Shown: piece by piece, positions 1 to 64,000 of the stretch
Position numbering within the stretch: position 1 is the stretch's first letter
How the letters are laid out: each line of letters opens with the position of its first letter
IMG/VR virus record: IMGVR_UViG_3300032285_004054
Span: 62,001-126,000 of that record
DNA: 64,000 bases
Direction: 5' to 3' (one strand)
Program-made: the position numbers and the translations under genes
The notes under the pieces: model-generated
What the model was told of the DNA's origin: nothing
Seen by the model: the letters and a program-made list of their open reading frames with translations, nothing else
Database searches by the model: none

Positions 1-120
1 CCGCCGGATATTGCTGAAAGATATCTTGTAGAAGAGTATACAGGTGTTCAGCCTTTAACAGCTGTTCTCGCAGAAGACTTTGGTGGTCAATACGAAGGTG
101 ATCTAATTTTTGTACCTTAG
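1..120 (+). CDS. 3' end of a gene starting before the window
   Basis: Frame 1 is open from base 1 (PPDIAERYLVEEY...DLIFVP) to TAG at 118-120; not in the ORF track. Confidence 0.6.
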   Translation, partial: PPDIAERYLVEEYTGVQPLTAVLAEDFGGQYEGDLIFVP

Positions 121-128
121 TATAAATA
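121..128 (+). promoter_or_regulatory. T4-type late promoter TATAAATA
   Basis: Exact T4 gp55 late consensus, 9 nt before ATG 138. Confidence 0.75.
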
Positions 129-137
129 ATATATAAT

Positions 138-2186
138 ATGCCTGGCGTAAAAATTTCTGATCTTACACCTTCTCCTGATAATAAAATAGACATAGGTGAT
201 GCTATCCCTATGGCAAGATCAGGTACGACATATCAAGTACCTGGTGGTGCGTTTATAAATACTGTAACAAACGCTACTTCACAAGGAACCTCTCTTGTTA
301 AATCTCAAACATACGCTTCAAATACAGGGTATAATACACAAGTTAAAACCTTATCTGCTAACTCACCTATCGTATTAACGGATTCAGGTAATACAATTTC
401 ATATGACTTACCTTACGATAGTTCGTTAACTGTAACAAACGGACAATTAGGTATAAATTTTTCTACAGGTGGTGGTCTAGAGCTAGGAGCAGGAGGTGTT
501 AAGCTTGCAACTCAATCAGCTCCAGCGGCTGTTATAGCTGTCCGTCCTAGTGATACTAGCTCCCCTGCAGGCGCTGCAACAGATGATCAATGGGTAACAA
601 GAGTTAAGGTAACAACCGGTAATGATCAAGACACATTACAGCCGTATTTTAAAACATTTACAGGAGCTGCTAATTACGCGAATAATAATTTTTCAAGTAA
701 TTGTACAATTTATATTGACGAAAATACTATAGAAGGTACCCCGTCTCCTAACGGGCAGTCTCAGCTTGCAGGTAATTTTGGTAATCAATTAACAGGTCAG
801 TTTTTTACCCAAGCCCAAGTTGATGCAGCCTTTGGTGCCGGTAGCGGTCTTTTAGCGGGTATTTACTGTTTTAATAATCAATACAATGTTGCTAATTCAC
901 CTTATAGTGGGTTTCCTTGGGGAACATCTCTCTATACGCAAGGTGCAACAAACGTTTTTGCACGATATTATAGGTCTAGTATTAATCAGTGGAAAACAGA
1001 ACGCTATTATAACGAAGCTCCAAGAAGGATTTCAAGAAGACATTACCATGATACATCTGCTGTATTAACACCTCCAACATATAACGGTACTACCGGGGTT
1101 TGGTCAGGTGGAAATTTAGGTACAAACGCAAATAACTGGTTAAAATTTTTACCTGATAATTATCCTACAGGTAGAGGTGCCTATCAAGGTGTAAGAAGTT
1201 TTAACTTTAACACACCTAACGCTAGTGTATACAATATATGTTTTGAGGTAATAACAAATGGCGCTGATTGTACAGCTATAGAGTTTAACTCACAGGCTGG
1301 TATATCATTCCGTAACTGTACAGTTGCAGTAGGTGGAAGCGGATGCTTTAATTGGGGATTTTTAAATATTGATCAAAAAGCTAGAGTTTACGCGAGTGGT
1401 TCACCTTTAAGAGATCCAGGAAGTACTAACGATAGTTCTCCTGTTATGTCATTTCCTGGATACGGCTTTGTGTTATATGGTATTAATACAGTAACACCTT
1501 CTAATGTTGGTCACGGTGTAAAGCTTGACAACGACGGAGGTAGTGCTTTTTTCTCTAACTGGTCATATGACGCTTTCGTCTACACAACGGGTGGAGGTTC
1601 CGGTCTTCAAGGTAATCTTATATTAGCTGGTAAAATTAACTTACCGTATGGTGTGTTTTCTGTTAGTCGTAGTAACCAATTAACAACCGGCGGTATCGTA
1701 TTACAAGATAACTTAACAATTTCAACAAGCGCACTTGATCAAAGCTCTGCGCTTGGTTACAGTAATAATAAACAAAACATACCTGCTATTATTCTTGATC
1801 AAACTGCCCAGGTTGCGCAAATAAGTGATTACATTTCTAACTGGACATACCACATTAATAAAGGACCGAGTGTTACAAGTTATACCCAGCCTTCGATATT
1901 TTATCCGTGTACACTCTGGTGTTCAACAACTGCTAATAATACTGCACTAAATTCTGCTGTTGTAAATGGAGGAATAGTAACATATAATTCAAACGTAGTA
2001 AACAGCTCGAATATTAGTATACCTACTTACGCGCAGCAGCCTGCTAGAAGTTCGGTTGCAAATTTAGGTACGGCTAGAGGTGGTTCAGCACCATATGCGG
2101 GTAACACATTCTTAAATCTCACAGATTTATACACATTAACATCACCGTATAACAATACAGCTTATACAAAGCCGACATATTACTAA
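138..2186 (+). CDS. Tail fibre/tailspike-like virion protein
   Basis: 682 aa, N-terminal VKISDL fibre-type motif, G/N/S/T-rich beta-helix-like C-half, followed directly by a fibre chaperone gene. Confidence 0.6.
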   Translation: MPGVKISDLTPSPDNKIDIGDAIPMARSGTTYQVPGGAFINTVTNATSQGTSLVKSQTYASNTGYNTQVKTLSANSPIVLTDSGNTISYDLPYDSSLTVTNGQLGINFSTGGGLELGAGGVKLATQSAPAAVIAVRPSDTSSPAGAATDDQWVTRVKVTTGNDQDTLQPYFKTFTGAANYANNNFSSNCTIYIDENTIEGTPSPNGQSQLAGNFGNQLTGQFFTQAQVDAAFGAGSGLLAGIYCFNNQYNVANSPYSGFPWGTSLYTQGATNVFARYYRSSINQWKTERYYNEAPRRISRRHYHDTSAVLTPPTYNGTTGVWSGGNLGTNANNWLKFLPDNYPTGRGAYQGVRSFNFNTPNASVYNICFEVITNGADCTAIEFNSQAGISFRNCTVAVGGSGCFNWGFLNIDQKARVYASGSPLRDPGSTNDSSPVMSFPGYGFVLYGINTVTPSNVGHGVKLDNDGGSAFFSNWSYDAFVYTTGGGSGLQGNLILAGKINLPYGVFSVSRSNQLTTGGIVLQDNLTISTSALDQSSALGYSNNKQNIPAIILDQTAQVAQISDYISNWTYHINKGPSVTSYTQPSIFYPCTLWCSTTANNTALNSAVVNGGIVTYNSNVVNSSNISIPTYAQQPARSSVANLGTARGGSAPYAGNTFLNLTDLYTLTSPYNNTAYTKPTYY

Positions 2187-2187
2187 T

Positions 2188-2412
2188 ATGAACTTAAATT
2201 ATTTTACAAATACAGTAACTGTTGATTCTAAATGGGCTGAAATTAGACAACTACGAGATGATCTTTTGAAGCAAACAGACTGGACACAATTACCTGACGT
2301 ACAGCTAGATGATGCTACTAAAGCAGCTTATACTGCTTATAGACAAGCTTTAAGAGAATTACCTCAAAATAATACTGATCCTTTTAATATTGTATTACCT
2401 AGTAAGCCGTAG
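2188..2412 (+). CDS. Tail fibre assembly chaperone
   Basis: WAEIRQLRDDLLKQTDWTQLPD...YRQALRELPQ signature. Confidence 0.85.
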   Translation: MNLNYFTNTVTVDSKWAEIRQLRDDLLKQTDWTQLPDVQLDDATKAAYTAYRQALRELPQNNTDPFNIVLPSKP

Positions 2413-2438
2413 AATTTAGAATTAAATAATACTAGCAT

Positions 2439-3896
2439 ATGGCTAGTGTTAATTTTATACCTTTTACAGCTCTTCAACCAGTTGAGCTAAAGTACCAGTA
2501 TAACGTTAATGAACCGTTAAACTCTGAAGTTGTGAGTTATGATGACGGTTTAAGTTTTAAGAAACTTAACGGGTTACAAAACTATCAGGACGTCTCTATT
2601 AATAAAGGTTCGTGTTTTGCTTTAACAACAGCTATTAGTCTTAGTACCTTTTTTTCAACGAATCAAAGCATTGATATAAATCAAATACCTGGTACTGTTT
2701 ATCTACAATCTAGTTATAGTCAAAGCTACTATTTAGTGCATGATGGTTCTACTGATACAGTTAAATTATCTGCTACACCTAATTTAGTTTATATAAACCC
2801 TGTACGTGGTACAGGTTATTCGGAAATAGTTATTAACGGTAACTATTTACAGGTTGATGATTATTACCCTTATACAGTAAGAGCAAATAGTATACCTCTT
2901 GTAGGTGATAACGCTTATAGACAACAGTTTTATTGTAATTTTACAAACGGAACCGCAACTATATACAATTATATCGTTACAGGAGAAAAGAGATATCTAT
3001 CAATTAATACAATTGATAACACATTAAGAGCAACAGGAGTGATATTGAATAATAGTGTTGTAAATGATTATATTTTTCTTGTAACAGATCTAACTGTAAA
3101 CCAAATAAGTTACGGACATTTACCTAATAATAAATGGATTACGTATTATATGGATAATGAAAGTGCTGCAGGTAATAAAAGTATTGAAGTTAATAAAACT
3201 ATTAACGATAACGCAATTAACTTTCTTGTCGATTTTCCATACGATACTGCTATTAACACAGGGGTTGCAAATATTAATATAGCTAACTTAAAAACTGATT
3301 ATACACCAGGCGGAGGACCTGCTCCTGTTGATAATTCATATATACCTACTACTGTTACGTCGAATTTTGTTGTACCTGTAACAGCACCTGGAACTACTCA
3401 AATACCTCAATTGATTAATCCTTTTAGAATAACAAGTAGAGAATTTAGTACATCTCCATTCACTATACCTACCCCTACCTCTACATCAGAACTACCTGTA
3501 TCGTTAAGCGCTATAGGACCCGTTTACGTACGCGGTACAACAATACATACGTTAGGGGTTGGTACAGTTACAATAATCGCAACACAAGATGGTAATCTTG
3601 ACTTTTATCCTGCTGCACCATACTCTACTTCATTCGATATCTTACAGGCTAGCCAGGCTATAGCACCTTTTAGTGTAGATGATCAACTGTATACTGTAAT
3701 ACCGTTTAACATTACAATACCGGTAGCTACTTCTAATTTACCTGTCGTCGTTACTGTACAATCAGGCCCGGCGACCATTAGTGGTAATACTATTACTATG
3801 ACAGGTACAGGTAGAGTTGTACTAGCAGCTAATCAAGCAGGTAGTGCTTTATACACAGCTGCACCAACAGTAACAACTAGCTTTAATATTGCTTAA
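2439..3896 (+). CDS. Virion structural protein with two C-terminal Ig-like repeats
   Basis: Two ~78 aa repeats (PF.I..P..TS.LPV...GP....G.TI...G.G.V...A.Q.G...Y.AAP..TSF.I) at ~3406-3893; TAAATA at 2423-2428. Confidence 0.6.
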   Translation: MASVNFIPFTALQPVELKYQYNVNEPLNSEVVSYDDGLSFKKLNGLQNYQDVSINKGSCFALTTAISLSTFFSTNQSIDINQIPGTVYLQSSYSQSYYLVHDGSTDTVKLSATPNLVYINPVRGTGYSEIVINGNYLQVDDYYPYTVRANSIPLVGDNAYRQQFYCNFTNGTATIYNYIVTGEKRYLSINTIDNTLRATGVILNNSVVNDYIFLVTDLTVNQISYGHLPNNKWITYYMDNESAAGNKSIEVNKTINDNAINFLVDFPYDTAINTGVANINIANLKTDYTPGGGPAPVDNSYIPTTVTSNFVVPVTAPGTTQIPQLINPFRITSREFSTSPFTIPTPTSTSELPVSLSAIGPVYVRGTTIHTLGVGTVTIIATQDGNLDFYPAAPYSTSFDILQASQAIAPFSVDDQLYTVIPFNITIPVATSNLPVVVTVQSGPATISGNTITMTGTGRVVLAANQAGSALYTAAPTVTTSFNIA

Positions 3897-3911
3897 AATT
3901 AAATAACAACA

Positions 3912-6386
3912 ATGGATAATCTTCAACAGCGTAACTACTACAGAATTTTTTCTGGTACAAATCAAGCCGATGGTTATGAGAATATCCATTTAGGATATAG
4001 TGCTAGTACTACTGAAATAACTTTTACGAGAGATCAATACACATATTTTCACGTACCGTTTTTTACTACAGTTGCAAAATTATCTGAAAGTACTTTATTT
4101 GCAGATGGTGCTGAACCGGGTGTTATTCCTGCAGCATCCGACCGTATTCTTAAAAAGCAAGGCAATTATGGTCAACATACCAATTGGGGGTACAATACAG
4201 GTATTCAAGACGGCACATGGTTATGTAGCTGGTTATGTTCACTAACCGGTGAGACACCTCGTTGGTTAGATCGTTATTATAATCCGGGTAGATTAGCGTA
4301 CGACGAAGCTTTAAACGGTATTACGTCTATTATGGATTCTCTTTCGTATATTAACTCTAACCCAGCGTTTGTTGATATACCTTCTCAAATGACACTTGAA
4401 CCTGGTGTACTATATCAGTACTACCACATGGGTGAAAATACCTCTAGTTTTATTGTTGATACGTTAGCAGGAGATAATAAAGATAAATTAAGACTACAAG
4501 TAGATACGTTTACATCTACGATTTTAGATAAATCTATTTATAATAATGTAGGTTATATTGATAACTATAACCCTGATTGGCAAGGTTATAACACAGATAC
4601 TAACTACGTGTCAGGTGTGTATCTTGATTTTGAAAACCAAGATCTTATTAACGCTAGAATATTGTATAGTGATAACTATAACTTAACTGGTAATTTTACA
4701 TTTAACTTTTTTGTTAAACATAATGATTGGGCTAATGCACAAAGTAGTCAATTAGTTGGTAACTATTATGAAAGCGGTTTTGGTATATTTTATAATAACC
4801 TACACAACTACCCCTATTTTGTAATACCTGAAAATACATACGGTCATATATTATATTTTAATAACGAAGCATATTCATTTCTTGATCAACCTATTGCATC
4901 AAATCCTTTACTTACAGCGAGTCCTATTCAGATATCACTAAACGGTGAAAGAGAAATACTTGTACTTGACGGTTCTGTCGATAACAATAAAGGTAAATAT
5001 TTTGCTAAGTTTAATTCGTATGGTGATATTATTAGTTTTCCTCATGATGATCAAAACGCCTATGTACCGTTAAGTGGTATACCGAAACATTTTGCTGTAG
5101 ATAGAGATAATAATATCTTTATGTATACAACTCAAGGGCAGTATGTATTCGATAAGGATCTCACTTTTGTTAGTTTTATAACTGGTAATGCATACGTTGC
5201 ACATCAAAAGCTCTGTTTGAATAATGAAGGTATCATACATCGGGAGTATAACTGTCTTGACGTATTATACGATAATAGCGGTCAAAAGTGGGTTATACAG
5301 TTAGACGGAACTTTACGCGTTAACGGTGTTTATTATTCTGTATTACCTACTTCAGCTACTAAATTAGCTGTAGATCCTGATAGTAATATCTGGGTACTAA
5401 ACGGTACTAATCAGGTAGTAGTTGTTGACCCTGTTACCTATAATACTATTAATACATTTGCTGTTGGTAGTTCACATATAGATGGATCTACGGAGAGAAA
5501 CGTAAGCTTTATACGTAACTATGATCGTTCTAAAAATGCATTTACTTGGTATTCATTAATATATCAAAATTTTGATAAAATATTATTTGTAACTACTCTA
5601 AAAGGTAATATTGTTCGAACTATATTTTTAAATGATAGTGTTGATATAGTACCTAATAGTCCTAACCCTATTGATGTTAATCGGTTAAGTTACACCGGTG
5701 AAGGTGACTTCACAGGGTATGAATGGAGCCGTATATGTAACCCTGTTGTGTACGACAACAATCCTCAAATACAGTTTAAAATAGCTACGGCTGATATCAC
5801 ACCTGAAACACCTTATAAGAGTTTTTATAAGTGGTATACGTTATCTATACCTGTACAATACTTTATTGATAACTCTTGGTATTTAATAACAGGTATATAT
5901 AATAATCATACATTATCATTATATGTAGATAAAACATTAAGAGATATCCTCCATATACCTTATAATGTTGATATAACGTATAAACGTGAAAACGATATAT
6001 ACATCGGTTGTCCTAACGGTAAAGCTACAAACATTAATAAAGAAATTAATTCAACTGCAATTATCTTTAACGGTCAGATTAGTAATATAAAAATATACGA
6101 TTACGCTTTACCTAGTGAGTTTATTCAGTATTTCTTACGTTCAAAAGTTGTAGGTCAAAATCTAACATGGGATATAAATACAGCTAATTTACAATACGTT
6201 GAAAAGATTGATCGATTCTTTAAGCATAAAATGCCCGGTAGTAAGAGTAATTACTTTAATTTAAAAATAACCGGTACCCAGATTCAAGATCCTAACACAC
6301 GTGCTATTATTGAGAATTATATAAGATCAGTAGCAAAACAAACAAAACCCGGTCATACTGAACTTCTTTCTATTGAATGGGTATAA
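3912..6386 (+). CDS. Virion protein, LamG/concanavalin-like domain with inserted beta-propeller
   Basis: NFTFNFFVK...WYLITGIYNNHTLSLYVD...FNGQISNIKIYDYAL LamG motifs flank FAVDRDNNIF/LAVDPDSNIWV propeller blades; TAAATA at 3900-3905. Confidence 0.6.
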   Translation: MDNLQQRNYYRIFSGTNQADGYENIHLGYSASTTEITFTRDQYTYFHVPFFTTVAKLSESTLFADGAEPGVIPAASDRILKKQGNYGQHTNWGYNTGIQDGTWLCSWLCSLTGETPRWLDRYYNPGRLAYDEALNGITSIMDSLSYINSNPAFVDIPSQMTLEPGVLYQYYHMGENTSSFIVDTLAGDNKDKLRLQVDTFTSTILDKSIYNNVGYIDNYNPDWQGYNTDTNYVSGVYLDFENQDLINARILYSDNYNLTGNFTFNFFVKHNDWANAQSSQLVGNYYESGFGIFYNNLHNYPYFVIPENTYGHILYFNNEAYSFLDQPIASNPLLTASPIQISLNGEREILVLDGSVDNNKGKYFAKFNSYGDIISFPHDDQNAYVPLSGIPKHFAVDRDNNIFMYTTQGQYVFDKDLTFVSFITGNAYVAHQKLCLNNEGIIHREYNCLDVLYDNSGQKWVIQLDGTLRVNGVYYSVLPTSATKLAVDPDSNIWVLNGTNQVVVVDPVTYNTINTFAVGSSHIDGSTERNVSFIRNYDRSKNAFTWYSLIYQNFDKILFVTTLKGNIVRTIFLNDSVDIVPNSPNPIDVNRLSYTGEGDFTGYEWSRICNPVVYDNNPQIQFKIATADITPETPYKSFYKWYTLSIPVQYFIDNSWYLITGIYNNHTLSLYVDKTLRDILHIPYNVDITYKRENDIYIGCPNGKATNINKEINSTAIIFNGQISNIKIYDYALPSEFIQYFLRSKVVGQNLTWDINTANLQYVEKIDRFFKHKMPGSKSNYFNLKITGTQIQDPNTRAIIENYIRSVAKQTKPGHTELLSIEWV

Positions 6387-6410
6387 TTTTAGTTTAAATA
6401 ATTACTAAGA

Positions 6411-9400
6411 ATGTCTATAGCATTAAGCAGTGTATTAGTTTCAGCGATTGCATTTAACAATGAACCGTTTGTACGTTCATTAACGGCTGCACTTGTTTGG
6501 AATCCGATTGTAGGTAGCCCTGATGTATTTTTACCTTTTAAGGCAACTAATATAACTAATGTATATACAGGTCAGTGGGCTATTGATATAACAACAGCGC
6601 CTGGTGCTCTTTCAGCTTATGTAGGGGCAAACCGTACACCTTATACATTCGATCAACAGCTATCTATTGATAGTATTACACCTATTGTCGTAGAGTTTTC
6701 TACTGATACATATGACCCTACGTACGTACCTCTTGAAGGCCCTAATGAAGATACTATACCTACCCGTACATTATACAATCTATCGCTAACAGGTGTTTGC
6801 GGTAATTGGTACTTAGGAGGTTCGAGTTCTTCTATAACCGTTACGTATGACAATTTTCCAGGATTAAATGCTGATTTTTTAGTAAATTACGAAAGTACAA
6901 CCCGTAATACTAGTTTCTATCGGTTAGTAAGTACAACACCATTTCCTATCACAGTAAATTTAAGTTCAGGTTATTTTCCTTTAAAAACAAAACTAAAAGA
7001 TTGGTATTTCACAACAGACATTGTTTTAAATAGATCTCATCTTAAATATAACTCAATAGCTGAATTTAATCTCGCTTATCCTAATTTTAACTGTAGTACT
7101 CCTACTGTTTGTTCGTTACAAGTATTTGTATCTGCTGTATCCTGTGTAGGTGCTTTAACAGGCTTTTTTACGCCGCATATTATAAACCTTCAGAGGATGG
7201 ATGCGCATTTCATAAATGCGTTTCCTGTTGCTGATTTCGCTGCATACCCGACATATCATTTTAAAAATAGTGTAAGTTATGAAGTACTTGATGCAACAAA
7301 TTACACTAACAGCCCTGGTGTATGTTTTTACGGTGAAGGTCATACAGAAGTTATAAACTTATCTGCTCGTTATGTCGATAGTATGACTAACTACATCTGG
7401 AGTGTAGGTAATAACAATACTGGTATATTCAACGTAGCAGGTAATTTACAAAGTAATACTAATAGTGTATCTATTACTTCAGCGTTATACAACTACCCTG
7501 TTATACCTATAACACTACAAGTATGTAACACTACAATACCGTCATCGGCTCCTATTATTGGGTATAACGATTATAACGGTACGCCTTTTTATTACCCGTA
7601 TTATATAACTACTGTTGATTTTAGCGGTAACCTATTACCTACTAATACAACATTTAGAAATAGTATTAGTGTAGTACCGTACGATGCGACTATAACAATA
7701 TTTAATCCTGGTATAACATCGCAAAATGTCTTCTTAAGCCCTGATGGTAGTATATCGTATTTTACTGCTACATTTACAGCAGGGCTATGTGGCGAGATAA
7801 CTACTGACCCTTGTTATGACAAGTATGGTTTAGTATGGAAGTGGGGTAATTTTACAAACTGTGATACTAATTATTCTTCATTTGTAAATCATCCTTCTTC
7901 TTGGAGAACAACAATGAGATCGGGAGCGTTCCCTAAGAAGTGGAGAAAAGAAGGCGCAGTTCTTGTTGATGGCAGTCAAAATTCATCTCCTATTCAGTGT
8001 TTAGGTGATACGAATTTCTGGACGCTTTCAACATCCGTATGGCCGGGCGTGGTTTATGGTGTAACGGATGTTTATAAATACAACCTTAGAGTCGATAGAA
8101 ATCTACCTCAGGCTTACTACACAGTTCCTCCAGGAACCGTAACCCATGCTAATTTAACCGTAACTAAAAGTGTAACATGTAACGTTAACAATTTAGGTAC
8201 ATTTACAAACGATTGGCAAAATAAAACAACCTTATTACAAGCTACAACATCTTTTAATATTTACGGTACACCGTTAATAAGAATCTACACTCCTAATAGG
8301 TATGTTAAATTAGGTGAAAGTATATTCTTTCAGAACTTAATAGAAGGTGCTAATTTCCTTACTCAATTAACTATTGATTTTGGAGATTCAGATATACCTA
8401 CAACAATTTATACCGGTAAGAATGTTGTTAATAACTTCACTGTGCAGTATAAATCTACAGGACCTAAAACAATTACTGTTACAGGTACTATTGATTACGG
8501 TTATGGTGTTATAGGTTCTGTAACTCAAACATTTACAAATATAGTAACTATAGTTAATGAGTACGATCAAATTGATGAATCTAAATTCATAACACAAGAC
8601 TCTGCTCTTACTATACCATACCCTGATGAACCATTAATAGCTCCAAACGATAATGTTGTAGCGGATAATATTAATAGTATACTAACTAAAATATACGACA
8701 ATTTATTGTACTTAGAAGGTAGAGGTTACGTATACCCTAACACTACAGCAGAATCATTTGGTTGGTTAGGTACTGCATTATATACAACAGCAGCTCCTGC
8801 AACAGGTCTTACCTGGCAGTCTCAAGATTGTACAACTAATCCTTTTGGACTAACATGGACAGAACTATCGTGTGCAACAAATAATGTTCCTATTGTTGTA
8901 GCTCCTAAACCGGTTCAAGCACCGGTAGTTGAAACTGTTACACACGTAAATGTTTTTGCAAAGCCGGTATATATAATTGATGTAAAACAAGACACTTACA
9001 ACTTCAGTCTCATGAATGAGCTTATTCTGAGAGACTGGGATCAGGTGATCGCTATTGATGTAATAGTAAATGTGTGGCCGGGTGTAACTGTTGCGAGTCA
9101 GGACACATCAAGCCCTGCTATGAACCTTCAACCTTTACCTTCAATATCCACTCTTACCTTAAACAATAGCGGCACGATTGTTGGAGCGCAAGGAGCCTCT
9201 TCTACTACAACATACGCTAACAGTACAACATGGAAGGTACTTAAAAATGTAGGTAGTATTTCTGTAACGCTTGTTGGAGCTGGCGGTGCTGGTGGTTCTG
9301 CTGAAGAAGTGGATGCTGGTGGTGCTGGTGGCGGTGGTGGTGGCGGTGGTACATCATCAGGTACTATTGAGGTTACACCAGGTGAAACAGTAACTATTAC

Positions 9401-9932
9401 GGTAGGATCTGGTGGTACATGCCTTGGAGGAAAAAGAGGTTCTGTAAATAATGGCGGTTCAGGTGGTTCTACATATGTAAAATACGGTACCACAACATTA
9501 GTCGCCGGAGGCGGTGGCGGCGGTGGTGGTGGTAGTGATTATTCTGGAGGACGCGGTGGCGGTGGTGGATCTGGTAACGTTACTAAAGGTGCTGATGGTT
9601 CCCCTGGTGGTGCAGGTACAGGTGACCATTCAAGTAGTACAGGTGGTCGTGGTGGTGGTAATGGCGGTCAAGGCGCTTCGGCTTTTGATAGAACCGGACC
9701 GTTATATTGGTCTGGTGCTAGTGGTGGTAACGGTTCGGTAACACTCAGCTATTACTACAACGGTGGTACCGCAATACTACTTGACGAAAATACTACAATT
9801 AACAATAAAAATGGTTCTATTAAAGGTGGTGCTGCTGGAGGAGGTGCAAGTCAGGTCGGTAGTGCTATTGTAGGTATTAGTCATGTTCTAAATTCACCAT
9901 TAGCAGGTACTGTAACTGGAGGTACCTCATAA
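6411..9932 (+). CDS. Large virion protein with PKD-like domain and C-terminal glycine-rich adhesin region
   Basis: 1173 aa; IDFGD...YKSTGPKTITVT PKD-like segment; polyglycine tract ~9270-9860; TAAATA at 6395-6400. Confidence 0.6.
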   Translation: MSIALSSVLVSAIAFNNEPFVRSLTAALVWNPIVGSPDVFLPFKATNITNVYTGQWAIDITTAPGALSAYVGANRTPYTFDQQLSIDSITPIVVEFSTDTYDPTYVPLEGPNEDTIPTRTLYNLSLTGVCGNWYLGGSSSSITVTYDNFPGLNADFLVNYESTTRNTSFYRLVSTTPFPITVNLSSGYFPLKTKLKDWYFTTDIVLNRSHLKYNSIAEFNLAYPNFNCSTPTVCSLQVFVSAVSCVGALTGFFTPHIINLQRMDAHFINAFPVADFAAYPTYHFKNSVSYEVLDATNYTNSPGVCFYGEGHTEVINLSARYVDSMTNYIWSVGNNNTGIFNVAGNLQSNTNSVSITSALYNYPVIPITLQVCNTTIPSSAPIIGYNDYNGTPFYYPYYITTVDFSGNLLPTNTTFRNSISVVPYDATITIFNPGITSQNVFLSPDGSISYFTATFTAGLCGEITTDPCYDKYGLVWKWGNFTNCDTNYSSFVNHPSSWRTTMRSGAFPKKWRKEGAVLVDGSQNSSPIQCLGDTNFWTLSTSVWPGVVYGVTDVYKYNLRVDRNLPQAYYTVPPGTVTHANLTVTKSVTCNVNNLGTFTNDWQNKTTLLQATTSFNIYGTPLIRIYTPNRYVKLGESIFFQNLIEGANFLTQLTIDFGDSDIPTTIYTGKNVVNNFTVQYKSTGPKTITVTGTIDYGYGVIGSVTQTFTNIVTIVNEYDQIDESKFITQDSALTIPYPDEPLIAPNDNVVADNINSILTKIYDNLLYLEGRGYVYPNTTAESFGWLGTALYTTAAPATGLTWQSQDCTTNPFGLTWTELSCATNNVPIVVAPKPVQAPVVETVTHVNVFAKPVYIIDVKQDTYNFSLMNELILRDWDQVIAIDVIVNVWPGVTVASQDTSSPAMNLQPLPSISTLTLNNSGTIVGAQGASSTTTYANSTTWKVLKNVGSISVTLVGAGGAGGSAEEVDAGGAGGGGGGGGTSSGTIEVTPGETVTITVGSGGTCLGGKRGSVNNGGSGGSTYVKYGTTTLVAGGGGGGGGGSDYSGGRGGGGGSGNVTKGADGSPGGAGTGDHSSSTGGRGGGNGGQGASAFDRTGPLYWSGASGGNGSVTLSYYYNGGTAILLDENTTINNKNGSIKGGAAGGGASQVGSAIVGISHVLNSPLAGTVTGGTS

Positions 9933-9947
9933 ATATTTTTTAACAAT

Positions 9948-11384
9948 ATGTCTATTTCTAATAAACAGTGGGATGATTTTACATGTACGAATGCTCGTAT
10001 TAATCCTAATTGTGTAGGTAAATATTGTGAATCTTGGAGTTGGAGATCTCGAAAATCGGTTAACGCAAAAGATCCTATTACATGGGCTGATACTAAAAAC
10101 GGTCATAAGTATGCTGCTACATGGATTCCTCGATTGGCGGATTGCCCTGATGTTGTTGTAGGTGCTCCTTGTTCGACTGGTATCTGGCATGTAAATATAC
10201 CTAATATTGACGATAACTGGAATAATCTTATTACAACACCTGTAACACAAGATTGCTATTATACTGGTGTAGTTAGTAAGGATAATATTATATATCTAAC
10301 AACATCTACGCAAATTAAGGTTCTTTCATCTAATTATGAAGCAACACTTTTTGACGGTAGATTATTTTTCAGTACTGGTTTTAACTATGTTAATATACAA
10401 GGTATAGGTATTGATAGTAAAAATAAAATTTACGTTTTAGATAAAGGGTTAAATAAAATAGCGTGTTACTTAAACAGTAAGGCAATACCGCTTAATAACG
10501 AACAACCGTTTACTACATGGGGCGGGTTTGGAGGTAGAAGATCATCTACAAGATTTAATCAACCGAGTGATTTACATATTGATAATATTGATTATATATG
10601 GGTCGCAGATACAGGTAACGCTTGTATAAAGAGATATACAAATACAGGTGCTTGGGCGCAAACAATTATCGATGATGTAAATATGGGGTATAGTAATCCA
10701 CCTATTAGTATGTCAGTCGATGTAAGTGGTAACTGTCACGTATTAACTAATAACGGTGTCTACGTTTATAATAGTAGTACATCATCTATCACACTAACAG
10801 GTACACCTATTTATAGTTATAAGTTTAGTCAATATACAACCCAAACACCTAAAAAAATAACAAATAACTATAAAAGAGAAATGATGTATATAGTGTTTGA
10901 TGACATAGTTTTAAAGTATTTTAGAACAGGTGTTTTTGCTAGTAAGATAATTAACACAGTACCAGGGTTAAGCGGTATACAAGCTCTATATCATGATGAG
11001 CATAGAAATTTATTGGTTACATTTCAAGATAATATCTACAAAGATATTGACTTAATGATATTAAAACATAATAAAGGCGTTCTACCGGATAATTTCTGGT
11101 CAAAAGAACAGTTACTAATTAATAAGGAAGAGTATGTACAGAATTGGGTCTATAATAAATCGTTTCAACGCTTATGGGATGATATAGAATTTATGAGACA
11201 TACCATATTCTATAAAAATACTAATAAATGCAATACATACGTGCCACCTATTTACAGTAAAGAGGAGGTTACAGTAGGGCAAAACGAAATTGTTACATCT
11301 ACTGTTATAAACCGTTGTATTGATAAGCTTTGGGCAAATTACGAAACACTAATAAATTACTTTGATCCGAATTGTAAAAGCTAA
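9948..11384 (+). CDS. NHL-repeat beta-propeller virion protein
   Basis: FNQPSDLHIDNIDYIWVADTGNACIKRY and GIGIDSKNKIYVLDKG NHL motifs. Confidence 0.7.
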   Translation: MSISNKQWDDFTCTNARINPNCVGKYCESWSWRSRKSVNAKDPITWADTKNGHKYAATWIPRLADCPDVVVGAPCSTGIWHVNIPNIDDNWNNLITTPVTQDCYYTGVVSKDNIIYLTTSTQIKVLSSNYEATLFDGRLFFSTGFNYVNIQGIGIDSKNKIYVLDKGLNKIACYLNSKAIPLNNEQPFTTWGGFGGRRSSTRFNQPSDLHIDNIDYIWVADTGNACIKRYTNTGAWAQTIIDDVNMGYSNPPISMSVDVSGNCHVLTNNGVYVYNSSTSSITLTGTPIYSYKFSQYTTQTPKKITNNYKREMMYIVFDDIVLKYFRTGVFASKIINTVPGLSGIQALYHDEHRNLLVTFQDNIYKDIDLMILKHNKGVLPDNFWSKEQLLINKEEYVQNWVYNKSFQRLWDDIEFMRHTIFYKNTNKCNTYVPPIYSKEEVTVGQNEIVTSTVINRCIDKLWANYETLINYFDPNCKS

Positions 11385-11411
11385 TTTATAGTATAAATAA
11401 TTTACACACAT

Positions 11412-11882
11412 ATGTCTTGTACTGCTATTTCAAATATACCTGCAACAGAATGTATAGGTAATTCGTTAGCTACTATTAACGGTAATTTTACTTCGTTACA
11501 TACAGATGTTTGTAGTAAAGTGGACCGCGCAGGCGATACTTTAACGGGGCCTTTAAACTTTGATGGTCAACAAATACAACGATTTTCCGCTAATGTTATT
11601 ACAAAAGCATCAGATTTTATACTTGATGCAACTCATAACGGAGCAATAATTTTAGTTGATAGTGGTGCTACTGTAACTGTTACATTCCCTCAAGGTGTTT
11701 TATCTGTTGGTTTTAATTTAGTTTTAATACAGATGGGAGTAGGTACAATAAAAATGGGTACAACAGGCTCTGCAGCAATTATTAACGTAAATAATGCTCT
11801 AGCTACACGTAAGCAATACGCTCAATTAAACTTAGCAGTAGTCCGTGCGGATGTAGCTTGGATATCTGGTGATATTGTCTAA
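11412..11882 (+). CDS. Short fibre protein, 'CIGxSL..IN.NF' anchor family
   Basis: ECIGNSLATINGNFTSL anchor, KVDRAGDTLTG fibre motif, C-terminal beta domain ending WISGDI; TATAAATA at 11392-11399. Confidence 0.6.
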   Translation: MSCTAISNIPATECIGNSLATINGNFTSLHTDVCSKVDRAGDTLTGPLNFDGQQIQRFSANVITKASDFILDATHNGAIILVDSGATVTVTFPQGVLSVGFNLVLIQMGVGTIKMGTTGSAAIINVNNALATRKQYAQLNLAVVRADVAWISGDIV

Positions 11883-11884
11883 TT

Positions 11885-12997
11885 ATGTTTGGGGTATATA
11901 CTTTAAGAGCGACATCAAACAATACGTTTGTAATGCCTGACCCTCTTAATAAGTTTACCTTACAAGGGGAAGGAGGGTATCAATCATACGCATACACTTT
12001 TGTTGATAGAGGTACTTGCTATTTTAGTGCCCAAGAAAAAAACGGATATATTAGTGATATAATTAGTAACCAAAATCTAATAAAAACTTTAACACTTGGT
12101 TCGTATACCTATTATTATGTTGAAAACATATTAAAAATTGCCTCTGGTAATGCAAATAAAGTAATGATATATCAAGACGGTAGTATTGATATCGGGGGTA
12201 AGAGAACAAAATTTCCTTGGATAGCAGATAATCTATATAATTTTGCAGATATTTTTTGTCCGTCGAATTACGCTGCGTATTATACACAGTTTTTTCTTAT
12301 GAAGACTGGTGAATTATATGAAGTTAATTGTAATACGAAAACAAAAACTTTATTATTATCAGATGTTAATAATATTTTATGTAGAAACCCTTCACATGCT
12401 TGTGATATCTTAGTAGCAAAAAATAACGGTGAAGTCTGGCATGCTTGGCTTAAAAATAGTGGTGGTAATAGAAACAGCGGGCAAGCATCAGGTGTTTGTC
12501 AGGTTGTAGGGCTGAACGTACAGGATATCTATTTTTCAACTATAGCAGATAATCCTTGGGGGGCTTTTATCTGTTATAGTAGTGATAAAAGAAAACTTTA
12601 CAGATTAACAACAGATAGTGTAGGTCGTCATACAAGTGTAGATCCTACACCGTATATAACACTCACCGATCCAGACGAACATTACTTACATGGTCAAGGT
12701 AATGAATTTCATACTGTAGTTATTACTAATAAAAAACTATATGATTATCATGATAGAGGATGGAATGCAGATTACTACGACGTACATACGTATGATTTTC
12801 TAAATGGTGTACAGATATCTACACCTACTGCTTATTCTATGATGATTGAAGCAACAGACGGTTACTACTTTATGGATCAAACTGGAGCAGAACAGCAAAA
12901 TGTTACTGAGAGAGAAAAATACGGCTTAAACGCACCTATTAAATATGATTTCTATAACACTTTAGTAACTTATTTGAAGGCAAAACGAACTCTTTAA
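11885..12997 (+). CDS. Hypothetical beta-repeat (RCC1-like) protein
   Basis: FFLMKTGELY, ILVAKNNGEVW and GNEFHTVVIT blade-like motifs. Confidence 0.4.
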   Translation: MFGVYTLRATSNNTFVMPDPLNKFTLQGEGGYQSYAYTFVDRGTCYFSAQEKNGYISDIISNQNLIKTLTLGSYTYYYVENILKIASGNANKVMIYQDGSIDIGGKRTKFPWIADNLYNFADIFCPSNYAAYYTQFFLMKTGELYEVNCNTKTKTLLLSDVNNILCRNPSHACDILVAKNNGEVWHAWLKNSGGNRNSGQASGVCQVVGLNVQDIYFSTIADNPWGAFICYSSDKRKLYRLTTDSVGRHTSVDPTPYITLTDPDEHYLHGQGNEFHTVVITNKKLYDYHDRGWNADYYDVHTYDFLNGVQISTPTAYSMMIEATDGYYFMDQTGAEQQNVTEREKYGLNAPIKYDFYNTLVTYLKAKRTL

Positions 12998-13014
12998 TAT
13001 AAATAATCTTATAT

Positions 13015-13971
13015 ATGTCTTGTGACGGAACAACATACACATCTCAAATACCCGAAACCGACTGCATAGGTGATTCGTTAACTACTATTAATAGTAATTT
13101 CAGTGCACTAGACGTTAGCGTATGTTCATTAAGTGCTGCGATCGGTAGTATTGCAGGAATTGACATTGATAATGTTTATGATGCAACACCAATCGGTACT
13201 GTCGTTTATTTTGCTGCTTCTGCTGCTCCTGTCGGTTGGTTTGAGTGTTACGGACAATCTTTAGATAAAACACTTTATAAACCACTCTTTGATGTTATCG
13301 GTTATACATATGGTGGTTCTGGAAACAATTTTAATCTTCCTGATTTAAGAGGTCAATTCGTAAGAGGCTGGGACCATGGAGCTGGTGTTGATAGTGGAAG
13401 AGCTTTTGGTAGTTCGCAAGATGATGCGTTTAAATCTCACGCTCACGGATTTTCGCTTCCAGATGGAACCGTTGGTGGTGGTGACGCTTATGCAAGCACA
13501 TATACTAGAATAAACGATTACGGTAGAACAACAGGCGCTGAAGGTGATACCGAGACTCGCCCCAAAAACGTAGCACTTCTTCCTTGTATCAAATACGCTC
13601 AAGTTCAAGCGTTAACACAAGTTGGCTTAAGTGCTCAAAATGTTTTAAATGTAGTTAATAATTTAAGCCCAGGGGTTGCTAAAGCTTGGGTGAATTTTGA
13701 CGGTACAACAGGTGTGTATAGAGGTACACCATATAACGTTTCAGGCATTACAAAAAACGGGTCCGGAGACTGGACAGTACATTTTGCAAATAATTTAGCT
13801 GATGCAAATTATACCGTAACAGCTCAATGGGGCAACGCGACTCATACAAGTGATACCGGTATATATGTTAGTTTGGGATCTTTATCAGCTAGTGGATTTG
13901 AAATATTTTCTCAAACTTCTGGTTCTATGTATAACCCTGCAGTTTTTTGTATACAGGTTTTTGGTAGTTAA
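13015..13971 (+). CDS. Tail fibre protein with tail-collar domain, anchor family
   Basis: DCIGDSLTTINSNFSALD anchor; PIGTVVYFAASAAPVGWFEC...FNLPDLRGQFVRGWD collar; ETRPKNVALLPCIK; C-terminal AKAWVNFDG domain. Confidence 0.85.
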   Translation: MSCDGTTYTSQIPETDCIGDSLTTINSNFSALDVSVCSLSAAIGSIAGIDIDNVYDATPIGTVVYFAASAAPVGWFECYGQSLDKTLYKPLFDVIGYTYGGSGNNFNLPDLRGQFVRGWDHGAGVDSGRAFGSSQDDAFKSHAHGFSLPDGTVGGGDAYASTYTRINDYGRTTGAEGDTETRPKNVALLPCIKYAQVQALTQVGLSAQNVLNVVNNLSPGVAKAWVNFDGTTGVYRGTPYNVSGITKNGSGDWTVHFANNLADANYTVTAQWGNATHTSDTGIYVSLGSLSASGFEIFSQTSGSMYNPAVFCIQVFGS

Positions 13972-13979
13972 TTAATGTT

Positions 13980-14399
13980 ATGTCATTTATATTATATCCA
14001 CAAGTTAATAAACAATTAGCAGTAGTAACACCTACAGGCATTCTTTCTATTGAAGAAGTTATTGTACAAACTGTTCCTCCTGATACATCCTATAAAGTTG
14101 TTGATACACTTAATGTTGATCATTACTTTTTTGATGCTTACGAATATGACGAAGAACTAGGAGCTGTAGTTAATTTTGAAAAAGCTAAAGAAATACAGCG
14201 TAATAGATGGAGAGCTGCTAGAACACCGCTTCTACAACAACTCGATATAGAATTTCAAAGAGCACAAGAGTCAGGTGAAACAGCAGCGTTACAGCGTGTT
14301 GTAGCTAAGAAAATAGCACTAAGAGGTGTTACTGACACGCCACTACCTGATGATCTTGAAGGTATAAAAAATACCTGGCCTGACGTATTAAATAGTTAA
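13980..14399 (+). CDS. Putative tail fibre assembly protein
   Basis: RAARTPLLQQLDIEFQRAQE...KIALRGVT chaperone-type motif, directly after a fibre gene. Confidence 0.65.
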   Translation: MSFILYPQVNKQLAVVTPTGILSIEEVIVQTVPPDTSYKVVDTLNVDHYFFDAYEYDEELGAVVNFEKAKEIQRNRWRAARTPLLQQLDIEFQRAQESGETAALQRVVAKKIALRGVTDTPLPDDLEGIKNTWPDVLNS

Positions 14400-14434
14400 A
14401 ATTCTAACAAATTAGCATAAATATAAATACATAT

Positions 14435-15163
14435 ATGAGCAATCCTCTATCGGACATCTACTCCAAAATCCTTTTAAACGAAACCGAATCCAATGTCGTA
14501 GTACCTGCTGGCAAATTAGAAATCGCCAAGGGAGGTAAAGAACCTCTTATCAAGGACGGCGGAGATGAGAAGGCCAAGAAGAACCTCAACAAGCCTGAAG
14601 AAGGCAAGGTTGAGGATGGCGAACTCGAGGAACTTAAAGATTCTATGAACACCCCAACAACAAAGAGCGCCTTCGAAGGTACGTTCGAAAAGCTCTTCAA
14701 AGCCACGCTCACAGAAGACGTAGCCGAAGACGCTGCTTCCGCTGTTGAGCCTGAAGTACCAACAACCCCTGAAGATTCTCACGAAGAGATCGAAGACACT
14801 CATGATGAGGTCGGTGATCTTGCTAGTGATCTTCGCGATATCATTGACAAGCTAGAAGCAATTCTTGACAAGGTCGGTGGTGTTGATCACACAGAAGGTG
14901 AACACGATGAAGACATGGAAACCGAACTCGGTGAAGCCGTTTCTGAGCCTGAATTAAAGCCTCTCGGTGATAAGACAGCCTCTTTAAAGAGCACCAAGAA
15001 GTTCACAACTTCCAATGTCAAGCCTCATGGTGGTAAGGCCTCTCATGGAGATATCTCCGAAGAGCCTGAACTCAAGCCTCTCGCTGACAAGTCTGCTGCT
15101 CTAAGAAGCACAAAGAAGTTTGCTGCTAACTCCTCCGTTAAGGTTGGCGATTTCTTCAAATAA
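14435..15163 (+). CDS. Acidic, probably abundant head-internal/scaffold-like protein
   Basis: E/D-rich; C/G-ending codon bias like gp22/gp23; several L/I-x-E protease-type sites; duplicated EPELKPL.DK.A.L.STKKF; tandem late promoters at 14418-14429; strong terminator. Confidence 0.5.
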   Translation: MSNPLSDIYSKILLNETESNVVVPAGKLEIAKGGKEPLIKDGGDEKAKKNLNKPEEGKVEDGELEELKDSMNTPTTKSAFEGTFEKLFKATLTEDVAEDAASAVEPEVPTTPEDSHEEIEDTHDEVGDLASDLRDIIDKLEAILDKVGGVDHTEGEHDEDMETELGEAVSEPELKPLGDKTASLKSTKKFTTSNVKPHGGKASHGDISEEPELKPLADKSAALRSTKKFAANSSVKVGDFFK

Positions 15164-15185
15164 GACTTAATAAAAGTTAAAATAG

Positions 15186-15215
15186 AAATAGCTCCTAGAA
15201 ATAGGAGCTATTTTT
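15186..15215 (+). terminator. Rho-independent terminator
   Basis: 12 bp stem AAATAGCTCCTA, GAAA loop, TAGGAGCTATTT, then T run. Confidence 0.9.
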
Positions 15216-15242
15216 GTATACCTAAACGGCATAAATACTATT

Positions 15243-15830
15243 ATGAATTTGTTCGAAAACTCTTATAAAGACGGCTATTTAAAATACCATAACAATTATA
15301 TTGTGCCTAATAGTTTAGATCCTAGAACATTCTATTATCCTCCTGAAGGCGGAGACCCTGTATTACACCCTGAAATTAAATTACAAGTATTAACAGATAT
15401 CGCTAGATTCAATACTCTTGAGGGAGACTTTGGGACAACAAGAGTTAAAGAGTATTATCTAATAGGACCTATACTTAAACCCGGTGCTTCTGATCGCTGT
15501 CCTATTTTTATTAAAGTACAGCTTGAAGAGAATAATCTAACAGATGTACTAAAAGAAAAGATTTTAAATTGTATGAAGGATATTGACGGTAGATTAGCTA
15601 CCGGTACCCAACATCCTGTTATGTATATACCGACAGTTAGACCTTTAAACCCAGATGATTATGATTCTGCCTATCACCCTTATACAGATAAATGGGTTAA
15701 GAAAGTTAGATCATTAGGTGAAGGTGTTAGCTCACTTGAAGGGTTAGCAAAAGACCCTGCTAAAAAGAAAAAGAAGCACGCTTTAGTTCGTGGTCAATTA
15801 CGTAAACATCTACATCAAACTAAACACTAA
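15243..15830 (+). CDS. Degenerate nucleotidyltransferase-fold protein
   Basis: LHPEIKLQVL, YLIG, GTQHPVMY and AYHPYTDKWVK resemble phage Pol-beta-type NTases, but GS/DxD is absent (LIGPILKPGASDRCPIFIKV). Confidence 0.4.
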   Translation: MNLFENSYKDGYLKYHNNYIVPNSLDPRTFYYPPEGGDPVLHPEIKLQVLTDIARFNTLEGDFGTTRVKEYYLIGPILKPGASDRCPIFIKVQLEENNLTDVLKEKILNCMKDIDGRLATGTQHPVMYIPTVRPLNPDDYDSAYHPYTDKWVKKVRSLGEGVSSLEGLAKDPAKKKKKHALVRGQLRKHLHQTKH

Positions 15831-16507
15831 TGAACAAAGTTCGTTATTTAAATAAAAGTCTTAACGCCAACGAAAGAGAAAATTACTCTAAATGGTGGAA
15901 AGAGCAGATTGAACACTACGGTGTTTCTACGACCTACTATACAAACGGTTTTGGTTTAACCTCCCAAGATTTAATTTACGGAGAAGATCCTACATCAACA
16001 TATCTTAGTTCTGGACCTGTAATTATGGTTACAGATATTACTAACGATTCTATTTTATTATCTAAGTTTGGTATTATGGCTGATTGTGATATGACAGCCG
16101 TTATACATATATCTTCTTTCTATGAAACGTTTGGTTTCGGGGCTGAACCTAAATCTGGTGATCTTATTGAATTAAAAGAATACGGAGGTTTTGGTGATAG
16201 ACCAGGCGGGAGAGGAGCTCCTATCTATCAAATAACCGAGCGTGATGATCAATACTTACCTTTAACTAATCACCTTATGGGTCATTATGTTTGGTATATC
16301 AAGTGCAAGCGCTTCGAGTACTCATCAGAGCCTGGCGTTCACGCTGAACCTGTTAATACCCAACCTGATGATAGTGGCGGATATGGCAGATTACCAGAAG
16401 GTGTTAACCCTGCCGAGCTTACAGTATCAGAACCTGATAGCGCTGATGCTGAAGCCGGAAAGATATTTGAGTATGGTGATCTTAGTAACCCTTACGGTAA
16501 CTATTAA
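15830..16507 (+). CDS. gp14: Neck protein (T4 gp14-like)
   Basis: IYGEDPTS, LSKFGIMADCDMT, EPKSGDLI and CKRFEYSSE motifs. Confidence 0.8.
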   Translation: MNKVRYLNKSLNANERENYSKWWKEQIEHYGVSTTYYTNGFGLTSQDLIYGEDPTSTYLSSGPVIMVTDITNDSILLSKFGIMADCDMTAVIHISSFYETFGFGAEPKSGDLIELKEYGGFGDRPGGRGAPIYQITERDDQYLPLTNHLMGHYVWYIKCKRFEYSSEPGVHAEPVNTQPDDSGGYGRLPEGVNPAELTVSEPDSADAEAGKIFEYGDLSNPYGNY

Positions 16508-16797
16508 TCAACTTTATCTGCAAGCGCAGCAATATAGTTTACTAGATCAATAGCTGTATCTTTACGATACCCGCCTGCAAACCGTGAATACTTTTGATCG
16601 ATAAAGGTAGCAAGCGCTATCACTTTACACACGTCATCAGTAATTTCAGCATTTTGATATTGCTTCAATAATGACTTTGTAAGATGCCAACAGCCATCCT
16701 TGCCCCAGGTATCAGCGTATTGATCGCCTCGTTCTTGCATTGTCTTTGCAACCTCTTTAAGAGTATTGGTTGCAGAAGAAATAAATTCGTTAGCCAT
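16504..16797 (-). CDS. Small all-helical nucleotide-modification-associated (DUF6378/Nmad1-like) protein
   Basis: ERGDQY...KYSR...DTAIDLVNY pattern. Confidence 0.5.
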   Translation of the reverse strand: MANEFISSATNTLKEVAKTMQERGDQYADTWGKDGCWHLTKSLLKQYQNAEITDDVCKVIALATFIDQKYSRFAGGYRKDTAIDLVNYIAALADKVD

Positions 16798-17066
16798 TAT
16801 CGGTTACCGAGCCAGTCGATAGTATTAGCGGATGTTACTTCAGTAATGTCAAAATATAGACTATGAGTGGTGCCTCCTGCCTCCACTGCGTAAGCTTTAA
16901 TCTTACGTGGAGTCTTAGAATAAGGTACTACTCTGTCTAAAGTAGATTCACTTACAATGTTGTAATTAGTACCGAACTCAGCTGCAATAGCTGCATTTAA
17001 GAACTGATTAATATCAGTACCTTGTACTTGATGTGGCTTTACTTGAAAGATAGTAGGTGTAGTCAT
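16797..17066 (-). CDS. Hypothetical protein
   Basis: 89 aa ORF; TAAATA (minus strand) at 17072-17077; TAATG coupling to the next gene. Confidence 0.7.
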   Translation of the reverse strand: MTTPTIFQVKPHQVQGTDINQFLNAAIAAEFGTNYNIVSESTLDRVVPYSKTPRKIKAYAVEAGGTTHSLYFDITEVTSANTIDWLGNR

Positions 17067-17074
17067 GATTCTAT

Positions 17075-17260
17075 TTAGTTCTTCTTGTTTTTATTAGCAA
17101 CCTCTTTCTTTTCCTTCTTAATAAGACCGAGCATAGTATGCTTAAAGTCACGTGTTTCATTGTACCAGTTCTCAAGATCCTTACCTCCGAGACCCTTTGG
17201 AGGCTGTAGATTCCAGATCTTGCTTGTTTTTAACATTTGTTTAGATGGCCAGATATGCAT
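17075..17260 (-). CDS. Hypothetical small basic protein
   Basis: ORF track 17075..17302; ATG 17260 (MHIWPSK) is the more plausible start. Confidence 0.5.
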   Translation of the reverse strand: MHIWPSKQMLKTSKIWNLQPPKGLGGKDLENWYNETRDFKHTMLGLIKKEKKEVANKNKKN

Positions 17261-17304
17261 AAGATTAGAATTAGATATTAAAATAAAAGATAGATATATC
17301 AAGC

Positions 17305-17332
17305 TTGTTTTTTATTTTTTTGCAGGTATAAT
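17305..17332 (+). promoter_or_regulatory. Sigma70-like early promoter of rnh
   Basis: TTGTTT-N16-TATAAT, 6 nt before ATG 17339. Confidence 0.6.
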
Positions 17333-17338
17333 GCTTTT

Positions 17339-18238
17339 ATGAATTTAATTATAGACGGCAGCAACGCTCTTCATCGAGCATTTTGGGTTGCAGAAACTCG
17401 ATCACCGCTTGTTAATACTAAGAATGTATGGACAGGTCCTTTGTTTATCTTTCTTAAGTCATTGAAGTCAAATGTTGATCAGTTTAAACCTGACAATATC
17501 TGGGTAACTTGGGACAAGAGACTTAATTACCCTTCAACTAATTTCCGTAAACAGTTGTCACCTGATAACTACAAACAGAATAGAGATCAAGAAAAGATCT
17601 TACGAGTGCACGAACAGCACGATATCATATCTAAGTTTCTTACCGTACTTGGTGTAAAGCAAATTTACCCTTGGGTACTTGAAGCTGATGATATTATTAG
17701 CTGGCTTGTACGTGAGAAGCTTTCTAACTCTGTTATCGTATCTGTTGATAAAGATTTGCTTCAATTGGTTGATGAGAGTACAAAATTCTTTAACCCTATA
17801 AAGAAGAAGATTATTGATGTTAATAATTTTGAGACTGAAACAAATATTAAGGTAGAACACTTTGTTTATTATAAAGCGCTACTCGGTGATAAATCCGATA
17901 ACCTAGACGGTATACCCGGTTACGGTGTACAGAAGAGTAAGAAGCTTGCTGAACAAGGTCACGATAAAATTATCGAGACTTTAACAGAAGAGGAACAAGC
18001 AGTGTTTAATCATAACATTACTATGATGAACTTATTTGGTTCGTATAATAAAGAACAGGGAGAGGTAGAATGTTACGATAAACAATATAATGAACTTTCT
18101 ACACTAAAGTCAGATATTAAAGCGTTTGAAGCACTATGTGAGGAATATGAATTAAATTCCTTCGCTAGAGATATTGATAAATGGAAGCAAAGTTTTACTC
18201 GTACGAATGCTTTAGTTGATCTTCTTTCGCTTCTTTGA
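17339..18238 (+). CDS. rnh: RNase H / 5'-3' flap exonuclease
   Basis: LIIDGSN, EADDII, SVDKDLLQL and GDKSDNLDGIPGYG FEN-family motifs. Confidence 0.92.
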   Translation: MNLIIDGSNALHRAFWVAETRSPLVNTKNVWTGPLFIFLKSLKSNVDQFKPDNIWVTWDKRLNYPSTNFRKQLSPDNYKQNRDQEKILRVHEQHDIISKFLTVLGVKQIYPWVLEADDIISWLVREKLSNSVIVSVDKDLLQLVDESTKFFNPIKKKIIDVNNFETETNIKVEHFVYYKALLGDKSDNLDGIPGYGVQKSKKLAEQGHDKIIETLTEEEQAVFNHNITMMNLFGSYNKEQGEVECYDKQYNELSTLKSDIKAFEALCEEYELNSFARDIDKWKQSFTRTNALVDLLSLL

Positions 18239-18583
18239 TTTCTTGAGGGAGTTACGTATAAGCTCTGCTTTATAAAGCTTCGAGGTAAACTCCTTTAAGA
18301 ATCGTGCTATCTCAAAAGAAGTACATACGTTAATAATTCTTGATTCTACGTAGAGAACTTTTGTTTCAGACCAGTCTGGGTATATGTAATGCACACATTC
18401 ATGAAACGCAGTTCTAACAAATTCTCTTCTAGGATCAAATTCTAGAATGTCGTTTTCGTAGTCGCATATACCTTGACTTCTACGCATCTTTTTAAACGTA
18501 AAGAACTCTGGAGGTTTACGTTTAACAAGCTTAAAGCATTGCTGATATACAACAGCTGTCTGTTTTTTTGTTAGCTTTTGCAT
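18212..18583 (-). CDS. Small HExxH zinc-metallopeptidase-like protein
   Basis: GICDY...TAFHECVHYIYPDWSE; TAAATA at 18595-18600. Confidence 0.55.
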   Translation of the reverse strand: MQKLTKKQTAVVYQQCFKLVKRKPPEFFTFKKMRRSQGICDYENDILEFDPRREFVRTAFHECVHYIYPDWSETKVLYVESRIINVCTSFEIARFLKEFTSKLYKAELIRNSLKKSKKRKKIN

Positions 18584-18641
18584 ATCTATACTAATATTTA
18601 TTTGTTTAACAGGTATAGAACGTATAAATAATAGATAATAT

Positions 18642-18932
18642 ATGTCAATAGAAGGTATCGGTTTTGATCATCAAATGTTAAGCCAAGCTGGGTTAACACC
18701 GCAGCAAAAGAAGCGTTTACCGTTTCCTCTTGAAAACATAGAGGAACAACTTGCAGATGTATACTTTGATCTCGACTTAATACGTAAACGCATTGAAGTT
18801 ACTAAACGTAACAACGTTACCAATCTTACAAAAGAACGTATTAAGCGTTTACGTAAGATGCAGTATAAGATTAATACTGCAATGTCTGTTATTAAGACAT
18901 TAACGAGAGATCTTGATGATTTTTGGATTTAA
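18642..18932 (+). CDS. Hypothetical coiled-coil protein
   Basis: 96 aa; TATAAATA at 18623-18630. Confidence 0.7.
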   Translation: MSIEGIGFDHQMLSQAGLTPQQKKRLPFPLENIEEQLADVYFDLDLIRKRIEVTKRNNVTNLTKERIKRLRKMQYKINTAMSVIKTLTRDLDDFWI

Positions 18933-19390
18933 TCCAAAGTAGACTTAAGAGGTACGCTCTCGTCAATAGGAAACGTTAGTCTTTCAAGAGGGGTAGTTAT
19001 TTGTGTTGAAATAAACTGCATCTTGACGCCATTTACTTGTTTACAATGTTCGCAGGTAAATCTATTTTCCTGATTCAATTGAATCGGTACAGGGTTTGTT
19101 TGTTTACAATACGCGCACGTTAAGCTTATTGTAAACTTCGAGATAGCTTCTAGTTGCTGTTGTACAATCTGAGAACTCGTAATAGCGTCTTTTCTTAGAA
19201 GAAACGTATTAACTATTGCAAAGATAATAAACTGTATTCCAAAACCTGAAACAAACCCTGTCCAGAAGTGGTTGTTGTAAAGGTAGAATGCTAATCCAAA
19301 AACTAACGATACAGTGCAGGTTATTAGCAATGATATAGCAATAACTCTAATGAGAGGGTTTTCTAGAATTGCTTTGAGTTTATTAAACAT
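18929..19390 (-). CDS. Two-TM membrane protein with zinc ribbon
   Basis: Two hydrophobic helices, then CAYC-x15-CEHC. Confidence 0.7.
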   Translation of the reverse strand: MFNKLKAILENPLIRVIAISLLITCTVSLVFGLAFYLYNNHFWTGFVSGFGIQFIIFAIVNTFLLRKDAITSSQIVQQQLEAISKFTISLTCAYCKQTNPVPIQLNQENRFTCEHCKQVNGVKMQFISTQITTPLERLTFPIDESVPLKSTLD

Positions 19391-19402
19391 ATAGTAATTA
19401 TA

Positions 19403-19636
19403 TTAGGTTGTAGAAATTTTCTCGTAGATAATATCGGTTGCATTGTCTACGTACTTTAGGATATCAAGAGGTTTAAGTTCAACTGTTTCGAAATCGATAT
19501 TTCTTTCCTCGCATTTTTCACCGATTAGATTAACTGCTTCTTCAAGCGCTGTCCATCGACATAGCTCATAAAGAGACAACTTTGTGATATCAACATCGGA
19601 GACTTTTGGCAATCGTTTATTGTTATGTGTTTTCAT
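19403..19636 (-). CDS. Hypothetical protein (early)
   Basis: 77 aa, downstream of a sigma70-like promoter. Confidence 0.7.
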   Translation of the reverse strand: MKTHNNKRLPKVSDVDITKLSLYELCRWTALEEAVNLIGEKCEERNIDFETVELKPLDILKYVDNATDIIYEKISTT

Positions 19637-19644
19637 ACAACACC

Positions 19645-19673
19645 AATATACAAAAAACTACTTTTACAGTCAA
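19645..19673 (-). promoter_or_regulatory. Sigma70-like early promoter
   Basis: TTGACT-N17-TATATT, 8 nt before ATG 19636. Confidence 0.65.
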
Positions 19674-19681
19674 GAAAAAAA

Positions 19682-19966
19682 TTAAATTTTTTCTAGTTCA
19701 TTGATATTTGCAGCACAAACAGAGAAAACATCTACCGGTACCTGTTCCACAAAATCGAGTAACTTTGTAGATATAGCTGCTGTATATTCTTCTTTAGAAA
19801 GAGATAATTTATATCTATCCGGTATCTGCATAAACTCTAAAACATCATTATCCCGTTTTAGAAATAAAAGAAACTCTCCTCTTCTATGCTTAGTAAAAGC
19901 GTACATACCTCTTTCCTGAGGTAGAACAATAGGTACTTTTATCTTCTTTTTAAAGAAGTTGAACAT
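19682..19966 (-). CDS. Hypothetical protein
   Basis: 94 aa ORF filling the gap between neighbours. Confidence 0.65.
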   Translation of the reverse strand: MFNFFKKKIKVPIVLPQERGMYAFTKHRRGEFLLFLKRDNDVLEFMQIPDRYKLSLSKEEYTAAISTKLLDFVEQVPVDVFSVCAANINELEKI

Positions 19967-19988
19967 CTAATAAATTTAGATTCTTTTA

Positions 19989-22046
19989 TTAGAAGTTCCA
20001 GAGTTGAATAGCTCTTTGCTTACCGTTGATCGTCAGTACTAAGAAATCTCCTGTTGCTGTAATCGGATCAGCAAATGTTTGTACTTGAGCTCCTGTAAAT
20101 ACTACATTACTTAGTGTAGCAGTATTTGTTGAACTAATTGTACCTACAACTGTTAATGTGTTGTTCGGATTAGATGTATTAATACCGACATTACCACCTG
20201 ATTTAATTCTTAAGCGTTCATTAGGTGTTGCAGCAGGAGACCCTGTTGTTGTACCGCTCAACGCACCTCCTGTGAATAATACTAAATCACCTGTTGTAGA
20301 TTGTGTACCTAAAACAAAGTTATTTGCTGTTGAATTTGTATAGATGTACCCGTCATTAGCATTTGTAATATTAAATGTAGGGCTATACGAATTTCCGTTA
20401 TACGCATCACTATTAATACCTACATCAATATAGGCATTAGCACTATTGTATATAGAAAGATCTGTTGAAGCGGATATACCTGTATATTGATTTTGTATAC
20501 TTACATATCCAGAAGCTGTACTACTACTTTGTATGTTAAGTGTTTTATCGTTACCGTTTATATTGACACTCTTACCATATGAGCTATCTATAACTCCGTA
20601 TCTACTGTAAATTGTACCTGTATTAGAAGCACTAATATCACCGTAAACTGTTAATTGCTTATTAGGATATGCTGTATTAACCCCTACATTACCTGTTGAC
20701 TTAACTCTAATACGTTCATTGCCGCTGTTAATAGACGTACCGCTTAACGTACCTCCTGCGAAAAGTATTAAGTCACCTGAACTACTTGAAGTACCTAAAG
20801 CTAAATCATTAGCTGTTGAACTGCTATATGCATAAGCATCTCTAGGACCTGCTATTGTAAAAGCTGGTCCGTAACTGGCACCAACCCAGCCAGAGCTGTT
20901 AATACCTATATCAAAAAAGTCTCCTAAATTGTTTGTTGCGGTGAAATCAGCAGAAGCTGAAACACCGTTATTTGTAGATTGCACTTTTACATACCCTGAT
21001 TGTGTAGTGTTACTTTTAACGTAAACAACAGCATCATTACCGCTTGTGACCTGTCCTATAACAGTTAACTGATTGGTAGGGTTGTTTGTATTGATACCAA
21101 CATAACCGTCGTTTGTTTTTGTTGAATCACCTGCGATAAACAGTTTAGTTACACCGTCATCTTTGAAATTAATTACATCAGCGTCTCCTGCTTGATTAAC
21201 AGCTAATGCGACACCCCAACCGTAATTTGTTACGTCAATACTTACTGAACTTAATACCTTTTCGAATGATTGTAATCTTGTTGCGGAACCTATAACGTTT
21301 AGATTACCGTAAATGGTGACATCACCGTAATCGGTAAACCCGCCACTAATAGTATTAGTACCTACAATTACGTTTGTACCTGTTATGGTATTTGTACCGT
21401 TAAGAGTGTTAGTACCATAAGCAGATAGTGTACCCCAACCGGTAATTGTGTTGTTACCGTTAATAGTGTTTGTACCTCTAAGGGTGTTTGTACCATAGGA
21501 TGATAATTCACCCCAACCAGTAATTGTGTTGTTACCGTATATAGTATTGATACCCGTTAAAGCGTTTGTACCGTGCGCAGTAAACGTGCCTTCTTGAAGA
21601 AAATTGCCATCTGAGCTTACATCACCGTATATAGTGAGAGTAGTAGTGTTACCGAGAATATGTCCTAGGTAGTTAGGAGGACCTTGTAGGAATACACTAC
21701 CGTAATTTAAAATATCACCTGCTCCGTAAAAATTACCTGTTGATGAAATACTACCTACACTGACTATATTCCCTACTGATGATACAGCAAAGGAAGACAG
21801 ATTCATATTTTGTAAGTCAAAATTCGGATTGCTGATTATTACAGCTGTAGATAGGTTGAAAAAGTATGCAGCGTAAGAACTTAACGGTGAGAAGCAAGAT
21901 AAGGGCCCTAGTAACACAAAATCACCAAAGAAGGGAGATTCCTTTGAAGCAATTGGATCGTGACTACTATCAGGATATCTAGGATCTAAACTTCCATAAG
22001 TGTGGTGATTATGTCTGTGGAATTTATTATGTAATCTTGAGGACAT
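19989..22046 (-). CDS. Tail fibre-like protein with beta-helix and GNVGINT repeats
   Basis: G[NY]VG[IV]NT..P...LTV.G x3 and ERIR/ERLRI motifs; GTNT hexapeptide repeats; His-rich N-terminus; TAAATA at 22055-22060. Confidence 0.7.
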   Translation of the reverse strand: MSSRLHNKFHRHNHHTYGSLDPRYPDSSHDPIASKESPFFGDFVLLGPLSCFSPLSSYAAYFFNLSTAVIISNPNFDLQNMNLSSFAVSSVGNIVSVGSISSTGNFYGAGDILNYGSVFLQGPPNYLGHILGNTTTLTIYGDVSSDGNFLQEGTFTAHGTNALTGINTIYGNNTITGWGELSSYGTNTLRGTNTINGNNTITGWGTLSAYGTNTLNGTNTITGTNVIVGTNTISGGFTDYGDVTIYGNLNVIGSATRLQSFEKVLSSVSIDVTNYGWGVALAVNQAGDADVINFKDDGVTKLFIAGDSTKTNDGYVGINTNNPTNQLTVIGQVTSGNDAVVYVKSNTTQSGYVKVQSTNNGVSASADFTATNNLGDFFDIGINSSGWVGASYGPAFTIAGPRDAYAYSSSTANDLALGTSSSSGDLILFAGGTLSGTSINSGNERIRVKSTGNVGVNTAYPNKQLTVYGDISASNTGTIYSRYGVIDSSYGKSVNINGNDKTLNIQSSSTASGYVSIQNQYTGISASTDLSIYNSANAYIDVGINSDAYNGNSYSPTFNITNANDGYIYTNSTANNFVLGTQSTTGDLVLFTGGALSGTTTGSPAATPNERLRIKSGGNVGINTSNPNNTLTVVGTISSTNTATLSNVVFTGAQVQTFADPITATGDFLVLTINGKQRAIQLWNF
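21340..21580 (-). repeat. Coding tandem repeats (GTNTL/GNNTI hexapeptides, 78 bp higher-order unit)
   Basis: accccaacc.gtaattgtgttgttaccgt recurs at ~21432 and ~21510. Confidence 0.75.
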
Positions 22047-22094
22047 CTTTAATATATTTATGCCTCAAAGAGAATAAATAACATTACATAATAT

Positions 22095-22754
22095 ATGAGT
22101 TTGTGGTTTACTATAGAGAGTGAAATAATAAAGCTCCTTCCTTTAATTTCTGCCGTACTAATAGGTATACTAGGGCCTGTTGGTGTTGTATATTATAAAC
22201 ATTGGCTATATCGTAAAACATCTGCTATTAGACGTAAAAAGGAAGACTTCGATCATGCTCTTGTTATCCAGCAAAGTATTAACGATTCATTTAATAAACT
22301 ACAAGCACGTTTTGATTTAGATAGATTATGGATATCACTCTTTCACAATGGAGGTAATTATTACCCAGGTAATAAATCTATGAAAAAGATGTCTGTAGCT
22401 TTTGAATCTACAGCACCAGGTGTAGCAGCAGACATACTAAAAATGCAAAATTTACCTATTTCATTTTTTAGTAGTTACTTACAAAAACTTAATACAGATA
22501 ATACAGGTAGCGGTATAATGGTGGATGTATATAAGGAAGAAGATTACGCTTTAAAGAGTTATTGGGAAACAAAAGGTGCAAATACAGTTTATCTATTCCC
22601 TATAAAAAGCTTAGATGGTTTGTTTATTGCAGTACTAGGTGTCGAGTTTGTTAAAAGAGATGGTGAGTTATCTCCTGACGTGTACAGAGAAGTAGCAGAT
22701 GAAGCTAAACTTTTAAGCGGTTACGTAGCTGCAATTTCTGTAGATAAGAGCTAA
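22095..22754 (+). CDS. Single-TM GAF-domain protein, candidate T4 T-type holin
   Basis: N-terminal TM; DRLWISLFHNGG...FE...PGV...YLFPIKSLDGLFIAVLGVEF GAF-like fold; 219 aa; TAAATA at 22075-22080. Confidence 0.5.
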   Translation: MSLWFTIESEIIKLLPLISAVLIGILGPVGVVYYKHWLYRKTSAIRRKKEDFDHALVIQQSINDSFNKLQARFDLDRLWISLFHNGGNYYPGNKSMKKMSVAFESTAPGVAADILKMQNLPISFFSSYLQKLNTDNTGSGIMVDVYKEEDYALKSYWETKGANTVYLFPIKSLDGLFIAVLGVEFVKRDGELSPDVYREVADEAKLLSGYVAAISVDKS

Positions 22755-22762
22755 ATAGTTTG

Positions 22763-23095
22763 GTGACAGCTTTTGAACTAAACGAAGAACTAAAAGAGCG
22801 TTGTGTAAAGTTAGGTGCTAGTAAAGCTGTTACTACTTTTTATAAAAAAGGTGTACCTATAATACCGGAAACGTTTTACGAAACTATAATTGATATACCT
22901 AGTTCATTATCGAATAATGAAATAACTAAAATAGTACAATTGGTTTTAGGGTATAAATTTATCTTCGACGAAGAGTACGAATTTACTGATCCTTTATTAG
23001 AAGGTAATAAAGGAGATTTTAGAATAGCATATGCTATATTCTTAAACGATAAACCTTTTAACTCAGAGATTAATTTTGTTGGTAAATTACCTTAA
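22763..23095 (+). CDS. Hypothetical protein
   Basis: ORF after TAAATA at 22752-22757; GTG 22763 or TTG 22760 start. Confidence 0.6.
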   Translation: MTAFELNEELKERCVKLGASKAVTTFYKKGVPIIPETFYETIIDIPSSLSNNEITKIVQLVLGYKFIFDEEYEFTDPLLEGNKGDFRIAYAIFLNDKPFNSEINFVGKLP

Positions 23096-23108
23096 ATAAA
23101 AAAATATT

Positions 23109-23291
23109 ATGACTCCTAGTAAAAAACAAGAAATAGAAGTTATTGTCGATCAAGCTATTGAAGCTTTAATTTTTGAAATTTTTGACGGTAACCTAAGTAA
23201 CGAAGAAGAAGTTGAATACGGTTTACGTATTTTAAAGCATAAGATTGATAATCTTGATGCTAGCGATTTCGATCACTTAATTGATTACTGA
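23109..23291 (+). CDS. Hypothetical small acidic protein
   Basis: 60 aa; TAAATA at 23093-23098. Confidence 0.65.
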   Translation: MTPSKKQEIEVIVDQAIEALIFEIFDGNLSNEEEVEYGLRILKHKIDNLDASDFDHLIDY

Positions 23292-23794
23292 AGACCTTTC
23301 AGGTAGTTACTTGTATTAGTAGTACCTGGTGTACCGGCTGGAGCTGTTCCTCCGGGAAGAGCGGAAGGTTCTTGGCTTGTTTGTAGAGGTTTTTCACTGT
23401 CACCTTTAGCCTTTTTAACTACCTCGTTAAACTTATCAACAACGGCGTCGAATGTCTCTTCGTCATGCTGATCTATTGTAGTAATATCTGTTTTATCTTT
23501 TGTATTGATAATTCTTACCTCAAAGTTACCATCAGCTGTAGGAATTACCTTTACTAGGTAGGAAAGTTTATATGTCGGGTTATCCCATATAAAGTAAAAG
23601 TTCTTATTGATATCGTCTCCTGCAATAAGCTCTCTTACATCAACAGGCTTCATTAAGCCTGTATCAATTAACTTTTTAACTAACTCTACAGTGAAATCAT
23701 ACGCACTTGTACTTGCTCTGTTAACCATAGACGGTATAACACCTGTATTATCTTCAGTAAGGAATTTCTCTACGTAGTAATCAAATCGGCTCAT
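23285..23794 (-). CDS. Hypothetical protein with capsid-targeting-like leader
   Basis: MSRFDYYVEKFLTE start; TAAATA at 23802-23807. Confidence 0.65.
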   Translation of the reverse strand: MSRFDYYVEKFLTEDNTGVIPSMVNRASTSAYDFTVELVKKLIDTGLMKPVDVRELIAGDDINKNFYFIWDNPTYKLSYLVKVIPTADGNFEVRIINTKDKTDITTIDQHDEETFDAVVDKFNEVVKKAKGDSEKPLQTSQEPSALPGGTAPAGTPGTTNTSNYLKGLQ

Positions 23795-23819
23795 TGTGTA
23801 TTATTTATTAAATAAAATA

Positions 23820-23951
23820 GTGAAAGGCTTCTTATATTATTTCTGGTTAGTATATTTTTTTATTAAGAGAGCTCCAGAGTTAATTTGTTTATTAATTTAC
23901 AGAGAGTATCTTTATATTTTACTCTTTATTCAGAGCCTTTTTGAAGATTAG
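23820..23951 (+). CDS. Possible 43 aa hydrophobic peptide
   Basis: GTG...TAG ORF MKGFLYYFWLVYFFIKRAPELICLLIYREYLYILLFIQSLFED after TAAATA at 23809-23814; below the track cutoff. Confidence 0.35.
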   Translation: MKGFLYYFWLVYFFIKRAPELICLLIYREYLYILLFIQSLFED

Positions 23952-24253
23952 CACTTCCAGCGTCTTCTAGCAGCACACCCTCTTGTATTTTTACCAGCAC
24001 AGCCCCCTGCTGGAATCCAAGCTTTACTTCTAGCACAAAAACTCTTTCTACGTTTAGAAGCTTTAGAGCCTTTTTTAACTTTACCGGTAACTGGAGCTTT
24101 GAGATGGGATCCTGTAGCACGGTTATATTTTGCTCTACCTTTTGCAGTTAAACCACCTCCACGGTTTACAGAAAGCTTTTCTCCTCTTTTTACAGAAAGA
24201 CTAGGTCCGTTTTTTTCTTCCAGTAATTGTTCTACTAATAATGTAAAATTCAT
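23948..24253 (-). CDS. Small basic conserved phage protein (DUF6321-like) with capsid-targeting-like leader
   Basis: MNFTLLVEQLLEE then GGLTAKGRAKYN...LKAPV...RRKSFCAR...RRWKC. Confidence 0.7.
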   Translation of the reverse strand: MNFTLLVEQLLEEKNGPSLSVKRGEKLSVNRGGGLTAKGRAKYNRATGSHLKAPVTGKVKKGSKASKRRKSFCARSKAWIPAGGCAGKNTRGCAARRRWKC

Positions 24254-24257
24254 ATCA

Positions 24258-24515
24258 TTATATAATAGCTGCTAATTCTCTTAATGCGTCTTCAAATGAA
24301 ACAACATCAACATTGTTTGTTTTAGTATCTAGTTTAGTTTGCTCTTCTACAGGTATAACAGATCTTAACCGTTCAAATACACCTCTTTCAAATGCATTAG
24401 CTTCAGGATCTCTTATTATGGTAGGAGAGTGTCTTCCATGACTTAAACTGGGGAGATGAATGGTCTCCTTAGGGACACACTTAGTATAAACGTCTTCTAA
24501 ATTCATATTAAGCAC
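24258..24515 (-). CDS. Hypothetical protein
   Basis: 85 aa ORF downstream of the endolysin. Confidence 0.6.
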   Translation of the reverse strand: MLNMNLEDVYTKCVPKETIHLPSLSHGRHSPTIIRDPEANAFERGVFERLRSVIPVEEQTKLDTKTNNVDVVSFEDALRELAAII

Positions 24516-25119
24516 AGCTTTCTACTAGTTTTGCTTCTGCTTCTCGTCTAGCTAGTAAACCATCGAGACCTTTGCCTTCCCAGATACGTTTCATAGAACG
24601 GAGTTCTTCAGCAATTCCTTTATAATCTTTCTTAGGTACAAGCTCTCTTATTACTCTCATTTCTGATCTACTAGGACCTGATAAGCTAGATCCTCTATTG
24701 AATACCAACGATACAATAGCGCCGTAAGCATCATCGCATAATTGATCTAAACCAGGGAATGCTTTTTCTGCTAATTTAGCAAACTTAGCCCAGATGAGCT
24801 TATTAAACATTTCAATTGCTTGATCCCAAGTAACAACTATACCGCTGTTTTTATGTTGTTGTGTATATGCTTTACCTGCTTGACCTGTCTTACCAGATGC
24901 TCCTTTAACAATATCTAATTGTTCTTTAGGTAGAAAGTAAAATAGCTTTTCGAGTTCGGTTGGTGTATAGTAACCACAATCAACACCGATACCTAATGTA
25001 AAGCCTGATGCCCCGCCTGGCCACTCCGGCTTTGTTAAATGTCTTTCGTAATAAGATTTACCGCCACCGACTTCGTATTCTAAAATTAAGTCTAATGCTT
25101 TTGGTGATGGCTGTTTCAT
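24508..25119 (-). CDS. Endolysin, lysozyme superfamily (GH24-like)
   Basis: ILEYEVGG...WPGGASGFTLGIGVD, AIVSLVFNRG and GLLARREAEAKL. Confidence 0.85.
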   Translation of the reverse strand: MKQPSPKALDLILEYEVGGGKSYYERHLTKPEWPGGASGFTLGIGVDCGYYTPTELEKLFYFLPKEQLDIVKGASGKTGQAGKAYTQQHKNSGIVVTWDQAIEMFNKLIWAKFAKLAEKAFPGLDQLCDDAYGAIVSLVFNRGSSLSGPSRSEMRVIRELVPKKDYKGIAEELRSMKRIWEGKGLDGLLARREAEAKLVESCA

Positions 25120-25469
25120 ACTTCTATCTCCGATATATGATAATCTTCTTCTTTTGCGTTATTTGTTAATCTCTCTTCCTTAATATTGATATCTTTTCTT
25201 TCATAGCTACGTTCATTAGTATTTTGATTCTCTGTCGTAGAATCCGCTCTAAACAGCTTCATTGTTTCTGTACCTGAATAACCGAGAATAAACGAACCAG
25301 CACAGAAGGTTAAGAACGTAAGATAGGGTGTCGGATCTTTAAGAACATTTAAGGCATCAACAATAAGAACTAATAAACCAAAACACAAAAAAACAACAAG
25401 CCATTTCTGACGATTGCCTTCAAGAAATCGTTCTTTAGTAAATAACTTTCTTCTCTGTTGATACGCCAT
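25116..25469 (-). CDS. Putative holin (2 TM)
   Basis: Two TM helices and a charged C-tail; ATGA overlap with the endolysin; TAAATA at 25477-25482. Confidence 0.6.
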   Translation of the reverse strand: MAYQQRRKLFTKERFLEGNRQKWLVVFLCFGLLVLIVDALNVLKDPTPYLTFLTFCAGSFILGYSGTETMKLFRADSTTENQNTNERSYERKDINIKEERLTNNAKEEDYHISEIEV

Positions 25470-25479
25470 TTAAAATTAT

Positions 25480-25590
25480 TTATCTCAAATAATAATACAT
25501 AACATGAGCCATACCATAGCCGAATAATAAGCTATAGATACAGATCCAGATAGGAGGATAGGAAGAGTGTGGTCGGTATTCGTCCGTCAT
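25480..25590 (-). CDS. 36 aa single-TM peptide
   Basis: MTDEYRPHSSYPPIWICIYSLLFGYGMAHVMYYYLR; below the track cutoff. Confidence 0.45.
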   Translation of the reverse strand: MTDEYRPHSSYPPIWICIYSLLFGYGMAHVMYYYLR

Positions 25591-25607
25591 AATCTTAAAC
25601 TTAAAGA

Positions 25608-25736
25608 TTAGAATAAAAGACCAGCAATAAAGCCGAGCACGAAAATAAGAATAACTAATGCGGCTTTAGGATGGGTTTCAATCCACGAAAACGTAGTATT
25701 GAAAGCAGATGAAATTATTTGTTTTAATTTATCCAT
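25608..25736 (-). CDS. 42 aa C-terminal-TM peptide
   Basis: MDKLKQIISSAFNTTFSWIETHPKAALVILIFVLGFIAGLLF; TAAATA at 25742-25747. Confidence 0.65.
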   Translation of the reverse strand: MDKLKQIISSAFNTTFSWIETHPKAALVILIFVLGFIAGLLF

Positions 25737-25769
25737 ATTATTATTTATGGATAAATTAAACAGAAACCA

Positions 25770-26351
25770 CTATAAAAGCAGGAACCTACTGGCTCTCAAC
25801 CAGATATAACCACCGATAAGAGCAGATAGAGCAAGGATAATTACATTACGCTTCCAGATAGCAGCGTCTTTCTTATAAATTTCTGACTGCAGATGATTGA
25901 GATCTGCTACCATCTTATCACTCATTTCTTTTTGCTTAACTAATTCGTTTTGATTTACAATCAACTGATTAGCCATATTTTTATTATCTGTCTCCAGCTG
26001 CTTTTTAATCTCTCTATCTTTTAGAAGTGTTTGATATTCGGTAGAACCTACTACAACTACCTTGTCGTTTTTATAAACATCGGGTACAATAACTACTCTT
26101 GTCTTGTCAGTGTTTTTTGAATTCTTAACGACTTGACCTGCTTCGTAGATTGCACTAATTTTAATAGGTTGTTTAGGAGGCTTAATAAACTTTGTAGTTT
26201 CGTTTGAATAGAAGAACGCTAAATCAACTCTTGCTTTTGCAAGAGAATCATTAGTAGCATAAACATTCTGGCTAACTGCTTGAGATTGTTTTTCGGTGTA
26301 CAATGTACAACCTGCTATTAATAGCACTGCTGTTAGTATAATCTTTTTCAT
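25770..26351 (-). CDS. Lipoprotein with C-terminal TM, candidate unimolecular spanin
   Basis: MKKIILTAVLLIAG-C lipobox, coiled coil, C-terminal VIILALSALIGGYIWL TM; upstream of the holin and endolysin. Confidence 0.65.
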   Translation of the reverse strand: MKKIILTAVLLIAGCTLYTEKQSQAVSQNVYATNDSLAKARVDLAFFYSNETTKFIKPPKQPIKISAIYEAGQVVKNSKNTDKTRVVIVPDVYKNDKVVVVGSTEYQTLLKDREIKKQLETDNKNMANQLIVNQNELVKQKEMSDKMVADLNHLQSEIYKKDAAIWKRNVIILALSALIGGYIWLRASRFLLL

Positions 26352-26359
26352 TTTTTTAT

Positions 26360-26920
26360 TTATAAAATAGGTTTGGATATATCAAGTATGGTATTATAGA
26401 TAATATCTCTGGCTCGTTCAACGGTCATTTCACCAAAAAGTGTAGATCTTGGATGTATTCGTACTTCTGGAAACTCTGGTGGCTCGTAAGGAGAATCGAT
26501 ACCTGTAAAGTCTTTTATCTCCCCTGCACGTGCTTTTTTATACAAACCTTTAGGATCTCTTAACTCGCAAGTACGTAAAGGTGTATCCATATACACTTCA
26601 ATAAATCTAGCGCTAGCGTATTTCTCTAGCATATCTCGAGCTTCATCTCGCATTGATCGGAGAGGGGAAATCATAGCTACAATAACAAGATTAGCCTTTT
26701 GAAAAGTAAGCATATTTTTAGCACAATAAATAGCTTCAGATACCATTCTCTGTCTACTCTTCATATCAAAGCCTTTTGGTATATCATAACTAGCTCTCAA
26801 AGCATCACCATCAATAAGACCTGTCCGGAATTGAAATATACACTTGTTATACAAAGCATTTGCAACGGTTGTTTTGCCAGCTCCAGATAAACCTGTAATC
26901 CAAACAACAGTAGGTTTCAT
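26360..26920 (-). CDS. cysC: Adenylyl-sulfate (APS) kinase
   Basis: WITGLSGAGKTT, DGDALR, ISP and RDPKGLYKKARAGEIKDFTGIDSPYEPP; start probably ATG 26920 (ATGA overlap). Confidence 0.93.
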   Translation of the reverse strand: MKPTVVWITGLSGAGKTTVANALYNKCIFQFRTGLIDGDALRASYDIPKGFDMKSRQRMVSEAIYCAKNMLTFQKANLVIVAMISPLRSMRDEARDMLEKYASARFIEVYMDTPLRTCELRDPKGLYKKARAGEIKDFTGIDSPYEPPEFPEVRIHPRSTLFGEMTVERARDIIYNTILDISKPIL

Positions 26921-27147
26921 CGATTTAAGTCGAGATGGTAAGACTCTAACAAGTTCCAAAGTTCTTGTCTCGCTGCTTCCATAGCATTAGTATACTCTTC
27001 ATGAGCATCCTCTGCTGGATACTTGACTTTGTTTCTAAGATATTGATCTAGTTCCCAAAGAACAGAATAGAACTTTCCGCCATTGTTGGCAAAGTCAAAG
27101 TCGTCTTGTTCTTCTGGTAGGTCGTAGGTTATGGTTGCTTTTGGCAT
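26917..27147 (-). CDS. Hypothetical phage protein
   Basis: 76 aa, MPKATITYDLPEEQ...WELDQYLR. Confidence 0.7.
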   Translation of the reverse strand: MPKATITYDLPEEQDDFDFANNGGKFYSVLWELDQYLRNKVKYPAEDAHEEYTNAMEAARQELWNLLESYHLDLNR

Positions 27148-27150
27148 ATA

Positions 27151-27627
27151 TTACAAATTATCCCATTCTCTACGAGATTCAAGGTTATTCTTTTTACAAA
27201 TATTACAAGGGCACTTCCATTCTTCTTCCTCCCTAGTCCATCCTCCCCAATGAATAGGGTATGAAGAATGATAAGGTTTAGGTTCTTTTTCTACGGTGTT
27301 ATTAACAATATGATTCTTTAACTTTGCAATTTCTTCTATTAGCCTGACATTCTCTTCTTTAAGATGTCTCAAATTAATAACTTCTTTTAAGAGTTCATTG
27401 TTTTTGTCTACTACTTCTTGATAAAGATTCATCCAATTTTTATTGCCCTTTTTATATTCAAGAATTTCATCTTTTAGTTCTCGATTCTCTTTATAGAACT
27501 TCTCAGACTCTCCTTTAAAGTACTCTGCTGTCTCGATAGGTACATATTGCCAACCAAATGGATTAGTACCTAGAGCATCATCAATAATTTCTTGTTCGTT
27601 TTTATTAGATCCGAATAGATTGAACAT
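27151..27627 (-). CDS. Hypothetical coiled-coil protein (early)
   Basis: Heptad region, C-terminal CPCNIC. Confidence 0.7.
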   Translation of the reverse strand: MFNLFGSNKNEQEIIDDALGTNPFGWQYVPIETAEYFKGESEKFYKENRELKDEILEYKKGNKNWMNLYQEVVDKNNELLKEVINLRHLKEENVRLIEEIAKLKNHIVNNTVEKEPKPYHSSYPIHWGGWTREEEEWKCPCNICKKNNLESRREWDNL

Positions 27628-27634
27628 AAGCTTG

Positions 27635-27662
27635 ATTATAGAGCAAAAGAAAGGTAAGTCAA
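27635..27662 (-). promoter_or_regulatory. Sigma70-like early promoter of the cysC-containing operon
   Basis: TTGACT-N16-TATAAT, 7 nt before ATG 27627. Confidence 0.7.
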
Positions 27663-27675
27663 ATAAATAGTATAG

Positions 27676-28347
27676 ATGTCCAATATTCTAGTCATTTCAG
27701 ACATTCATCTCGGAAGCCCTATTTCTAAAGTTAAATCGTTAGTTAAAGTTCTTAAGAATGAGAAGTATAATCATTTAATTCTTAACGGAGATATATTCGA
27801 TAACAAGCATATTCATAGATATAAGAAAAGACACTGGAATATTCTGAGTTTGTTAAGAAAGATATCAAAGAAGAAAAGGGTAACTTTTATTCTCGGTAAT
27901 CACGATATAAAGTCAAAGAACATTATCAAGATTCTAGGCCTGGAGTTTGTTGAAAGATTAGAACTAGAAGTAAATGGAAAGAAGATGCTGTTTATTCATT
28001 TTCATCAGTTCGATCCTTTTATCTTTAAACACCCTTGGATAACAGATATAGCAGAACAGATTTATTATTTTTTCCAGAGCATAGATAGATCAAAGAGATT
28101 CAGTAGATGGTTAAAGAGAACATCTAAAAGGTTCTTAAAAATCAAAACCAATATAAGAGACAAGGCTCTAAACTATATCAAAGACAAAAACTATGATGCC
28201 ATTTTTGGAGGACATATCCATTTTGCCGAAAGCTTTGTATGCCTAGAATCAGGAAAAGAGTATCACAACTCAGGCTCTTTTTGTGATGAACCTTGTCACT
28301 ATCTAATAATTGACAAGGAAGGTAAGGTTACTTTGAAAGAGATTTAA
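27676..28347 (+). CDS. Calcineurin-like metallophosphoesterase, LpxH-like
   Basis: SDIHLG, GDIFD, GNHD, HFHQFD and GHIH; TAAATA at 27664-27669. Confidence 0.85.
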   Translation: MSNILVISDIHLGSPISKVKSLVKVLKNEKYNHLILNGDIFDNKHIHRYKKRHWNILSLLRKISKKKRVTFILGNHDIKSKNIIKILGLEFVERLELEVNGKKMLFIHFHQFDPFIFKHPWITDIAEQIYYFFQSIDRSKRFSRWLKRTSKRFLKIKTNIRDKALNYIKDKNYDAIFGGHIHFAESFVCLESGKEYHNSGSFCDEPCHYLIIDKEGKVTLKEI

Positions 28348-28700
28348 GCAGTTGTATCGTCGTTGTTGAACCTACCTGCAGCCTGCACACCTTTACCAAA
28401 TGTTTTAAGTTCTCTTGCTCCTGAAATTGCAGCTTTAGCAACAGGTTTTACTTTACGTAATTTTAATAAATTAATTAATGAAGCAAAAGGTATTATTGCA
28501 ATAGCACTAATACCGGCATTTATAATATGCTTCTTTCTTTCATCAGAAGTATCTGCAGCAGCAGCTCGAAATGTAGAAATAACTGTGTTAGCGATATCAG
28601 CAGGAGCTCCTACTTCTGGAACCGCACCGACAAGATCTAAAGCTGCTTGTACTTTATTAACTGAATCTTCGTTGCTCTTATAAAAATCCTTAAAAGACAT
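28344..28700 (-). CDS. Small protein: capsid-targeting-like leader plus pre-toxin-like helical module
   Basis: MSFKDFYKSNE then LDLVGAVPEVGAPADIAN...AGISAIAIIP; TAAGTA at 28711-28716. Confidence 0.55.
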   Translation of the reverse strand: MSFKDFYKSNEDSVNKVQAALDLVGAVPEVGAPADIANTVISTFRAAAADTSDERKKHIINAGISAIAIIPFASLINLLKLRKVKPVAKAAISGARELKTFGKGVQAAGRFNNDDTTA

Positions 28701-28717
28701 AGTGTGTTATTACTTAA

Positions 28718-28915
28718 TCAAATTTCATAGAACCAATTCTTCTTAAACTCTTCAAACTTTTTTTTCCATAGAGTATACTTCTTAAATCTCTTTCCAGCTT
28801 TTCTGCCTTTCTTTTTTACTTTCTTAACCCCTTTAAAGATCATCCAAAAGAACCCAAGCATTCCTAGAGCAAAGAGAGCCATAGTGACATGACCTATGAG
28901 TTGAAAAGGTGTCAT
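28718..28915 (-). CDS. Small TM protein with lysine-rich tail
   Basis: One TM helix followed by a poly-basic segment; TAAATA at 28921-28926. Confidence 0.6.
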   Translation of the reverse strand: MTPFQLIGHVTMALFALGMLGFFWMIFKGVKKVKKKGRKAGKRFKKYTLWKKKFEEFKKNWFYEI

Positions 28916-28919
28916 AGTA

Positions 28920-29777
28920 TTATTTAATATTCAATATATCGGAAATAAACTTTTTAGCTGTTTGAGAAGTTGTATTGTTGTTTAAGAAATGATTCTCAAA
29001 ACGTTCAATATATTTTTCATATACTGTTTCGTATTTCTCGTTTAGAATATCTTTATTTACATTAATACATAGTTCTTTAGGAAAAGAAGTCATTGTGTTA
29101 GTAGGACATAGTTCGATATTTTTAAACAACGGTATACAACCATTACCTAAAATTTCGTAATGCCTCATACAATCCCAGCCTGCTTTTTTACATGTAACTC
29201 CGAACCGAGCATCATTATAGTCTTTATAATAATCTGTTTCATTATTATAAATGTATGTTGTTTTGTCTAGCGGTGTTATGTATGATGTATCTTTTATTTT
29301 CTTCTTATTAAAGTTTACTTTACTAGTTGGTAATCCAAACGAAATCGGTAGTAGTCGTTCTTTTGTGTATATTAATTCTCTCTTAAAATAGCAAATTCCT
29401 AAATCATATACAGGGTGTATATTAACTTCATCTTCACCGTCTACACAAATAATTTTATCTTTTGAATAATACTCTAGAATATTTTCTATATAGTCGTTAC
29501 ATCTCCAAATAGAGCCGTATACTATTAAATCGAAGTATTTGTTTTTAATTTTATTTGTTATATCCGTTCTATCTACTTCTAAATCCTCTAGTACTCTTGT
29601 TACGGTCATACCTTTACCGTACATTTGTTTAGCAACGTTCTCGCTGTAGCTTAGATAGCTGTGTTGTTGCTTTTGTATATCTACAACATTAGCCCCGTAC
29701 AACTCTTTTAACCCTATTAAAAGACAATCGTTTTGATAATCAAGATGATCACCTTTTGTGAAGTACAATATTTTCAT
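28920..29777 (-). CDS. Glycosyltransferase-like protein (GT-B, exostosin-like C-terminal motif)
   Basis: YFKRE and KAGWDCMRHYEILGNGCIP. Confidence 0.55.
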   Translation of the reverse strand: MKILYFTKGDHLDYQNDCLLIGLKELYGANVVDIQKQQHSYLSYSENVAKQMYGKGMTVTRVLEDLEVDRTDITNKIKNKYFDLIVYGSIWRCNDYIENILEYYSKDKIICVDGEDEVNIHPVYDLGICYFKRELIYTKERLLPISFGLPTSKVNFNKKKIKDTSYITPLDKTTYIYNNETDYYKDYNDARFGVTCKKAGWDCMRHYEILGNGCIPLFKNIELCPTNTMTSFPKELCINVNKDILNEKYETVYEKYIERFENHFLNNNTTSQTAKKFISDILNIK

Positions 29778-29778
29778 A

Positions 29779-29949
29779 TTAATATAATTCTTTGTACTCT
29801 ATATAGCTCTCTAAAATCTTGTCTTCAAACTTAAATTGAAGACACTCTTTACCGTCTTGTGTATATCTTTGAATAAAGATAACTTGTGTCAAGGGTACCC
29901 ATTGTTTGATATCCTCTACCCATACTGATGCTATTCTTACACCATACAT
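29779..29949 (-). CDS. Hypothetical 56 aa protein
   Basis: MYGVRIASVWVEDIKQWVPL...KELY; TAATG-coupled to the upstream ORF; below the track cutoff. Confidence 0.55.
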   Translation of the reverse strand: MYGVRIASVWVEDIKQWVPLTQVIFIQRYTQDGKECLQFKFEDKILESYIEYKELY

Positions 29950-30140
29950 TATTTGTTGCAGTGATAATTTATAAAGCGTTGAGCGGCTTTTGCAACATTA
30001 CTACCTTTATTCTTTTGCCCTGCTTTAATAGAACGAGCTTTTGAACAAGTAACCTTACCAGATACTCTACGCTTGAGTATACCTGGTCTTACTGGGTCAT
30101 TAATATTCTTTTCCAGTAGGTATTGTTTGAACGTTTGCAT
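29949..30140 (-). CDS. Small basic protein with capsid-targeting-like leader
   Basis: MQTFKQYLLE then a K/R-rich body. Confidence 0.7.
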   Translation of the reverse strand: MQTFKQYLLEKNINDPVRPGILKRRVSGKVTCSKARSIKAGQKNKGSNVAKAAQRFINYHCNK

Positions 30141-31401
30141 TTGGATGTTTAATAGCTATTTTCGGTCCACCGAGTGATATAGTTGCGATAGTAATATATT
30201 TTTCTAAATCATTATGAGGTACGTAAATATAACCTGCTGGCGATACAACGAATAGACCTGTAAGATGAGAAGGAAATAAACTCTTAATGCTTTCAGGACT
30301 CTTAATCATTTCCTGAATATCATTTACTTTATCAAGTATGTTTAGTTTTGAAACGGATTTAAAAAATTCTCTCCAACTAGATTCTCCTTCACCTGTAATA
30401 TGTACTTTAGCTTTTGAAAGTTTTTTGTCAACTATTTTAGCTGTCTTTTCAATTTCTTGATCTAAAGCTGAAGCTTTTTCGGAATTTGGTGCACTGTAAT
30501 AGCTCTTAAAGGTCTTTTTAAGAGCAGCGACTCTAGGATTATCTTCTTGAGATTTATGATCACTAGGTTCTTCACCTGCTTCTACTTGTTCATTTTCTTC
30601 TATATTGTTAATAATTGTACCGAACGTTTTAACAGACATTAAAACTCTAATACCGCCTCTAGTAAGTGCAGGTTCTTTATCAGAGTAAATAAGTGAAAAA
30701 GGAAACTCTTTTGTGTCAGATAAAATACCTTTAACCCATTTTTCAATAGACCAGCTTGTTCTTCTAAGCATTAGTTTATCGTACTGTGCACGTCCTTTAA
30801 CTGCTCTTTTACCGGGTTCTTTAACTTCTGGTAAATGAGAAACAATATAGTTGTTGATATAGGTCTTATCTTCCTCGCTTAATAGATCATATTCATCTAA
30901 AATATCGTTTAAAACATGCTTAACTTCACTAAAAAATTTCTTTGTAAAATTGGCGCCATGTTTCGCAATACGTACAGACCCTTCTTCAATCATTTTAACC
31001 TCGAAAGTATATTCAGGATGTTCTTTTGTAGGCCAAGAAACATCATAAGATTTGTTCTGTCCTGAAATAAGCTTCAAACACTGATTAGGATCTGTTATAC
31101 CTGTAATAACAGATGCAACAGCTAATTCACCCGGACCTGCGCCTGACTTTTCCTCTTCGAGTTCTGGGTAATCACTTGTTGTTTCTATCTGTTTACTAGC
31201 TGTAAGATTGTACAGATTTTGCTGTACTGGTGTCCAGGGTACAACATTTAGTATTGGTTTTGTTACATCTATACGAATACCTTCTTGAGCCTCTTCGTGT
31301 ATAGAGGTATATGCTTCATTGAGGGTACGATATTGAGATTTGTAATTGGTGTCACCAATAACTTTTTCGTATGTCTGTGTTAAAAAATGATTTTGTGACA
31401 T
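30100..31401 (-). CDS. PD-(D/E)XK restriction-endonuclease-like protein
   Basis: GAGPGELAV...SYDV-x10-FEVK; start probably ATG 31401 after TAAATA at 31412-31417. Confidence 0.5.
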   Translation of the reverse strand: MSQNHFLTQTYEKVIGDTNYKSQYRTLNEAYTSIHEEAQEGIRIDVTKPILNVVPWTPVQQNLYNLTASKQIETTSDYPELEEEKSGAGPGELAVASVITGITDPNQCLKLISGQNKSYDVSWPTKEHPEYTFEVKMIEEGSVRIAKHGANFTKKFFSEVKHVLNDILDEYDLLSEEDKTYINNYIVSHLPEVKEPGKRAVKGRAQYDKLMLRRTSWSIEKWVKGILSDTKEFPFSLIYSDKEPALTRGGIRVLMSVKTFGTIINNIEENEQVEAGEEPSDHKSQEDNPRVAALKKTFKSYYSAPNSEKASALDQEIEKTAKIVDKKLSKAKVHITGEGESSWREFFKSVSKLNILDKVNDIQEMIKSPESIKSLFPSHLTGLFVVSPAGYIYVPHNDLEKYITIATISLGGPKIAIKHPNANVQTIPTGKEY

Positions 31402-31490
31402 TTGTGTATAGTATTTAAGGTCGAATATAAAGGAAAATGCTGTGATGTGCAAGTCCAAAAGTTACTCTAACTTTGAATAAATATTAATAG

Positions 31491-32285
31491 ATGAGCAAAA
31501 AAAGCTCTCGTCGAAAGACGAATAAGCAAGACGGGTCTACCCAGATGGTAACAGTATCTGGTGGTGATCACTCCCCTTACGTGTTCCAACGCGATAAGAT
31601 AAACTTCGACCTCATTATAAGAGAACTACCCTGGACGGAAAAACAGAGAGAGATAATAAACCTGTTTTTAGACAAATCCTGTAAAGTATTGTTTTTAAAA
31701 GGTGTGGCTGGTTCTTCCAAGACATTGTTATCAATGTATCTCGGATTACAGCTTTTAAATACTAGAAAGGTATCAGATATTGTTTTAGTTCGTTCAGCTG
31801 TTGAATCTGCTGATTCAAAACTTGGTTTCTTACCAGGAGATCTTGTAGATAAGTTTAACGTCTATTTGACACCTTTTAACGAAAAGTTCTCTGAGCTTTT
31901 ACCAAAACCTATTATCGATAAACTTGAAAAAGATAATAGATTAACAATGTGCCCGGTTAATTTTGCTAGAGGGTTGCACTTCTCAGCTAAGTTCGTTTGC
32001 TGTGATGAAGCTCAAAACTTAACACGTAAAGAACTATTAACTGTGTTAACACGTTTAGGTTTATTTACAAAAACAATTATTTGTGGGGATCCTGATCAGT
32101 CTGACTTACCTACAGGTAGATCAGGCTTTAAAGAAGTGTATAACTTATTTGATTGCGAAGAAGCAAAAGAAATGGGAATACATTGTATTGAATTAACAGA
32201 ACTAGATGTAGTTAGATCTGAACTATGTAAGTTTGTTGTTAAGAAGTTTAAAGAGCTTCCTCAGGTAGTAATTAAACACCACTAG
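31491..32285 (+). CDS. phoH: PhoH-family ATPase
   Basis: GVAGSSKT, RSAVE, LGFLPG, ARG, DEAQN, GDPDQSD and DVVRS. Confidence 0.92.
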   Translation: MSKKSSRRKTNKQDGSTQMVTVSGGDHSPYVFQRDKINFDLIIRELPWTEKQREIINLFLDKSCKVLFLKGVAGSSKTLLSMYLGLQLLNTRKVSDIVLVRSAVESADSKLGFLPGDLVDKFNVYLTPFNEKFSELLPKPIIDKLEKDNRLTMCPVNFARGLHFSAKFVCCDEAQNLTRKELLTVLTRLGLFTKTIICGDPDQSDLPTGRSGFKEVYNLFDCEEAKEMGIHCIELTELDVVRSELCKFVVKKFKELPQVVIKHH

Positions 32286-32318
32286 CATCTGTTATTTTTT
32301 AACATAAGTAGTAGTACT

Positions 32319-32873
32319 ATGTTAAACGATGACCTGACGTTTGTACCTCATTTATCAACAGTATTTGGGGAGGAAGTATTTACCTACTCCCCAGAACTTA
32401 CAAGTGCTTTACATTCTGCACTTACTGCTAATAACTTCTTTGATCATTTAACAACTATCCAGTCCTTTCTGTCGAGTTTCAGAGGTATACCTGAACATCC
32501 ATGGGAAGCGTTAAAGTATCAACATCTAGGCCCTGATTGGACTCCTCCTGCTCTTTCAAGTCTTGAAGTACCGGAAGACTTTAAACCGCACGAGCATATT
32601 AAAATAATGAATAATATTTCAACGAAGTATCATAATGTCTTAATGGACGAGATACAAAATGCTGAAGGAGGGTTACTTGATACTAATAAACTATCTAATG
32701 TACATTATACGGTTCTTTCGGCAGATGAACATGTTTACCATCCTGATGTACATCGTAACTATATCGGGTTTATAGAGACATTACGTTCTATTGAAACAGC
32801 TGATATTAAAGCAGATCCTCACACGGTAGCTAAAAAATTAATACATCACTATACATCCGGGTTTAGTGTTTAA
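32319..32873 (+). CDS. Hypothetical protein
   Basis: 184 aa; TAAGTA at 32305-32310. Confidence 0.65.
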   Translation: MLNDDLTFVPHLSTVFGEEVFTYSPELTSALHSALTANNFFDHLTTIQSFLSSFRGIPEHPWEALKYQHLGPDWTPPALSSLEVPEDFKPHEHIKIMNNISTKYHNVLMDEIQNAEGGLLDTNKLSNVHYTVLSADEHVYHPDVHRNYIGFIETLRSIETADIKADPHTVAKKLIHHYTSGFSV

Positions 32874-34816
32874 ACTGCGTATGTATCTGTAGCTTTTGCT
32901 ACAACTATCTTGAGAGGCTGTAAGATAGGCTCTAAGAACCCTGGTCTGTCTTGATCTGGGTTTGCTGTTGCAGGTATTTTCTCTTTCTTAGCAGATGAAT
33001 TTTCTCGAACTGATTTAGCGTCATCTAATAACTTAATATTAGGTGCTTCAAATTCGTGAGTATGGAACATATCAGGTAACTGATGCTGGTGAGGGAAGTT
33101 GTTTAAATCACATGGTCCAACTGCTTCAATAGTAGCAGGGTAACCATCTATTAATACTGACCATGTAGTACCCGGTATAATCCAGCCTGTAGGTTCCTGT
33201 TCATAAGGATTACACAGATATGATAAATGCTTCATATGATCATTTAACTTCTGTTGACCCTTAGGAGATGCAAGAGATAAGGAAGGATCTGTAGCCCATA
33301 TAGCAACATCTCTCTGCATATTTTCGATATGTTTAGATATTGCTTTTACAGCTATACCTCCCCAGGCAGCCATACCTGAATTCATATCAGGTGGACCAGA
33401 AAATTTTGTACGCTTAATAGTTGAAGGAGCTGATGCGGATATAAACGACAAGTCTCCTTCAACGTGAGCGCCGCCACCTACAACCATATTACTTGCTACT
33501 CCTAACGTACCCTGAACAACAACTTGACTGTCGCCGTCAGTTGCATTTAATGCAAGTGTTTTACCTGTTAATTGTAAATGATGACCTGAAACTGTAACAG
33601 GCCCTGACTGCGAACCTATTGTTACTTCTGGCCCTGTAATCTTAGTTATACCTCCTGCAATATTAACAGGACCGTGAGTAACAAGTTCAATACCTTGTGC
33701 TCCACTAAAAGCAGTAAATTTATTACTGCATTTAATAACGTAATGGCCTCCGGGAGTTGAAGGAGGATTTGTACCATAAACAGCTGGTGACTTCTTATTA
33801 ACAGTAACTTGCGCAACATCAGTACCGTGATATCCTGGAGCCTGAGTACCTTCAGGATCAACACGATAAGAGGTAGCGTTATTCATACCTAGTCCTACTT
33901 CCAAGCAATCATGACCTGCAATAATAGAATAACGGTTACCGCAACCTGATGGAGCACCAGCATTAGCTTCATGTTTCATTATCTCATCTTTTTTACTATC
34001 TAAATGCTGAGCGGCTTTTTTAGCATTTATACCTGATTGACCAGACGAATCTTTAACCTTATTTTTACCTTCGCATGTAGGACACTTACCTTTTTTAAAT
34101 AGTGAAGTAACATCTACTGCGTGTATTGTACCGTTAATGAAATCATCAATACCACCTACAACAGATCTTATTGCAAGAGGCGCACGAGGAAAGAAAGCTG
34201 TTAAATCGATATACTTTTTACCTGCTTTATTTTCTAGTGTTTTCTTCTTACCGCCATCACAAGTTGGGCAAGGAATTGTTAGAAGTTCCCAAGGAAAAGT
34301 ATCGCATAAGTTACTATTAACGCTATGTTTTCTATTGGGGTTGTTTAGAGGATCGTTAGGACCAAATGATGGTATATTAGGGTCATCAATAGGAGGACCA
34401 AAACGATAATAAGCAGCGTACGTACCTGATCTTGAACCTGTTTGTGTTCTAGGTACATCGTATACACTAACAGTTGAAGACGGGCTAGGTATCGTTGTAT
34501 GTAAATTTTGATCAAAAACCGGTACAGGTGTCTGAGAAATATCTGCTATTTTTGTACGTATTATGTCATTACCTACATTCGGAGAAGGAGTAGATACACT
34601 CTCTACTGATATACCTGAAGGTCCTAAGTTACTATAGTTACCTGCTAAATTAGATGCAGCTTGTGTAACCGGTATAACCGGAGCTGCAGTATTACCTGTT
34701 GCACACGGTTCTACAGATAACGCTACATTAAACGTTCCTGTAATATCGGTTGAGTTTAAAAGTGAAGCGTTTATATTTTGATCTTCAAACGCTGTATAAT
34801 TGTTACTAATGTCCAT
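32870..34816 (-). CDS. Baseplate central spike, C-terminal part (gp5C-like beta-helix with HxH apex and CxxC pairs)
   Basis: Beta-strand repeats; CPTCDG and CPTCEG; PHQH...HTHE near the C-terminus; directly follows the gp5-like OB gene. Confidence 0.6.
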   Translation of the reverse strand: MDISNNYTAFEDQNINASLLNSTDITGTFNVALSVEPCATGNTAAPVIPVTQAASNLAGNYSNLGPSGISVESVSTPSPNVGNDIIRTKIADISQTPVPVFDQNLHTTIPSPSSTVSVYDVPRTQTGSRSGTYAAYYRFGPPIDDPNIPSFGPNDPLNNPNRKHSVNSNLCDTFPWELLTIPCPTCDGGKKKTLENKAGKKYIDLTAFFPRAPLAIRSVVGGIDDFINGTIHAVDVTSLFKKGKCPTCEGKNKVKDSSGQSGINAKKAAQHLDSKKDEIMKHEANAGAPSGCGNRYSIIAGHDCLEVGLGMNNATSYRVDPEGTQAPGYHGTDVAQVTVNKKSPAVYGTNPPSTPGGHYVIKCSNKFTAFSGAQGIELVTHGPVNIAGGITKITGPEVTIGSQSGPVTVSGHHLQLTGKTLALNATDGDSQVVVQGTLGVASNMVVGGGAHVEGDLSFISASAPSTIKRTKFSGPPDMNSGMAAWGGIAVKAISKHIENMQRDVAIWATDPSLSLASPKGQQKLNDHMKHLSYLCNPYEQEPTGWIIPGTTWSVLIDGYPATIEAVGPCDLNNFPHQHQLPDMFHTHEFEAPNIKLLDDAKSVRENSSAKKEKIPATANPDQDRPGFLEPILQPLKIVVAKATDTYAV

Positions 34817-34825
34817 TTTATATTA

Positions 34826-37021
34826 TTAGTTTTGTTTCATTATTTCGTTTGCTTGATTAAGAATATCTTGTATACCTTTAACAGCATCAAACGCTTTTTG
34901 TGTTATATTACCAACTTTAACAAAGTGATCGCCCATAGTTACCATATTGTGATCTCCTTGTGTGTAATGTTCTCTATTACCTAAGGCAGCATCAAAAGAA
35001 TGTCCATCAGATTGTTTATAAAAATCATCTGGTGAATATAATACGGTGTGATCATTTTGAAATGCTAAGTGGGCACCATTATGATTAGCAATTTTAATGC
35101 CTCGTTGATCACCAATAGAATCTCCTGACGAATCATTGAATAAAATAGCTCCTGAACCGTTCGGTCTAAAGACAGAAGACTGCGTATATACTTTATTATC
35201 ACTACTATCGTTTGCGTTAGGGTAGTAAAGTGGTGGCGAGCTACCATGATATGCACTCGCCCATTCAGTAGGCCCGAAGCTTGCTGCAAAATAAACTGGG
35301 AATAACGGATTACCTTCTTGGAAGAATACCCATAAAAACGCTCCTTCATTGGGTACTGCAAACATACCTTGTGCCATACCGTTAGTATCTGTCGGAGAAG
35401 GTCCTTTACCTGTTGTTGTTTGAATTACATTTGAACTCGGTGCTTTACCACCTGTGCCCTTTGAACCGCCTCCGCCGTCACCAACGGTCTTATCAGACAT
35501 TGGCTGTCCGCCATAAGCGGCTTGCGCTTTTCTATACTGACTATTTGTTTTAGACCCTAAACTCTGAACAGCACAAAATAGATTACTCAATTTACCTTCA
35601 TACGCTGCAGGTGTATTAGTAAAGAAGTCAAAATGGAAATAACAACGCTCAGCGTTACCGGTATCAGTAACAGTGTATGTACCTGCAGGATTATTACCTG
35701 AAGGATTAAACGGTGATTTATCGTTATTGAATATACTTAAAACAGTACCTCCGGGGTAGTGAGTTGAGCCTACAGTGTGATCTGCATTTAATGGTCCGTA
35801 ACAACCGTTGTAAGCGTCTGCAAGGTTCAGGGTACCTGTTCTCATACCTCGGGCGTTCATACTAGCTTCCTGTCTTGCAATAAATTCAGGTGAATATTTT
35901 GCTAAAATTTCAGGAGGTCGCTGAGACGGTTTAATATCAAGAAGAGTGGTAAGATCGGTTTCTGGTCCTCCGTAGGTTGTACCGCTACAAGGTTCAAGAG
36001 ATGAATTAGGAAATTGAGGTGTAACACCTTTTGTATCTGGTTTAGCGTCTTGTCCTTCTTGACCTTGTAAAGCAGGTGCACCCTCAGGGTTTTTAAAAGG
36101 CATTGCAGCAGGTCTTAGCCCTTGGGCACTACCATCTGGAGCAGCAGTTGTAGCATTAGCTGTTGTAGGGGCTTGATCTGTTGCAGTTGAGTTATTCGTA
36201 ACAGCTGTAGGATCAATTTGAGCACCAGGTTCAGCTCGTTGATACATTTCCTGTGAAGGTAGGTATACCTGAATGTTTGAAGCATTACCGTTATACGCAT
36301 TACCTGGCCCTGCTTCACTCCAAACCCATTTACCGGTACCATCTGATAATTCCATATGGCCGTTTTCACCGCCATTAGAAACCTTTACAGCACCAGGAGG
36401 ATATGTTGCATTAGGATCATATGCTACAGGCTGAAAACCTGCTTTGACTAAATTTGGACCAAAATCTTTAGCAGATGCTGTTGGTGCAATATTAACACCG
36501 AATGTCTTATTAAGAGCGTTTGTACTAATAGCTGCACAATACGTACTAGCACCTGTTGTACCTGTTTTAGGGTTATAATGCTTTGGGTAGTTGGTTGCAG
36601 CTATAATTTTTTGACCTAACGAAGAAGCTGACGAAGAATCTAGTAATGATTTACCTGCTGCAAGAGCACCAGAAGCAAGATTTGTTGCACCTGCTACTGC
36701 TCTACCTAGTACATCTTTTGCACTTTGTAGCCAATTACCTGTACTGGAATCTCTGTGCCCTGCAGTACATGAACCAATAATCGGTGAAGCTGCTTCGCAC
36801 CAGGGAAGAATTTTCTGTAATGTTTTTAAAACATTGTCATCTAATGCTCCGTTTAAATTTGCACCTAATGATTTTATATTAATATCAGTACCTGCTTGAT
36901 TCCATTTTTCATATAGAGCAGGCATGATATGAGGAATGAATACCTTAACACGACCTCTAAATTCAGGGTCTTTGTTATAAACACAAACTCCCAAATAATT
37001 ACCGTAATATTCTTTCATCAT
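34826..37021 (-). CDS. gp5: Baseplate hub gp5-like OB-fold protein with inserted CHAP-like and 3D domains
   Basis: YLGVCVYNKDPEFRGRVKVFIP...LPWCE and GMFAVPNEGAFLWVFFQEGNPLFPVY OB halves flank the catalytic domains. Confidence 0.75.
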   Translation of the reverse strand: MMKEYYGNYLGVCVYNKDPEFRGRVKVFIPHIMPALYEKWNQAGTDINIKSLGANLNGALDDNVLKTLQKILPWCEAASPIIGSCTAGHRDSSTGNWLQSAKDVLGRAVAGATNLASGALAAGKSLLDSSSASSLGQKIIAATNYPKHYNPKTGTTGASTYCAAISTNALNKTFGVNIAPTASAKDFGPNLVKAGFQPVAYDPNATYPPGAVKVSNGGENGHMELSDGTGKWVWSEAGPGNAYNGNASNIQVYLPSQEMYQRAEPGAQIDPTAVTNNSTATDQAPTTANATTAAPDGSAQGLRPAAMPFKNPEGAPALQGQEGQDAKPDTKGVTPQFPNSSLEPCSGTTYGGPETDLTTLLDIKPSQRPPEILAKYSPEFIARQEASMNARGMRTGTLNLADAYNGCYGPLNADHTVGSTHYPGGTVLSIFNNDKSPFNPSGNNPAGTYTVTDTGNAERCYFHFDFFTNTPAAYEGKLSNLFCAVQSLGSKTNSQYRKAQAAYGGQPMSDKTVGDGGGGSKGTGGKAPSSNVIQTTTGKGPSPTDTNGMAQGMFAVPNEGAFLWVFFQEGNPLFPVYFAASFGPTEWASAYHGSSPPLYYPNANDSSDNKVYTQSSVFRPNGSGAILFNDSSGDSIGDQRGIKIANHNGAHLAFQNDHTVLYSPDDFYKQSDGHSFDAALGNREHYTQGDHNMVTMGDHFVKVGNITQKAFDAVKGIQDILNQANEIMKQN

Positions 37022-37046
37022 GTTAGTTACTTAATTTTGTTATCAA

Positions 37047-39419
37047 TTATTCTCCAAGGAATTGTTTACGTGCATTCATTTTTTGTTGGTACTGAGCAGC
37101 GGTTGCTTTATCGAATGTTGCAGGTTCTTGGCTAGCGCTACCTGCTGGTTGAGGGGCTTGTGCGCTACTATTACCTAAGAACTGATCAGCTGCTGCATTT
37201 GACGATGCAGTACTATTACCTAAGAACTCATCTGTAGCAGGATTTGTTGGTGTTGGTGTACTATTACTGTTACCTAAGAATTGTTCTGCTGCCGCACTAG
37301 AAGGTGTACTACTATTTCCTAAGAACTGATCTGCTCCTGCACTTGACGGTGCACTACTGTTACCGAGGAACTGATCTGCTCCTGCACTCGAAGGAGCGCT
37401 CTCATTACCTAAAAATTGATCTGCGGATTGTGTACTCGGTGTAGGGGTAGTATCAGCATTATCATCATTGTAAATGCCTGAACTTGTTGCACTTGCTCCT
37501 GTACCTAACGATTCTTCAGTGTCAGCATATGTTATAGGTGATTCTTCACCCGCTAAATCATTAGCAGCAGATGTGGGTTCGGGTTGAGCTACATCCATAC
37601 TACCGGGAGAAGCAAGATCTGTCATATTGAATGCAGCATCAGACATATTATTATAAATTCTTTCTTGATTGTTGAATGTTTCTTGACCGTTATCAGCCAT
37701 AGCTAACTCAACAGGTGATAATGTTGCAGCTTCAATCGGGCTTGTTACATTGCTGTAATCTAGATTGAAAGGTTTGTCTGCTGCAGCAGTTGCAGCTGCG
37801 GAAGCATCTCCGTATGTTTTTTGAGCATCAGCTGCATTACTCGGAGCATTTGCTGTAGATGTAGCAGGATCAAGTGAGTAAGGTGCTTTAGGTGCACCGA
37901 GACAGGGATCCTTAACAACCTGTCCACTTCTATCTGTGTTATAATTAGGACGACCAGGGGCAGATACGTTATTGTATTTGTAGCTAAAAGCCGGTGGAAC
38001 AGGAGGAGCAGTAGGTTTAAAAATAGAATTTAAAATTTGAAATTGACTACTAAAAGCGCCTATTATGCCTGCAAGTACACCACCTTTAATTTGGTCTAAA
38101 GCAGTAGTGAGACCATACCCCATATTGTAGTTATAACCGTATCCGGATATCTTATTAAGAATACATAGTATCGTACTAAACGGCGGTGGTAATGCGCTTA
38201 CCAAAGCTTCAGGATTATTTAAAAACGCCATTCCTTGTTGAACTTGCGGTGGTAGGAAACGAGCAGCTAATGCAGCAGGGTTGGAAATAATAGACCCTAG
38301 CTGTCCTGTAACATTTGTTAATTGGCTTGTAAATTGTGTTATTTGGTTTAAACCTCCAAATGCGCTTGCTATAGAACCTACACTACCTGCGATCTGGGTA
38401 ACAGCTTGTAAAAAGCCTAATACCATATTAAGAGGTATCAATTCATTTATAATCATGAATACAAATTTTTGTAACATGTAAAATAAATCATTAATAAATT
38501 TACCGATGCTTTTGATAATATTCATAGCACCTAGATACATGTCCTTAATAAACTGTACAGGTCCGAATAACTTACCTCCTGCCATAGCGCTTTGTAAGTG
38601 TTGAATACTACCGTATATATTACCTGGTAGATGGGATATCTCCTCCATCTTAATAGCTAGAAAAGAAGCTTCATGGGATTGAGCAAATTTTGGATTTACC
38701 TTGTTAATAACCCCGCCTATTGTAGGTATAATACCATGGGCACCTAAAGGATCTCTTAGCATACCAGTTAAACCGTATAAAGTTGAACCGATAAACTTAT
38801 TAACAGGTTTAAACTTGTCATGCATTATCTGTACTGCTTGACCAAGTGATGATGCAATACCTGCTTCAGCACCAGCTAACCCGTTAGCAATACTACCTAC
38901 TGCACAATTTATAGAATTATTAGCGGTATTAACAAATAGATTAGCGTATTGATTACGTACAATAGCGTGTACATCCTGGGTTAAAGCACCAGGTGCGGCT
39001 TGAATACCAGCACCGTTTAACATTGCATTTGATTGCATCAACGCAGCTTCCATACCGGAATTTGTTGCTTGTGCTTGATTTAGCATGTTAAATGCATTAT
39101 CAAAAAGACCTAAATGAGGTATAACTTTATCCTTTTTAGCAGGGTCTAGTATACCGGTTAACCAAGTATCAGGCCCGTTTAAGTAAGTAGTACCTTTACC
39201 GCTAGCAGATGATGGTGTACTACTTTCTCCTAAGAACTGATCTGCTCCAGCACTCGAAGGAGCGCTACTATTGCCAAGAAATTGGTTCGCTCCTGTACTT
39301 GATGGTGCGCTGCTATTGCCAAGAAATTGGTTTGCTCCAGCACTTGAAGCAGCGTTCCGAGCAGCAAGTTGATCAAACTGCGCTCTAGCAGCATCTCCAG
39401 TTAGTTTTTGTACAGACAT
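37047..39419 (-). CDS. Large helical protein with terminal QFLGN repeats (baseplate hub, tape-measure or ejection candidate)
   Basis: Ala/Gly amphipathic-helix core and low-complexity repeated ends; upstream of gp5; TAAATA at 39431-39436. Confidence 0.5.
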   Translation of the reverse strand: MSVQKLTGDAARAQFDQLAARNAASSAGANQFLGNSSAPSSTGANQFLGNSSAPSSAGADQFLGESSTPSSASGKGTTYLNGPDTWLTGILDPAKKDKVIPHLGLFDNAFNMLNQAQATNSGMEAALMQSNAMLNGAGIQAAPGALTQDVHAIVRNQYANLFVNTANNSINCAVGSIANGLAGAEAGIASSLGQAVQIMHDKFKPVNKFIGSTLYGLTGMLRDPLGAHGIIPTIGGVINKVNPKFAQSHEASFLAIKMEEISHLPGNIYGSIQHLQSAMAGGKLFGPVQFIKDMYLGAMNIIKSIGKFINDLFYMLQKFVFMIINELIPLNMVLGFLQAVTQIAGSVGSIASAFGGLNQITQFTSQLTNVTGQLGSIISNPAALAARFLPPQVQQGMAFLNNPEALVSALPPPFSTILCILNKISGYGYNYNMGYGLTTALDQIKGGVLAGIIGAFSSQFQILNSIFKPTAPPVPPAFSYKYNNVSAPGRPNYNTDRSGQVVKDPCLGAPKAPYSLDPATSTANAPSNAADAQKTYGDASAAATAAADKPFNLDYSNVTSPIEAATLSPVELAMADNGQETFNNQERIYNNMSDAAFNMTDLASPGSMDVAQPEPTSAANDLAGEESPITYADTEESLGTGASATSSGIYNDDNADTTPTPSTQSADQFLGNESAPSSAGADQFLGNSSAPSSAGADQFLGNSSTPSSAAAEQFLGNSNSTPTPTNPATDEFLGNSTASSNAAADQFLGNSSAQAPQPAGSASQEPATFDKATAAQYQQKMNARKQFLGE
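37160..37427 (-). repeat. Six ~45 bp coding repeats (ADQFLGNSSAPSSAG)
   Basis: Visible in both DNA and translation. Confidence 0.9.
39204..39338 (-). repeat. Three 45 bp coding repeats (GANQFLGNSSAPSST)
   Basis: Visible in both DNA and translation. Confidence 0.9.
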
Positions 39420-39459
39420 TGGTTAATAAATATTTAACCGTTAATTTTAAAAATTAAAG

Positions 39460-39487
39460 TTGAATATATACTGTTCTAATATAAAAT
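39460..39487 (+). promoter_or_regulatory. Sigma70-like promoter of the glycosyltransferase-sulfotransferase operon
   Basis: TTGAAT-N16-TAAAAT, 6 nt before GTG 39494. Confidence 0.55.
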
Positions 39488-39493
39488 TAATAC

Positions 39494-40426
39494 GTGAACG
39501 AATATGAATATATTATACTACATATTGATGGAGGTATGGGTAAAAACGTTGCTGCAACTGCTGTTGCGCATGCAATTAAAAAACAACATTTTGTAAGTAA
39601 GTTAATTATTGTTACAGCATGGCCTGAAGTATGGATACATAATCCAGACGTACATAGGGTTTATAAGTTTGGTACTTTGCTATATTTTTACGAGGATTAC
39701 ATTAAGGATAAAAAGACTAAAATAATGCGTCTTGAGCCTTATCATTCTGAAGATCTTCTTCTAAAGAGAAAGCATCTTGCAGAGGTTTGGTGTGATCTTT
39801 ATGATATTCCCTGTGATAGCGTACAGCCTAGAATTTATCTAAGTAACAGGGAATTAATGGCTGCAAACGCTCTGGTTAAAAAGCAAGGACCTATACTTGT
39901 TGTTCAGTCCTCAGGTGGTGCAGATGGTCAAGGATACCCCTATTCATGGGCTAGAGACCTACCACCTCAGGTAGCTCAAGAAACCGTAAATCTTGTTAAA
40001 TCACAATTTAGTAAGGTATATCAAATAAGACGAGATAATCAGATTGTAATCGATGGTACGGAACAATTAACAGGTAATCTTCGAGACATTATTAGTGTTA
40101 TTGCATTATCTGATAAGTTTTTAGGTATTGATTCACTTATGCAGCATGCTTGTGCTGCTCTTAATAAGCCTGCTACCGTAGGATGGATTGCTAATTCGCC
40201 AACTGTGTTTGGTTATAAGTTGCATAATAATATAATTGCAAAAGGTAGTACTGAGTTTAAGCATTACGTTGAATCGTATTTAGAAGAGTATGACTGGGTA
40301 GGTAGTCGATTCCATGAATGTCCTTATACTGATGTAAATAGTATTTTTGATATTAAAGAATTAGCTAATTCTTTGCTTGAACCTGGTACAAAGTTAGTAG
40401 ATAATAATGGTCTGCTTTTAAACTAA
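39494..40426 (+). CDS. Glycosyltransferase, GT9 (heptosyltransferase)-like
   Basis: IDGGMGKNVAAT, NPDV and FLGIDSLMQHACAAL GT9 motifs. Confidence 0.75.
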   Translation: MNEYEYIILHIDGGMGKNVAATAVAHAIKKQHFVSKLIIVTAWPEVWIHNPDVHRVYKFGTLLYFYEDYIKDKKTKIMRLEPYHSEDLLLKRKHLAEVWCDLYDIPCDSVQPRIYLSNRELMAANALVKKQGPILVVQSSGGADGQGYPYSWARDLPPQVAQETVNLVKSQFSKVYQIRRDNQIVIDGTEQLTGNLRDIISVIALSDKFLGIDSLMQHACAALNKPATVGWIANSPTVFGYKLHNNIIAKGSTEFKHYVESYLEEYDWVGSRFHECPYTDVNSIFDIKELANSLLEPGTKLVDNNGLLLN

Positions 40427-41250
40427 TGAAAAATATATTCTTTAATTCATCAATGCCTAGAAGTTGTTCTACCCTTCTTCAGTGCATTTTTAATCAGCAT
40501 CCGGAGATTCAAGCTACACAAACCGACCCTGTACTTGAATATCTTTATGGTGCTAGGATGAATTATACGAGTACACCAGAGGTTAAAGCTATGGATAAAG
40601 ATCTAGCTTTGAATACCTGGCGTGGGTTCTGTTGGGGTGGTCTTCAAGGATATGCTGATGCTTATACCGATAAACCTAATCTTTGTATTAAGACGAGAGG
40701 CGCTTCAATTCATTATTCTTGGTTTAATGCTTTTATGCCCTATCAGCCTAAAATGATCTGTATGGTAAGAGACCTTAAAGGTATAATTGCTTCTATGGAA
40801 AAGCTCTATAGAGCAAATCAAGAACATCATCAGGAGATACAAAATCATAGAGATATGAAAGGTACATCTACAGCAAAGAGAGTAGATGCTTGGTTTGCCT
40901 CCCCACCTGTTGGTTTAGCATTAGAACGTTTACAGCAATGCGTACACGAAGGTATTAATAAGAATATACTTTATGTACGAGCAGAAGATCTTTCTTCTAA
41001 TCCTTCCGAGCAAATGGAACGAATTTATAGTTATCTTGATCTACCTAATTTCGAACACGACTTTAAAAACGTCGAGCAGTCTATTAAGGAAGATGACTCT
41101 GTTTATGGTTTAACAGATACTCTTCACACAATACGCAGAGAGGTAAAAGCACTTAAGGATGATTCAAGGGAGATCCTGGGAGAACCAGTTTGTACTTGGA
41201 TTGATAATACCTTTCAATGGTACCAGAAAGGCTTTGGATACCTTAAATAA
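40426..41250 (+). CDS. PAPS-dependent sulfotransferase
   Basis: 5'-PSB SMPRSCSTLL, 3'-PB MVRD...IIAS, VRAEDL..NP; TAATG-coupled to the GT. Confidence 0.85.
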   Translation: MKNIFFNSSMPRSCSTLLQCIFNQHPEIQATQTDPVLEYLYGARMNYTSTPEVKAMDKDLALNTWRGFCWGGLQGYADAYTDKPNLCIKTRGASIHYSWFNAFMPYQPKMICMVRDLKGIIASMEKLYRANQEHHQEIQNHRDMKGTSTAKRVDAWFASPPVGLALERLQQCVHEGINKNILYVRAEDLSSNPSEQMERIYSYLDLPNFEHDFKNVEQSIKEDDSVYGLTDTLHTIRREVKALKDDSREILGEPVCTWIDNTFQWYQKGFGYLK

Positions 41251-41350
41251 AACGCTTTATATAAGCTGTTACTTTCTGTAGGAAAGTTTTCTTTTTACTG
41301 GCTGTTTGTACATGAACAGTTCTGTACTTTCTTTGACTATAATTAGCCAT
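41243..41350 (-). CDS. Possible 35 aa basic peptide
   Basis: MANYSQRKYRTVHVQTASKKKTFLQKVTAYIKRFI begins 1 nt after the upstream stop. Confidence 0.4.
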   Translation of the reverse strand: MANYSQRKYRTVHVQTASKKKTFLQKVTAYIKRFI

Positions 41351-41351
41351 A

Positions 41352-42113
41352 TTAACCTACTTTCCAGAGTTTTATCCAAACACGCTTATCGAGTGTGGTT
41401 GTGCTATTGTTTATTTGGTTGCCGTACTGATCACCAGATTTAATAAAGACATATCCTGCGGGGTCTGCAAAATCTTGACCTACCATTCTCAAAGTCAATG
41501 ACGCCTGAGTATTGAATGTTACTACGCCCTTCATTGAACAGGTTCCTGAATTAAAAGTTGAACCGGCTACAGTACCGTCTTGATTACCTATCAACGTACT
41601 ACCATTATAAAGTAATAATTTTGCATCGTAGTTGTGTAATGATCCGGTCTCCGCACCTGCTTCATAAGAATAAGTACCTGGATCAACAGTTATTGTGCTA
41701 TTAACGGGGTCATATCCTATACCTTGCGTATCAACAATTTTTGTTGTACAGCTTAGAGTGGTTACTGTGTTACGGATGTTTTGAGGTGCTGCGTTCAGTG
41801 CAGTAACCCAGCCGTACTCAAGATAAGGATAATTTCCAATGTTTTGCATATCGCTTGTTAATTTTCGTACTAAAGAGTATAAATTACTTATATCACCTCC
41901 AATATAATCAGCAGATAATTTAGCTACATTTGCAGTTTGTGATAATGTTAAATTAATTGTAGGTGAATCAATAACCTGTAACGTAAAAGGGTGTGTCGAT
42001 AAATTACAAACAGCTACGTCTAAATTATTAAAGTTAGCATTAATAACCGGTAATGTATCACCTATACATTGATTACCTGAAATGGCAGTTGTTAAATTAC
42101 AAAGCGTTGACAT
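41352..42113 (-). CDS. Anchor-family fibre/decoration protein
   Basis: QCIGDTLPVINANFNNLD anchor; C-terminal beta-sandwich (ITVDPGTY); TAAATA at 42123-42128. Confidence 0.6.
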   Translation of the reverse strand: MSTLCNLTTAISGNQCIGDTLPVINANFNNLDVAVCNLSTHPFTLQVIDSPTINLTLSQTANVAKLSADYIGGDISNLYSLVRKLTSDMQNIGNYPYLEYGWVTALNAAPQNIRNTVTTLSCTTKIVDTQGIGYDPVNSTITVDPGTYSYEAGAETGSLHNYDAKLLLYNGSTLIGNQDGTVAGSTFNSGTCSMKGVVTFNTQASLTLRMVGQDFADPAGYVFIKSGDQYGNQINNSTTTLDKRVWIKLWKVG

Positions 42114-42128
42114 ATTGTTTATTATTTA

Positions 42129-42917
42129 TTAGGAGGGTGGAGTGTAGTCCTGTATTTTTTGTATATTAATAAAAGCAAAATATAAATTAGGGGTTGTCTT
42201 AGTTAAAACGCTACTCATACCGTTTGCTGAAGCATGGGAGAATGTATAACCTAACCCGGTGTAAAGACTCGCATCTTTATTATTAACAACAGTTTTTATG
42301 TATTGTTTAATACGTATTTTCGTTTCTGTCGGAAACACTAACCTACCATGCATTTTTGAATACGTCGTTGTAGTAGGATAATAAGCTGTGTCAGAATACT
42401 CAGCGGTACCATATAATAATACATCATCGGTTACTGCATTAACTAAATTAGAAATATGAGTATCTGTATAGTATGCTGATACTTCACTATCTACTCTATA
42501 GATACCTGCTGGTACAGTTACAATACCCGTGGACGGGTCGAGTGTATAAAAACCGTTATTACCTGTTGTGAGAGTACCGTCTGCTTTACAATTATAATCG
42601 GCAGCATTAAGCTGTCTATATATAAGATTCGTGGTAGGTCTAAGAGGGTTTGATCCTGTAGGTGGGTATATGTTAGCAAACGATATACCATAATCACTAG
42701 CTAACGCAGATCGATTTTCAACAAATCTTGCTGAAAAGTATACACTATGATCAAGACTAGTAATACCAATAGCGCGTGAACCAAACGCACTACTTAATGT
42801 ATCTAAAAACGTTAATATATTACATAATTCTCCGCTTATGTTTCCAAAATTATTAAAAATTTTTGAATAAGAATCTCCTATATATTCAGTAGCTGAAATA
42901 GTTTGTATAGTTGTCAT
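42129..42917 (-). CDS. Anchor-family fibre/decoration protein
   Basis: EYIGDSYSKIFNNF anchor; IVTVPAGIY...YGTAEY...GRLVF...NIQKI. Confidence 0.6.
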   Translation of the reverse strand: MTTIQTISATEYIGDSYSKIFNNFGNISGELCNILTFLDTLSSAFGSRAIGITSLDHSVYFSARFVENRSALASDYGISFANIYPPTGSNPLRPTTNLIYRQLNAADYNCKADGTLTTGNNGFYTLDPSTGIVTVPAGIYRVDSEVSAYYTDTHISNLVNAVTDDVLLYGTAEYSDTAYYPTTTTYSKMHGRLVFPTETKIRIKQYIKTVVNNKDASLYTGLGYTFSHASANGMSSVLTKTTPNLYFAFINIQKIQDYTPPS

Positions 42918-42918
42918 A

Positions 42919-43620
42919 TTATATACTCTTAATTTTTTGTATACCTAAATACGCGAGATAAAATTTATCAAAATTAGTTGGAGGTGTTGTGTTAGGTGAA
43001 ACACCTACATATCCTTTTTGCGCAAAATAATGCTTAATAAATACAGTTGTGTCTTGGTTAAATACAACTCTACCTCTTATTTTAACATTATTGGATGAAC
43101 CGAATGAATCACCTGTTGAAGAATACTCAGATGAACCATATAAAAGTGGTAAAGGTGTTGTGATAGATGCAGTTGTATACATTATATTTGCAGTATGAGC
43201 AAAACAATAATACCCTGAACATCCTGCATTAATATCGTAAATACCTTTAGGTATAAAGATTTTACTGTTATTAAGTTTGTAATATGAAGTATTATTATTT
43301 GTAGTTGCTTGACCGTTTATATCTACATTGTAATTTACAGTATTAAGATTTCTTATAATAGGATTAGTACCATATAAAGTATCAATCGCGAGACTACTTT
43401 GGGAAATAGTAGCCGGGTATGTCTCTGTAAAAAAAGCTCCATAAGGACCGCAGTTATCAATGCTTGTAATACCGACTATACGGGTACTGAATGCAGCACT
43501 TAATGCAGCAGCAGCTGTTTCGAGAAATTGAAGACTACTATAAAGATTATTAAAATTACCATTAATAATCGGTAGCGTATCCCCTATATACTGTTGCGGG
43601 TTAATATTAGTAACACTCAT
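42919..43620 (-). CDS. Anchor-family fibre/decoration protein
   Basis: QYIGDTLPIINGNFNNL anchor; IFIPKGIY...YGSSEY...GRVVF...GIQKI. Confidence 0.6.
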   Translation of the reverse strand: MSVTNINPQQYIGDTLPIINGNFNNLYSSLQFLETAAAALSAAFSTRIVGITSIDNCGPYGAFFTETYPATISQSSLAIDTLYGTNPIIRNLNTVNYNVDINGQATTNNNTSYYKLNNSKIFIPKGIYDINAGCSGYYCFAHTANIMYTTASITTPLPLLYGSSEYSSTGDSFGSSNNVKIRGRVVFNQDTTVFIKHYFAQKGYVGVSPNTTPPTNFDKFYLAYLGIQKIKSI

Positions 43621-44396
43621 ACGTCTTTAATTTTTTGTATGTTGAAAAAAGCATAATACATTAACGGTATATCATCTGTAAATCCTGGTAGAGAGTTATT
43701 AATATTATCTCTTGTATATGATGTACCTGCTGTAAAACATCTACCTTTTGCAGCTAGATTAACACCTGCATTAATATAATGTACTATATGCATATCAGTG
43801 TAATCTGTAAATTTTACTCTACCTCTCATTTTACACCAAATAGGTGCCCATTCTCCTGTGTGCCTTGGTAATACACCTTGCTCAGTATATTCTGATGAAC
43901 CTTGTAATATAACATCATCAGGTGAATTTTGTACACGGTTATAAACAAGATTTGCACAATGGGATTCTGTTCTCATTGCAGAAGCTTCTGCATCGATATC
44001 ATAAATACCTGGAGGCACTGTTATAACACCTGTAGTTGTATTAAGCTTATAATATCCTTGTGAAGCGTCACCTGTAAGTATTTGATTACCGTCTGTATCG
44101 CAGTTATAATCAACATGATTTAAAATGCGGTTGTTTGTTGCACCTCCTGTTAAACCTAACTTTGAATTATCAAATGGGTCGTAAGCTTCTGTAAAACGCG
44201 CATAATATAATATACTTTTATCGATACTTACTAAACCGGGTGTAAATGCTCCAAAATCTCTTTGAAGTTTATTAAACATATCTTGAGCTAGTGCAATACC
44301 AGCATCCAATGCTGAAAAATTATTGTTAAGTGTTGTTAGAGAATCACCTAAACATGTTCTAATATCAAAGGTGTTAACAAAATTACAATCAATCAT
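43617..44396 (-). CDS. Anchor-family fibre/decoration protein
   Basis: TCLGDSLTTLNNNFSALD anchor; VITVPPGIY...QGSSEY...GRVKF...NIQKI; TATAAATA at 44404-44411. Confidence 0.6.
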   Translation of the reverse strand: MIDCNFVNTFDIRTCLGDSLTTLNNNFSALDAGIALAQDMFNKLQRDFGAFTPGLVSIDKSILYYARFTEAYDPFDNSKLGLTGGATNNRILNHVDYNCDTDGNQILTGDASQGYYKLNTTTGVITVPPGIYDIDAEASAMRTESHCANLVYNRVQNSPDDVILQGSSEYTEQGVLPRHTGEWAPIWCKMRGRVKFTDYTDMHIVHYINAGVNLAAKGRCFTAGTSYTRDNINNSLPGFTDDIPLMYYAFFNIQKIKDV

Positions 44397-44414
44397 TGTA
44401 AGTTATTTATACAT

Positions 44415-44449
44415 AAAAAAGAAAAGAGCCAACTTTTGAGGTTGGCTCT
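44415..44449 (-). terminator. Rho-independent terminator
   Basis: AGAGCCAAC/GTTGGCTCT stem with a minus-strand T tract. Confidence 0.8.
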
Positions 44450-44475
44450 AATCAGTATTAATTTATTAGTATATT

Positions 44476-44829
44476 TTAGAACTGCTCTAAGTGGCGAAGT
44501 CTACGCTCTGTAGGACCCCATGCATTAAACCCGTTAGCAGTTAATGTAATTGTACTACTGGTACCAGGTAATGTACCAGCAAAGGATGTACGGTCATTTA
44601 AAATAAAATATACAACGTCGCCTGCGTAAGCAGTATCATAAACAAGTTTACCAGCTCCAGAGGAGAGAGTTGCACCAGCTGTATTAACGAATGTTGATGT
44701 TAAAGCAACATTGTTAAGTGTACCAGAGTCATTGAAGAGAACTCTTGTTGCGTTAGTTGCGGAAAGTAAGTTAACACCGTTTGTTGCAGGGCTACCTACT
44801 GCGTCTTCGTATTGATATACAATTGCCAT
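44476..44829 (-). CDS. Small virion protein, candidate capsid decoration
   Basis: 117 aa directly after gp23, with its own TAAATA (44839-44844) and terminator. Confidence 0.5.
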   Translation of the reverse strand: MAIVYQYEDAVGSPATNGVNLLSATNATRVLFNDSGTLNNVALTSTFVNTAGATLSSGAGKLVYDTAYAGDVVYFILNDRTSFAGTLPGTSSTITLTANGFNAWGPTERRLRHLEQF

Positions 44830-44876
44830 ATGTACATATATTTATTCTACTCAGTAGTATTTTTAGTGTTTAATAC

Positions 44877-44907
44877 AAAAAGAAAACCCCATTCTTTCGA
44901 ATGGGGT
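44877..44907 (-). terminator. Rho-independent terminator of the major capsid gene
   Basis: ACCCCATTC-GAAA-GAATGGGGT plus T tract on the minus strand. Confidence 0.9.
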
Positions 44908-44934
44908 CTCTTTTGATTGTTTGCGATCTCAGTA

Positions 44935-46404
44935 TTAGAGATAGACAGCGGCGGATCCAGGTGTGAAGGACTGGCCCAGACCGGTGCAGATTACTAAGTG
45001 ATAGTAAAGGTTAGCACCGAAAATGTGGTCAACAACACCGTAACGGGTTAAGAGACCAACACGAGGACTGAAGTCATTCGGACCGATTGTACGCTGAACC
45101 ATTACAGGGATGTAAGGGCAGTATACGATACCGGTATCATAATACTCAGGGCCCTTATAGCCGAGCAGGGCGTAATCGACCTGTCCGACGGGACGCTTGT
45201 TACCACCAGCACTGTAGCCAGCGCCTGCGGGATTGTACCCAGCGTTGACTTGTGCCTCTGTACGAGTATCACGATAGATCTGGAAACGACCACCAACGGC
45301 ACCAACTTTAGCAATACCAACGGGTGTGGTATTTACTGAGCCAGTAACGGGCTGCCATGTGAATGTGGGCAGTGACTCAAGAATAGCGCAAATACGAGGT
45401 GTAGCAATAATGAAATTGGCTGCACCACGGCGGTTGCGGATAGCGACACGATTGGCCTCAACAACAATTCTGTTGTAGAAGTCACGAGCGCGCTCACCGG
45501 ACCAGCGACCGTCAGCAGAAATTGCTGACCATGTGCTGTAACCAACACCGGCGCCTGCGGTTAAGCAGGTCTGAATCATACGTGAAATCATTTCACGGTC
45601 AATTTCAGCCTGAATTTCGTAGGACATGGCGTTTGTGAGCTCGGCATCGATGTCGATACCATTCATATTCTTAAGATCCTGCTCTAATTCGACAGACCAC
45701 TTAGCGGCGAGACGGCGTGTGCCGGCCTCGACAGCGGTCTTCTCAAATGATACTGTTACCTGAGGGATGTTGGAGCTGAGTTCAAACTGGCTGAGGATCG
45801 CGGCTACGCCGGCGTCTTCAGGCAGAATGGCCCAATCATCGTTACCGGTTAAGTTACCACTGGTAACGCCTGTGAAGGCGGTATTCAGATAGTTGTAACC
45901 GATTTCCTTACCCTTGCTAGCACTAGCAGGTCCATACATTGATGTTGCCTGAGCCCCACCGAGGGTGAGATCATTACGGCCATCACCGTATGTGCTATTA
46001 CCGAGGGAAGATGCCTCGTAGCGGTAACGCATGGCGAATGCCAGACCAACGGGTCCTGTCATGGGCTGTACACCAACGATCTCATTTGTGATGAGTTCGG
46101 GGAATGTACGGCGGATCATGGGGATCAGAACCTTAGGAAGACGAGCATCACCGTTTGCGTATGTGTCGCTGTTAGGAATGGTACCAGGGTTAACCTGATA
46201 GGCATTACCACCAAAGACACCACCACTAGCAGTGTTGGAAGACTCAAAGCACCACTTCTCCTGGTTTTCCAGAAGGATGGCGGTATTGAGACGTGTGTTA
46301 TCATTTTCGATAGCAGCTACCTTGTCAGAAGAGTAGTCCAGAACTGGAGCCCACTTTTCAACTAAAGATGTAGCCTTGGATTTATCGATATGCAGAAGTT
46401 CCAT
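44935..46404 (-). CDS. gp23: Major capsid protein
   Basis: EKWAPVL, LLENQ, GVQPMTGPVGLAFAMR, RRLAAKWSVELEQDLK, YCPYIP and PRVGLLTRYG. Confidence 0.97.
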   Translation of the reverse strand: MELLHIDKSKATSLVEKWAPVLDYSSDKVAAIENDNTRLNTAILLENQEKWCFESSNTASGGVFGGNAYQVNPGTIPNSDTYANGDARLPKVLIPMIRRTFPELITNEIVGVQPMTGPVGLAFAMRYRYEASSLGNSTYGDGRNDLTLGGAQATSMYGPASASKGKEIGYNYLNTAFTGVTSGNLTGNDDWAILPEDAGVAAILSQFELSSNIPQVTVSFEKTAVEAGTRRLAAKWSVELEQDLKNMNGIDIDAELTNAMSYEIQAEIDREMISRMIQTCLTAGAGVGYSTWSAISADGRWSGERARDFYNRIVVEANRVAIRNRRGAANFIIATPRICAILESLPTFTWQPVTGSVNTTPVGIAKVGAVGGRFQIYRDTRTEAQVNAGYNPAGAGYSAGGNKRPVGQVDYALLGYKGPEYYDTGIVYCPYIPVMVQRTIGPNDFSPRVGLLTRYGVVDHIFGANLYYHLVICTGLGQSFTPGSAAVYL

Positions 46405-46461
46405 AGTTATAAATTTTCCTTTTTGTTAAAAGATTTTCGACCTTGTTGAGTATGAAAAATT

Positions 46462-47436
46462 TTAGTGATTGAAACGGATACTAGATCCGTCAATCTTTTT
46501 CATCTCATTCAGATATCCGCCTACTCCTGTACTTGATACAGGTCTTGGAGCAGAAATTTCTTCTGAAAGAACCTCGGTTTCTGGACGGTCGATTGATTCA
46601 ACAATGCGAGCGGTCAGACCTTCTTTGGCGGTTTCTTCCAGTTCGGAAACTTCTTTCTCGAACATCTCAACTACGTACTGATAGTTCTCATTAATATACT
46701 CAGGGGTCTTACCCTTGAGAAGCTTAGTTACATAAGCTTTAGCAGACCCAGGTAAATCCTTTGTCTTGCTTTCAAGCAATAAGGAAGCTTCTGTACGGCT
46801 TAACTTGTGGTTAAGATCGGTGTTAGCTTCTATTGCTTCGTTTAACTCCTTCTTTAAGGAATCGATTGTTCTCTTGCCGTCAAGAAGAGCTTCTTTGATT
46901 TCATTATCAATGTACTCTTCATTAACTGCAACAAGCTGACGAATGGCGTCAAGAGTCTTACGAGCCTTGATGTTTTCAACAGCTTCATTGACTTGATCGA
47001 CAGGTACTGTCTTATCAAGGTAAAGATCTAGGTAATTGGAAACCTCATCAACGATACGGTTACTGAAAGCTTCAGCACTTTCAGATAATTCAACCTTAGC
47101 ATCGGCAAGCTTGGCTTCATAAGACTCGATGATCTGCTGAAGCATGCCTGTGTGGTTTTCGTCAATTTTAGCAAGTACTTTTTGAAGCTTATTGGAGTGA
47201 TCAAAATCAATTGTCTCGACGAGCTTCTGGAGCTTGGCGGTGTGATCCTCATCAATAGCTTCAACTAAGGCTTTAAGTTTCTCAGCATGATCATCGTCAA
47301 TTTTAGCGATGGCTGCTTCGGTTTGAAGATTGGCTTTTTCTTTAACAGCTGTTTCGAAAGCTTCGTGAACGGCTGAGAGTGTTTCTTCGGTAATAAGATC
47401 TTTAAATTGATCTTTTAGAATTTCCTTAAAGTTCAT
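46462..47436 (-). CDS. gp22: Prohead core scaffold protein
   Basis: Acidic coiled coil, FETAV and VSNYLD motifs, position between gp21 and gp23. Confidence 0.85.
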   Translation of the reverse strand: MNFKEILKDQFKDLITEETLSAVHEAFETAVKEKANLQTEAAIAKIDDDHAEKLKALVEAIDEDHTAKLQKLVETIDFDHSNKLQKVLAKIDENHTGMLQQIIESYEAKLADAKVELSESAEAFSNRIVDEVSNYLDLYLDKTVPVDQVNEAVENIKARKTLDAIRQLVAVNEEYIDNEIKEALLDGKRTIDSLKKELNEAIEANTDLNHKLSRTEASLLLESKTKDLPGSAKAYVTKLLKGKTPEYINENYQYVVEMFEKEVSELEETAKEGLTARIVESIDRPETEVLSEEISAPRPVSSTGVGGYLNEMKKIDGSSIRFNH

Positions 47437-47466
47437 AAGTGTTGTATATTTATTTAATCTAATTGG

Positions 47467-47619
47467 TTACTTTTTCACCTGTTCGTTACTAATACTTGAA
47501 CGAATTCTTGATTTTAATTTTTCAGCTACTGCACTTTCTAAGTTAGTACGAGCCTGGGAGTAATCTTTACTAACTAAACTGTTAATAAATGTTTGGATTG
47601 CTTGTTTTTCGTTTGACAT
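47467..47619 (-). CDS. Small prohead-core-like protein (50 aa)
   Basis: MSNEKQAIQTFINSLVSKDYSQARTNLESAVAEKLKSRI..., between gp21 and gp22; below the track cutoff. Confidence 0.6.
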   Translation of the reverse strand: MSNEKQAIQTFINSLVSKDYSQARTNLESAVAEKLKSRIRSSISNEQVKK

Positions 47620-47622
47620 AAA

Positions 47623-48297
47623 TTAAGCTCTTTTTATTAGATTAATAAAGTTGAGTAATGACTCTTTTAAGAAAGCATCTGTTTCGTGCTTAGGTAAATG
47701 TGATAAACTCTTTTCTAATTTATTGTATGCATTCTTAATGTACTCAACAATTCTACCGTCGTTACCGATCATCCATTCTTTTGACTCCATGACGGATTCA
47801 AGCATTGCATTCTGAACAGAAGGTTGATGAACAACGTCAAGACAGATAAGATGGAAATTAGATACGTGCTTAGCATCAGATGACTCTGTAACGTTACCAA
47901 GAGCACGAGAAGAGATACCCATTCTTACACCATCGGTGATGAGAGACTTGAGAAGTTTACCCATGGGTGTATCTAATACTTTAGACTTACCTACGAAGTA
48001 GTTACCGTTTTGTTTTAATTCAGTAACAATATGACAGGCGTTAATTGGATTAACTTCTGTTGACTGAGGGTGATTCATCTCACCGATAGCACGGTTTGTT
48101 ACAACCATGTCCTTTGTGTAACGTTCTACTTCCTTAACCATTTCGTCAAGTTTGTAGATACGACCGTTTTGATTTTTTTGTTCAGCCATCATGAAAGGGC
48201 CTGTAATGTAAACATTACGATCGGCGCCGCGCTTCTGCTCCTCAACTAAAAAGTCGAGGCCTTCGTGATAGTCTTCTACTAAGAATTTAAGTCCCAT
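47623..48297 (-). CDS. gp21: Prohead protease
   Basis: YITGPFM, NQNGRIY, GEMNHP, TPMG, GISSRALG and DVVHQPS; TATAAATA at 48311-48318. Confidence 0.95.
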   Translation of the reverse strand: MGLKFLVEDYHEGLDFLVEEQKRGADRNVYITGPFMMAEQKNQNGRIYKLDEMVKEVERYTKDMVVTNRAIGEMNHPQSTEVNPINACHIVTELKQNGNYFVGKSKVLDTPMGKLLKSLITDGVRMGISSRALGNVTESSDAKHVSNFHLICLDVVHQPSVQNAMLESVMESKEWMIGNDGRIVEYIKNAYNKLEKSLSHLPKHETDAFLKESLLNFINLIKRA

Positions 48298-48363
48298 AGA
48301 TTGATAACATTATTTATACCGGTTAGTCACAATTTCACCTGTAGATTAATAAATACTTATGTT

Positions 48364-49170
48364 ATGTTTATATTTTTATTATCACTATCATCTTTACTGG
48401 TTGCAGGTACTGCTGCGCTGTTTTCAGTATTAGGTATAGCTACTCTCTTTTCTGGTAGTTACTATCAAGTAATGGTAATGGCTGGTGCTCTTGAATTTGG
48501 TAAACTAATAGCAACATCTTTTCTTTATCGTTATTGGAATAAAACAAATGTATTATTAAGAACATATCTATTAATAGCTGTTGCCGTTCTTATGGTAATT
48601 ACATCTGCAGGTATTTTCGGTTACTTGTCTGCAGCATACGAAAAGAATGCTTCATTAAGCACGTTAGGGGATAATAAAATTACTTTAATTGAATCTCAAA
48701 AAGCATCTGTTGATAGCGAGATACAACAAATACAAGGACGTATTAATACCCTTAATGAAGCTCGTAAAGCACAAGAAGCAAGACTACCTAGTATGACATC
48801 CCGTAATGCTAGAATTGTTTATGAGGATATTAAACAATCAAGCAGTGAAATAAAAACACTTACTGAACGCCTACAAACACTTCAAACAACTAAGTTTGAA
48901 AAAGATAATGAACTTATAACCATTAAAACTGATTCTGGTAAAGCTAATGATATCGGTACATTTAAGTTTATTGCTAAATCTTTTAATGCACCTCTTGATA
49001 GCGTTGTTAAGATTTTTATCTTAATACTTGTATCGGTATTTGATCCGTTATCGGTTAGTTTAGTTTTAGCACTTAATATAGCATTAACTGGTGGTATGTT
49101 AAAAGAACCTAAAACAGAAGAACCTAACAATAAAGGTTTTGTAGGTATAGGTAAAATTAAAAGTAAGTAA
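48364..49170 (+). CDS. Conserved phage multi-TM coiled-coil membrane protein
   Basis: Three N-terminal TMs (ALEFGKL, ITSAGIFGYLS), coiled coil, C-terminal TM (VFDPL); start probably ATG 48364 after TAAATA at 48350-48355. Confidence 0.75.
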   Translation: MFIFLLSLSSLLVAGTAALFSVLGIATLFSGSYYQVMVMAGALEFGKLIATSFLYRYWNKTNVLLRTYLLIAVAVLMVITSAGIFGYLSAAYEKNASLSTLGDNKITLIESQKASVDSEIQQIQGRINTLNEARKAQEARLPSMTSRNARIVYEDIKQSSSEIKTLTERLQTLQTTKFEKDNELITIKTDSGKANDIGTFKFIAKSFNAPLDSVVKIFILILVSVFDPLSVSLVLALNIALTGGMLKEPKTEEPNNKGFVGIGKIKSK

Positions 49171-49629
49171 CTATATACCGAGTTCTTTTTCGGTTAGTAT
49201 AGTGAATGTGTAGTTGTGCTTTTTAGCCCACTCATTAGCTGCTTTCCATTTTGCCTGATTCTTAATATACTCTGCCTGCTTTCGTAGCAAACCTTTTGTA
49301 TGTCTTTTTGCTACAGGCGGTCTTGTTTGTATAGACGGTTTCACCTCTATTAAAAATTTTTGTAGTTTACCTTCTTTGTTTTTTATAGTAATATTATTAT
49401 CGACAAAATATCTACTAAGGTTACCTGTTAAAGGGTTTTGATACGGTATTATAATCGATTCTGAACCCCATGTAACTACACTCGGGTTATGATCACACCA
49501 ACGAAATAATTTTAACTCGTACGATGAACGATAGATGATAGGATGAGTACCTTTATACTTGTCAGGGTTTGTAGGTGTGAAGAGCCCCTGTTTAAACTTT
49601 CTAGACTTAGTTATACCCGCGGGGTTCAT
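49171..49629 (-). CDS. gp4: Head completion nuclease
   Basis: NPDKYKG, YRSSYE, WGSE, RYFVD, IEVKP, NQAKWKAA and LTE. Confidence 0.92.
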   Translation of the reverse strand: MNPAGITKSRKFKQGLFTPTNPDKYKGTHPIIYRSSYELKLFRWCDHNPSVVTWGSESIIIPYQNPLTGNLSRYFVDNNITIKNKEGKLQKFLIEVKPSIQTRPPVAKRHTKGLLRKQAEYIKNQAKWKAANEWAKKHNYTFTILTEKELGI

Positions 49630-50489
49630 TAACCTCTAAAGAACATAGGAGGCTGTGCATCAATATAACTTGTTTCAAGTTCTACTTCAAGATCATCTCT
49701 TTCTTTTATACCCTGTCCCATTAAATCAGAATAGTTAACATTACCACCTCCAAAGAGAGAAGTACCTGAATATTTACCACGAACATTTGCTACGGTTATC
49801 TTACATAACGCAAGTGTATATTTGTAAATCCAACGTTCGTCGATTAGCTCTCTAATAGGTCTTTCAATGTAACAACCTACAACACCTACGTATTGATTTT
49901 CAGGAATTGGTTCAGGTATAATCTTTAAGACTTGAGTCTTAGGATCAAATCTAAAACGAGGTCTCATTGCAAGAACAACATCTCTAACTTTAATAAACTC
50001 TTTTAATACTTCCCAGGATGTTAAATCGAAACCAAAATTACCGATCATATACGATGAGTAAATTTGCTGAGCCATTGACTGTTCAAGTGTAAAGAGTGTA
50101 TTAATACCGGTTGACTCACCGTAATTAAATTCAAAGCAATCTATTACTCTTCTGTAATCATTTAAATCATAATCAAAATCAGCTGATAGACCTGCTGAGT
50201 TAGTTGTATTAAGTTCTGGTGTTTGGTTAACTAGTAAAGATACATCTAAACCGTAATTAGGTTTATATAAACTAGATTGAAATACAAGATATTCTTCTGA
50301 GAATCCTGCCCACTTTGTAAAAATTTCTATAGCAGTATTAATGTTGTCATAAATTTGTTCGTTAGCTATTTCAACATTGATGAGTGGTTCACCTAACTGT
50401 CTACGAATGCGCTGAGCTAAAGCATCATAACTATCAATAGTACTATTAAGGCTTGTTGAACCTCTTACGTTTCTAGGGAGTGTGCTCAT
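49629..50489 (-). CDS. gp13: Neck protein (T4 gp13-like)
   Basis: RRQLGEPLINVEI, WIYKYTLA, GKYSG...GGG and PPMFFRG. Confidence 0.88.
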   Translation of the reverse strand: MSTLPRNVRGSTSLNSTIDSYDALAQRIRRQLGEPLINVEIANEQIYDNINTAIEIFTKWAGFSEEYLVFQSSLYKPNYGLDVSLLVNQTPELNTTNSAGLSADFDYDLNDYRRVIDCFEFNYGESTGINTLFTLEQSMAQQIYSSYMIGNFGFDLTSWEVLKEFIKVRDVVLAMRPRFRFDPKTQVLKIIPEPIPENQYVGVVGCYIERPIRELIDERWIYKYTLALCKITVANVRGKYSGTSLFGGGNVNYSDLMGQGIKERDDLEVELETSYIDAQPPMFFRG

Positions 50490-50528
50490 TACGTATTATT
50501 TAATACAGTACACTGATAAATATTATAC

Positions 50529-51953
50529 ATGTCAAGCGTTTTAACAGGTAAAAACGGTATCGTATTAGCACAGACTCCTGTTACCCAGCCTTCTAATTTT
50601 TCATTTGTTCATCCAGGTATTCCTCATACCATACAACAGCTTAATACGCTTAAAGTTAATTTAACAGCCGAACCTTGGAGAACCGGGTATGCTGCATTAA
50701 CAGCTACGTATGAAGCTTCACCAACTTATCTATTTAAAACAGTACCTACTACATGGAGTAGAAACCCTGATTCGTATTTGAATCAGTTTTATTCTGAAAT
50801 GTTAGCTATTTACTTGTATGCTTTACAGTGGTACTTTACAGGTAATGATACATGGGCTCAAGCCGCTCGAGACGCTCTTATAAGATGGGCGACTACTAAT
50901 ACTTCTATGGGCGGTGCTGAACCATATCTTGCAATTGGTTTTACATCATGGAATATATTTGGAGGAGCTGAAATTCTTAGATATACATGGCCTGGATGGA
51001 CTGATGCGGATTCTAAAATCGTGGAGAATTATTTTCTTACTGTATTTTGGGGTAAAGGAGGTAATGGTATAATTGATTCAACAAGCCCGCTTCGTGGCGG
51101 TAATCAAGGTTTAGCTTGTCTTGCAGCTGCATTAGGCATAGCAATCTTTTGTAATGATAGAAATAAATTTGATCAATGCGTTCAGCAATTTAGAATGGAT
51201 CTTAATGCCGGGATAGGTGAGAACTCGTCAGTTGGTTTTGATGGCGAAGCAGGAAGAGATCAAGGTCACCACTATGATCACGTACTATTGATGGCATGGA
51301 TTGCTGAAGTTTTATATACTCAAGGGGTTGATGTTTATTCTGAACTTGATAATAGAATTCTTGCAACATGTGAAATGTTTAGTAGATACAATTACGGGCA
51401 AAATACAATCTGGCCCTTTTCTGGTTACGGTCAACAGATGGGGTATTATTCTGGTTGGGGAGGTGCACCAAATAGTTCTCCCCAACCTCCTGATATGTTA
51501 AACATGGTTTATAGTCACTATGTTACAAGAAAAGGATTACCTGCACCTTGGACAAGCCTTTATAGAGATACACGACCTGAAGGACGATCAAGCTTTATGT
51601 ACAGGTTGTCAGCTAATGATGGTAGAACAGCTAAAACTCGAAAACCTGTTCCTTATCCGTCTACATCATCTGTTACAAAAAGTTTATCAGTTGCAAATAT
51701 TGGTGGATCTGCACCAGCTGGTGTTGCTACATACAATAACACTTCCCAAACTTGGACTCTATCAGCTGGTGGTACAAATATTTGGCAAACTCAAAACTTT
51801 AGTTTCTTCTATCTTCCTATAAAAGGAGATTGTACAGTTATAGCAAAATTAAATTCACTTTATCTAAACGATACAAACTATACAAGAGCTGGTGTGATGA
51901 TAAGAAATTCGCTTGATACGAACGCTGCTGAATTACTAATTAAATTACTATAA
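50529..51953 (+). CDS. Alginate-lyase-family polysaccharide lyase, C-terminally truncated
   Basis: FVHPG, ALQWYFTG, AEILRYT, NQG and EAGRDQGH motifs, then the start of a beta-sandwich (IWQ...GDCTVIAK...AGVMIRNSL); TAAATA at 50517-50522. Confidence 0.7.
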   Translation: MSSVLTGKNGIVLAQTPVTQPSNFSFVHPGIPHTIQQLNTLKVNLTAEPWRTGYAALTATYEASPTYLFKTVPTTWSRNPDSYLNQFYSEMLAIYLYALQWYFTGNDTWAQAARDALIRWATTNTSMGGAEPYLAIGFTSWNIFGGAEILRYTWPGWTDADSKIVENYFLTVFWGKGGNGIIDSTSPLRGGNQGLACLAAALGIAIFCNDRNKFDQCVQQFRMDLNAGIGENSSVGFDGEAGRDQGHHYDHVLLMAWIAEVLYTQGVDVYSELDNRILATCEMFSRYNYGQNTIWPFSGYGQQMGYYSGWGGAPNSSPQPPDMLNMVYSHYVTRKGLPAPWTSLYRDTRPEGRSSFMYRLSANDGRTAKTRKPVPYPSTSSVTKSLSVANIGGSAPAGVATYNNTSQTWTLSAGGTNIWQTQNFSFFYLPIKGDCTVIAKLNSLYLNDTNYTRAGVMIRNSLDTNAAELLIKLL

Positions 51954-52519
51954 GCAGTATTCCAATTACCACTAACACTTAAAAAGCTAAGATCTACTGA
52001 AGATAAGTAAGCAGCACTATTAGTTACTAGGTTTGTATAAGCTGTATGACCACCAACCCATCCTGAAGTTAAAGATTTTAAATCTGTACCTTGATAGTTC
52101 CACGCTGTAGCAGAATTAGACCGAACAGTTGAATAAGCACTATTCCAATTACCACTAACACTTAAAAAACTAAGATCGACTGATGATAGGTAAGCGGCGC
52201 TGTTTGTTAATAAATTAGTGTAAGCACTATTCCAATTACCTGAATTGCTATTTAATAATGTATTATGTCTGTTTGTAGTAGATGAGACAGATAATAAATC
52301 AGTTTGTTGCGCTTTAGCTGTTAGAGCGTTTTTTAAATCGGTTTGTAAGTTTATGTTACCAATAATATTACCCCAAAGAGTAGGGGTACCTGCTTCATTA
52401 ATTGTAATATTAACGTTATCAGTGCTTACTGTTAGTGTGATTGTTTCATTAATTGCACTTGTTGCGATTGTGACAGTTTCATTAACTGCGCTTGTTACAA
52501 CTGTAATTGAGTCGCTCAT
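51878..52519 (-). CDS. Fibre-like repeat protein, probably truncated
   Basis: WGNIIGNINLQTDL motif and NSAAYLSSVDLSFLSVSGNWN repeats; 3' end overlaps the lyase. Confidence 0.6.
   Translation of the reverse strand: MSDSITVVTSAVNETVTIATSAINETITLTVSTDNVNITINEAGTPTLWGNIIGNINLQTDLKNALTAKAQQTDLLSVSSTTNRHNTLLNSNSGNWNSAYTNLLTNSAAYLSSVDLSFLSVSGNWNSAYSTVRSNSATAWNYQGTDLKSLTSGWVGGHTAYTNLVTNSAAYLSSVDLSFLSVSGNWNTAYSNLISNSAAFVSSEFLIITPALV
51960..52225 (-). repeat. Two ~83 bp direct repeats 183 bp apart, plus a partial third
   Basis: ttccaattaccactaacacttaaaaa.ctaagatc at 51960 and 52143. Confidence 0.85.
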
Positions 52520-52860
52520 TATTCAGTAATATCAGCTATAATTGTCCAACTACCTTCAATATATGTTTTATTAAACGTACCGTCAAAAGAGGTTACTTGT
52601 AAATCATATTTGTATGTACCAGGTAGTATGTTTATAATTTGTGGTGGTATTTGTAAGGAATTATTATTATCGTTGTATAATATTTTACCATTCTCAATCG
52701 AGAGTTCTAATACAACAGGAGAGTCAATATCTTCTCTTAATTGCATTTTTGCTGTTTTATCAGCAAGATTAAAAGGTAAATCGTTTCTACTGATAGAGAT
52801 AGAAGATATACCATCCCATGTATCACCTCGACGGTGTGTAGGTATATTATATAAAGCCAT
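52519..52860 (-). CDS. BppU-N-like fibre adaptor protein
   Basis: RRGDTW, MQLR, NGKI, GTYKYDLQ and TYIEG...DITE; TAAATA at 52867-52872. Confidence 0.6.
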   Translation of the reverse strand: MALYNIPTHRRGDTWDGISSISISRNDLPFNLADKTAKMQLREDIDSPVVLELSIENGKILYNDNNNSLQIPPQIINILPGTYKYDLQVTSFDGTFNKTYIEGSWTIIADITE

Positions 52861-52879
52861 ATAGCTTATTTAAGCTAAA

Positions 52880-54802
52880 TTATGCTGCTCCTGGAGAACC
52901 TACTGCTGGAGAAGAACCTTGTGTAGGTGCTAAACCTGGAGTCTCAGATGGTGCTCCTGCGCCTGGAGGAGGAGGACTAGCTGTACCTACGTTAGCACTA
53001 CCTTCTTCACCGCCTGGAGATGGCGACGATCCTCCAAATTCAGGTATTGCGGAACCTCCACCGCCACCACCACCTCCAGAGGTTAGAGGTGGTAGACCAC
53101 CAGCTCCTTCTTCCCCTGTACCGAGACCGGCTTGAGCTGCTAATTGCTCTCTGAAGTTAGGTCCTGAAGTTTGTATTTGTGTTAATTCCCATAAGAGTGC
53201 GGCATCTTTCTTCTGCCACTCTCTATTTTCTTTCATTAAATCGTCAGATAAACCTAGATAATATTTTTGAGCATATGACTTAGATATAGACTCGTTGCCT
53301 GTAATCTTAAGGAAATTATCAAACTTGAGATCAAGCAGCTGTTGCTCTCTCATCGCCATGAACGATGTAGGTATATTAAACTCTACATGCATTGAACGTT
53401 CACGTAACTTAAATTGCTTCCAAAGACCTTTTAACTTGAGATGCGCTATAAATGTATCTCTAATGCTAGTGGCAAACTGGCGCTGAAGACGAATAACGAA
53501 TCTAGCAAATCTTAATTCATCTCTTGTTATTTCAGTACCGTCTTTAAATGGTGAATCAGCTACAAGGAATCTACTTACAGGTATCTTTAGAGAGTTATAA
53601 AGCTTCTTTAAGAAATAATTTAAATCATCTAACTGACCTAAATTAGCACCACCTTGCATCATTTCAACATCTGTACCTTTTCCTTGGGCGTCTACAGGGA
53701 ACCAATATGAATCTAACATCGACTGTGGATCGTAAACGTTAGTCATTGAGCCTTTTTCTCCGTGAGATGTGTCAAAGTTTTTCTTTGACCAGTACTGCTG
53801 CATTAATCTCTTAACGTATGCTTCTGCTTTAGGTGCAGGCATTGTACCTGTATATACTTTAAACTTAAGACGTTCAGGTGCTCTAACTAAACGATAGATA
53901 ATAATAGAATCCTCAAGTAATGATAACTGACGATAAGCACGTTTTGAGTTCTCAATATAAGGTAAACGAATTGTCTTAAACTCATTCCAAATACCAGAGT
54001 GAACATATGTTACCTGAGCTTTCTGCATAAAGAAAAGCTCTTCCTGGTCTTTCTTATTAATTGATGAAGCGGGTGCTTTGACTGTCTTTCTTAATAAGAA
54101 CCCCTTTACAAGTTCGTTCTGTACGTTAGAATAAACAGGGTTAATAATTTCAGATGGTATGCTAACTAAACCAATTATACCTAGTTCAGGTTTATCGTTA
54201 TCTATAATATTTTCCCAGAACAGTTCACCGTCAATTAAGAACTGTCTAAAATACTCCCAACCAGAGTCTTCTAGATCATAGATAACTACGTGTTTTTGGA
54301 ATTCTTTTTCGATTAAATCTTTAACTTCTTTTGTATATTCACCTCTTAATTGGAAGTTGACAATAATATCATTTTCGTCTTTTACAACACATTCATCGCA
54401 AATTTCATCTAAACAATCTGCAAGTTCAGCGTATGCAGCCATACGTCTATAATCTTGCAAGCGGCGTGTTTTGTCTTTATCAACACTTGCATAGATAAAG
54501 GCCTGATAATCTTTGTTAATTAAGATGTTACCTGGAGCAGAACTATCACCGATACCTGCACCTGCAGGGTCTTGTAAAAAGACGGACTGTGCTTGTATAA
54601 ACTCTTCTCTCTTAGGAGCTACACCCTTAAAGTCATAAAACTTAGGATTACGCTGAATCATCGAATCAATGATCTGGTATGCGTAAGGGAGTCTCGATAT
54701 AAACGCGCCTAGGAGAGATGTTGACGGATAGGCCTGATCCTGAACAGGACCTGTAGAACTTCCCGGGATAGCGTTGTTATATGTTTGCTGATTGTAAATC
54801 AC
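52880..54802 (-). CDS. gp20: Portal vertex protein
   Basis: YRRMA, IDGELF, QLSLLEDSIIIYRLVRAPER, DSYWFP, LKIPVSR and EITRDELRF; GTG start after TAAATA at 54809-54814; long G/P tail. Confidence 0.95.
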   Translation of the reverse strand: MIYNQQTYNNAIPGSSTGPVQDQAYPSTSLLGAFISRLPYAYQIIDSMIQRNPKFYDFKGVAPKREEFIQAQSVFLQDPAGAGIGDSSAPGNILINKDYQAFIYASVDKDKTRRLQDYRRMAAYAELADCLDEICDECVVKDENDIIVNFQLRGEYTKEVKDLIEKEFQKHVVIYDLEDSGWEYFRQFLIDGELFWENIIDNDKPELGIIGLVSIPSEIINPVYSNVQNELVKGFLLRKTVKAPASSINKKDQEELFFMQKAQVTYVHSGIWNEFKTIRLPYIENSKRAYRQLSLLEDSIIIYRLVRAPERLKFKVYTGTMPAPKAEAYVKRLMQQYWSKKNFDTSHGEKGSMTNVYDPQSMLDSYWFPVDAQGKGTDVEMMQGGANLGQLDDLNYFLKKLYNSLKIPVSRFLVADSPFKDGTEITRDELRFARFVIRLQRQFATSIRDTFIAHLKLKGLWKQFKLRERSMHVEFNIPTSFMAMREQQLLDLKFDNFLKITGNESISKSYAQKYYLGLSDDLMKENREWQKKDAALLWELTQIQTSGPNFREQLAAQAGLGTGEEGAGGLPPLTSGGGGGGGGSAIPEFGGSSPSPGGEEGSANVGTASPPPPGAGAPSETPGLAPTQGSSPAVGSPGAA

Positions 54803-54842
54803 TTAAGATATTTAATTTGAAGTTTTGATAAAACAAATAGTT

Positions 54843-57800
54843 TTATGTAGGCTGATAGACGTTAAAGTTAATTATTGTAGGTGTTGAGGTATCGCTAATT
54901 TTTAACTCAAACAAGTACTTTACGTGTGTAATGCTCGTTCCTAAGAACGCAAGTACATACTCTCTAGCAACAGAATTGTGACTAATAATAGGCGGATCAA
55001 CAGAAATAATCTGTAAGAATGATAAGCTTTGAAGAATATCAAAATCCTGCTGTAGTGTTGGAAATGTTTTTGTTAAGGAGATAGTATTAATATTATACTG
55101 ATATAATTCAGGTGCAATAATATAATCTTTAACGTCATTAAATGACAACACGATGATTTTTTCCTGAGGTAGGAACCAAGTCTCACCTGCATTACCCCTA
55201 AATGGGTAGAGCTGTTTAAAGTTATTTTCGTTATTAATTGGTACGGTTGCTAACTCTCTTGTTATAGATGGTGTAATAGGTGTTGCGAGAGATATGTGGC
55301 GAGAATTATCTGCAATACTTGTTATAATATCATTATTATAATCGTATTGTAGTTTCTCGAGATAAACAACACCTGGTGTTTGTATTAACAACGTATCAAA
55401 GAATATATCAATTTTTGTTATACCACCTGTGAGGTAGTTATATAAAAATGTACTTTCATACGATTTAAAGGTGCTTGATAAAGCAATATAGGCCGGTGAA
55501 ACAAAACGTGAATTTTTCTTTATCCAAATATCACCAGTTACTTTATTACGGTCACTAGGGTAAACACCATCTAGTTTTTTATATAAACCGTACTGGTTGC
55601 CAAAAATATCTGATGCCCAGCAATCTAATTGCTTATTTGTTTCTTTTAAAATTTGTGTATTTGTCCAGTTATCGACGTTTACCTGACCTGTAAAGCTTAC
55701 AGGTTTATTGTAGTAATCTGTCCACTCGGCGTCGTTTACGCCTCCCCAGGGAGACATTCTACTTGTAGGGGTTATTAATCCTAATTCGTAATATGATGTT
55801 GTTTCGTTACTAGACTGATACGGTATAAACTTTTGATATTTTTTAGTAATACTTTTTTTAATATTACCTGCTGCAGAGCCTGATGTTACAGGTTCCTTTA
55901 ACCAAGCGTTATTTTCTTCTGTTATAATGTACGGTGAAATCTGGTCCTGCATTGTTAACCCTCTGCCTCCAATATGGATATAAGGGTTATTAAACAGGCC
56001 TGTTAAGCTTGTAGATGATGTTACAATTGAAGCGGTGTAGTCTTTGTTTATGTAATATGACGCTCCTAGATTAGAAGGGCAAAAGAAGCCACCGAATTGG
56101 GAAATACTAGATAATGAACCTACAAAAGGTAGTACTGCAAAAGTAGGATAAAAGGTATTGGTTAAATTAGTCCAAGGATTCGCTACGGTAATTTCGGTTT
56201 TAACAGCAGGTGTTGCATACTCATTTATTAGTAATTCAGGTACTGCAGTAATATTCCATATAAAATTATTAACAGAGTTATAATAAACCTCAACGGGTTG
56301 ATTATTAATATGGTTGCGTAACAACATTGTTGATGGTGTTGTTAGCGGTGTTGTTATTAATGTTGTATTAATATTTTTTGATAATCCCGATAATGTCGGA
56401 ATAGCAGTTGTATTAAACAATAATGTACACCAAGCTTTGCTGTTTACATAGTAAGATAACGGTAAAGGCTCTGACCAAGTAAATGGTTGATTATAATTTC
56501 TCTCATACCTAATATAATTACCTGCACTGAGCACTATTGTGCTTATATCTGGCTGAGTTATAAGGTTATGGCCATCGACGAATTTTTGTGGTGTACCGTA
56601 ACTAATAAAACCTTTATATTGGGTTTTTGCATCTTTAGAGTTGTTACCTATAGCCCAGAAAGGACGTGCACCTTGATTTATGCTTCCATTAGTATCGTAG
56701 TTACTTGTATTGTAATTCCAACCATTGAGAGGTACATTTAAAACATACCCTGGTGTTGGTACGAGATACGTCGTGAGAGTTGTTGTATTAGTGTATGGTG
56801 AAACAACAGACAATACAGGTATGTTTGTAAACAGTGCGTTTGGTACTGTATTTACAATATCTGTTGTTGTGTTGTAAGATGTAACACCGTTATTAACAGT
56901 TTTTGTTGTTGTTGTTACAGCGGAAACATTTGCATTATAAGTCGTACCTGTAAGGGCGTGTAATGTTATTGTATAATGCCCTGTAACGGTAGGGCTAAAT
57001 GAAAAGCTCGGGACATTATTATATGTTGTTGTTTCAGATGTTTCGTTATTTGTAACAGTCCATTGTATAAACTGATTTACAATAATATTACTATCGTACG
57101 GGTAAGATACATATACGGTTTGCTTTGCATCGACATAGTCATATGTCATCCATGACGTACCGTTAATATTGTTAGTTATTTGAGATGGTACGATATGATA
57201 AGTATATTTTGTAAATGTAGAAAGACCGGGTCGTTCAAATCGTAGAACATCTCCAGCTCTGATGATCATATCAGACGGTAAATTAGAATTAATCCAAGTA
57301 CCGTCAGGCTGTTTAGTACCTTTTAACCAAACAGTTTTATTATTACTGTATGGGTAGCGTGTGACTAAAGCAGGTAAAGTTATCTTACTAGGATCGACAT
57401 TGAAAACATTTGCACGGCCATAGACATAGACTCTGTTTGGCTTAAAACCGAAGTACGGGTTTACCCAATATCCGTCTCCCCAACCTATTGTATTGTTTGT
57501 TCTAAACCAAGTAAAATCTGGACTGGTTGTATAGTCATTACCGTCGTCGTCTACCCATGTGTTTAAATCGAAACTATTATGCTGATCGGTGTTTGCAAGC
57601 GCTATAAAATCAGCTAACTGATTATTATCAGTTAAATTATCTCCAGGATGACCGAACGGTGTAAATAAAACTGATCTGCAAGTACATGCATTACCGCTAA
57701 GATATGTCAAGTTTGAAGTAATATAACTACAATTCGATTGATGATTTATAGATGGAAAAACTTTATTAGCAGATGGATATGTTGTGTCCTGCCAAATAAA

Positions 57801-59612
57801 CTGTGTATTAAAACCTGCTTGAAAATAGCAATTTAAACCTGGTTGATAGCAACCTGTAACATCTCCTGTGTCGAAAGGAGCACCTGATAACCAAGCACAC
57901 TCAGTAGCCTGTGTAGAATCGCTTGTGTAGTTAGCTAATTTAAAAATTTTATCAGCTGTTTTTATATCATTCGAAGCAGTTGCATGACGTATATTAATAT
58001 CTGATAACCTAACTGGTGAGCATGATTTAGTTATATCGCTAGGTATATTTGTAGGAAATGTACTTGTAGGTACTATTCGTTGATATGGCCATAAAACAGT
58101 ACTAACTGTATTATTACCTGCAATAGGTATATCAGTATTATACATACTGTACAGCCATGCTTCTTGTACATCTCCTGAAAAAATATTATCCGTGTATGCC
58201 GGTACTTTTGTTTGTACTTTTATTTTATCTGCTGCGTTATAATCTTTACTAGCATACGCTGCACCGTTACCGTTATTGTAAATAAGCTGTGTGTCATTTA
58301 TATTAACCGGATTTACATAAGAGAGTAAAGTTGTATTACTCCAATACGCACGCTGTACAGCGTTTTTATATACTTCTTCAAGATAGTTATAACCTTGTGT
58401 TGTTGATGTACTATAACCAGTCCATTCGACGTCTTCTCCTGACAGCCCGTAACCCGGAAAAGGATATCTAAAAACGGTTTGACTGTTAGAGTTGAACACA
58501 GCATTCATTGTACCTTGACCTGTTGTATAGTCTGTGCGTTTATACCAAGCACCTTCAATACCTAATGCATGTTTTATAAAAATTGTATCTGCTGTCGTAA
58601 TATCACTACCTGCAGTAGCGTCTTGTAGTCCTGCGCTTGATAGAGGTATCGGGTTGTAATACGGCGTGTTTAACGCTTGATCGTAATATGTGCTACCTGG
58701 CCAGTAGAAGAAATTATTACCTTTTAAAACCGATAAACTATAATAATCGGTATTCGTAGAAACTGGAGGTACAGAAGATGAATATTTATTTTCACCTAAA
58801 TATTTTGATGTAATGAAATTTTGTACTTGTGCTATATTCAGACCTAACGTATCAATGTATATTGGATCAGCGCTTAAGTCAAGATTACCTGCACTATAAA
58901 TCCATTCACTAGAGCTTAAAGATAAACCTAAATCAGCAAAATAGTTAGTAGTTGCTTCATCAGTCAGATTAAAGTAACTACTTACAGATACTGTCGGGCT
59001 TTGTCCGAGATAAGTTTGAAAATCATATAAATCTTCAATAGTTAAAGATATTGTATCTTTAATAGCACTTAGCTGAGGTATAGCATTCCACACTGAAGCA
59101 GGTACTGTAATTGAGCTATTTGGTCTTTGTGTGTAGTTTGTTAAAATATCTGTGATGATATTTTGATATAAGCCTATATTTGAACCAACAAGGTTGTACT
59201 GTAGTTTTGTTTTTTGGAGTTTGTCTCTTAACTGACAGTAATAAAGTGCAATATCGCGTAATTTTTTTGCGTAATACGGAATTGCTAACAGCAATTCTTT
59301 TTCATCATATATATTAACCTGGTTATACCATTCTTCTAGTTCTTGATTAGGTATAAAAAGATGTAATTGCTTTAGTAACAGTAAATAATTTTGACGTATT
59401 TGATCAGCTGTAGTAACACGATCAGTTGTTTTATTTTTATACCAATTAGTTAGATAGTCATTATACTGTCTGTATTCTTGACCTGGTATTAAATTACGAT
59501 ACGCTGCATACCAATCTTGATACGATAACGGACTAGCTAAATCAGAAGTATACCCTGCTATACTTGTAGGGGCTGAGTAACGGTTTAGCTGCTGGGTACT
59601 ACTAGTTTCCAC
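54843..59612 (-). CDS. Very large virion (baseplate-region) protein
   Basis: 1589 aa, T/N/Y-rich beta protein, co-oriented downstream of baseplate wedge genes. Confidence 0.5.
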   Translation of the reverse strand: METSSTQQLNRYSAPTSIAGYTSDLASPLSYQDWYAAYRNLIPGQEYRQYNDYLTNWYKNKTTDRVTTADQIRQNYLLLLKQLHLFIPNQELEEWYNQVNIYDEKELLLAIPYYAKKLRDIALYYCQLRDKLQKTKLQYNLVGSNIGLYQNIITDILTNYTQRPNSSITVPASVWNAIPQLSAIKDTISLTIEDLYDFQTYLGQSPTVSVSSYFNLTDEATTNYFADLGLSLSSSEWIYSAGNLDLSADPIYIDTLGLNIAQVQNFITSKYLGENKYSSSVPPVSTNTDYYSLSVLKGNNFFYWPGSTYYDQALNTPYYNPIPLSSAGLQDATAGSDITTADTIFIKHALGIEGAWYKRTDYTTGQGTMNAVFNSNSQTVFRYPFPGYGLSGEDVEWTGYSTSTTQGYNYLEEVYKNAVQRAYWSNTTLLSYVNPVNINDTQLIYNNGNGAAYASKDYNAADKIKVQTKVPAYTDNIFSGDVQEAWLYSMYNTDIPIAGNNTVSTVLWPYQRIVPTSTFPTNIPSDITKSCSPVRLSDINIRHATASNDIKTADKIFKLANYTSDSTQATECAWLSGAPFDTGDVTGCYQPGLNCYFQAGFNTQFIWQDTTYPSANKVFPSINHQSNCSYITSNLTYLSGNACTCRSVLFTPFGHPGDNLTDNNQLADFIALANTDQHNSFDLNTWVDDDGNDYTTSPDFTWFRTNNTIGWGDGYWVNPYFGFKPNRVYVYGRANVFNVDPSKITLPALVTRYPYSNNKTVWLKGTKQPDGTWINSNLPSDMIIRAGDVLRFERPGLSTFTKYTYHIVPSQITNNINGTSWMTYDYVDAKQTVYVSYPYDSNIIVNQFIQWTVTNNETSETTTYNNVPSFSFSPTVTGHYTITLHALTGTTYNANVSAVTTTTKTVNNGVTSYNTTTDIVNTVPNALFTNIPVLSVVSPYTNTTTLTTYLVPTPGYVLNVPLNGWNYNTSNYDTNGSINQGARPFWAIGNNSKDAKTQYKGFISYGTPQKFVDGHNLITQPDISTIVLSAGNYIRYERNYNQPFTWSEPLPLSYYVNSKAWCTLLFNTTAIPTLSGLSKNINTTLITTPLTTPSTMLLRNHINNQPVEVYYNSVNNFIWNITAVPELLINEYATPAVKTEITVANPWTNLTNTFYPTFAVLPFVGSLSSISQFGGFFCPSNLGASYYINKDYTASIVTSSTSLTGLFNNPYIHIGGRGLTMQDQISPYIITEENNAWLKEPVTSGSAAGNIKKSITKKYQKFIPYQSSNETTSYYELGLITPTSRMSPWGGVNDAEWTDYYNKPVSFTGQVNVDNWTNTQILKETNKQLDCWASDIFGNQYGLYKKLDGVYPSDRNKVTGDIWIKKNSRFVSPAYIALSSTFKSYESTFLYNYLTGGITKIDIFFDTLLIQTPGVVYLEKLQYDYNNDIITSIADNSRHISLATPITPSITRELATVPINNENNFKQLYPFRGNAGETWFLPQEKIIVLSFNDVKDYIIAPELYQYNINTISLTKTFPTLQQDFDILQSLSFLQIISVDPPIISHNSVAREYVLAFLGTSITHVKYLFELKISDTSTPTIINFNVYQPT

Positions 59613-59624
59613 GGTTGTCTATTA

Positions 59625-62600
59625 TTAATTAATGATAAGATTCTTAGTTAGATAGTAACTAAACATACTTTCTATAATACCTCCATCAGCATATAAATCA
59701 TCAGCTGTAGATAGCGTTCTATTAATAGTTGTAAAAGGACTATTCCAATCTATAACACTTTCAATAAAACGTTCATTAAAGCTTACATCAGATAATTTAG
59801 CATATAGCGCTGCACCTGTTAAATTAGGATATAATGTATTAAGCGTTAGTAACGGGTTAGGGTAATAGACAGGATGATACTCATAAAAACGGTATTTTGT
59901 AGGGTCTGATATATTTTGCAATAAACCAAAGGAAGGGTATAGGTTTAACGGGTAGTGTTGTTGATGTTCTTCGGGTAAGAATGTATTAACAGGTACTACA
60001 TTTAAAACAGGTCTAGAATCGTAAATACTTTGTATGTATATTCTTTGACCCGCTGTTACAAAAGCAGTATTAACATCTAACGGATATTTCATACTTTCGT
60101 TTATACTTTCAGATGATAAAGGAGTACTATCTAATATACCCCATAATTTTGTACGAGGTATTGAAGCAATATCAATCATGTTTTGTACTTCAGCAGGATA
60201 TACATTGCTAAAATTAATAGCTGAAACATCCATTGAGCGTGCTAGAGACATTAATTGTGTTATATTACATGTATCAACATCGCTGTGATTGGGTACGAAA
60301 TTCGCAATTCGTTCGTATGTCTTTTGACCTATATCTTCGTAACCGCTAGGGGCTGCAGTACCTACCATAGCGCCTAAATAGCTATCAAAAAGTTTGTCAT
60401 TTTGAGATAAAATATCCGGTAAAGCAAGAGATTTATAATAATCTGCTGTACTAAAACTTTCATTAAGTCTTCTTAAACCAAACGATTTATTAAAGTTATA
60501 GATGTTAAAGTTGTTAGATGCACCGCTTATTGTATCTGTAAAATTAGCATATTTCTGAAACCATTTATTACCTGTCCAGTCTCCAGTAGCTTGAGCAGAT
60601 TTGTAAGGAGGGGCTGTCTGGGTGTATGTAAAAGTGTTTTCGAGGTTATTAAGATACCCGATACTTGTCCATGGTTGTATTTTAAAATAACGAGGGCGAA
60701 TTGACTTTTCTAAAGATGGTGTAGCTGATAATAAAAATACATTATTCATCTTCGAATCAATAACCCAAAGACGATTATAAGGGTCAACAGCTATACCGCC
60801 TAATTCTTCATCATAACCTTTTGCAAAATCAGGATTTAATTCTTTATTTGTAAAATCATCATCACCAGCATTATCATAATAGAAAATATTATTACTAGAG
60901 TCTATATTATTAAATGATAAAAACGCCTTACTAACGTCAAGGTAACTCAATTTTAAATCATTATTGTAAACTGTGGGGTATGTTTCTTTAGGCGGTATAT
61001 ACCAGGAGGATACAGCTGCTGTTGCTCTATCAATAAAACCTATATTTCGTATACCATGTGTAAACCAAATATTATTGTGTTTGTCAAGGCACATATTATT
61101 AGGTCTTGAAAACCAAGTAGGTGTTAGAGGCGGACCGCTACTTACTGTGCTTAAGAGTGTGTACTTTGTATTAACGTATCCTTTAACACTACCTTTACTG
61201 TAATAAACATTAGGGTCACCGTATAGTCTAAAACAACCACCGAAATCCGTGTCATGCATTTCGTCCATTACCCATACCTGATTTTTTTTGTTAATAGCTA
61301 TACCTAGTGTTGTACTTGTATTACCGAGATTAATTTGGTTGAGTACATCCCCTGTTGGACTATATTGTACTAGTAAACTACAAACAGGGTGAGTGTATGT
61401 AACCCAAGCGTTACTATTTGAATCTGTTTCAACAATAGACGGTCTTAATAATTCGTCACCGGTAAAGTTATTATAAGGGGCATCAAATGTATAGTTTATA
61501 GGTATACCTGAGGGAGCAGCAATAGCAGATAAATTGAAATGATAGTCAAGCTTAATTACAGATGCTGTATCAAATAATGTAATCCATGTATTACCGCATC
61601 TATCAATACTTGTATAAGCTGGGGTACAACCTGCTGTGAGATTATTAATACCTGTTATACTTGAAAGTGAAACTGAGCATAAAATTGTACCGGTTGTGTC
61701 TATACGATATAATCTGTCTAATTCAGCATCAGCAGCAACAACGGTATGATCACCCGGAAATAACGATATACTATAGATACCCGAATAACCAGACATTCCG
61801 TAGTTAAACGTATTACCTGGTGTATCTACCCAAGGAGTATCTGTAATAGTTATTGTTGTATCAATTAACGTTCCGTTGCTCTTGTAAATATCAATAGTTG
61901 TACATCCTTCAGGATAAGGCATTGATAATATTTGATATAAGTTTTTATTTTCAGCATTTGAAATCCAAGCTATTGGTGTTGGACCGTAACCACCCGCGTA
62001 GGGAAAATCCCATTCAGCTAAATAAGGATTTTCGTTCGGAACAGTATACGCAACTATAGTAGCGTTTTCAGCAGTAGCGGTAGCTGCAGGTGTAATTGTT
62101 GTAAATACGTAACCGCCTGTATCAAACCCGTTGACATCGGTACGTTGAAAATGTATAGCGTCAGGATCAGTAGTGTAGGGTGTTGTAGCAGAAACATTAA
62201 TCACAGAAGGTACTATATTACCATCTTGATCTATTATATCTAAATTTAAGACTGTTGATAACCCTGTAGGATTATCTACAGGGAAATTGTAAATTATACC
62301 ACTACTTGTTGTCGGTACACCAGTATAACAAAAACGATTTGCAAGATTTGAATGACCGGTTATTAATACCGGTATGGGGTAACCAGCCCATTTACTTGTT
62401 GATATACCGTCAATATAATTACCTGTTACTTTAAAATAATCAGGCTTATAATCATAGAACTGCCAGGCAATAGTAGCACGGGTTACTGTTGTATTACTAT
62501 AACTAAAATATTTGTATGTATTGGTTTCAAGCGGTACAGGTAGTGCTGATGTCTGCAATGTAGCGATAATAACTAACGGGCAATTTTCTGTAGGGTTACC

Positions 62601-63227
62601 TATACTTTGATCATCTCTAAATTTGAATTGACCGGAACCTGAAACAGCTACAACGTTACCGTCTTTATTATACAGATTAACAGTTTCAATATTTAGAGTA
62701 TCAATGGCGTTACCACTTAAATCGTAAAAACTCCAAGTAGGTGTTAAGAATTTCCATTTACCAGTAGCAAAATCAAGCGGTATAGAAGGAGAGTTTGCCG
62801 CAAATAATTTTACTTTAATGGGTTCATTTATTTGAGCAGATATTATGTTAACAGTAAACGGTTCAGGAGAAATTTCTCCGGGTGTACCGAACTGTTTCGG
62901 GTAATTTGCAAACGATATATAATCTCTATAAACGTAGTCAACAGAAATACTCGCAGTATTAGTACTATAGGTATTATCATACCCAAAAGCAGATAATGTA
63001 ACCGTATATATACCTGGAAATTTATATACATGAGACGGGAACAATGTATCGTATGCAATATTACCGTCACCGAAATTCCATATAACTTGTTTTACATTAG
63101 GGTCATACGCGGAAATACTCGTATATGTAGGACCGTTAAAATAAAAAACAGTACCATATACGTCTCCTGATAATTGAGGAACACCTGTAAGTGATGTTGA
63201 GTATATACTAATAGGAGGCGTAACCAT
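59625..63227 (-). CDS. Baseplate-region protein with PKD domain and beta-propeller
   Basis: WNFGDG...PSHVYKFPGIYTVTL PKD; GIAINKKNQVW and GIAVDPYNRLW blades; helical C-terminal part. Confidence 0.65.
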   Translation of the reverse strand: MVTPPISIYSTSLTGVPQLSGDVYGTVFYFNGPTYTSISAYDPNVKQVIWNFGDGNIAYDTLFPSHVYKFPGIYTVTLSAFGYDNTYSTNTASISVDYVYRDYISFANYPKQFGTPGEISPEPFTVNIISAQINEPIKVKLFAANSPSIPLDFATGKWKFLTPTWSFYDLSGNAIDTLNIETVNLYNKDGNVVAVSGSGQFKFRDDQSIGNPTENCPLVIIATLQTSALPVPLETNTYKYFSYSNTTVTRATIAWQFYDYKPDYFKVTGNYIDGISTSKWAGYPIPVLITGHSNLANRFCYTGVPTTSSGIIYNFPVDNPTGLSTVLNLDIIDQDGNIVPSVINVSATTPYTTDPDAIHFQRTDVNGFDTGGYVFTTITPAATATAENATIVAYTVPNENPYLAEWDFPYAGGYGPTPIAWISNAENKNLYQILSMPYPEGCTTIDIYKSNGTLIDTTITITDTPWVDTPGNTFNYGMSGYSGIYSISLFPGDHTVVAADAELDRLYRIDTTGTILCSVSLSSITGINNLTAGCTPAYTSIDRCGNTWITLFDTASVIKLDYHFNLSAIAAPSGIPINYTFDAPYNNFTGDELLRPSIVETDSNSNAWVTYTHPVCSLLVQYSPTGDVLNQINLGNTSTTLGIAINKKNQVWVMDEMHDTDFGGCFRLYGDPNVYYSKGSVKGYVNTKYTLLSTVSSGPPLTPTWFSRPNNMCLDKHNNIWFTHGIRNIGFIDRATAAVSSWYIPPKETYPTVYNNDLKLSYLDVSKAFLSFNNIDSSNNIFYYDNAGDDDFTNKELNPDFAKGYDEELGGIAVDPYNRLWVIDSKMNNVFLLSATPSLEKSIRPRYFKIQPWTSIGYLNNLENTFTYTQTAPPYKSAQATGDWTGNKWFQKYANFTDTISGASNNFNIYNFNKSFGLRRLNESFSTADYYKSLALPDILSQNDKLFDSYLGAMVGTAAPSGYEDIGQKTYERIANFVPNHSDVDTCNITQLMSLARSMDVSAINFSNVYPAEVQNMIDIASIPRTKLWGILDSTPLSSESINESMKYPLDVNTAFVTAGQRIYIQSIYDSRPVLNVVPVNTFLPEEHQQHYPLNLYPSFGLLQNISDPTKYRFYEYHPVYYPNPLLTLNTLYPNLTGAALYAKLSDVSFNERFIESVIDWNSPFTTINRTLSTADDLYADGGIIESMFSYYLTKNLIIN

Positions 63228-63235
63228 ATAAAGTA

Positions 63236-64000
63236 TTAATTTATAACAATGTAATTAGTTATATTATTGAGATTATTATAGTAAGGAAATTCAAAATAAT
63301 TTAACGAGACGTTGTTTGATGTTGATATGGCATCCTGATAAGGATAGTTAGGGTTCCAGACATATATAGATAGTCCTTCAACTTTAACATCAGGAACGTC
63401 TGTACGGGCCGTGTAAAATGTTTGTACACCATCTACAGCTAAAATTTCTTGTGTTAAGCCTCTAACATCGAGTGTCATACCTAATGATAATCTTAGATTG
63501 CTAAAATAATTTGTAAAAATATTTAGAATGTCGTTTGCAATGGCTTGCTTATTACGTAAAGAATTAGGTAACTGCTTAACTTGTAATTGAATACAGGATT
63601 GATCTCCTGCAGGGTATAACAGCTTACCGGGATTTGCTATACCGATACTAACAGCTTTGTAAACAGGGTCAATAAAGACAATCTCAGCTGTTGTTAAAGC
63701 AGTATCAGATAATGATGATTTTATTAACTGTTTTTGTGCAGGTGCTAAATAGTTAAATGTTGTGTTGGTAGCGCGAGGTGCAACAACTAGATATATATTG
63801 TTAAAGTTACAACTATCAGCGTATAATACCTGATTTATTAAAGCTCTATCTGTTAGGTTAGGGTTATTAACACCAAGCTTATAAAAATATTGTAAATATT
63901 GAGATACGTAATCGGTATTGTTTACAACTCTAACGTCGGTAATAAGATTTGCAAAGTTTGTTTGTATAAACGTTTGAAAATCTTTGGTAGTTACAAGGCG
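63236..64000 (-). CDS. gp6: Baseplate wedge protein (gp6-like), 3' part
   Basis: Frame open from 64000 (RLVTTKDFQTFI..., matching the R[AL]VT..D[YF] wedge motif) to the stop at 63236; the 80 aa track ORF is only its tail. Confidence 0.7.
   Translation of the reverse strand, partial: RLVTTKDFQTFIQTNFANLITDVRVVNNTDYVSQYLQYFYKLGVNNPNLTDRALINQVLYADSCNFNNIYLVVAPRATNTTFNYLAPAQKQLIKSSLSDTALTTAEIVFIDPVYKAVSIGIANPGKLLYPAGDQSCIQLQVKQLPNSLRNKQAIANDILNIFTNYFSNLRLSLGMTLDVRGLTQEILAVDGVQTFYTARTDVPDVKVEGLSIYVWNPNYPYQDAISTSNNVSLNYFEFPYYNNLNNITNYIVIN

What the first reader, a model, noticed from the sequence alone, without database searches (positions are those of the whole stretch)
26360..41250. Possible phage glycan-sulfation pathway: CysC, sulfotransferase and glycosyltransferases
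Seen: APS kinase (26360), a GT9-like gene translationally coupled to a sulfotransferase (39494-41250), a second GT-like gene (28920) and an LpxH-like phosphoesterase (27676). cysC and the GT9/sulfotransferase operon sit behind sigma70-type promoters. Known: CysC makes PAPS, the sulfotransferase donor; GT9 and LpxH families act in LPS biosynthesis. Inference: cysC serves to feed sulfation rather than cysteine synthesis. The product could be a sulfated glycan on host LPS (superinfection exclusion), on Ser/Thr-rich virion fibres, or on DNA.
Basis: partly seen in the sequence, partly recalled or inferred. Interest (0 to 1): 0.7.

Follow-up and report, generated by a model that had tools for sequence, protein, structure and literature searches.

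The report
Phage sulfation cassette fed by cysC
An uncultured 218-kb T4-like freshwater phage carries a conserved, phage-specific gene pair (a heptosyltransferase-like glycosyltransferase and a sulfotransferase) inside its virion-gene block, plus an accessory APS kinase that most likely makes the sulfate donor PAPS for it, so a viral "sulfur assimilation" gene probably serves to decorate a surface molecule instead.

Summary
The core observation holds. cysC (26360-26920, minus strand) is an intact APS kinase. 40426-41250 is a sulfotransferase (ST) with both PAPS-binding motifs. 39494-40426, which overlaps the ST start in a TAATG junction, has no Pfam hit above cut-off but folds as a GT-B enzyme closest to GT9 heptosyltransferases. 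The "LpxH-like" label fails: that gene is a generic metallophosphoesterase. The second GT (28920-29777) is GT-B-like but absent from all 20 relatives tested. The genome has no ATP sulfurylase, no PAPS reductase and no second ST. The GT9-like/ST pair is adjacent in 61 of 80 related viral loci, always among virion genes, and is almost absent from 185,579 cellular genomes. cysC travels with a 76-aa ORF and is missing from the two near-complete relatives. In a second phage lineage, about 20 loci fuse the GT9-like gene, the ST, a mini APS kinase and a nucleotidyltransferase into one operon, often beside tail-fibre genes. This is good contextual evidence that the kinase feeds the ST. The Cys in the PSB loop is a lineage variant (G, M or C) and does not indicate inactivation. 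The acceptor is unresolved: virion fibre proteins are favoured, and the host envelope is the main rival. Overall this is a new variant of a known kind; interest 0.6.

The parts
39494..40426 (+). GT9-like GT-B glycosyltransferase (310 aa, GTG start). This is the first gene of the cassette and belongs to a phage-specific family.
   Evidence: AF2 model pLDDT 88.5. Foldseek top hits are all GT9: 3tov 1e-11, WaaF, WaaC, TibC. PF01075 scores only 12.4 bits. More than 350 homologues, many on contigs of about 200 kb. Only one hit in 185,579 cellular genomes.
40426..41250 (+). PAPS-dependent sulfotransferase (274 aa), translationally coupled to the GT9-like gene through a TAATG overlap.
   Evidence: PF13469 and PF00685 above cut-off. 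The 5'-PSB loop is P11-R12-S13-C14-S15-T16, and the 3'-PB pair R115...S123 is invariant. Junction sequence. Nearest solved homologues are TPST1/2. Atlas clusters are 94-100% viral.
39460..39487 (+). Promoter-like element ahead of the cassette: TTGAAT-16-TAAAAT (9/12). It overlaps TATAAAAT, a near match to the T4-type late promoter TATAAATA, and ends 6 nt before the GTG start.
   Evidence: Similar TTGAnT...TATAAT-like or TATAAAATA elements occur in relatives. The expression class is unresolved.
26360..26920 (-). cysC, APS kinase (186 aa from the ATG at 26920). It makes PAPS from APS.
   Evidence: PF01583 4e-45. TIGR00455 161 bits, above its 138.7 cut-off. P-loop, LIDGD..R, ISP and KGLYKKARAGEIKDFTGID motifs are all present. 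It belongs to a phage clade with at least 120 clusters at 55-83% identity, many on 200-226 kb contigs.
26917..27147 (-). 76-aa acidic ORF whose stop overlaps the cysC start (ATGA). It is co-inherited with cysC; function unknown.
   Evidence: It lies upstream of cysC in 15 of 15 related loci. It is present in the cysC+ relatives G006 and G013 and absent from the cysC- relatives G003, G009 and G007. No family hit.
27151..27627 (-). 158-aa ORF, first gene of the 158aa-76aa-cysC transcription unit; function unknown.
27635..27662 (-). Best sigma70-type promoter match of the region (TTGACT-16-TATAAT, 11/12), in the 48-bp divergent intergenic gap.
26357..26364 (-). T4-type late promoter TATAAATA overlapping the cysC stop. 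It heads the lysis cassette (u-spanin-like 25770-26351, 117-aa ORF, lysozyme 24508-25119) and so sets the downstream limit of the cysC unit.
28920..29777 (-). Accessory GT-B (exostosin/CgeB-like) glycosyltransferase, 285 aa. It is not part of the conserved module.
   Evidence: AF2 pLDDT 97.4. Weak GT-B hits. Relatives are fused to GT2, FkbM, CmcI and DUF5672 domains. Absent from 20 of 20 relatives.
27676..28347 (+). Generic calcineurin-like metallophosphoesterase. It is not LpxH and probably unrelated; a PAP-clearing role is pure speculation.
   Evidence: It neighbours cysC in only some relatives.
41352..44396 (-). Four paralogous fibre-like ORFs (253, 262, 233 and 259 aa) directly downstream of the cassette. 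They are candidate acceptors.
   Evidence: Three of them (262, 233 and 259 aa) are 31-33% identical to each other over their full length; the 253-aa ORF matches only through the N-terminal segment. The 253- and 259-aa ORFs share that segment with the tail-collar protein 13015-13971, and the 253-aa ORF also with 11412-11882. S+T 14-23%, Tyr 5-8%.
37047..39419 (-). 790-aa structural protein, the divergent neighbour of the cassette, with about 9-10 copies of the Ser-rich repeat QFLGNSSAPSS at both ends. A second candidate acceptor.
   Evidence: It lies next to the gp5-like baseplate spike 34826-37021.
13015..13971 (+). Tail-collar-domain fibre protein that shares its N-terminal anchor motif with two of the four paralogues (the 253- and 259-aa ORFs).
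   Evidence: PF07484 8.6e-20.

Best explanation
The window holds a phage-encoded decoration module with two parts.

Core part. This is a two-gene, translationally coupled cassette: a GT9-derived GT-B glycosyltransferase followed by a PAPS-dependent sulfotransferase. It is conserved throughout a large lineage of uncultured freshwater T4-like phages (about 200-225 kb) and always sits among virion genes. Both proteins lack signal peptides and so act in the cytoplasm.

Proposed action. The GT attaches a sugar, and the ST adds sulfate, either to that sugar or to a neighbouring hydroxyl. The favoured acceptor is the phage's own surface proteins: the fibre-like paralogues, the tail-collar family and the Ser-rich repeat protein that flank the cassette. 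The result would be negatively charged, sulfated fibres.

Accessory part. This is a 76-aa ORF plus cysC, probably expressed early from a sigma70-type promoter. CysC phosphorylates host-made APS to PAPS. That tops up the sulfate donor for the ST in hosts where PAPS is scarce. Relatives without cysC would rely on host PAPS.

Shown: the enzyme family assignments, intact motifs, gene coupling, conservation, co-occurrence and synteny. Inferred: that CysC's PAPS goes to the ST (probability about 0.7), that a glycan is involved (about 0.55), and that the acceptor is a virion protein (about 0.4-0.45).
For: Enzymes are intact. CysC passes an equivalog-level model and has all its motifs. In the ST, S15, T16, R115 and S123 are invariant. 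The GT model is confident and closest to GT9.

No competing use for PAPS is encoded by the phage. There is no Sat, no CysD/N-type or CysH-type gene, and only a single ST.

The cassette is conserved. The GT9-like gene and the ST are adjacent in 61 of 80 IMG/VR loci, and 18 of 20 large records carry both.

The APS kinase and the ST are functionally linked elsewhere. About 20 second-lineage loci carry the GT9-like gene, the ST, a mini APS kinase and an NTase as one overlapping operon in two different gene orders, often together with GT4 and an FkbM methyltransferase.

The context points to the virion. The cassette neighbours gp13, gp20, gp21 or gp22 in relatives. Here it is flanked by fibre-like paralogues tied to a tail-collar protein. 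In the second lineage it lies directly downstream of a Peptidase_S74 tail fibre in 15 loci. In relative G019 a TibC/Aah-type protein O-heptosyltransferase (TIGR04414, 2e-73) lies next to it. In the cultured Pelagibacter podophage HTVC111P, the GT homologue starts at the stop codon of the tail-fibre gene.

The family is phage-specific. There is one hit in 185,579 cellular genomes, on a 7-kb MAG contig, and the ST clusters are 94-100% viral.

There is a precedent. Iyer et al. 2010 (PMC2938197) predicted bacterial operons that join sulfotransferases, PAPS synthetases and tail-collar or collagen-like substrate proteins.
Against: There is no biochemical evidence at all, and the phage and its host are uncultured.

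In this lineage cysC is unlinked to the ST (13 kb apart here, 18-84 kb in relatives). It is also absent from both relatives that are at least 90% complete. The link between them therefore rests on the second lineage and on the absence of other PAPS-using genes.

The GT9-like protein fails the Pfam and NCBIfam cut-offs. At the position of the GT9 catalytic Asp it appears to carry an invariant Lys17, though that alignment is low-confidence. Its donor, and even its transferase chemistry, are therefore unproven.

The TibC-like neighbour occurs in only 1 of 20 records.

A sigma70-like promoter would suggest expression before virion assembly, which fits host-surface remodelling at least as well.

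Genes inserted among structural genes of T4-like phages are often unrelated to the virion.
Confidence: 0.5

Rival explanations
1. Host-envelope remodelling. The GT9-like enzyme and the ST act at the cytoplasmic face on a host lipid-linked glycan (LPS core, capsule or EPS precursor) during infection. This adds a sulfated sugar that blocks superinfection, or stops progeny phage being lost on cell debris. CysC supplies the PAPS.
For: The nearest structural relatives include the LPS core heptosyltransferases WaaC and WaaF. The sigma70-type promoters would suggest early expression. LPS and Nod-factor sulfation with a dedicated PAPS supply is established in rhizobia (own knowledge: NodPQ/NodH, LpsS). 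In S-SRM01 the ST sits in a glycan-gene cluster away from obvious fibre genes. The phage also encodes an alginate-lyase-like enzyme, so it does deal with acidic polysaccharides.
Against: The GT9-like family is essentially absent from cellular genomes. Enzymes borrowed to act on host LPS usually keep close cellular relatives. The cassette's position in virion modules and beside fibre genes is conserved across three unrelated phage groups. The phage is T4-like with no sign of lysogeny, so the classic seroconversion logic does not apply.
Confidence: 0.25
2. cysC is an ordinary auxiliary metabolic gene that boosts the host's assimilatory sulfate reduction (cysteine and methionine supply for phage protein synthesis). 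It is functionally unrelated to the sulfotransferase.
For: This is the standard reading in the literature (PMC12713726, PMC8066274, bioRxiv 10.1101/2020.02.13.942896). cysC is in a different operon 13 kb away, far from the ST in relatives, and patchy while the ST is core.
Against: The phage carries no other assimilation step: no sat, cysDN or cysH, and the weak cysH-like hit is QueC. An APS kinase homologue is fused into the ST operon in about 20 loci of another lineage. No near-complete genome of this lineage was seen with cysC but without the ST. Extra PAPS without extra reductase gives little assimilatory gain (inference).
Confidence: 0.15
3. The ST is a protein sulfotransferase, acting on tyrosine or another side-chain hydroxyl. 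It sulfates virion or host proteins directly. The GT9-like enzyme glycosylates in parallel, so no sulfated glycan exists.
For: The best solved homologues by profile search are TPST1/2 (E 5.6e-6 to 1e-3), ahead of carbohydrate sulfotransferases such as HS 3-OST (0.017). The flanking fibre-like paralogues are Tyr-rich at 5-8%. Iyer et al. predicted sulfation of tail-collar proteins.
Against: The match to TPST covers mainly the shared PAPS-binding half (residues 6-124). The ST is consistently coupled to glycosyltransferases and sugar-modifying genes (GT9-like, GT4, FkbM, epimerase).
Confidence: 0.2
4. The module modifies phage DNA with a sulfated or glycosylated base, or builds a small sulfated metabolite.
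For: T4-type phages glycosylate DNA with GT-B enzymes. The accessory GT 28920-29777 weakly resembles T4 alpha- and beta-glucosyltransferases.
Against: The genome has no ThyA/dCMP-hydroxymethylase family gene. It carries QueC, which points to 7-deazaguanine chemistry instead. That accessory GT is absent from all relatives. The GT9-like fold matches lipid- and protein-directed enzymes, not DNA glucosyltransferases.
Confidence: 0.05

Closest known systems
NodPQ-NodH (Sinorhizobium meliloti Nod-factor sulfation) and LpsS LPS sulfation
   Same: The logic is the same: a dedicated, extra copy of PAPS-synthesis enzymes is kept to feed a carbohydrate sulfotransferase rather than cysteine synthesis. The family assignments of the APS kinase and the ST were tested here; the Nod system itself is from own knowledge.
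   Different: This phage has only the APS kinase step and no ATP sulfurylase. Kinase and ST are unlinked in this genome. The carrier is a lytic T4-like phage, and the acceptor is unknown.
GT9 heptosyltransferases: WaaC and WaaF (LPS core), and TibC/Aah (protein O-heptosylation of autotransporter repeats)
   Same: The GT-B fold is shared, and these are the best structural matches (E 1e-11 to 1e-7, TM 0.5-0.66). There is a weak HMM signal over the nucleotide-sugar-binding region. A true TibC-type enzyme neighbours the cassette in one relative.
   Different: Identity is only 11-14%, below the family cut-offs. The N-terminal G-D catalytic motif reads G-K, with Lys17 invariant. The family is phage-only. 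The donor sugar is unknown.
Predicted bacterial sulfotransferase / PAPS synthetase / tail-collar or collagen-like protein operons (Iyer, Abhiman, de Souza, Aravind 2010, PMC2938197)
   Same: A sulfotransferase and PAPS synthesis genes are co-encoded with T4 short-tail-fibre-type (tail-collar) proteins, which were proposed as the sulfated substrates.
   Different: Those operons are bacterial and pair the ST with 2OG-Fe(II) hydroxylases. Here the partner is a GT9-like transferase and the genes lie in a phage genome. Both remain predictions only.
Virus-encoded virion glycosylation (mycobacteriophage capsid and tail glycosylation; chlorovirus PBCV-1 capsid glycans)
   Same: Virus-encoded GTs sit next to structural genes and decorate the virus's own virion proteins (own knowledge). 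PBCV-1 A075L appears among the weak structural hits of the accessory GT.
   Different: No sulfation is known in those systems, and the GT families differ.
Annotated but uncharacterised phage sulfotransferases (Synechococcus phages S-SKS1, S-SRM01, S-SCSM1; OM43 phage MVGs)
   Same: They belong to the same Pfam family and are 26-29% identical. In S-SRM01 the ST is also clustered with glycan genes.
   Different: The literature calls their function 'unclear' (PMC10580990). No cysC link or GT9-like partner has been described for them.

Membership tests
Adenylyl-sulfate (APS) kinase, CysC (PF01583 / TIGR00455) | Profile HMM score above the curated cut-off | tested here: met
   PF01583 154 bits (cut-off 21.1). 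TIGR00455 161.1 bits (cut-off 138.7).
Adenylyl-sulfate (APS) kinase, CysC (PF01583 / TIGR00455) | P-loop GxxGxGK[ST]T, LDGD..R substrate motif, ISP(Y/L)R motif and the KGLYKKAR...FTGID lid segment | tested here: met
   All are read directly in the translation and aligned in A3. The second-lineage mini kinases lack the lid segment.
Adenylyl-sulfate (APS) kinase, CysC (PF01583 / TIGR00455) | Catalyses APS + ATP -> PAPS | not testable with these tools
   Needs an enzyme assay or complementation of a cysC mutant.
PAPS-dependent sulfotransferase (PF13469 Sulfotransfer_3 / PF00685) | Profile HMM score above the gathering cut-off | tested here: met
   PF13469 45.9 bits (cut-off 27); PF00685 37.4 bits (cut-off 22).
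PAPS-dependent sulfotransferase (PF13469 Sulfotransfer_3 / PF00685) | 5'-phosphosulfate-binding loop (P-[KR]-x-G-[ST]-T) | tested here: inconclusive
   The loop is present as PRSCST. S15 and T16 are invariant and P11 and R12 nearly so, but the Gly position is C, M or G across 20 family members. This is a lineage-wide variant under conservation and probably tolerated, but its effect on activity is untested.
PAPS-dependent sulfotransferase (PF13469 Sulfotransfer_3 / PF00685) | 3'-phosphate-binding Arg...Ser pair (R-x7-S) | tested here: met
   R115 and S123 are invariant in alignment A4.
Glycosyltransferase family 9 (PF01075, ADP-heptose heptosyltransferases) | Profile HMM score above the gathering cut-off | tested here: not met
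   PF01075 12.4 bits vs 22. TIGR02201 16 bits vs 170. No PDB hit by sequence profile. hhalign vs E. coli WaaC gives probability 0.8%.
Glycosyltransferase family 9 (PF01075, ADP-heptose heptosyltransferases) | GT-B fold closest to solved GT9 structures | tested here: met
   Foldseek ranks 1-26 are all GT9 (3tov, 1psw, 2h1h, 2gt1, 4rb4, 4rap), E 1e-11 to 1e-7, TM 0.51-0.66, on a model with pLDDT 88.5.
Glycosyltransferase family 9 (PF01075, ADP-heptose heptosyltransferases) | Catalytic Asp in the N-terminal Gly-Asp loop after strand 1 (WaaC Asp13; own knowledge) | tested here: inconclusive
   A low-confidence hhalign to a TibC-type enzyme aligns its S-L-G-D with G-M-G-K of the phage protein. Lys17 is invariant, and a D/E at position 12 is conserved nearby.
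Glycosyltransferase family 9 (PF01075, ADP-heptose heptosyltransferases) | Uses ADP-heptose as donor | not testable with these tools
   No heptose-pathway gene was identified in the genome. The only PF01467 hit is weak (13.4 bits) and lies elsewhere.
LpxH (UDP-2,3-diacylglucosamine hydrolase) | Match to LpxH-specific models rather than the generic metallophosphoesterase model | tested here: not met
   Only PF00149 and PF12850 match. The NCBIfam best hits are PdeM, SbcD and YfcE, all sub-threshold, and no LpxH model is listed.
Dedicated PAPS-supply plus sulfotransferase system (NodPQ/NodH type) | ATP sulfurylase, APS kinase and ST encoded together | tested here: not met
   This genome has no ATP sulfurylase, and cysC and the ST lie in different operons. 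In the second lineage, the ST, a mini APS kinase and an HxGH nucleotidyltransferase of unknown specificity share one operon.
T4-like myovirus (host genome of the feature) | gp23 capsid, gp20 portal, gp21 protease, gp13 and gp5-like genes | tested here: met
   PF07068, PF03420 and PF26809. Portal_T4 1e-96. gp23 is about 34% identical to cyanophage gp23.

The most novel reading that the evidence does not exclude
These phages make sulfated glycoprotein fibres, which would be the first sulfated virion component known in any bacteriophage. They would use a phage-only transferase derived from the GT9 fold, together with a viral sulfotransferase, and they carry their own PAPS supply. In the second lineage, the 130-aa HxGH nucleotidyltransferase and the lid-less 140-aa APS kinase would together form a minimal viral PAPS synthase (sulfate -> APS -> PAPS). 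The widely reported viral 'cysC' auxiliary gene would then be, at least in these lineages, a virion-decoration gene rather than a sulfur-assimilation gene.
Probability: 0.3. Interest if true: 0.8.

Novelty: new variant of a known kind. Interest (0 to 1): 0.6.

Why it matters
Viral cysC is routinely counted as an 'assimilatory sulfate reduction' auxiliary metabolic gene in virome surveys, without validation (PMC12713726, PMC8066274). Phage sulfotransferases are annotated, but their function is described as unclear (PMC10580990). The comparative evidence here ties the two together, along with a phage-specific glycosyltransferase, into one decoration module. If this is right, sulfur-cycle inferences drawn from viral cysC counts are partly misattributed. 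Phages would also be shown to put sulfate, a strong permanent negative charge, on a surface molecule. That could affect adsorption, aggregation, interaction with cations, or evasion of host receptors and polysaccharide barriers in lakes. The cassette is small (two to four genes) and can be tested directly in E. coli without culturing the phage.

Tried and rejected
- Megablast of the 15.5-kb region against 50,697 phage records gave no match, so there is no close cultured relative.
- Sequence-profile searches of the GT9-like and accessory GT alignments against the PDB found nothing useful.
- hhalign of the GT9-like alignment against E. coli WaaC (probability 0.8%) and against a phage TibC-type enzyme (probability 11%) was not significant. 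It was used only as a hint about the G-D versus G-K loop.
- Complex prediction of CysC with the 76-aa ORF gave no verdict (score 0.00). It is not evidence either way.
- The reverse co-occurrence test (do cysC-bearing records carry the ST?) was inconclusive. The 11 records are 9-43% fragments; 3 had the ST.
- The look-up of sequencing runs found only the probable source metagenome and no RNA run, so expression timing could not be checked.
- The pmoC-phage idea, prompted by a paper on large freshwater phages that lists cysC, was rejected: the genome has no AmoC/PmoC gene.
- The DNA-modification idea was rejected as unlikely: no ThyA/hydroxymethylase family, QueC present instead.
- The apparent PAPS reductase hit (16.4 bits) is QueC.
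- The LpxH assignment was rejected.
- Host identity could not be inferred. The MAG labels on homologues (Alphaproteobacteria, Sulfurimonas, Beijerinckiaceae) sit on short contigs and are probably mis-binned phage DNA.
- No structure model of the ST was made, because both prediction jobs went to the two GT candidates.

Full report
**1. Where the window lies**

The window is bases 62001-126000 of a 218,400-bp IMG/VR virus record that CheckV rates as 100% complete. It is a T4-like myovirus. It has a gp23 major capsid gene (44935-46404, minus strand), a gp21 protease, gp13, a gp20 portal (52880-54802, Portal_T4 1e-96) and a gp5-like spike. Its gp23 is only about 34% identical to any cultured phage, cyanophages being the closest. 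Megablast of the region finds nothing. Relatives come from freshwater metagenomes; one example is a Lake Mendota MAG contig. Many homologues sit on contigs of 200-226 kb. The phage therefore belongs to a large lineage with no cultured member.

**2. What is in the sequence**

- **cysC.** The gene is real and intact, but it lies on the minus strand at 26360-26920. Its ATG overlaps the stop of a 76-aa ORF. Scores are PF01583 4e-45 and TIGR00455 161 bits against a cut-off of 138.7, and all canonical motifs are present.
- **cysC transcription unit.** cysC is the third gene of a unit 158aa-76aa-cysC. The unit is headed by the best sigma70-type match in the region (TTGACT-16-TATAAT, 11/12). It ends at a T4-type late promoter, TATAAATA, which overlaps the cysC stop and starts a lysis cassette of a u-spanin-like gene, a 117-aa ORF and a lysozyme.
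- **Promoter caveat.** Sigma70-like matches across the whole region are no more frequent than in shuffled sequence (59 vs 55.4). Only their position in intergenic gaps gives them any weight.
- **Sulfotransferase.** 40426-41250 passes both Pfam models. It overlaps the upstream gene by one base, TAATG.
- **GT9-like gene.** 39494-40426 has no family hit above cut-off. A confident AlphaFold model (pLDDT 88.5, pTM 0.89) matches GT9 structures in Foldseek ranks 1-26: a Veillonella GT9, WaaF, WaaC and the protein O-heptosyltransferase TibC, with E 1e-11 to 1e-7 and TM 0.51-0.66. It works like a GT9-fold transferase, but membership of GT9 is not shown. At the position of the catalytic Asp of the G-D loop, the family appears to carry an invariant Lys17 (low-confidence alignment).
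- **Second 'GT'.** 28920-29777 gives a very confident model (pLDDT 97.4) with weak GT-B/exostosin-like matches. Members of its large family are fused to GT2, FkbM, CmcI and DUF5672 domains, so it is a glycan enzyme. None of 20 relatives has it.
- **'LpxH-like' gene.** This is only a generic metallophosphoesterase.

**3. The rest of the sulfur pathway**

The complete genome has no ATP sulfurylase. It has no PAPS reductase: the 16-bit hit is QueC, at 2e-65. It has no second sulfotransferase. The only phage-encoded consumer of PAPS is therefore the ST, and APS must come from the host.

**4.

- **The pair is conserved.** A scan of IMG/VR with the GT9-like alignment found at least 385 related loci, of which 80 were kept. 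In 61 of these 80 the ST is next to the GT9-like gene. Of 20 large records, 18 carry both.
- **The position is conserved but the neighbours are not.** The flanking genes vary (portal, gp13, gp21/gp22), but they are always virion genes.
- **Full-length cysC is patchy.** It is present in 4 of the 20 records and absent from the two that are at least 90% complete (198.8 kb; and 202.9 kb with terminal repeats). Where present it lies 18-84 kb from the ST.
- **cysC has a long history in the lineage.** It forms a deep phage clade of at least 120 clusters at 55-83% identity, many on 200-226 kb contigs. It is not a recent pick-up.
- **cysC travels with the 76-aa ORF.** That ORF is upstream of cysC in 15 of 15 loci. 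It is present in two cysC+ genomes and absent from three cysC- genomes.
- **The decisive context comes from a second lineage.** This lineage is more distant (GT 40-42% identical, ST 41-46%). About 20 of its loci carry the GT9-like gene, the ST, a 138-145-aa APS-kinase homologue (PF01583 1e-8 to 2e-17; P-loop and DGD..R kept, lid segment missing) and a 128-132-aa HxGH nucleotidyltransferase. These form one operon with overlapping stops and starts, in two different gene orders. The operon is often preceded by a GT4 and an FkbM methyltransferase.
- **What this shows.** Keeping the same gene set through rearrangement is the usual signature of a shared pathway. It links APS kinase to this ST and to sugar chemistry.
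- **Further support.** Cyanophage S-SRM01 has its ST in a cluster with a glycosyltransferase and a nucleotide-sugar epimerase.

**5. Is the sulfotransferase dead?**

Across 20 family members that position is C (in this phage and three relatives), M (most of this lineage) or G (second lineage). S15, T16, R115 and S123 (the 3'-phosphate pair) are invariant, as are some 40 other columns, and mean column identity is 69%. That pattern fits a working enzyme with a tolerated loop variant, not a decaying one. Activity is still untested.

**6. The acceptor**

*Evidence for virion proteins.*
- The cassette always lies in virion modules.
- In this phage it sits between a 790-aa structural protein with about 9-10 Ser-rich QFLGNSSAPSS repeats and four fibre-like ORFs at 41352-44396. 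Three of the four are 31-33% identical over their full length. The fourth is tied to them by the N-terminal segment alone. Two of the four share that N-terminal motif with a tail-collar-domain protein at 13015-13971 (PF07484, 8.6e-20).
- In the second lineage the operon follows a Peptidase_S74 tail fibre in 15 loci.
- In one relative it adjoins a true TibC/Aah-type protein O-heptosyltransferase (2e-73), beside a fibre with Gly/Ser-rich repeats.
- In the cultured Pelagibacter podophage HTVC111P, the GT homologue begins at the stop codon of the tail-fibre gene.
- The GT9-like family is almost absent from 185,579 cellular genomes, and the ST clusters are 94-100% viral. This suits a phage-specific substrate.
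- Iyer et al. (PMC2938197) had already predicted bacterial operons in which sulfotransferases and PAPS synthetases modify tail-collar or collagen-like proteins.

*Evidence for the host envelope.*
- The fold is also that of the LPS core heptosyltransferases.
- The upstream elements look sigma70-like, and therefore early. They also overlap a near-late-promoter sequence, TATAAAAT(A), which recurs in relatives, so timing is open.

*Direct protein sulfation* is a further option. By sequence profile, the closest solved homologues of the ST are tyrosine-protein sulfotransferases (5.6e-6), though the match covers mainly the PAPS-binding half.

*DNA* is unlikely as the target.

**7. Verdict**

Several parts need correction.
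- cysC lies on the minus strand, and its operon structure differs from what was described.
- The LpxH assignment fails.
- The second GT is a strain-level accessory gene.
- cysC is a dispensable booster rather than part of the core.
- The core is the GT9-like/ST pair.

I put about 0.7 on the link between CysC and the ST, about 0.55 on a sulfated glycan, and about 0.4-0.45 on virion fibres as the acceptor.

A search of the literature library found viral cysC listed only as an unvalidated assimilation gene, and phage sulfotransferases described as of unclear function. No paper links them. This is a new variant of a known kind: a dedicated PAPS supply plus a sulfotransferase, and virus-encoded surface decoration. 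It can be tested directly by heterologous expression.

Noticed in passing
window 26917-27147 (-): A 76-aa acidic ORF is translationally coupled to cysC (ATGA overlap). It is found upstream of cysC in 15 of 15 related loci. It is present only in cysC+ relatives (G006, G013) and absent from cysC- relatives (G003, G009, G007). No family hit. A complex prediction with CysC gave no verdict.
   Followed up: partly
loci L078 2995-5495, L062 2995-6024, L085 2098-4689 and about 17 more (second phage lineage): One operon holds the GT9-like gene, the ST, a lid-less mini APS kinase (138-145 aa) and an HxGH nucleotidyltransferase (128-132 aa, GRWQPxHxGH motif, NMNAT/cytidylyltransferase-like). It is often preceded by GT4, an FkbM methyltransferase and a 114-aa ORF. 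The nucleotidyltransferase could be a minimal ATP-sulfurylase analogue or a sugar-1-phosphate nucleotidyltransferase.
   Followed up: partly
locus L078 5461-6861 (-) / G019:C1:9621-10610: A TibC/Aah-type autotransporter O-heptosyltransferase domain (TIGR04414, 2e-73, above cut-off) lies inside a 1134-aa open frame. It is next to the sulfation operon and to a tail fibre with Gly/Ser-rich GG..N.ASG repeats and a Peptidase_S74 chaperone domain. It was found in 1 of 20 records only.
   Followed up: partly
window 37047-39419 (-): A 790-aa structural protein carries about 3 N-terminal and 6-7 C-terminal copies of a Ser-rich repeat (A[DN]QFLGNSSAPSSAG). It is the divergent neighbour of the GT9-like gene and sits beside a gp5-like baseplate spike (34826-37021).
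   Followed up: no
window 41352-44396 (-), 11412-11882 (+), 13015-13971 (+): Three small ORFs (233-262 aa) are paralogues at 31-33% identity, and a fourth (253 aa) is tied to them by its N-terminal segment alone. A segment of about 35 aa (CIGDSL..IN.NF..L) links two of the four to a Phage Tail Collar protein, and the 253-aa one also to a 156-aa ORF. This looks like a family of small fibres with a common anchor.
   Followed up: partly
window 50529-51953 (+): An alginate-lyase-like protein (PF05426, 2.8e-10) is encoded on the opposite strand between gp13 and the portal. It is a possible polysaccharide depolymerase.
   Followed up: no
G000:C1 about 30259-31589 (L003 1492-2822), outside the window: QueC (2e-65) is followed by a weak glutamine-amidotransferase-like ORF, which suggests a 7-deazaguanine DNA-modification pathway. 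No ThyA/dCMP-hydroxymethylase family gene occurs anywhere in the genome.
   Followed up: partly
window 121, 11392, 12998, 14422, 18623 (+); 26364, 44411, 48318 (-): Eight of the 13 TATAAATA copies lie 5-13 nt upstream of ORF starts on the correct strand, so the phage uses T4-type late promoters. The sigma70-like -10 boxes also end 6-7 nt before start codons. Leaders are therefore very short or absent, and Shine-Dalgarno sequences are not obvious.
   Followed up: partly
window 24508-26351 (-): A lysis cassette lies directly downstream of cysC. It comprises a u-spanin-like lipoprotein with a C-terminal TM helix (25770-26351), a 117-aa ORF and a phage lysozyme (24508-25119), behind a late promoter that overlaps the cysC stop.
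   Followed up: partly
window 49171-49629 (-): A TnsA-like endonuclease domain ORF (PF08722, 1.9e-17) is inserted between gp13 and the prohead protease. It is probably a homing-type endonuclease.
   Followed up: no
window 51878-52519 (-): A 213-aa protein with 29.6% Ser+Thr and internal repeats (NSAAYLSSVDLSFLSVSGNWN.AY) lies next to the portal gene.
   Followed up: no
locus L104 (Pelagibacter phage HTVC111P) 4983-5864: The cultured podophage's 'putative glycosyl transferase' gp53 is a 26%-identical homologue of the GT9-like protein. It starts at the stop codon of the tail-fibre gene gp52. This phage is a tractable system for testing fibre glycosylation.
   Followed up: partly
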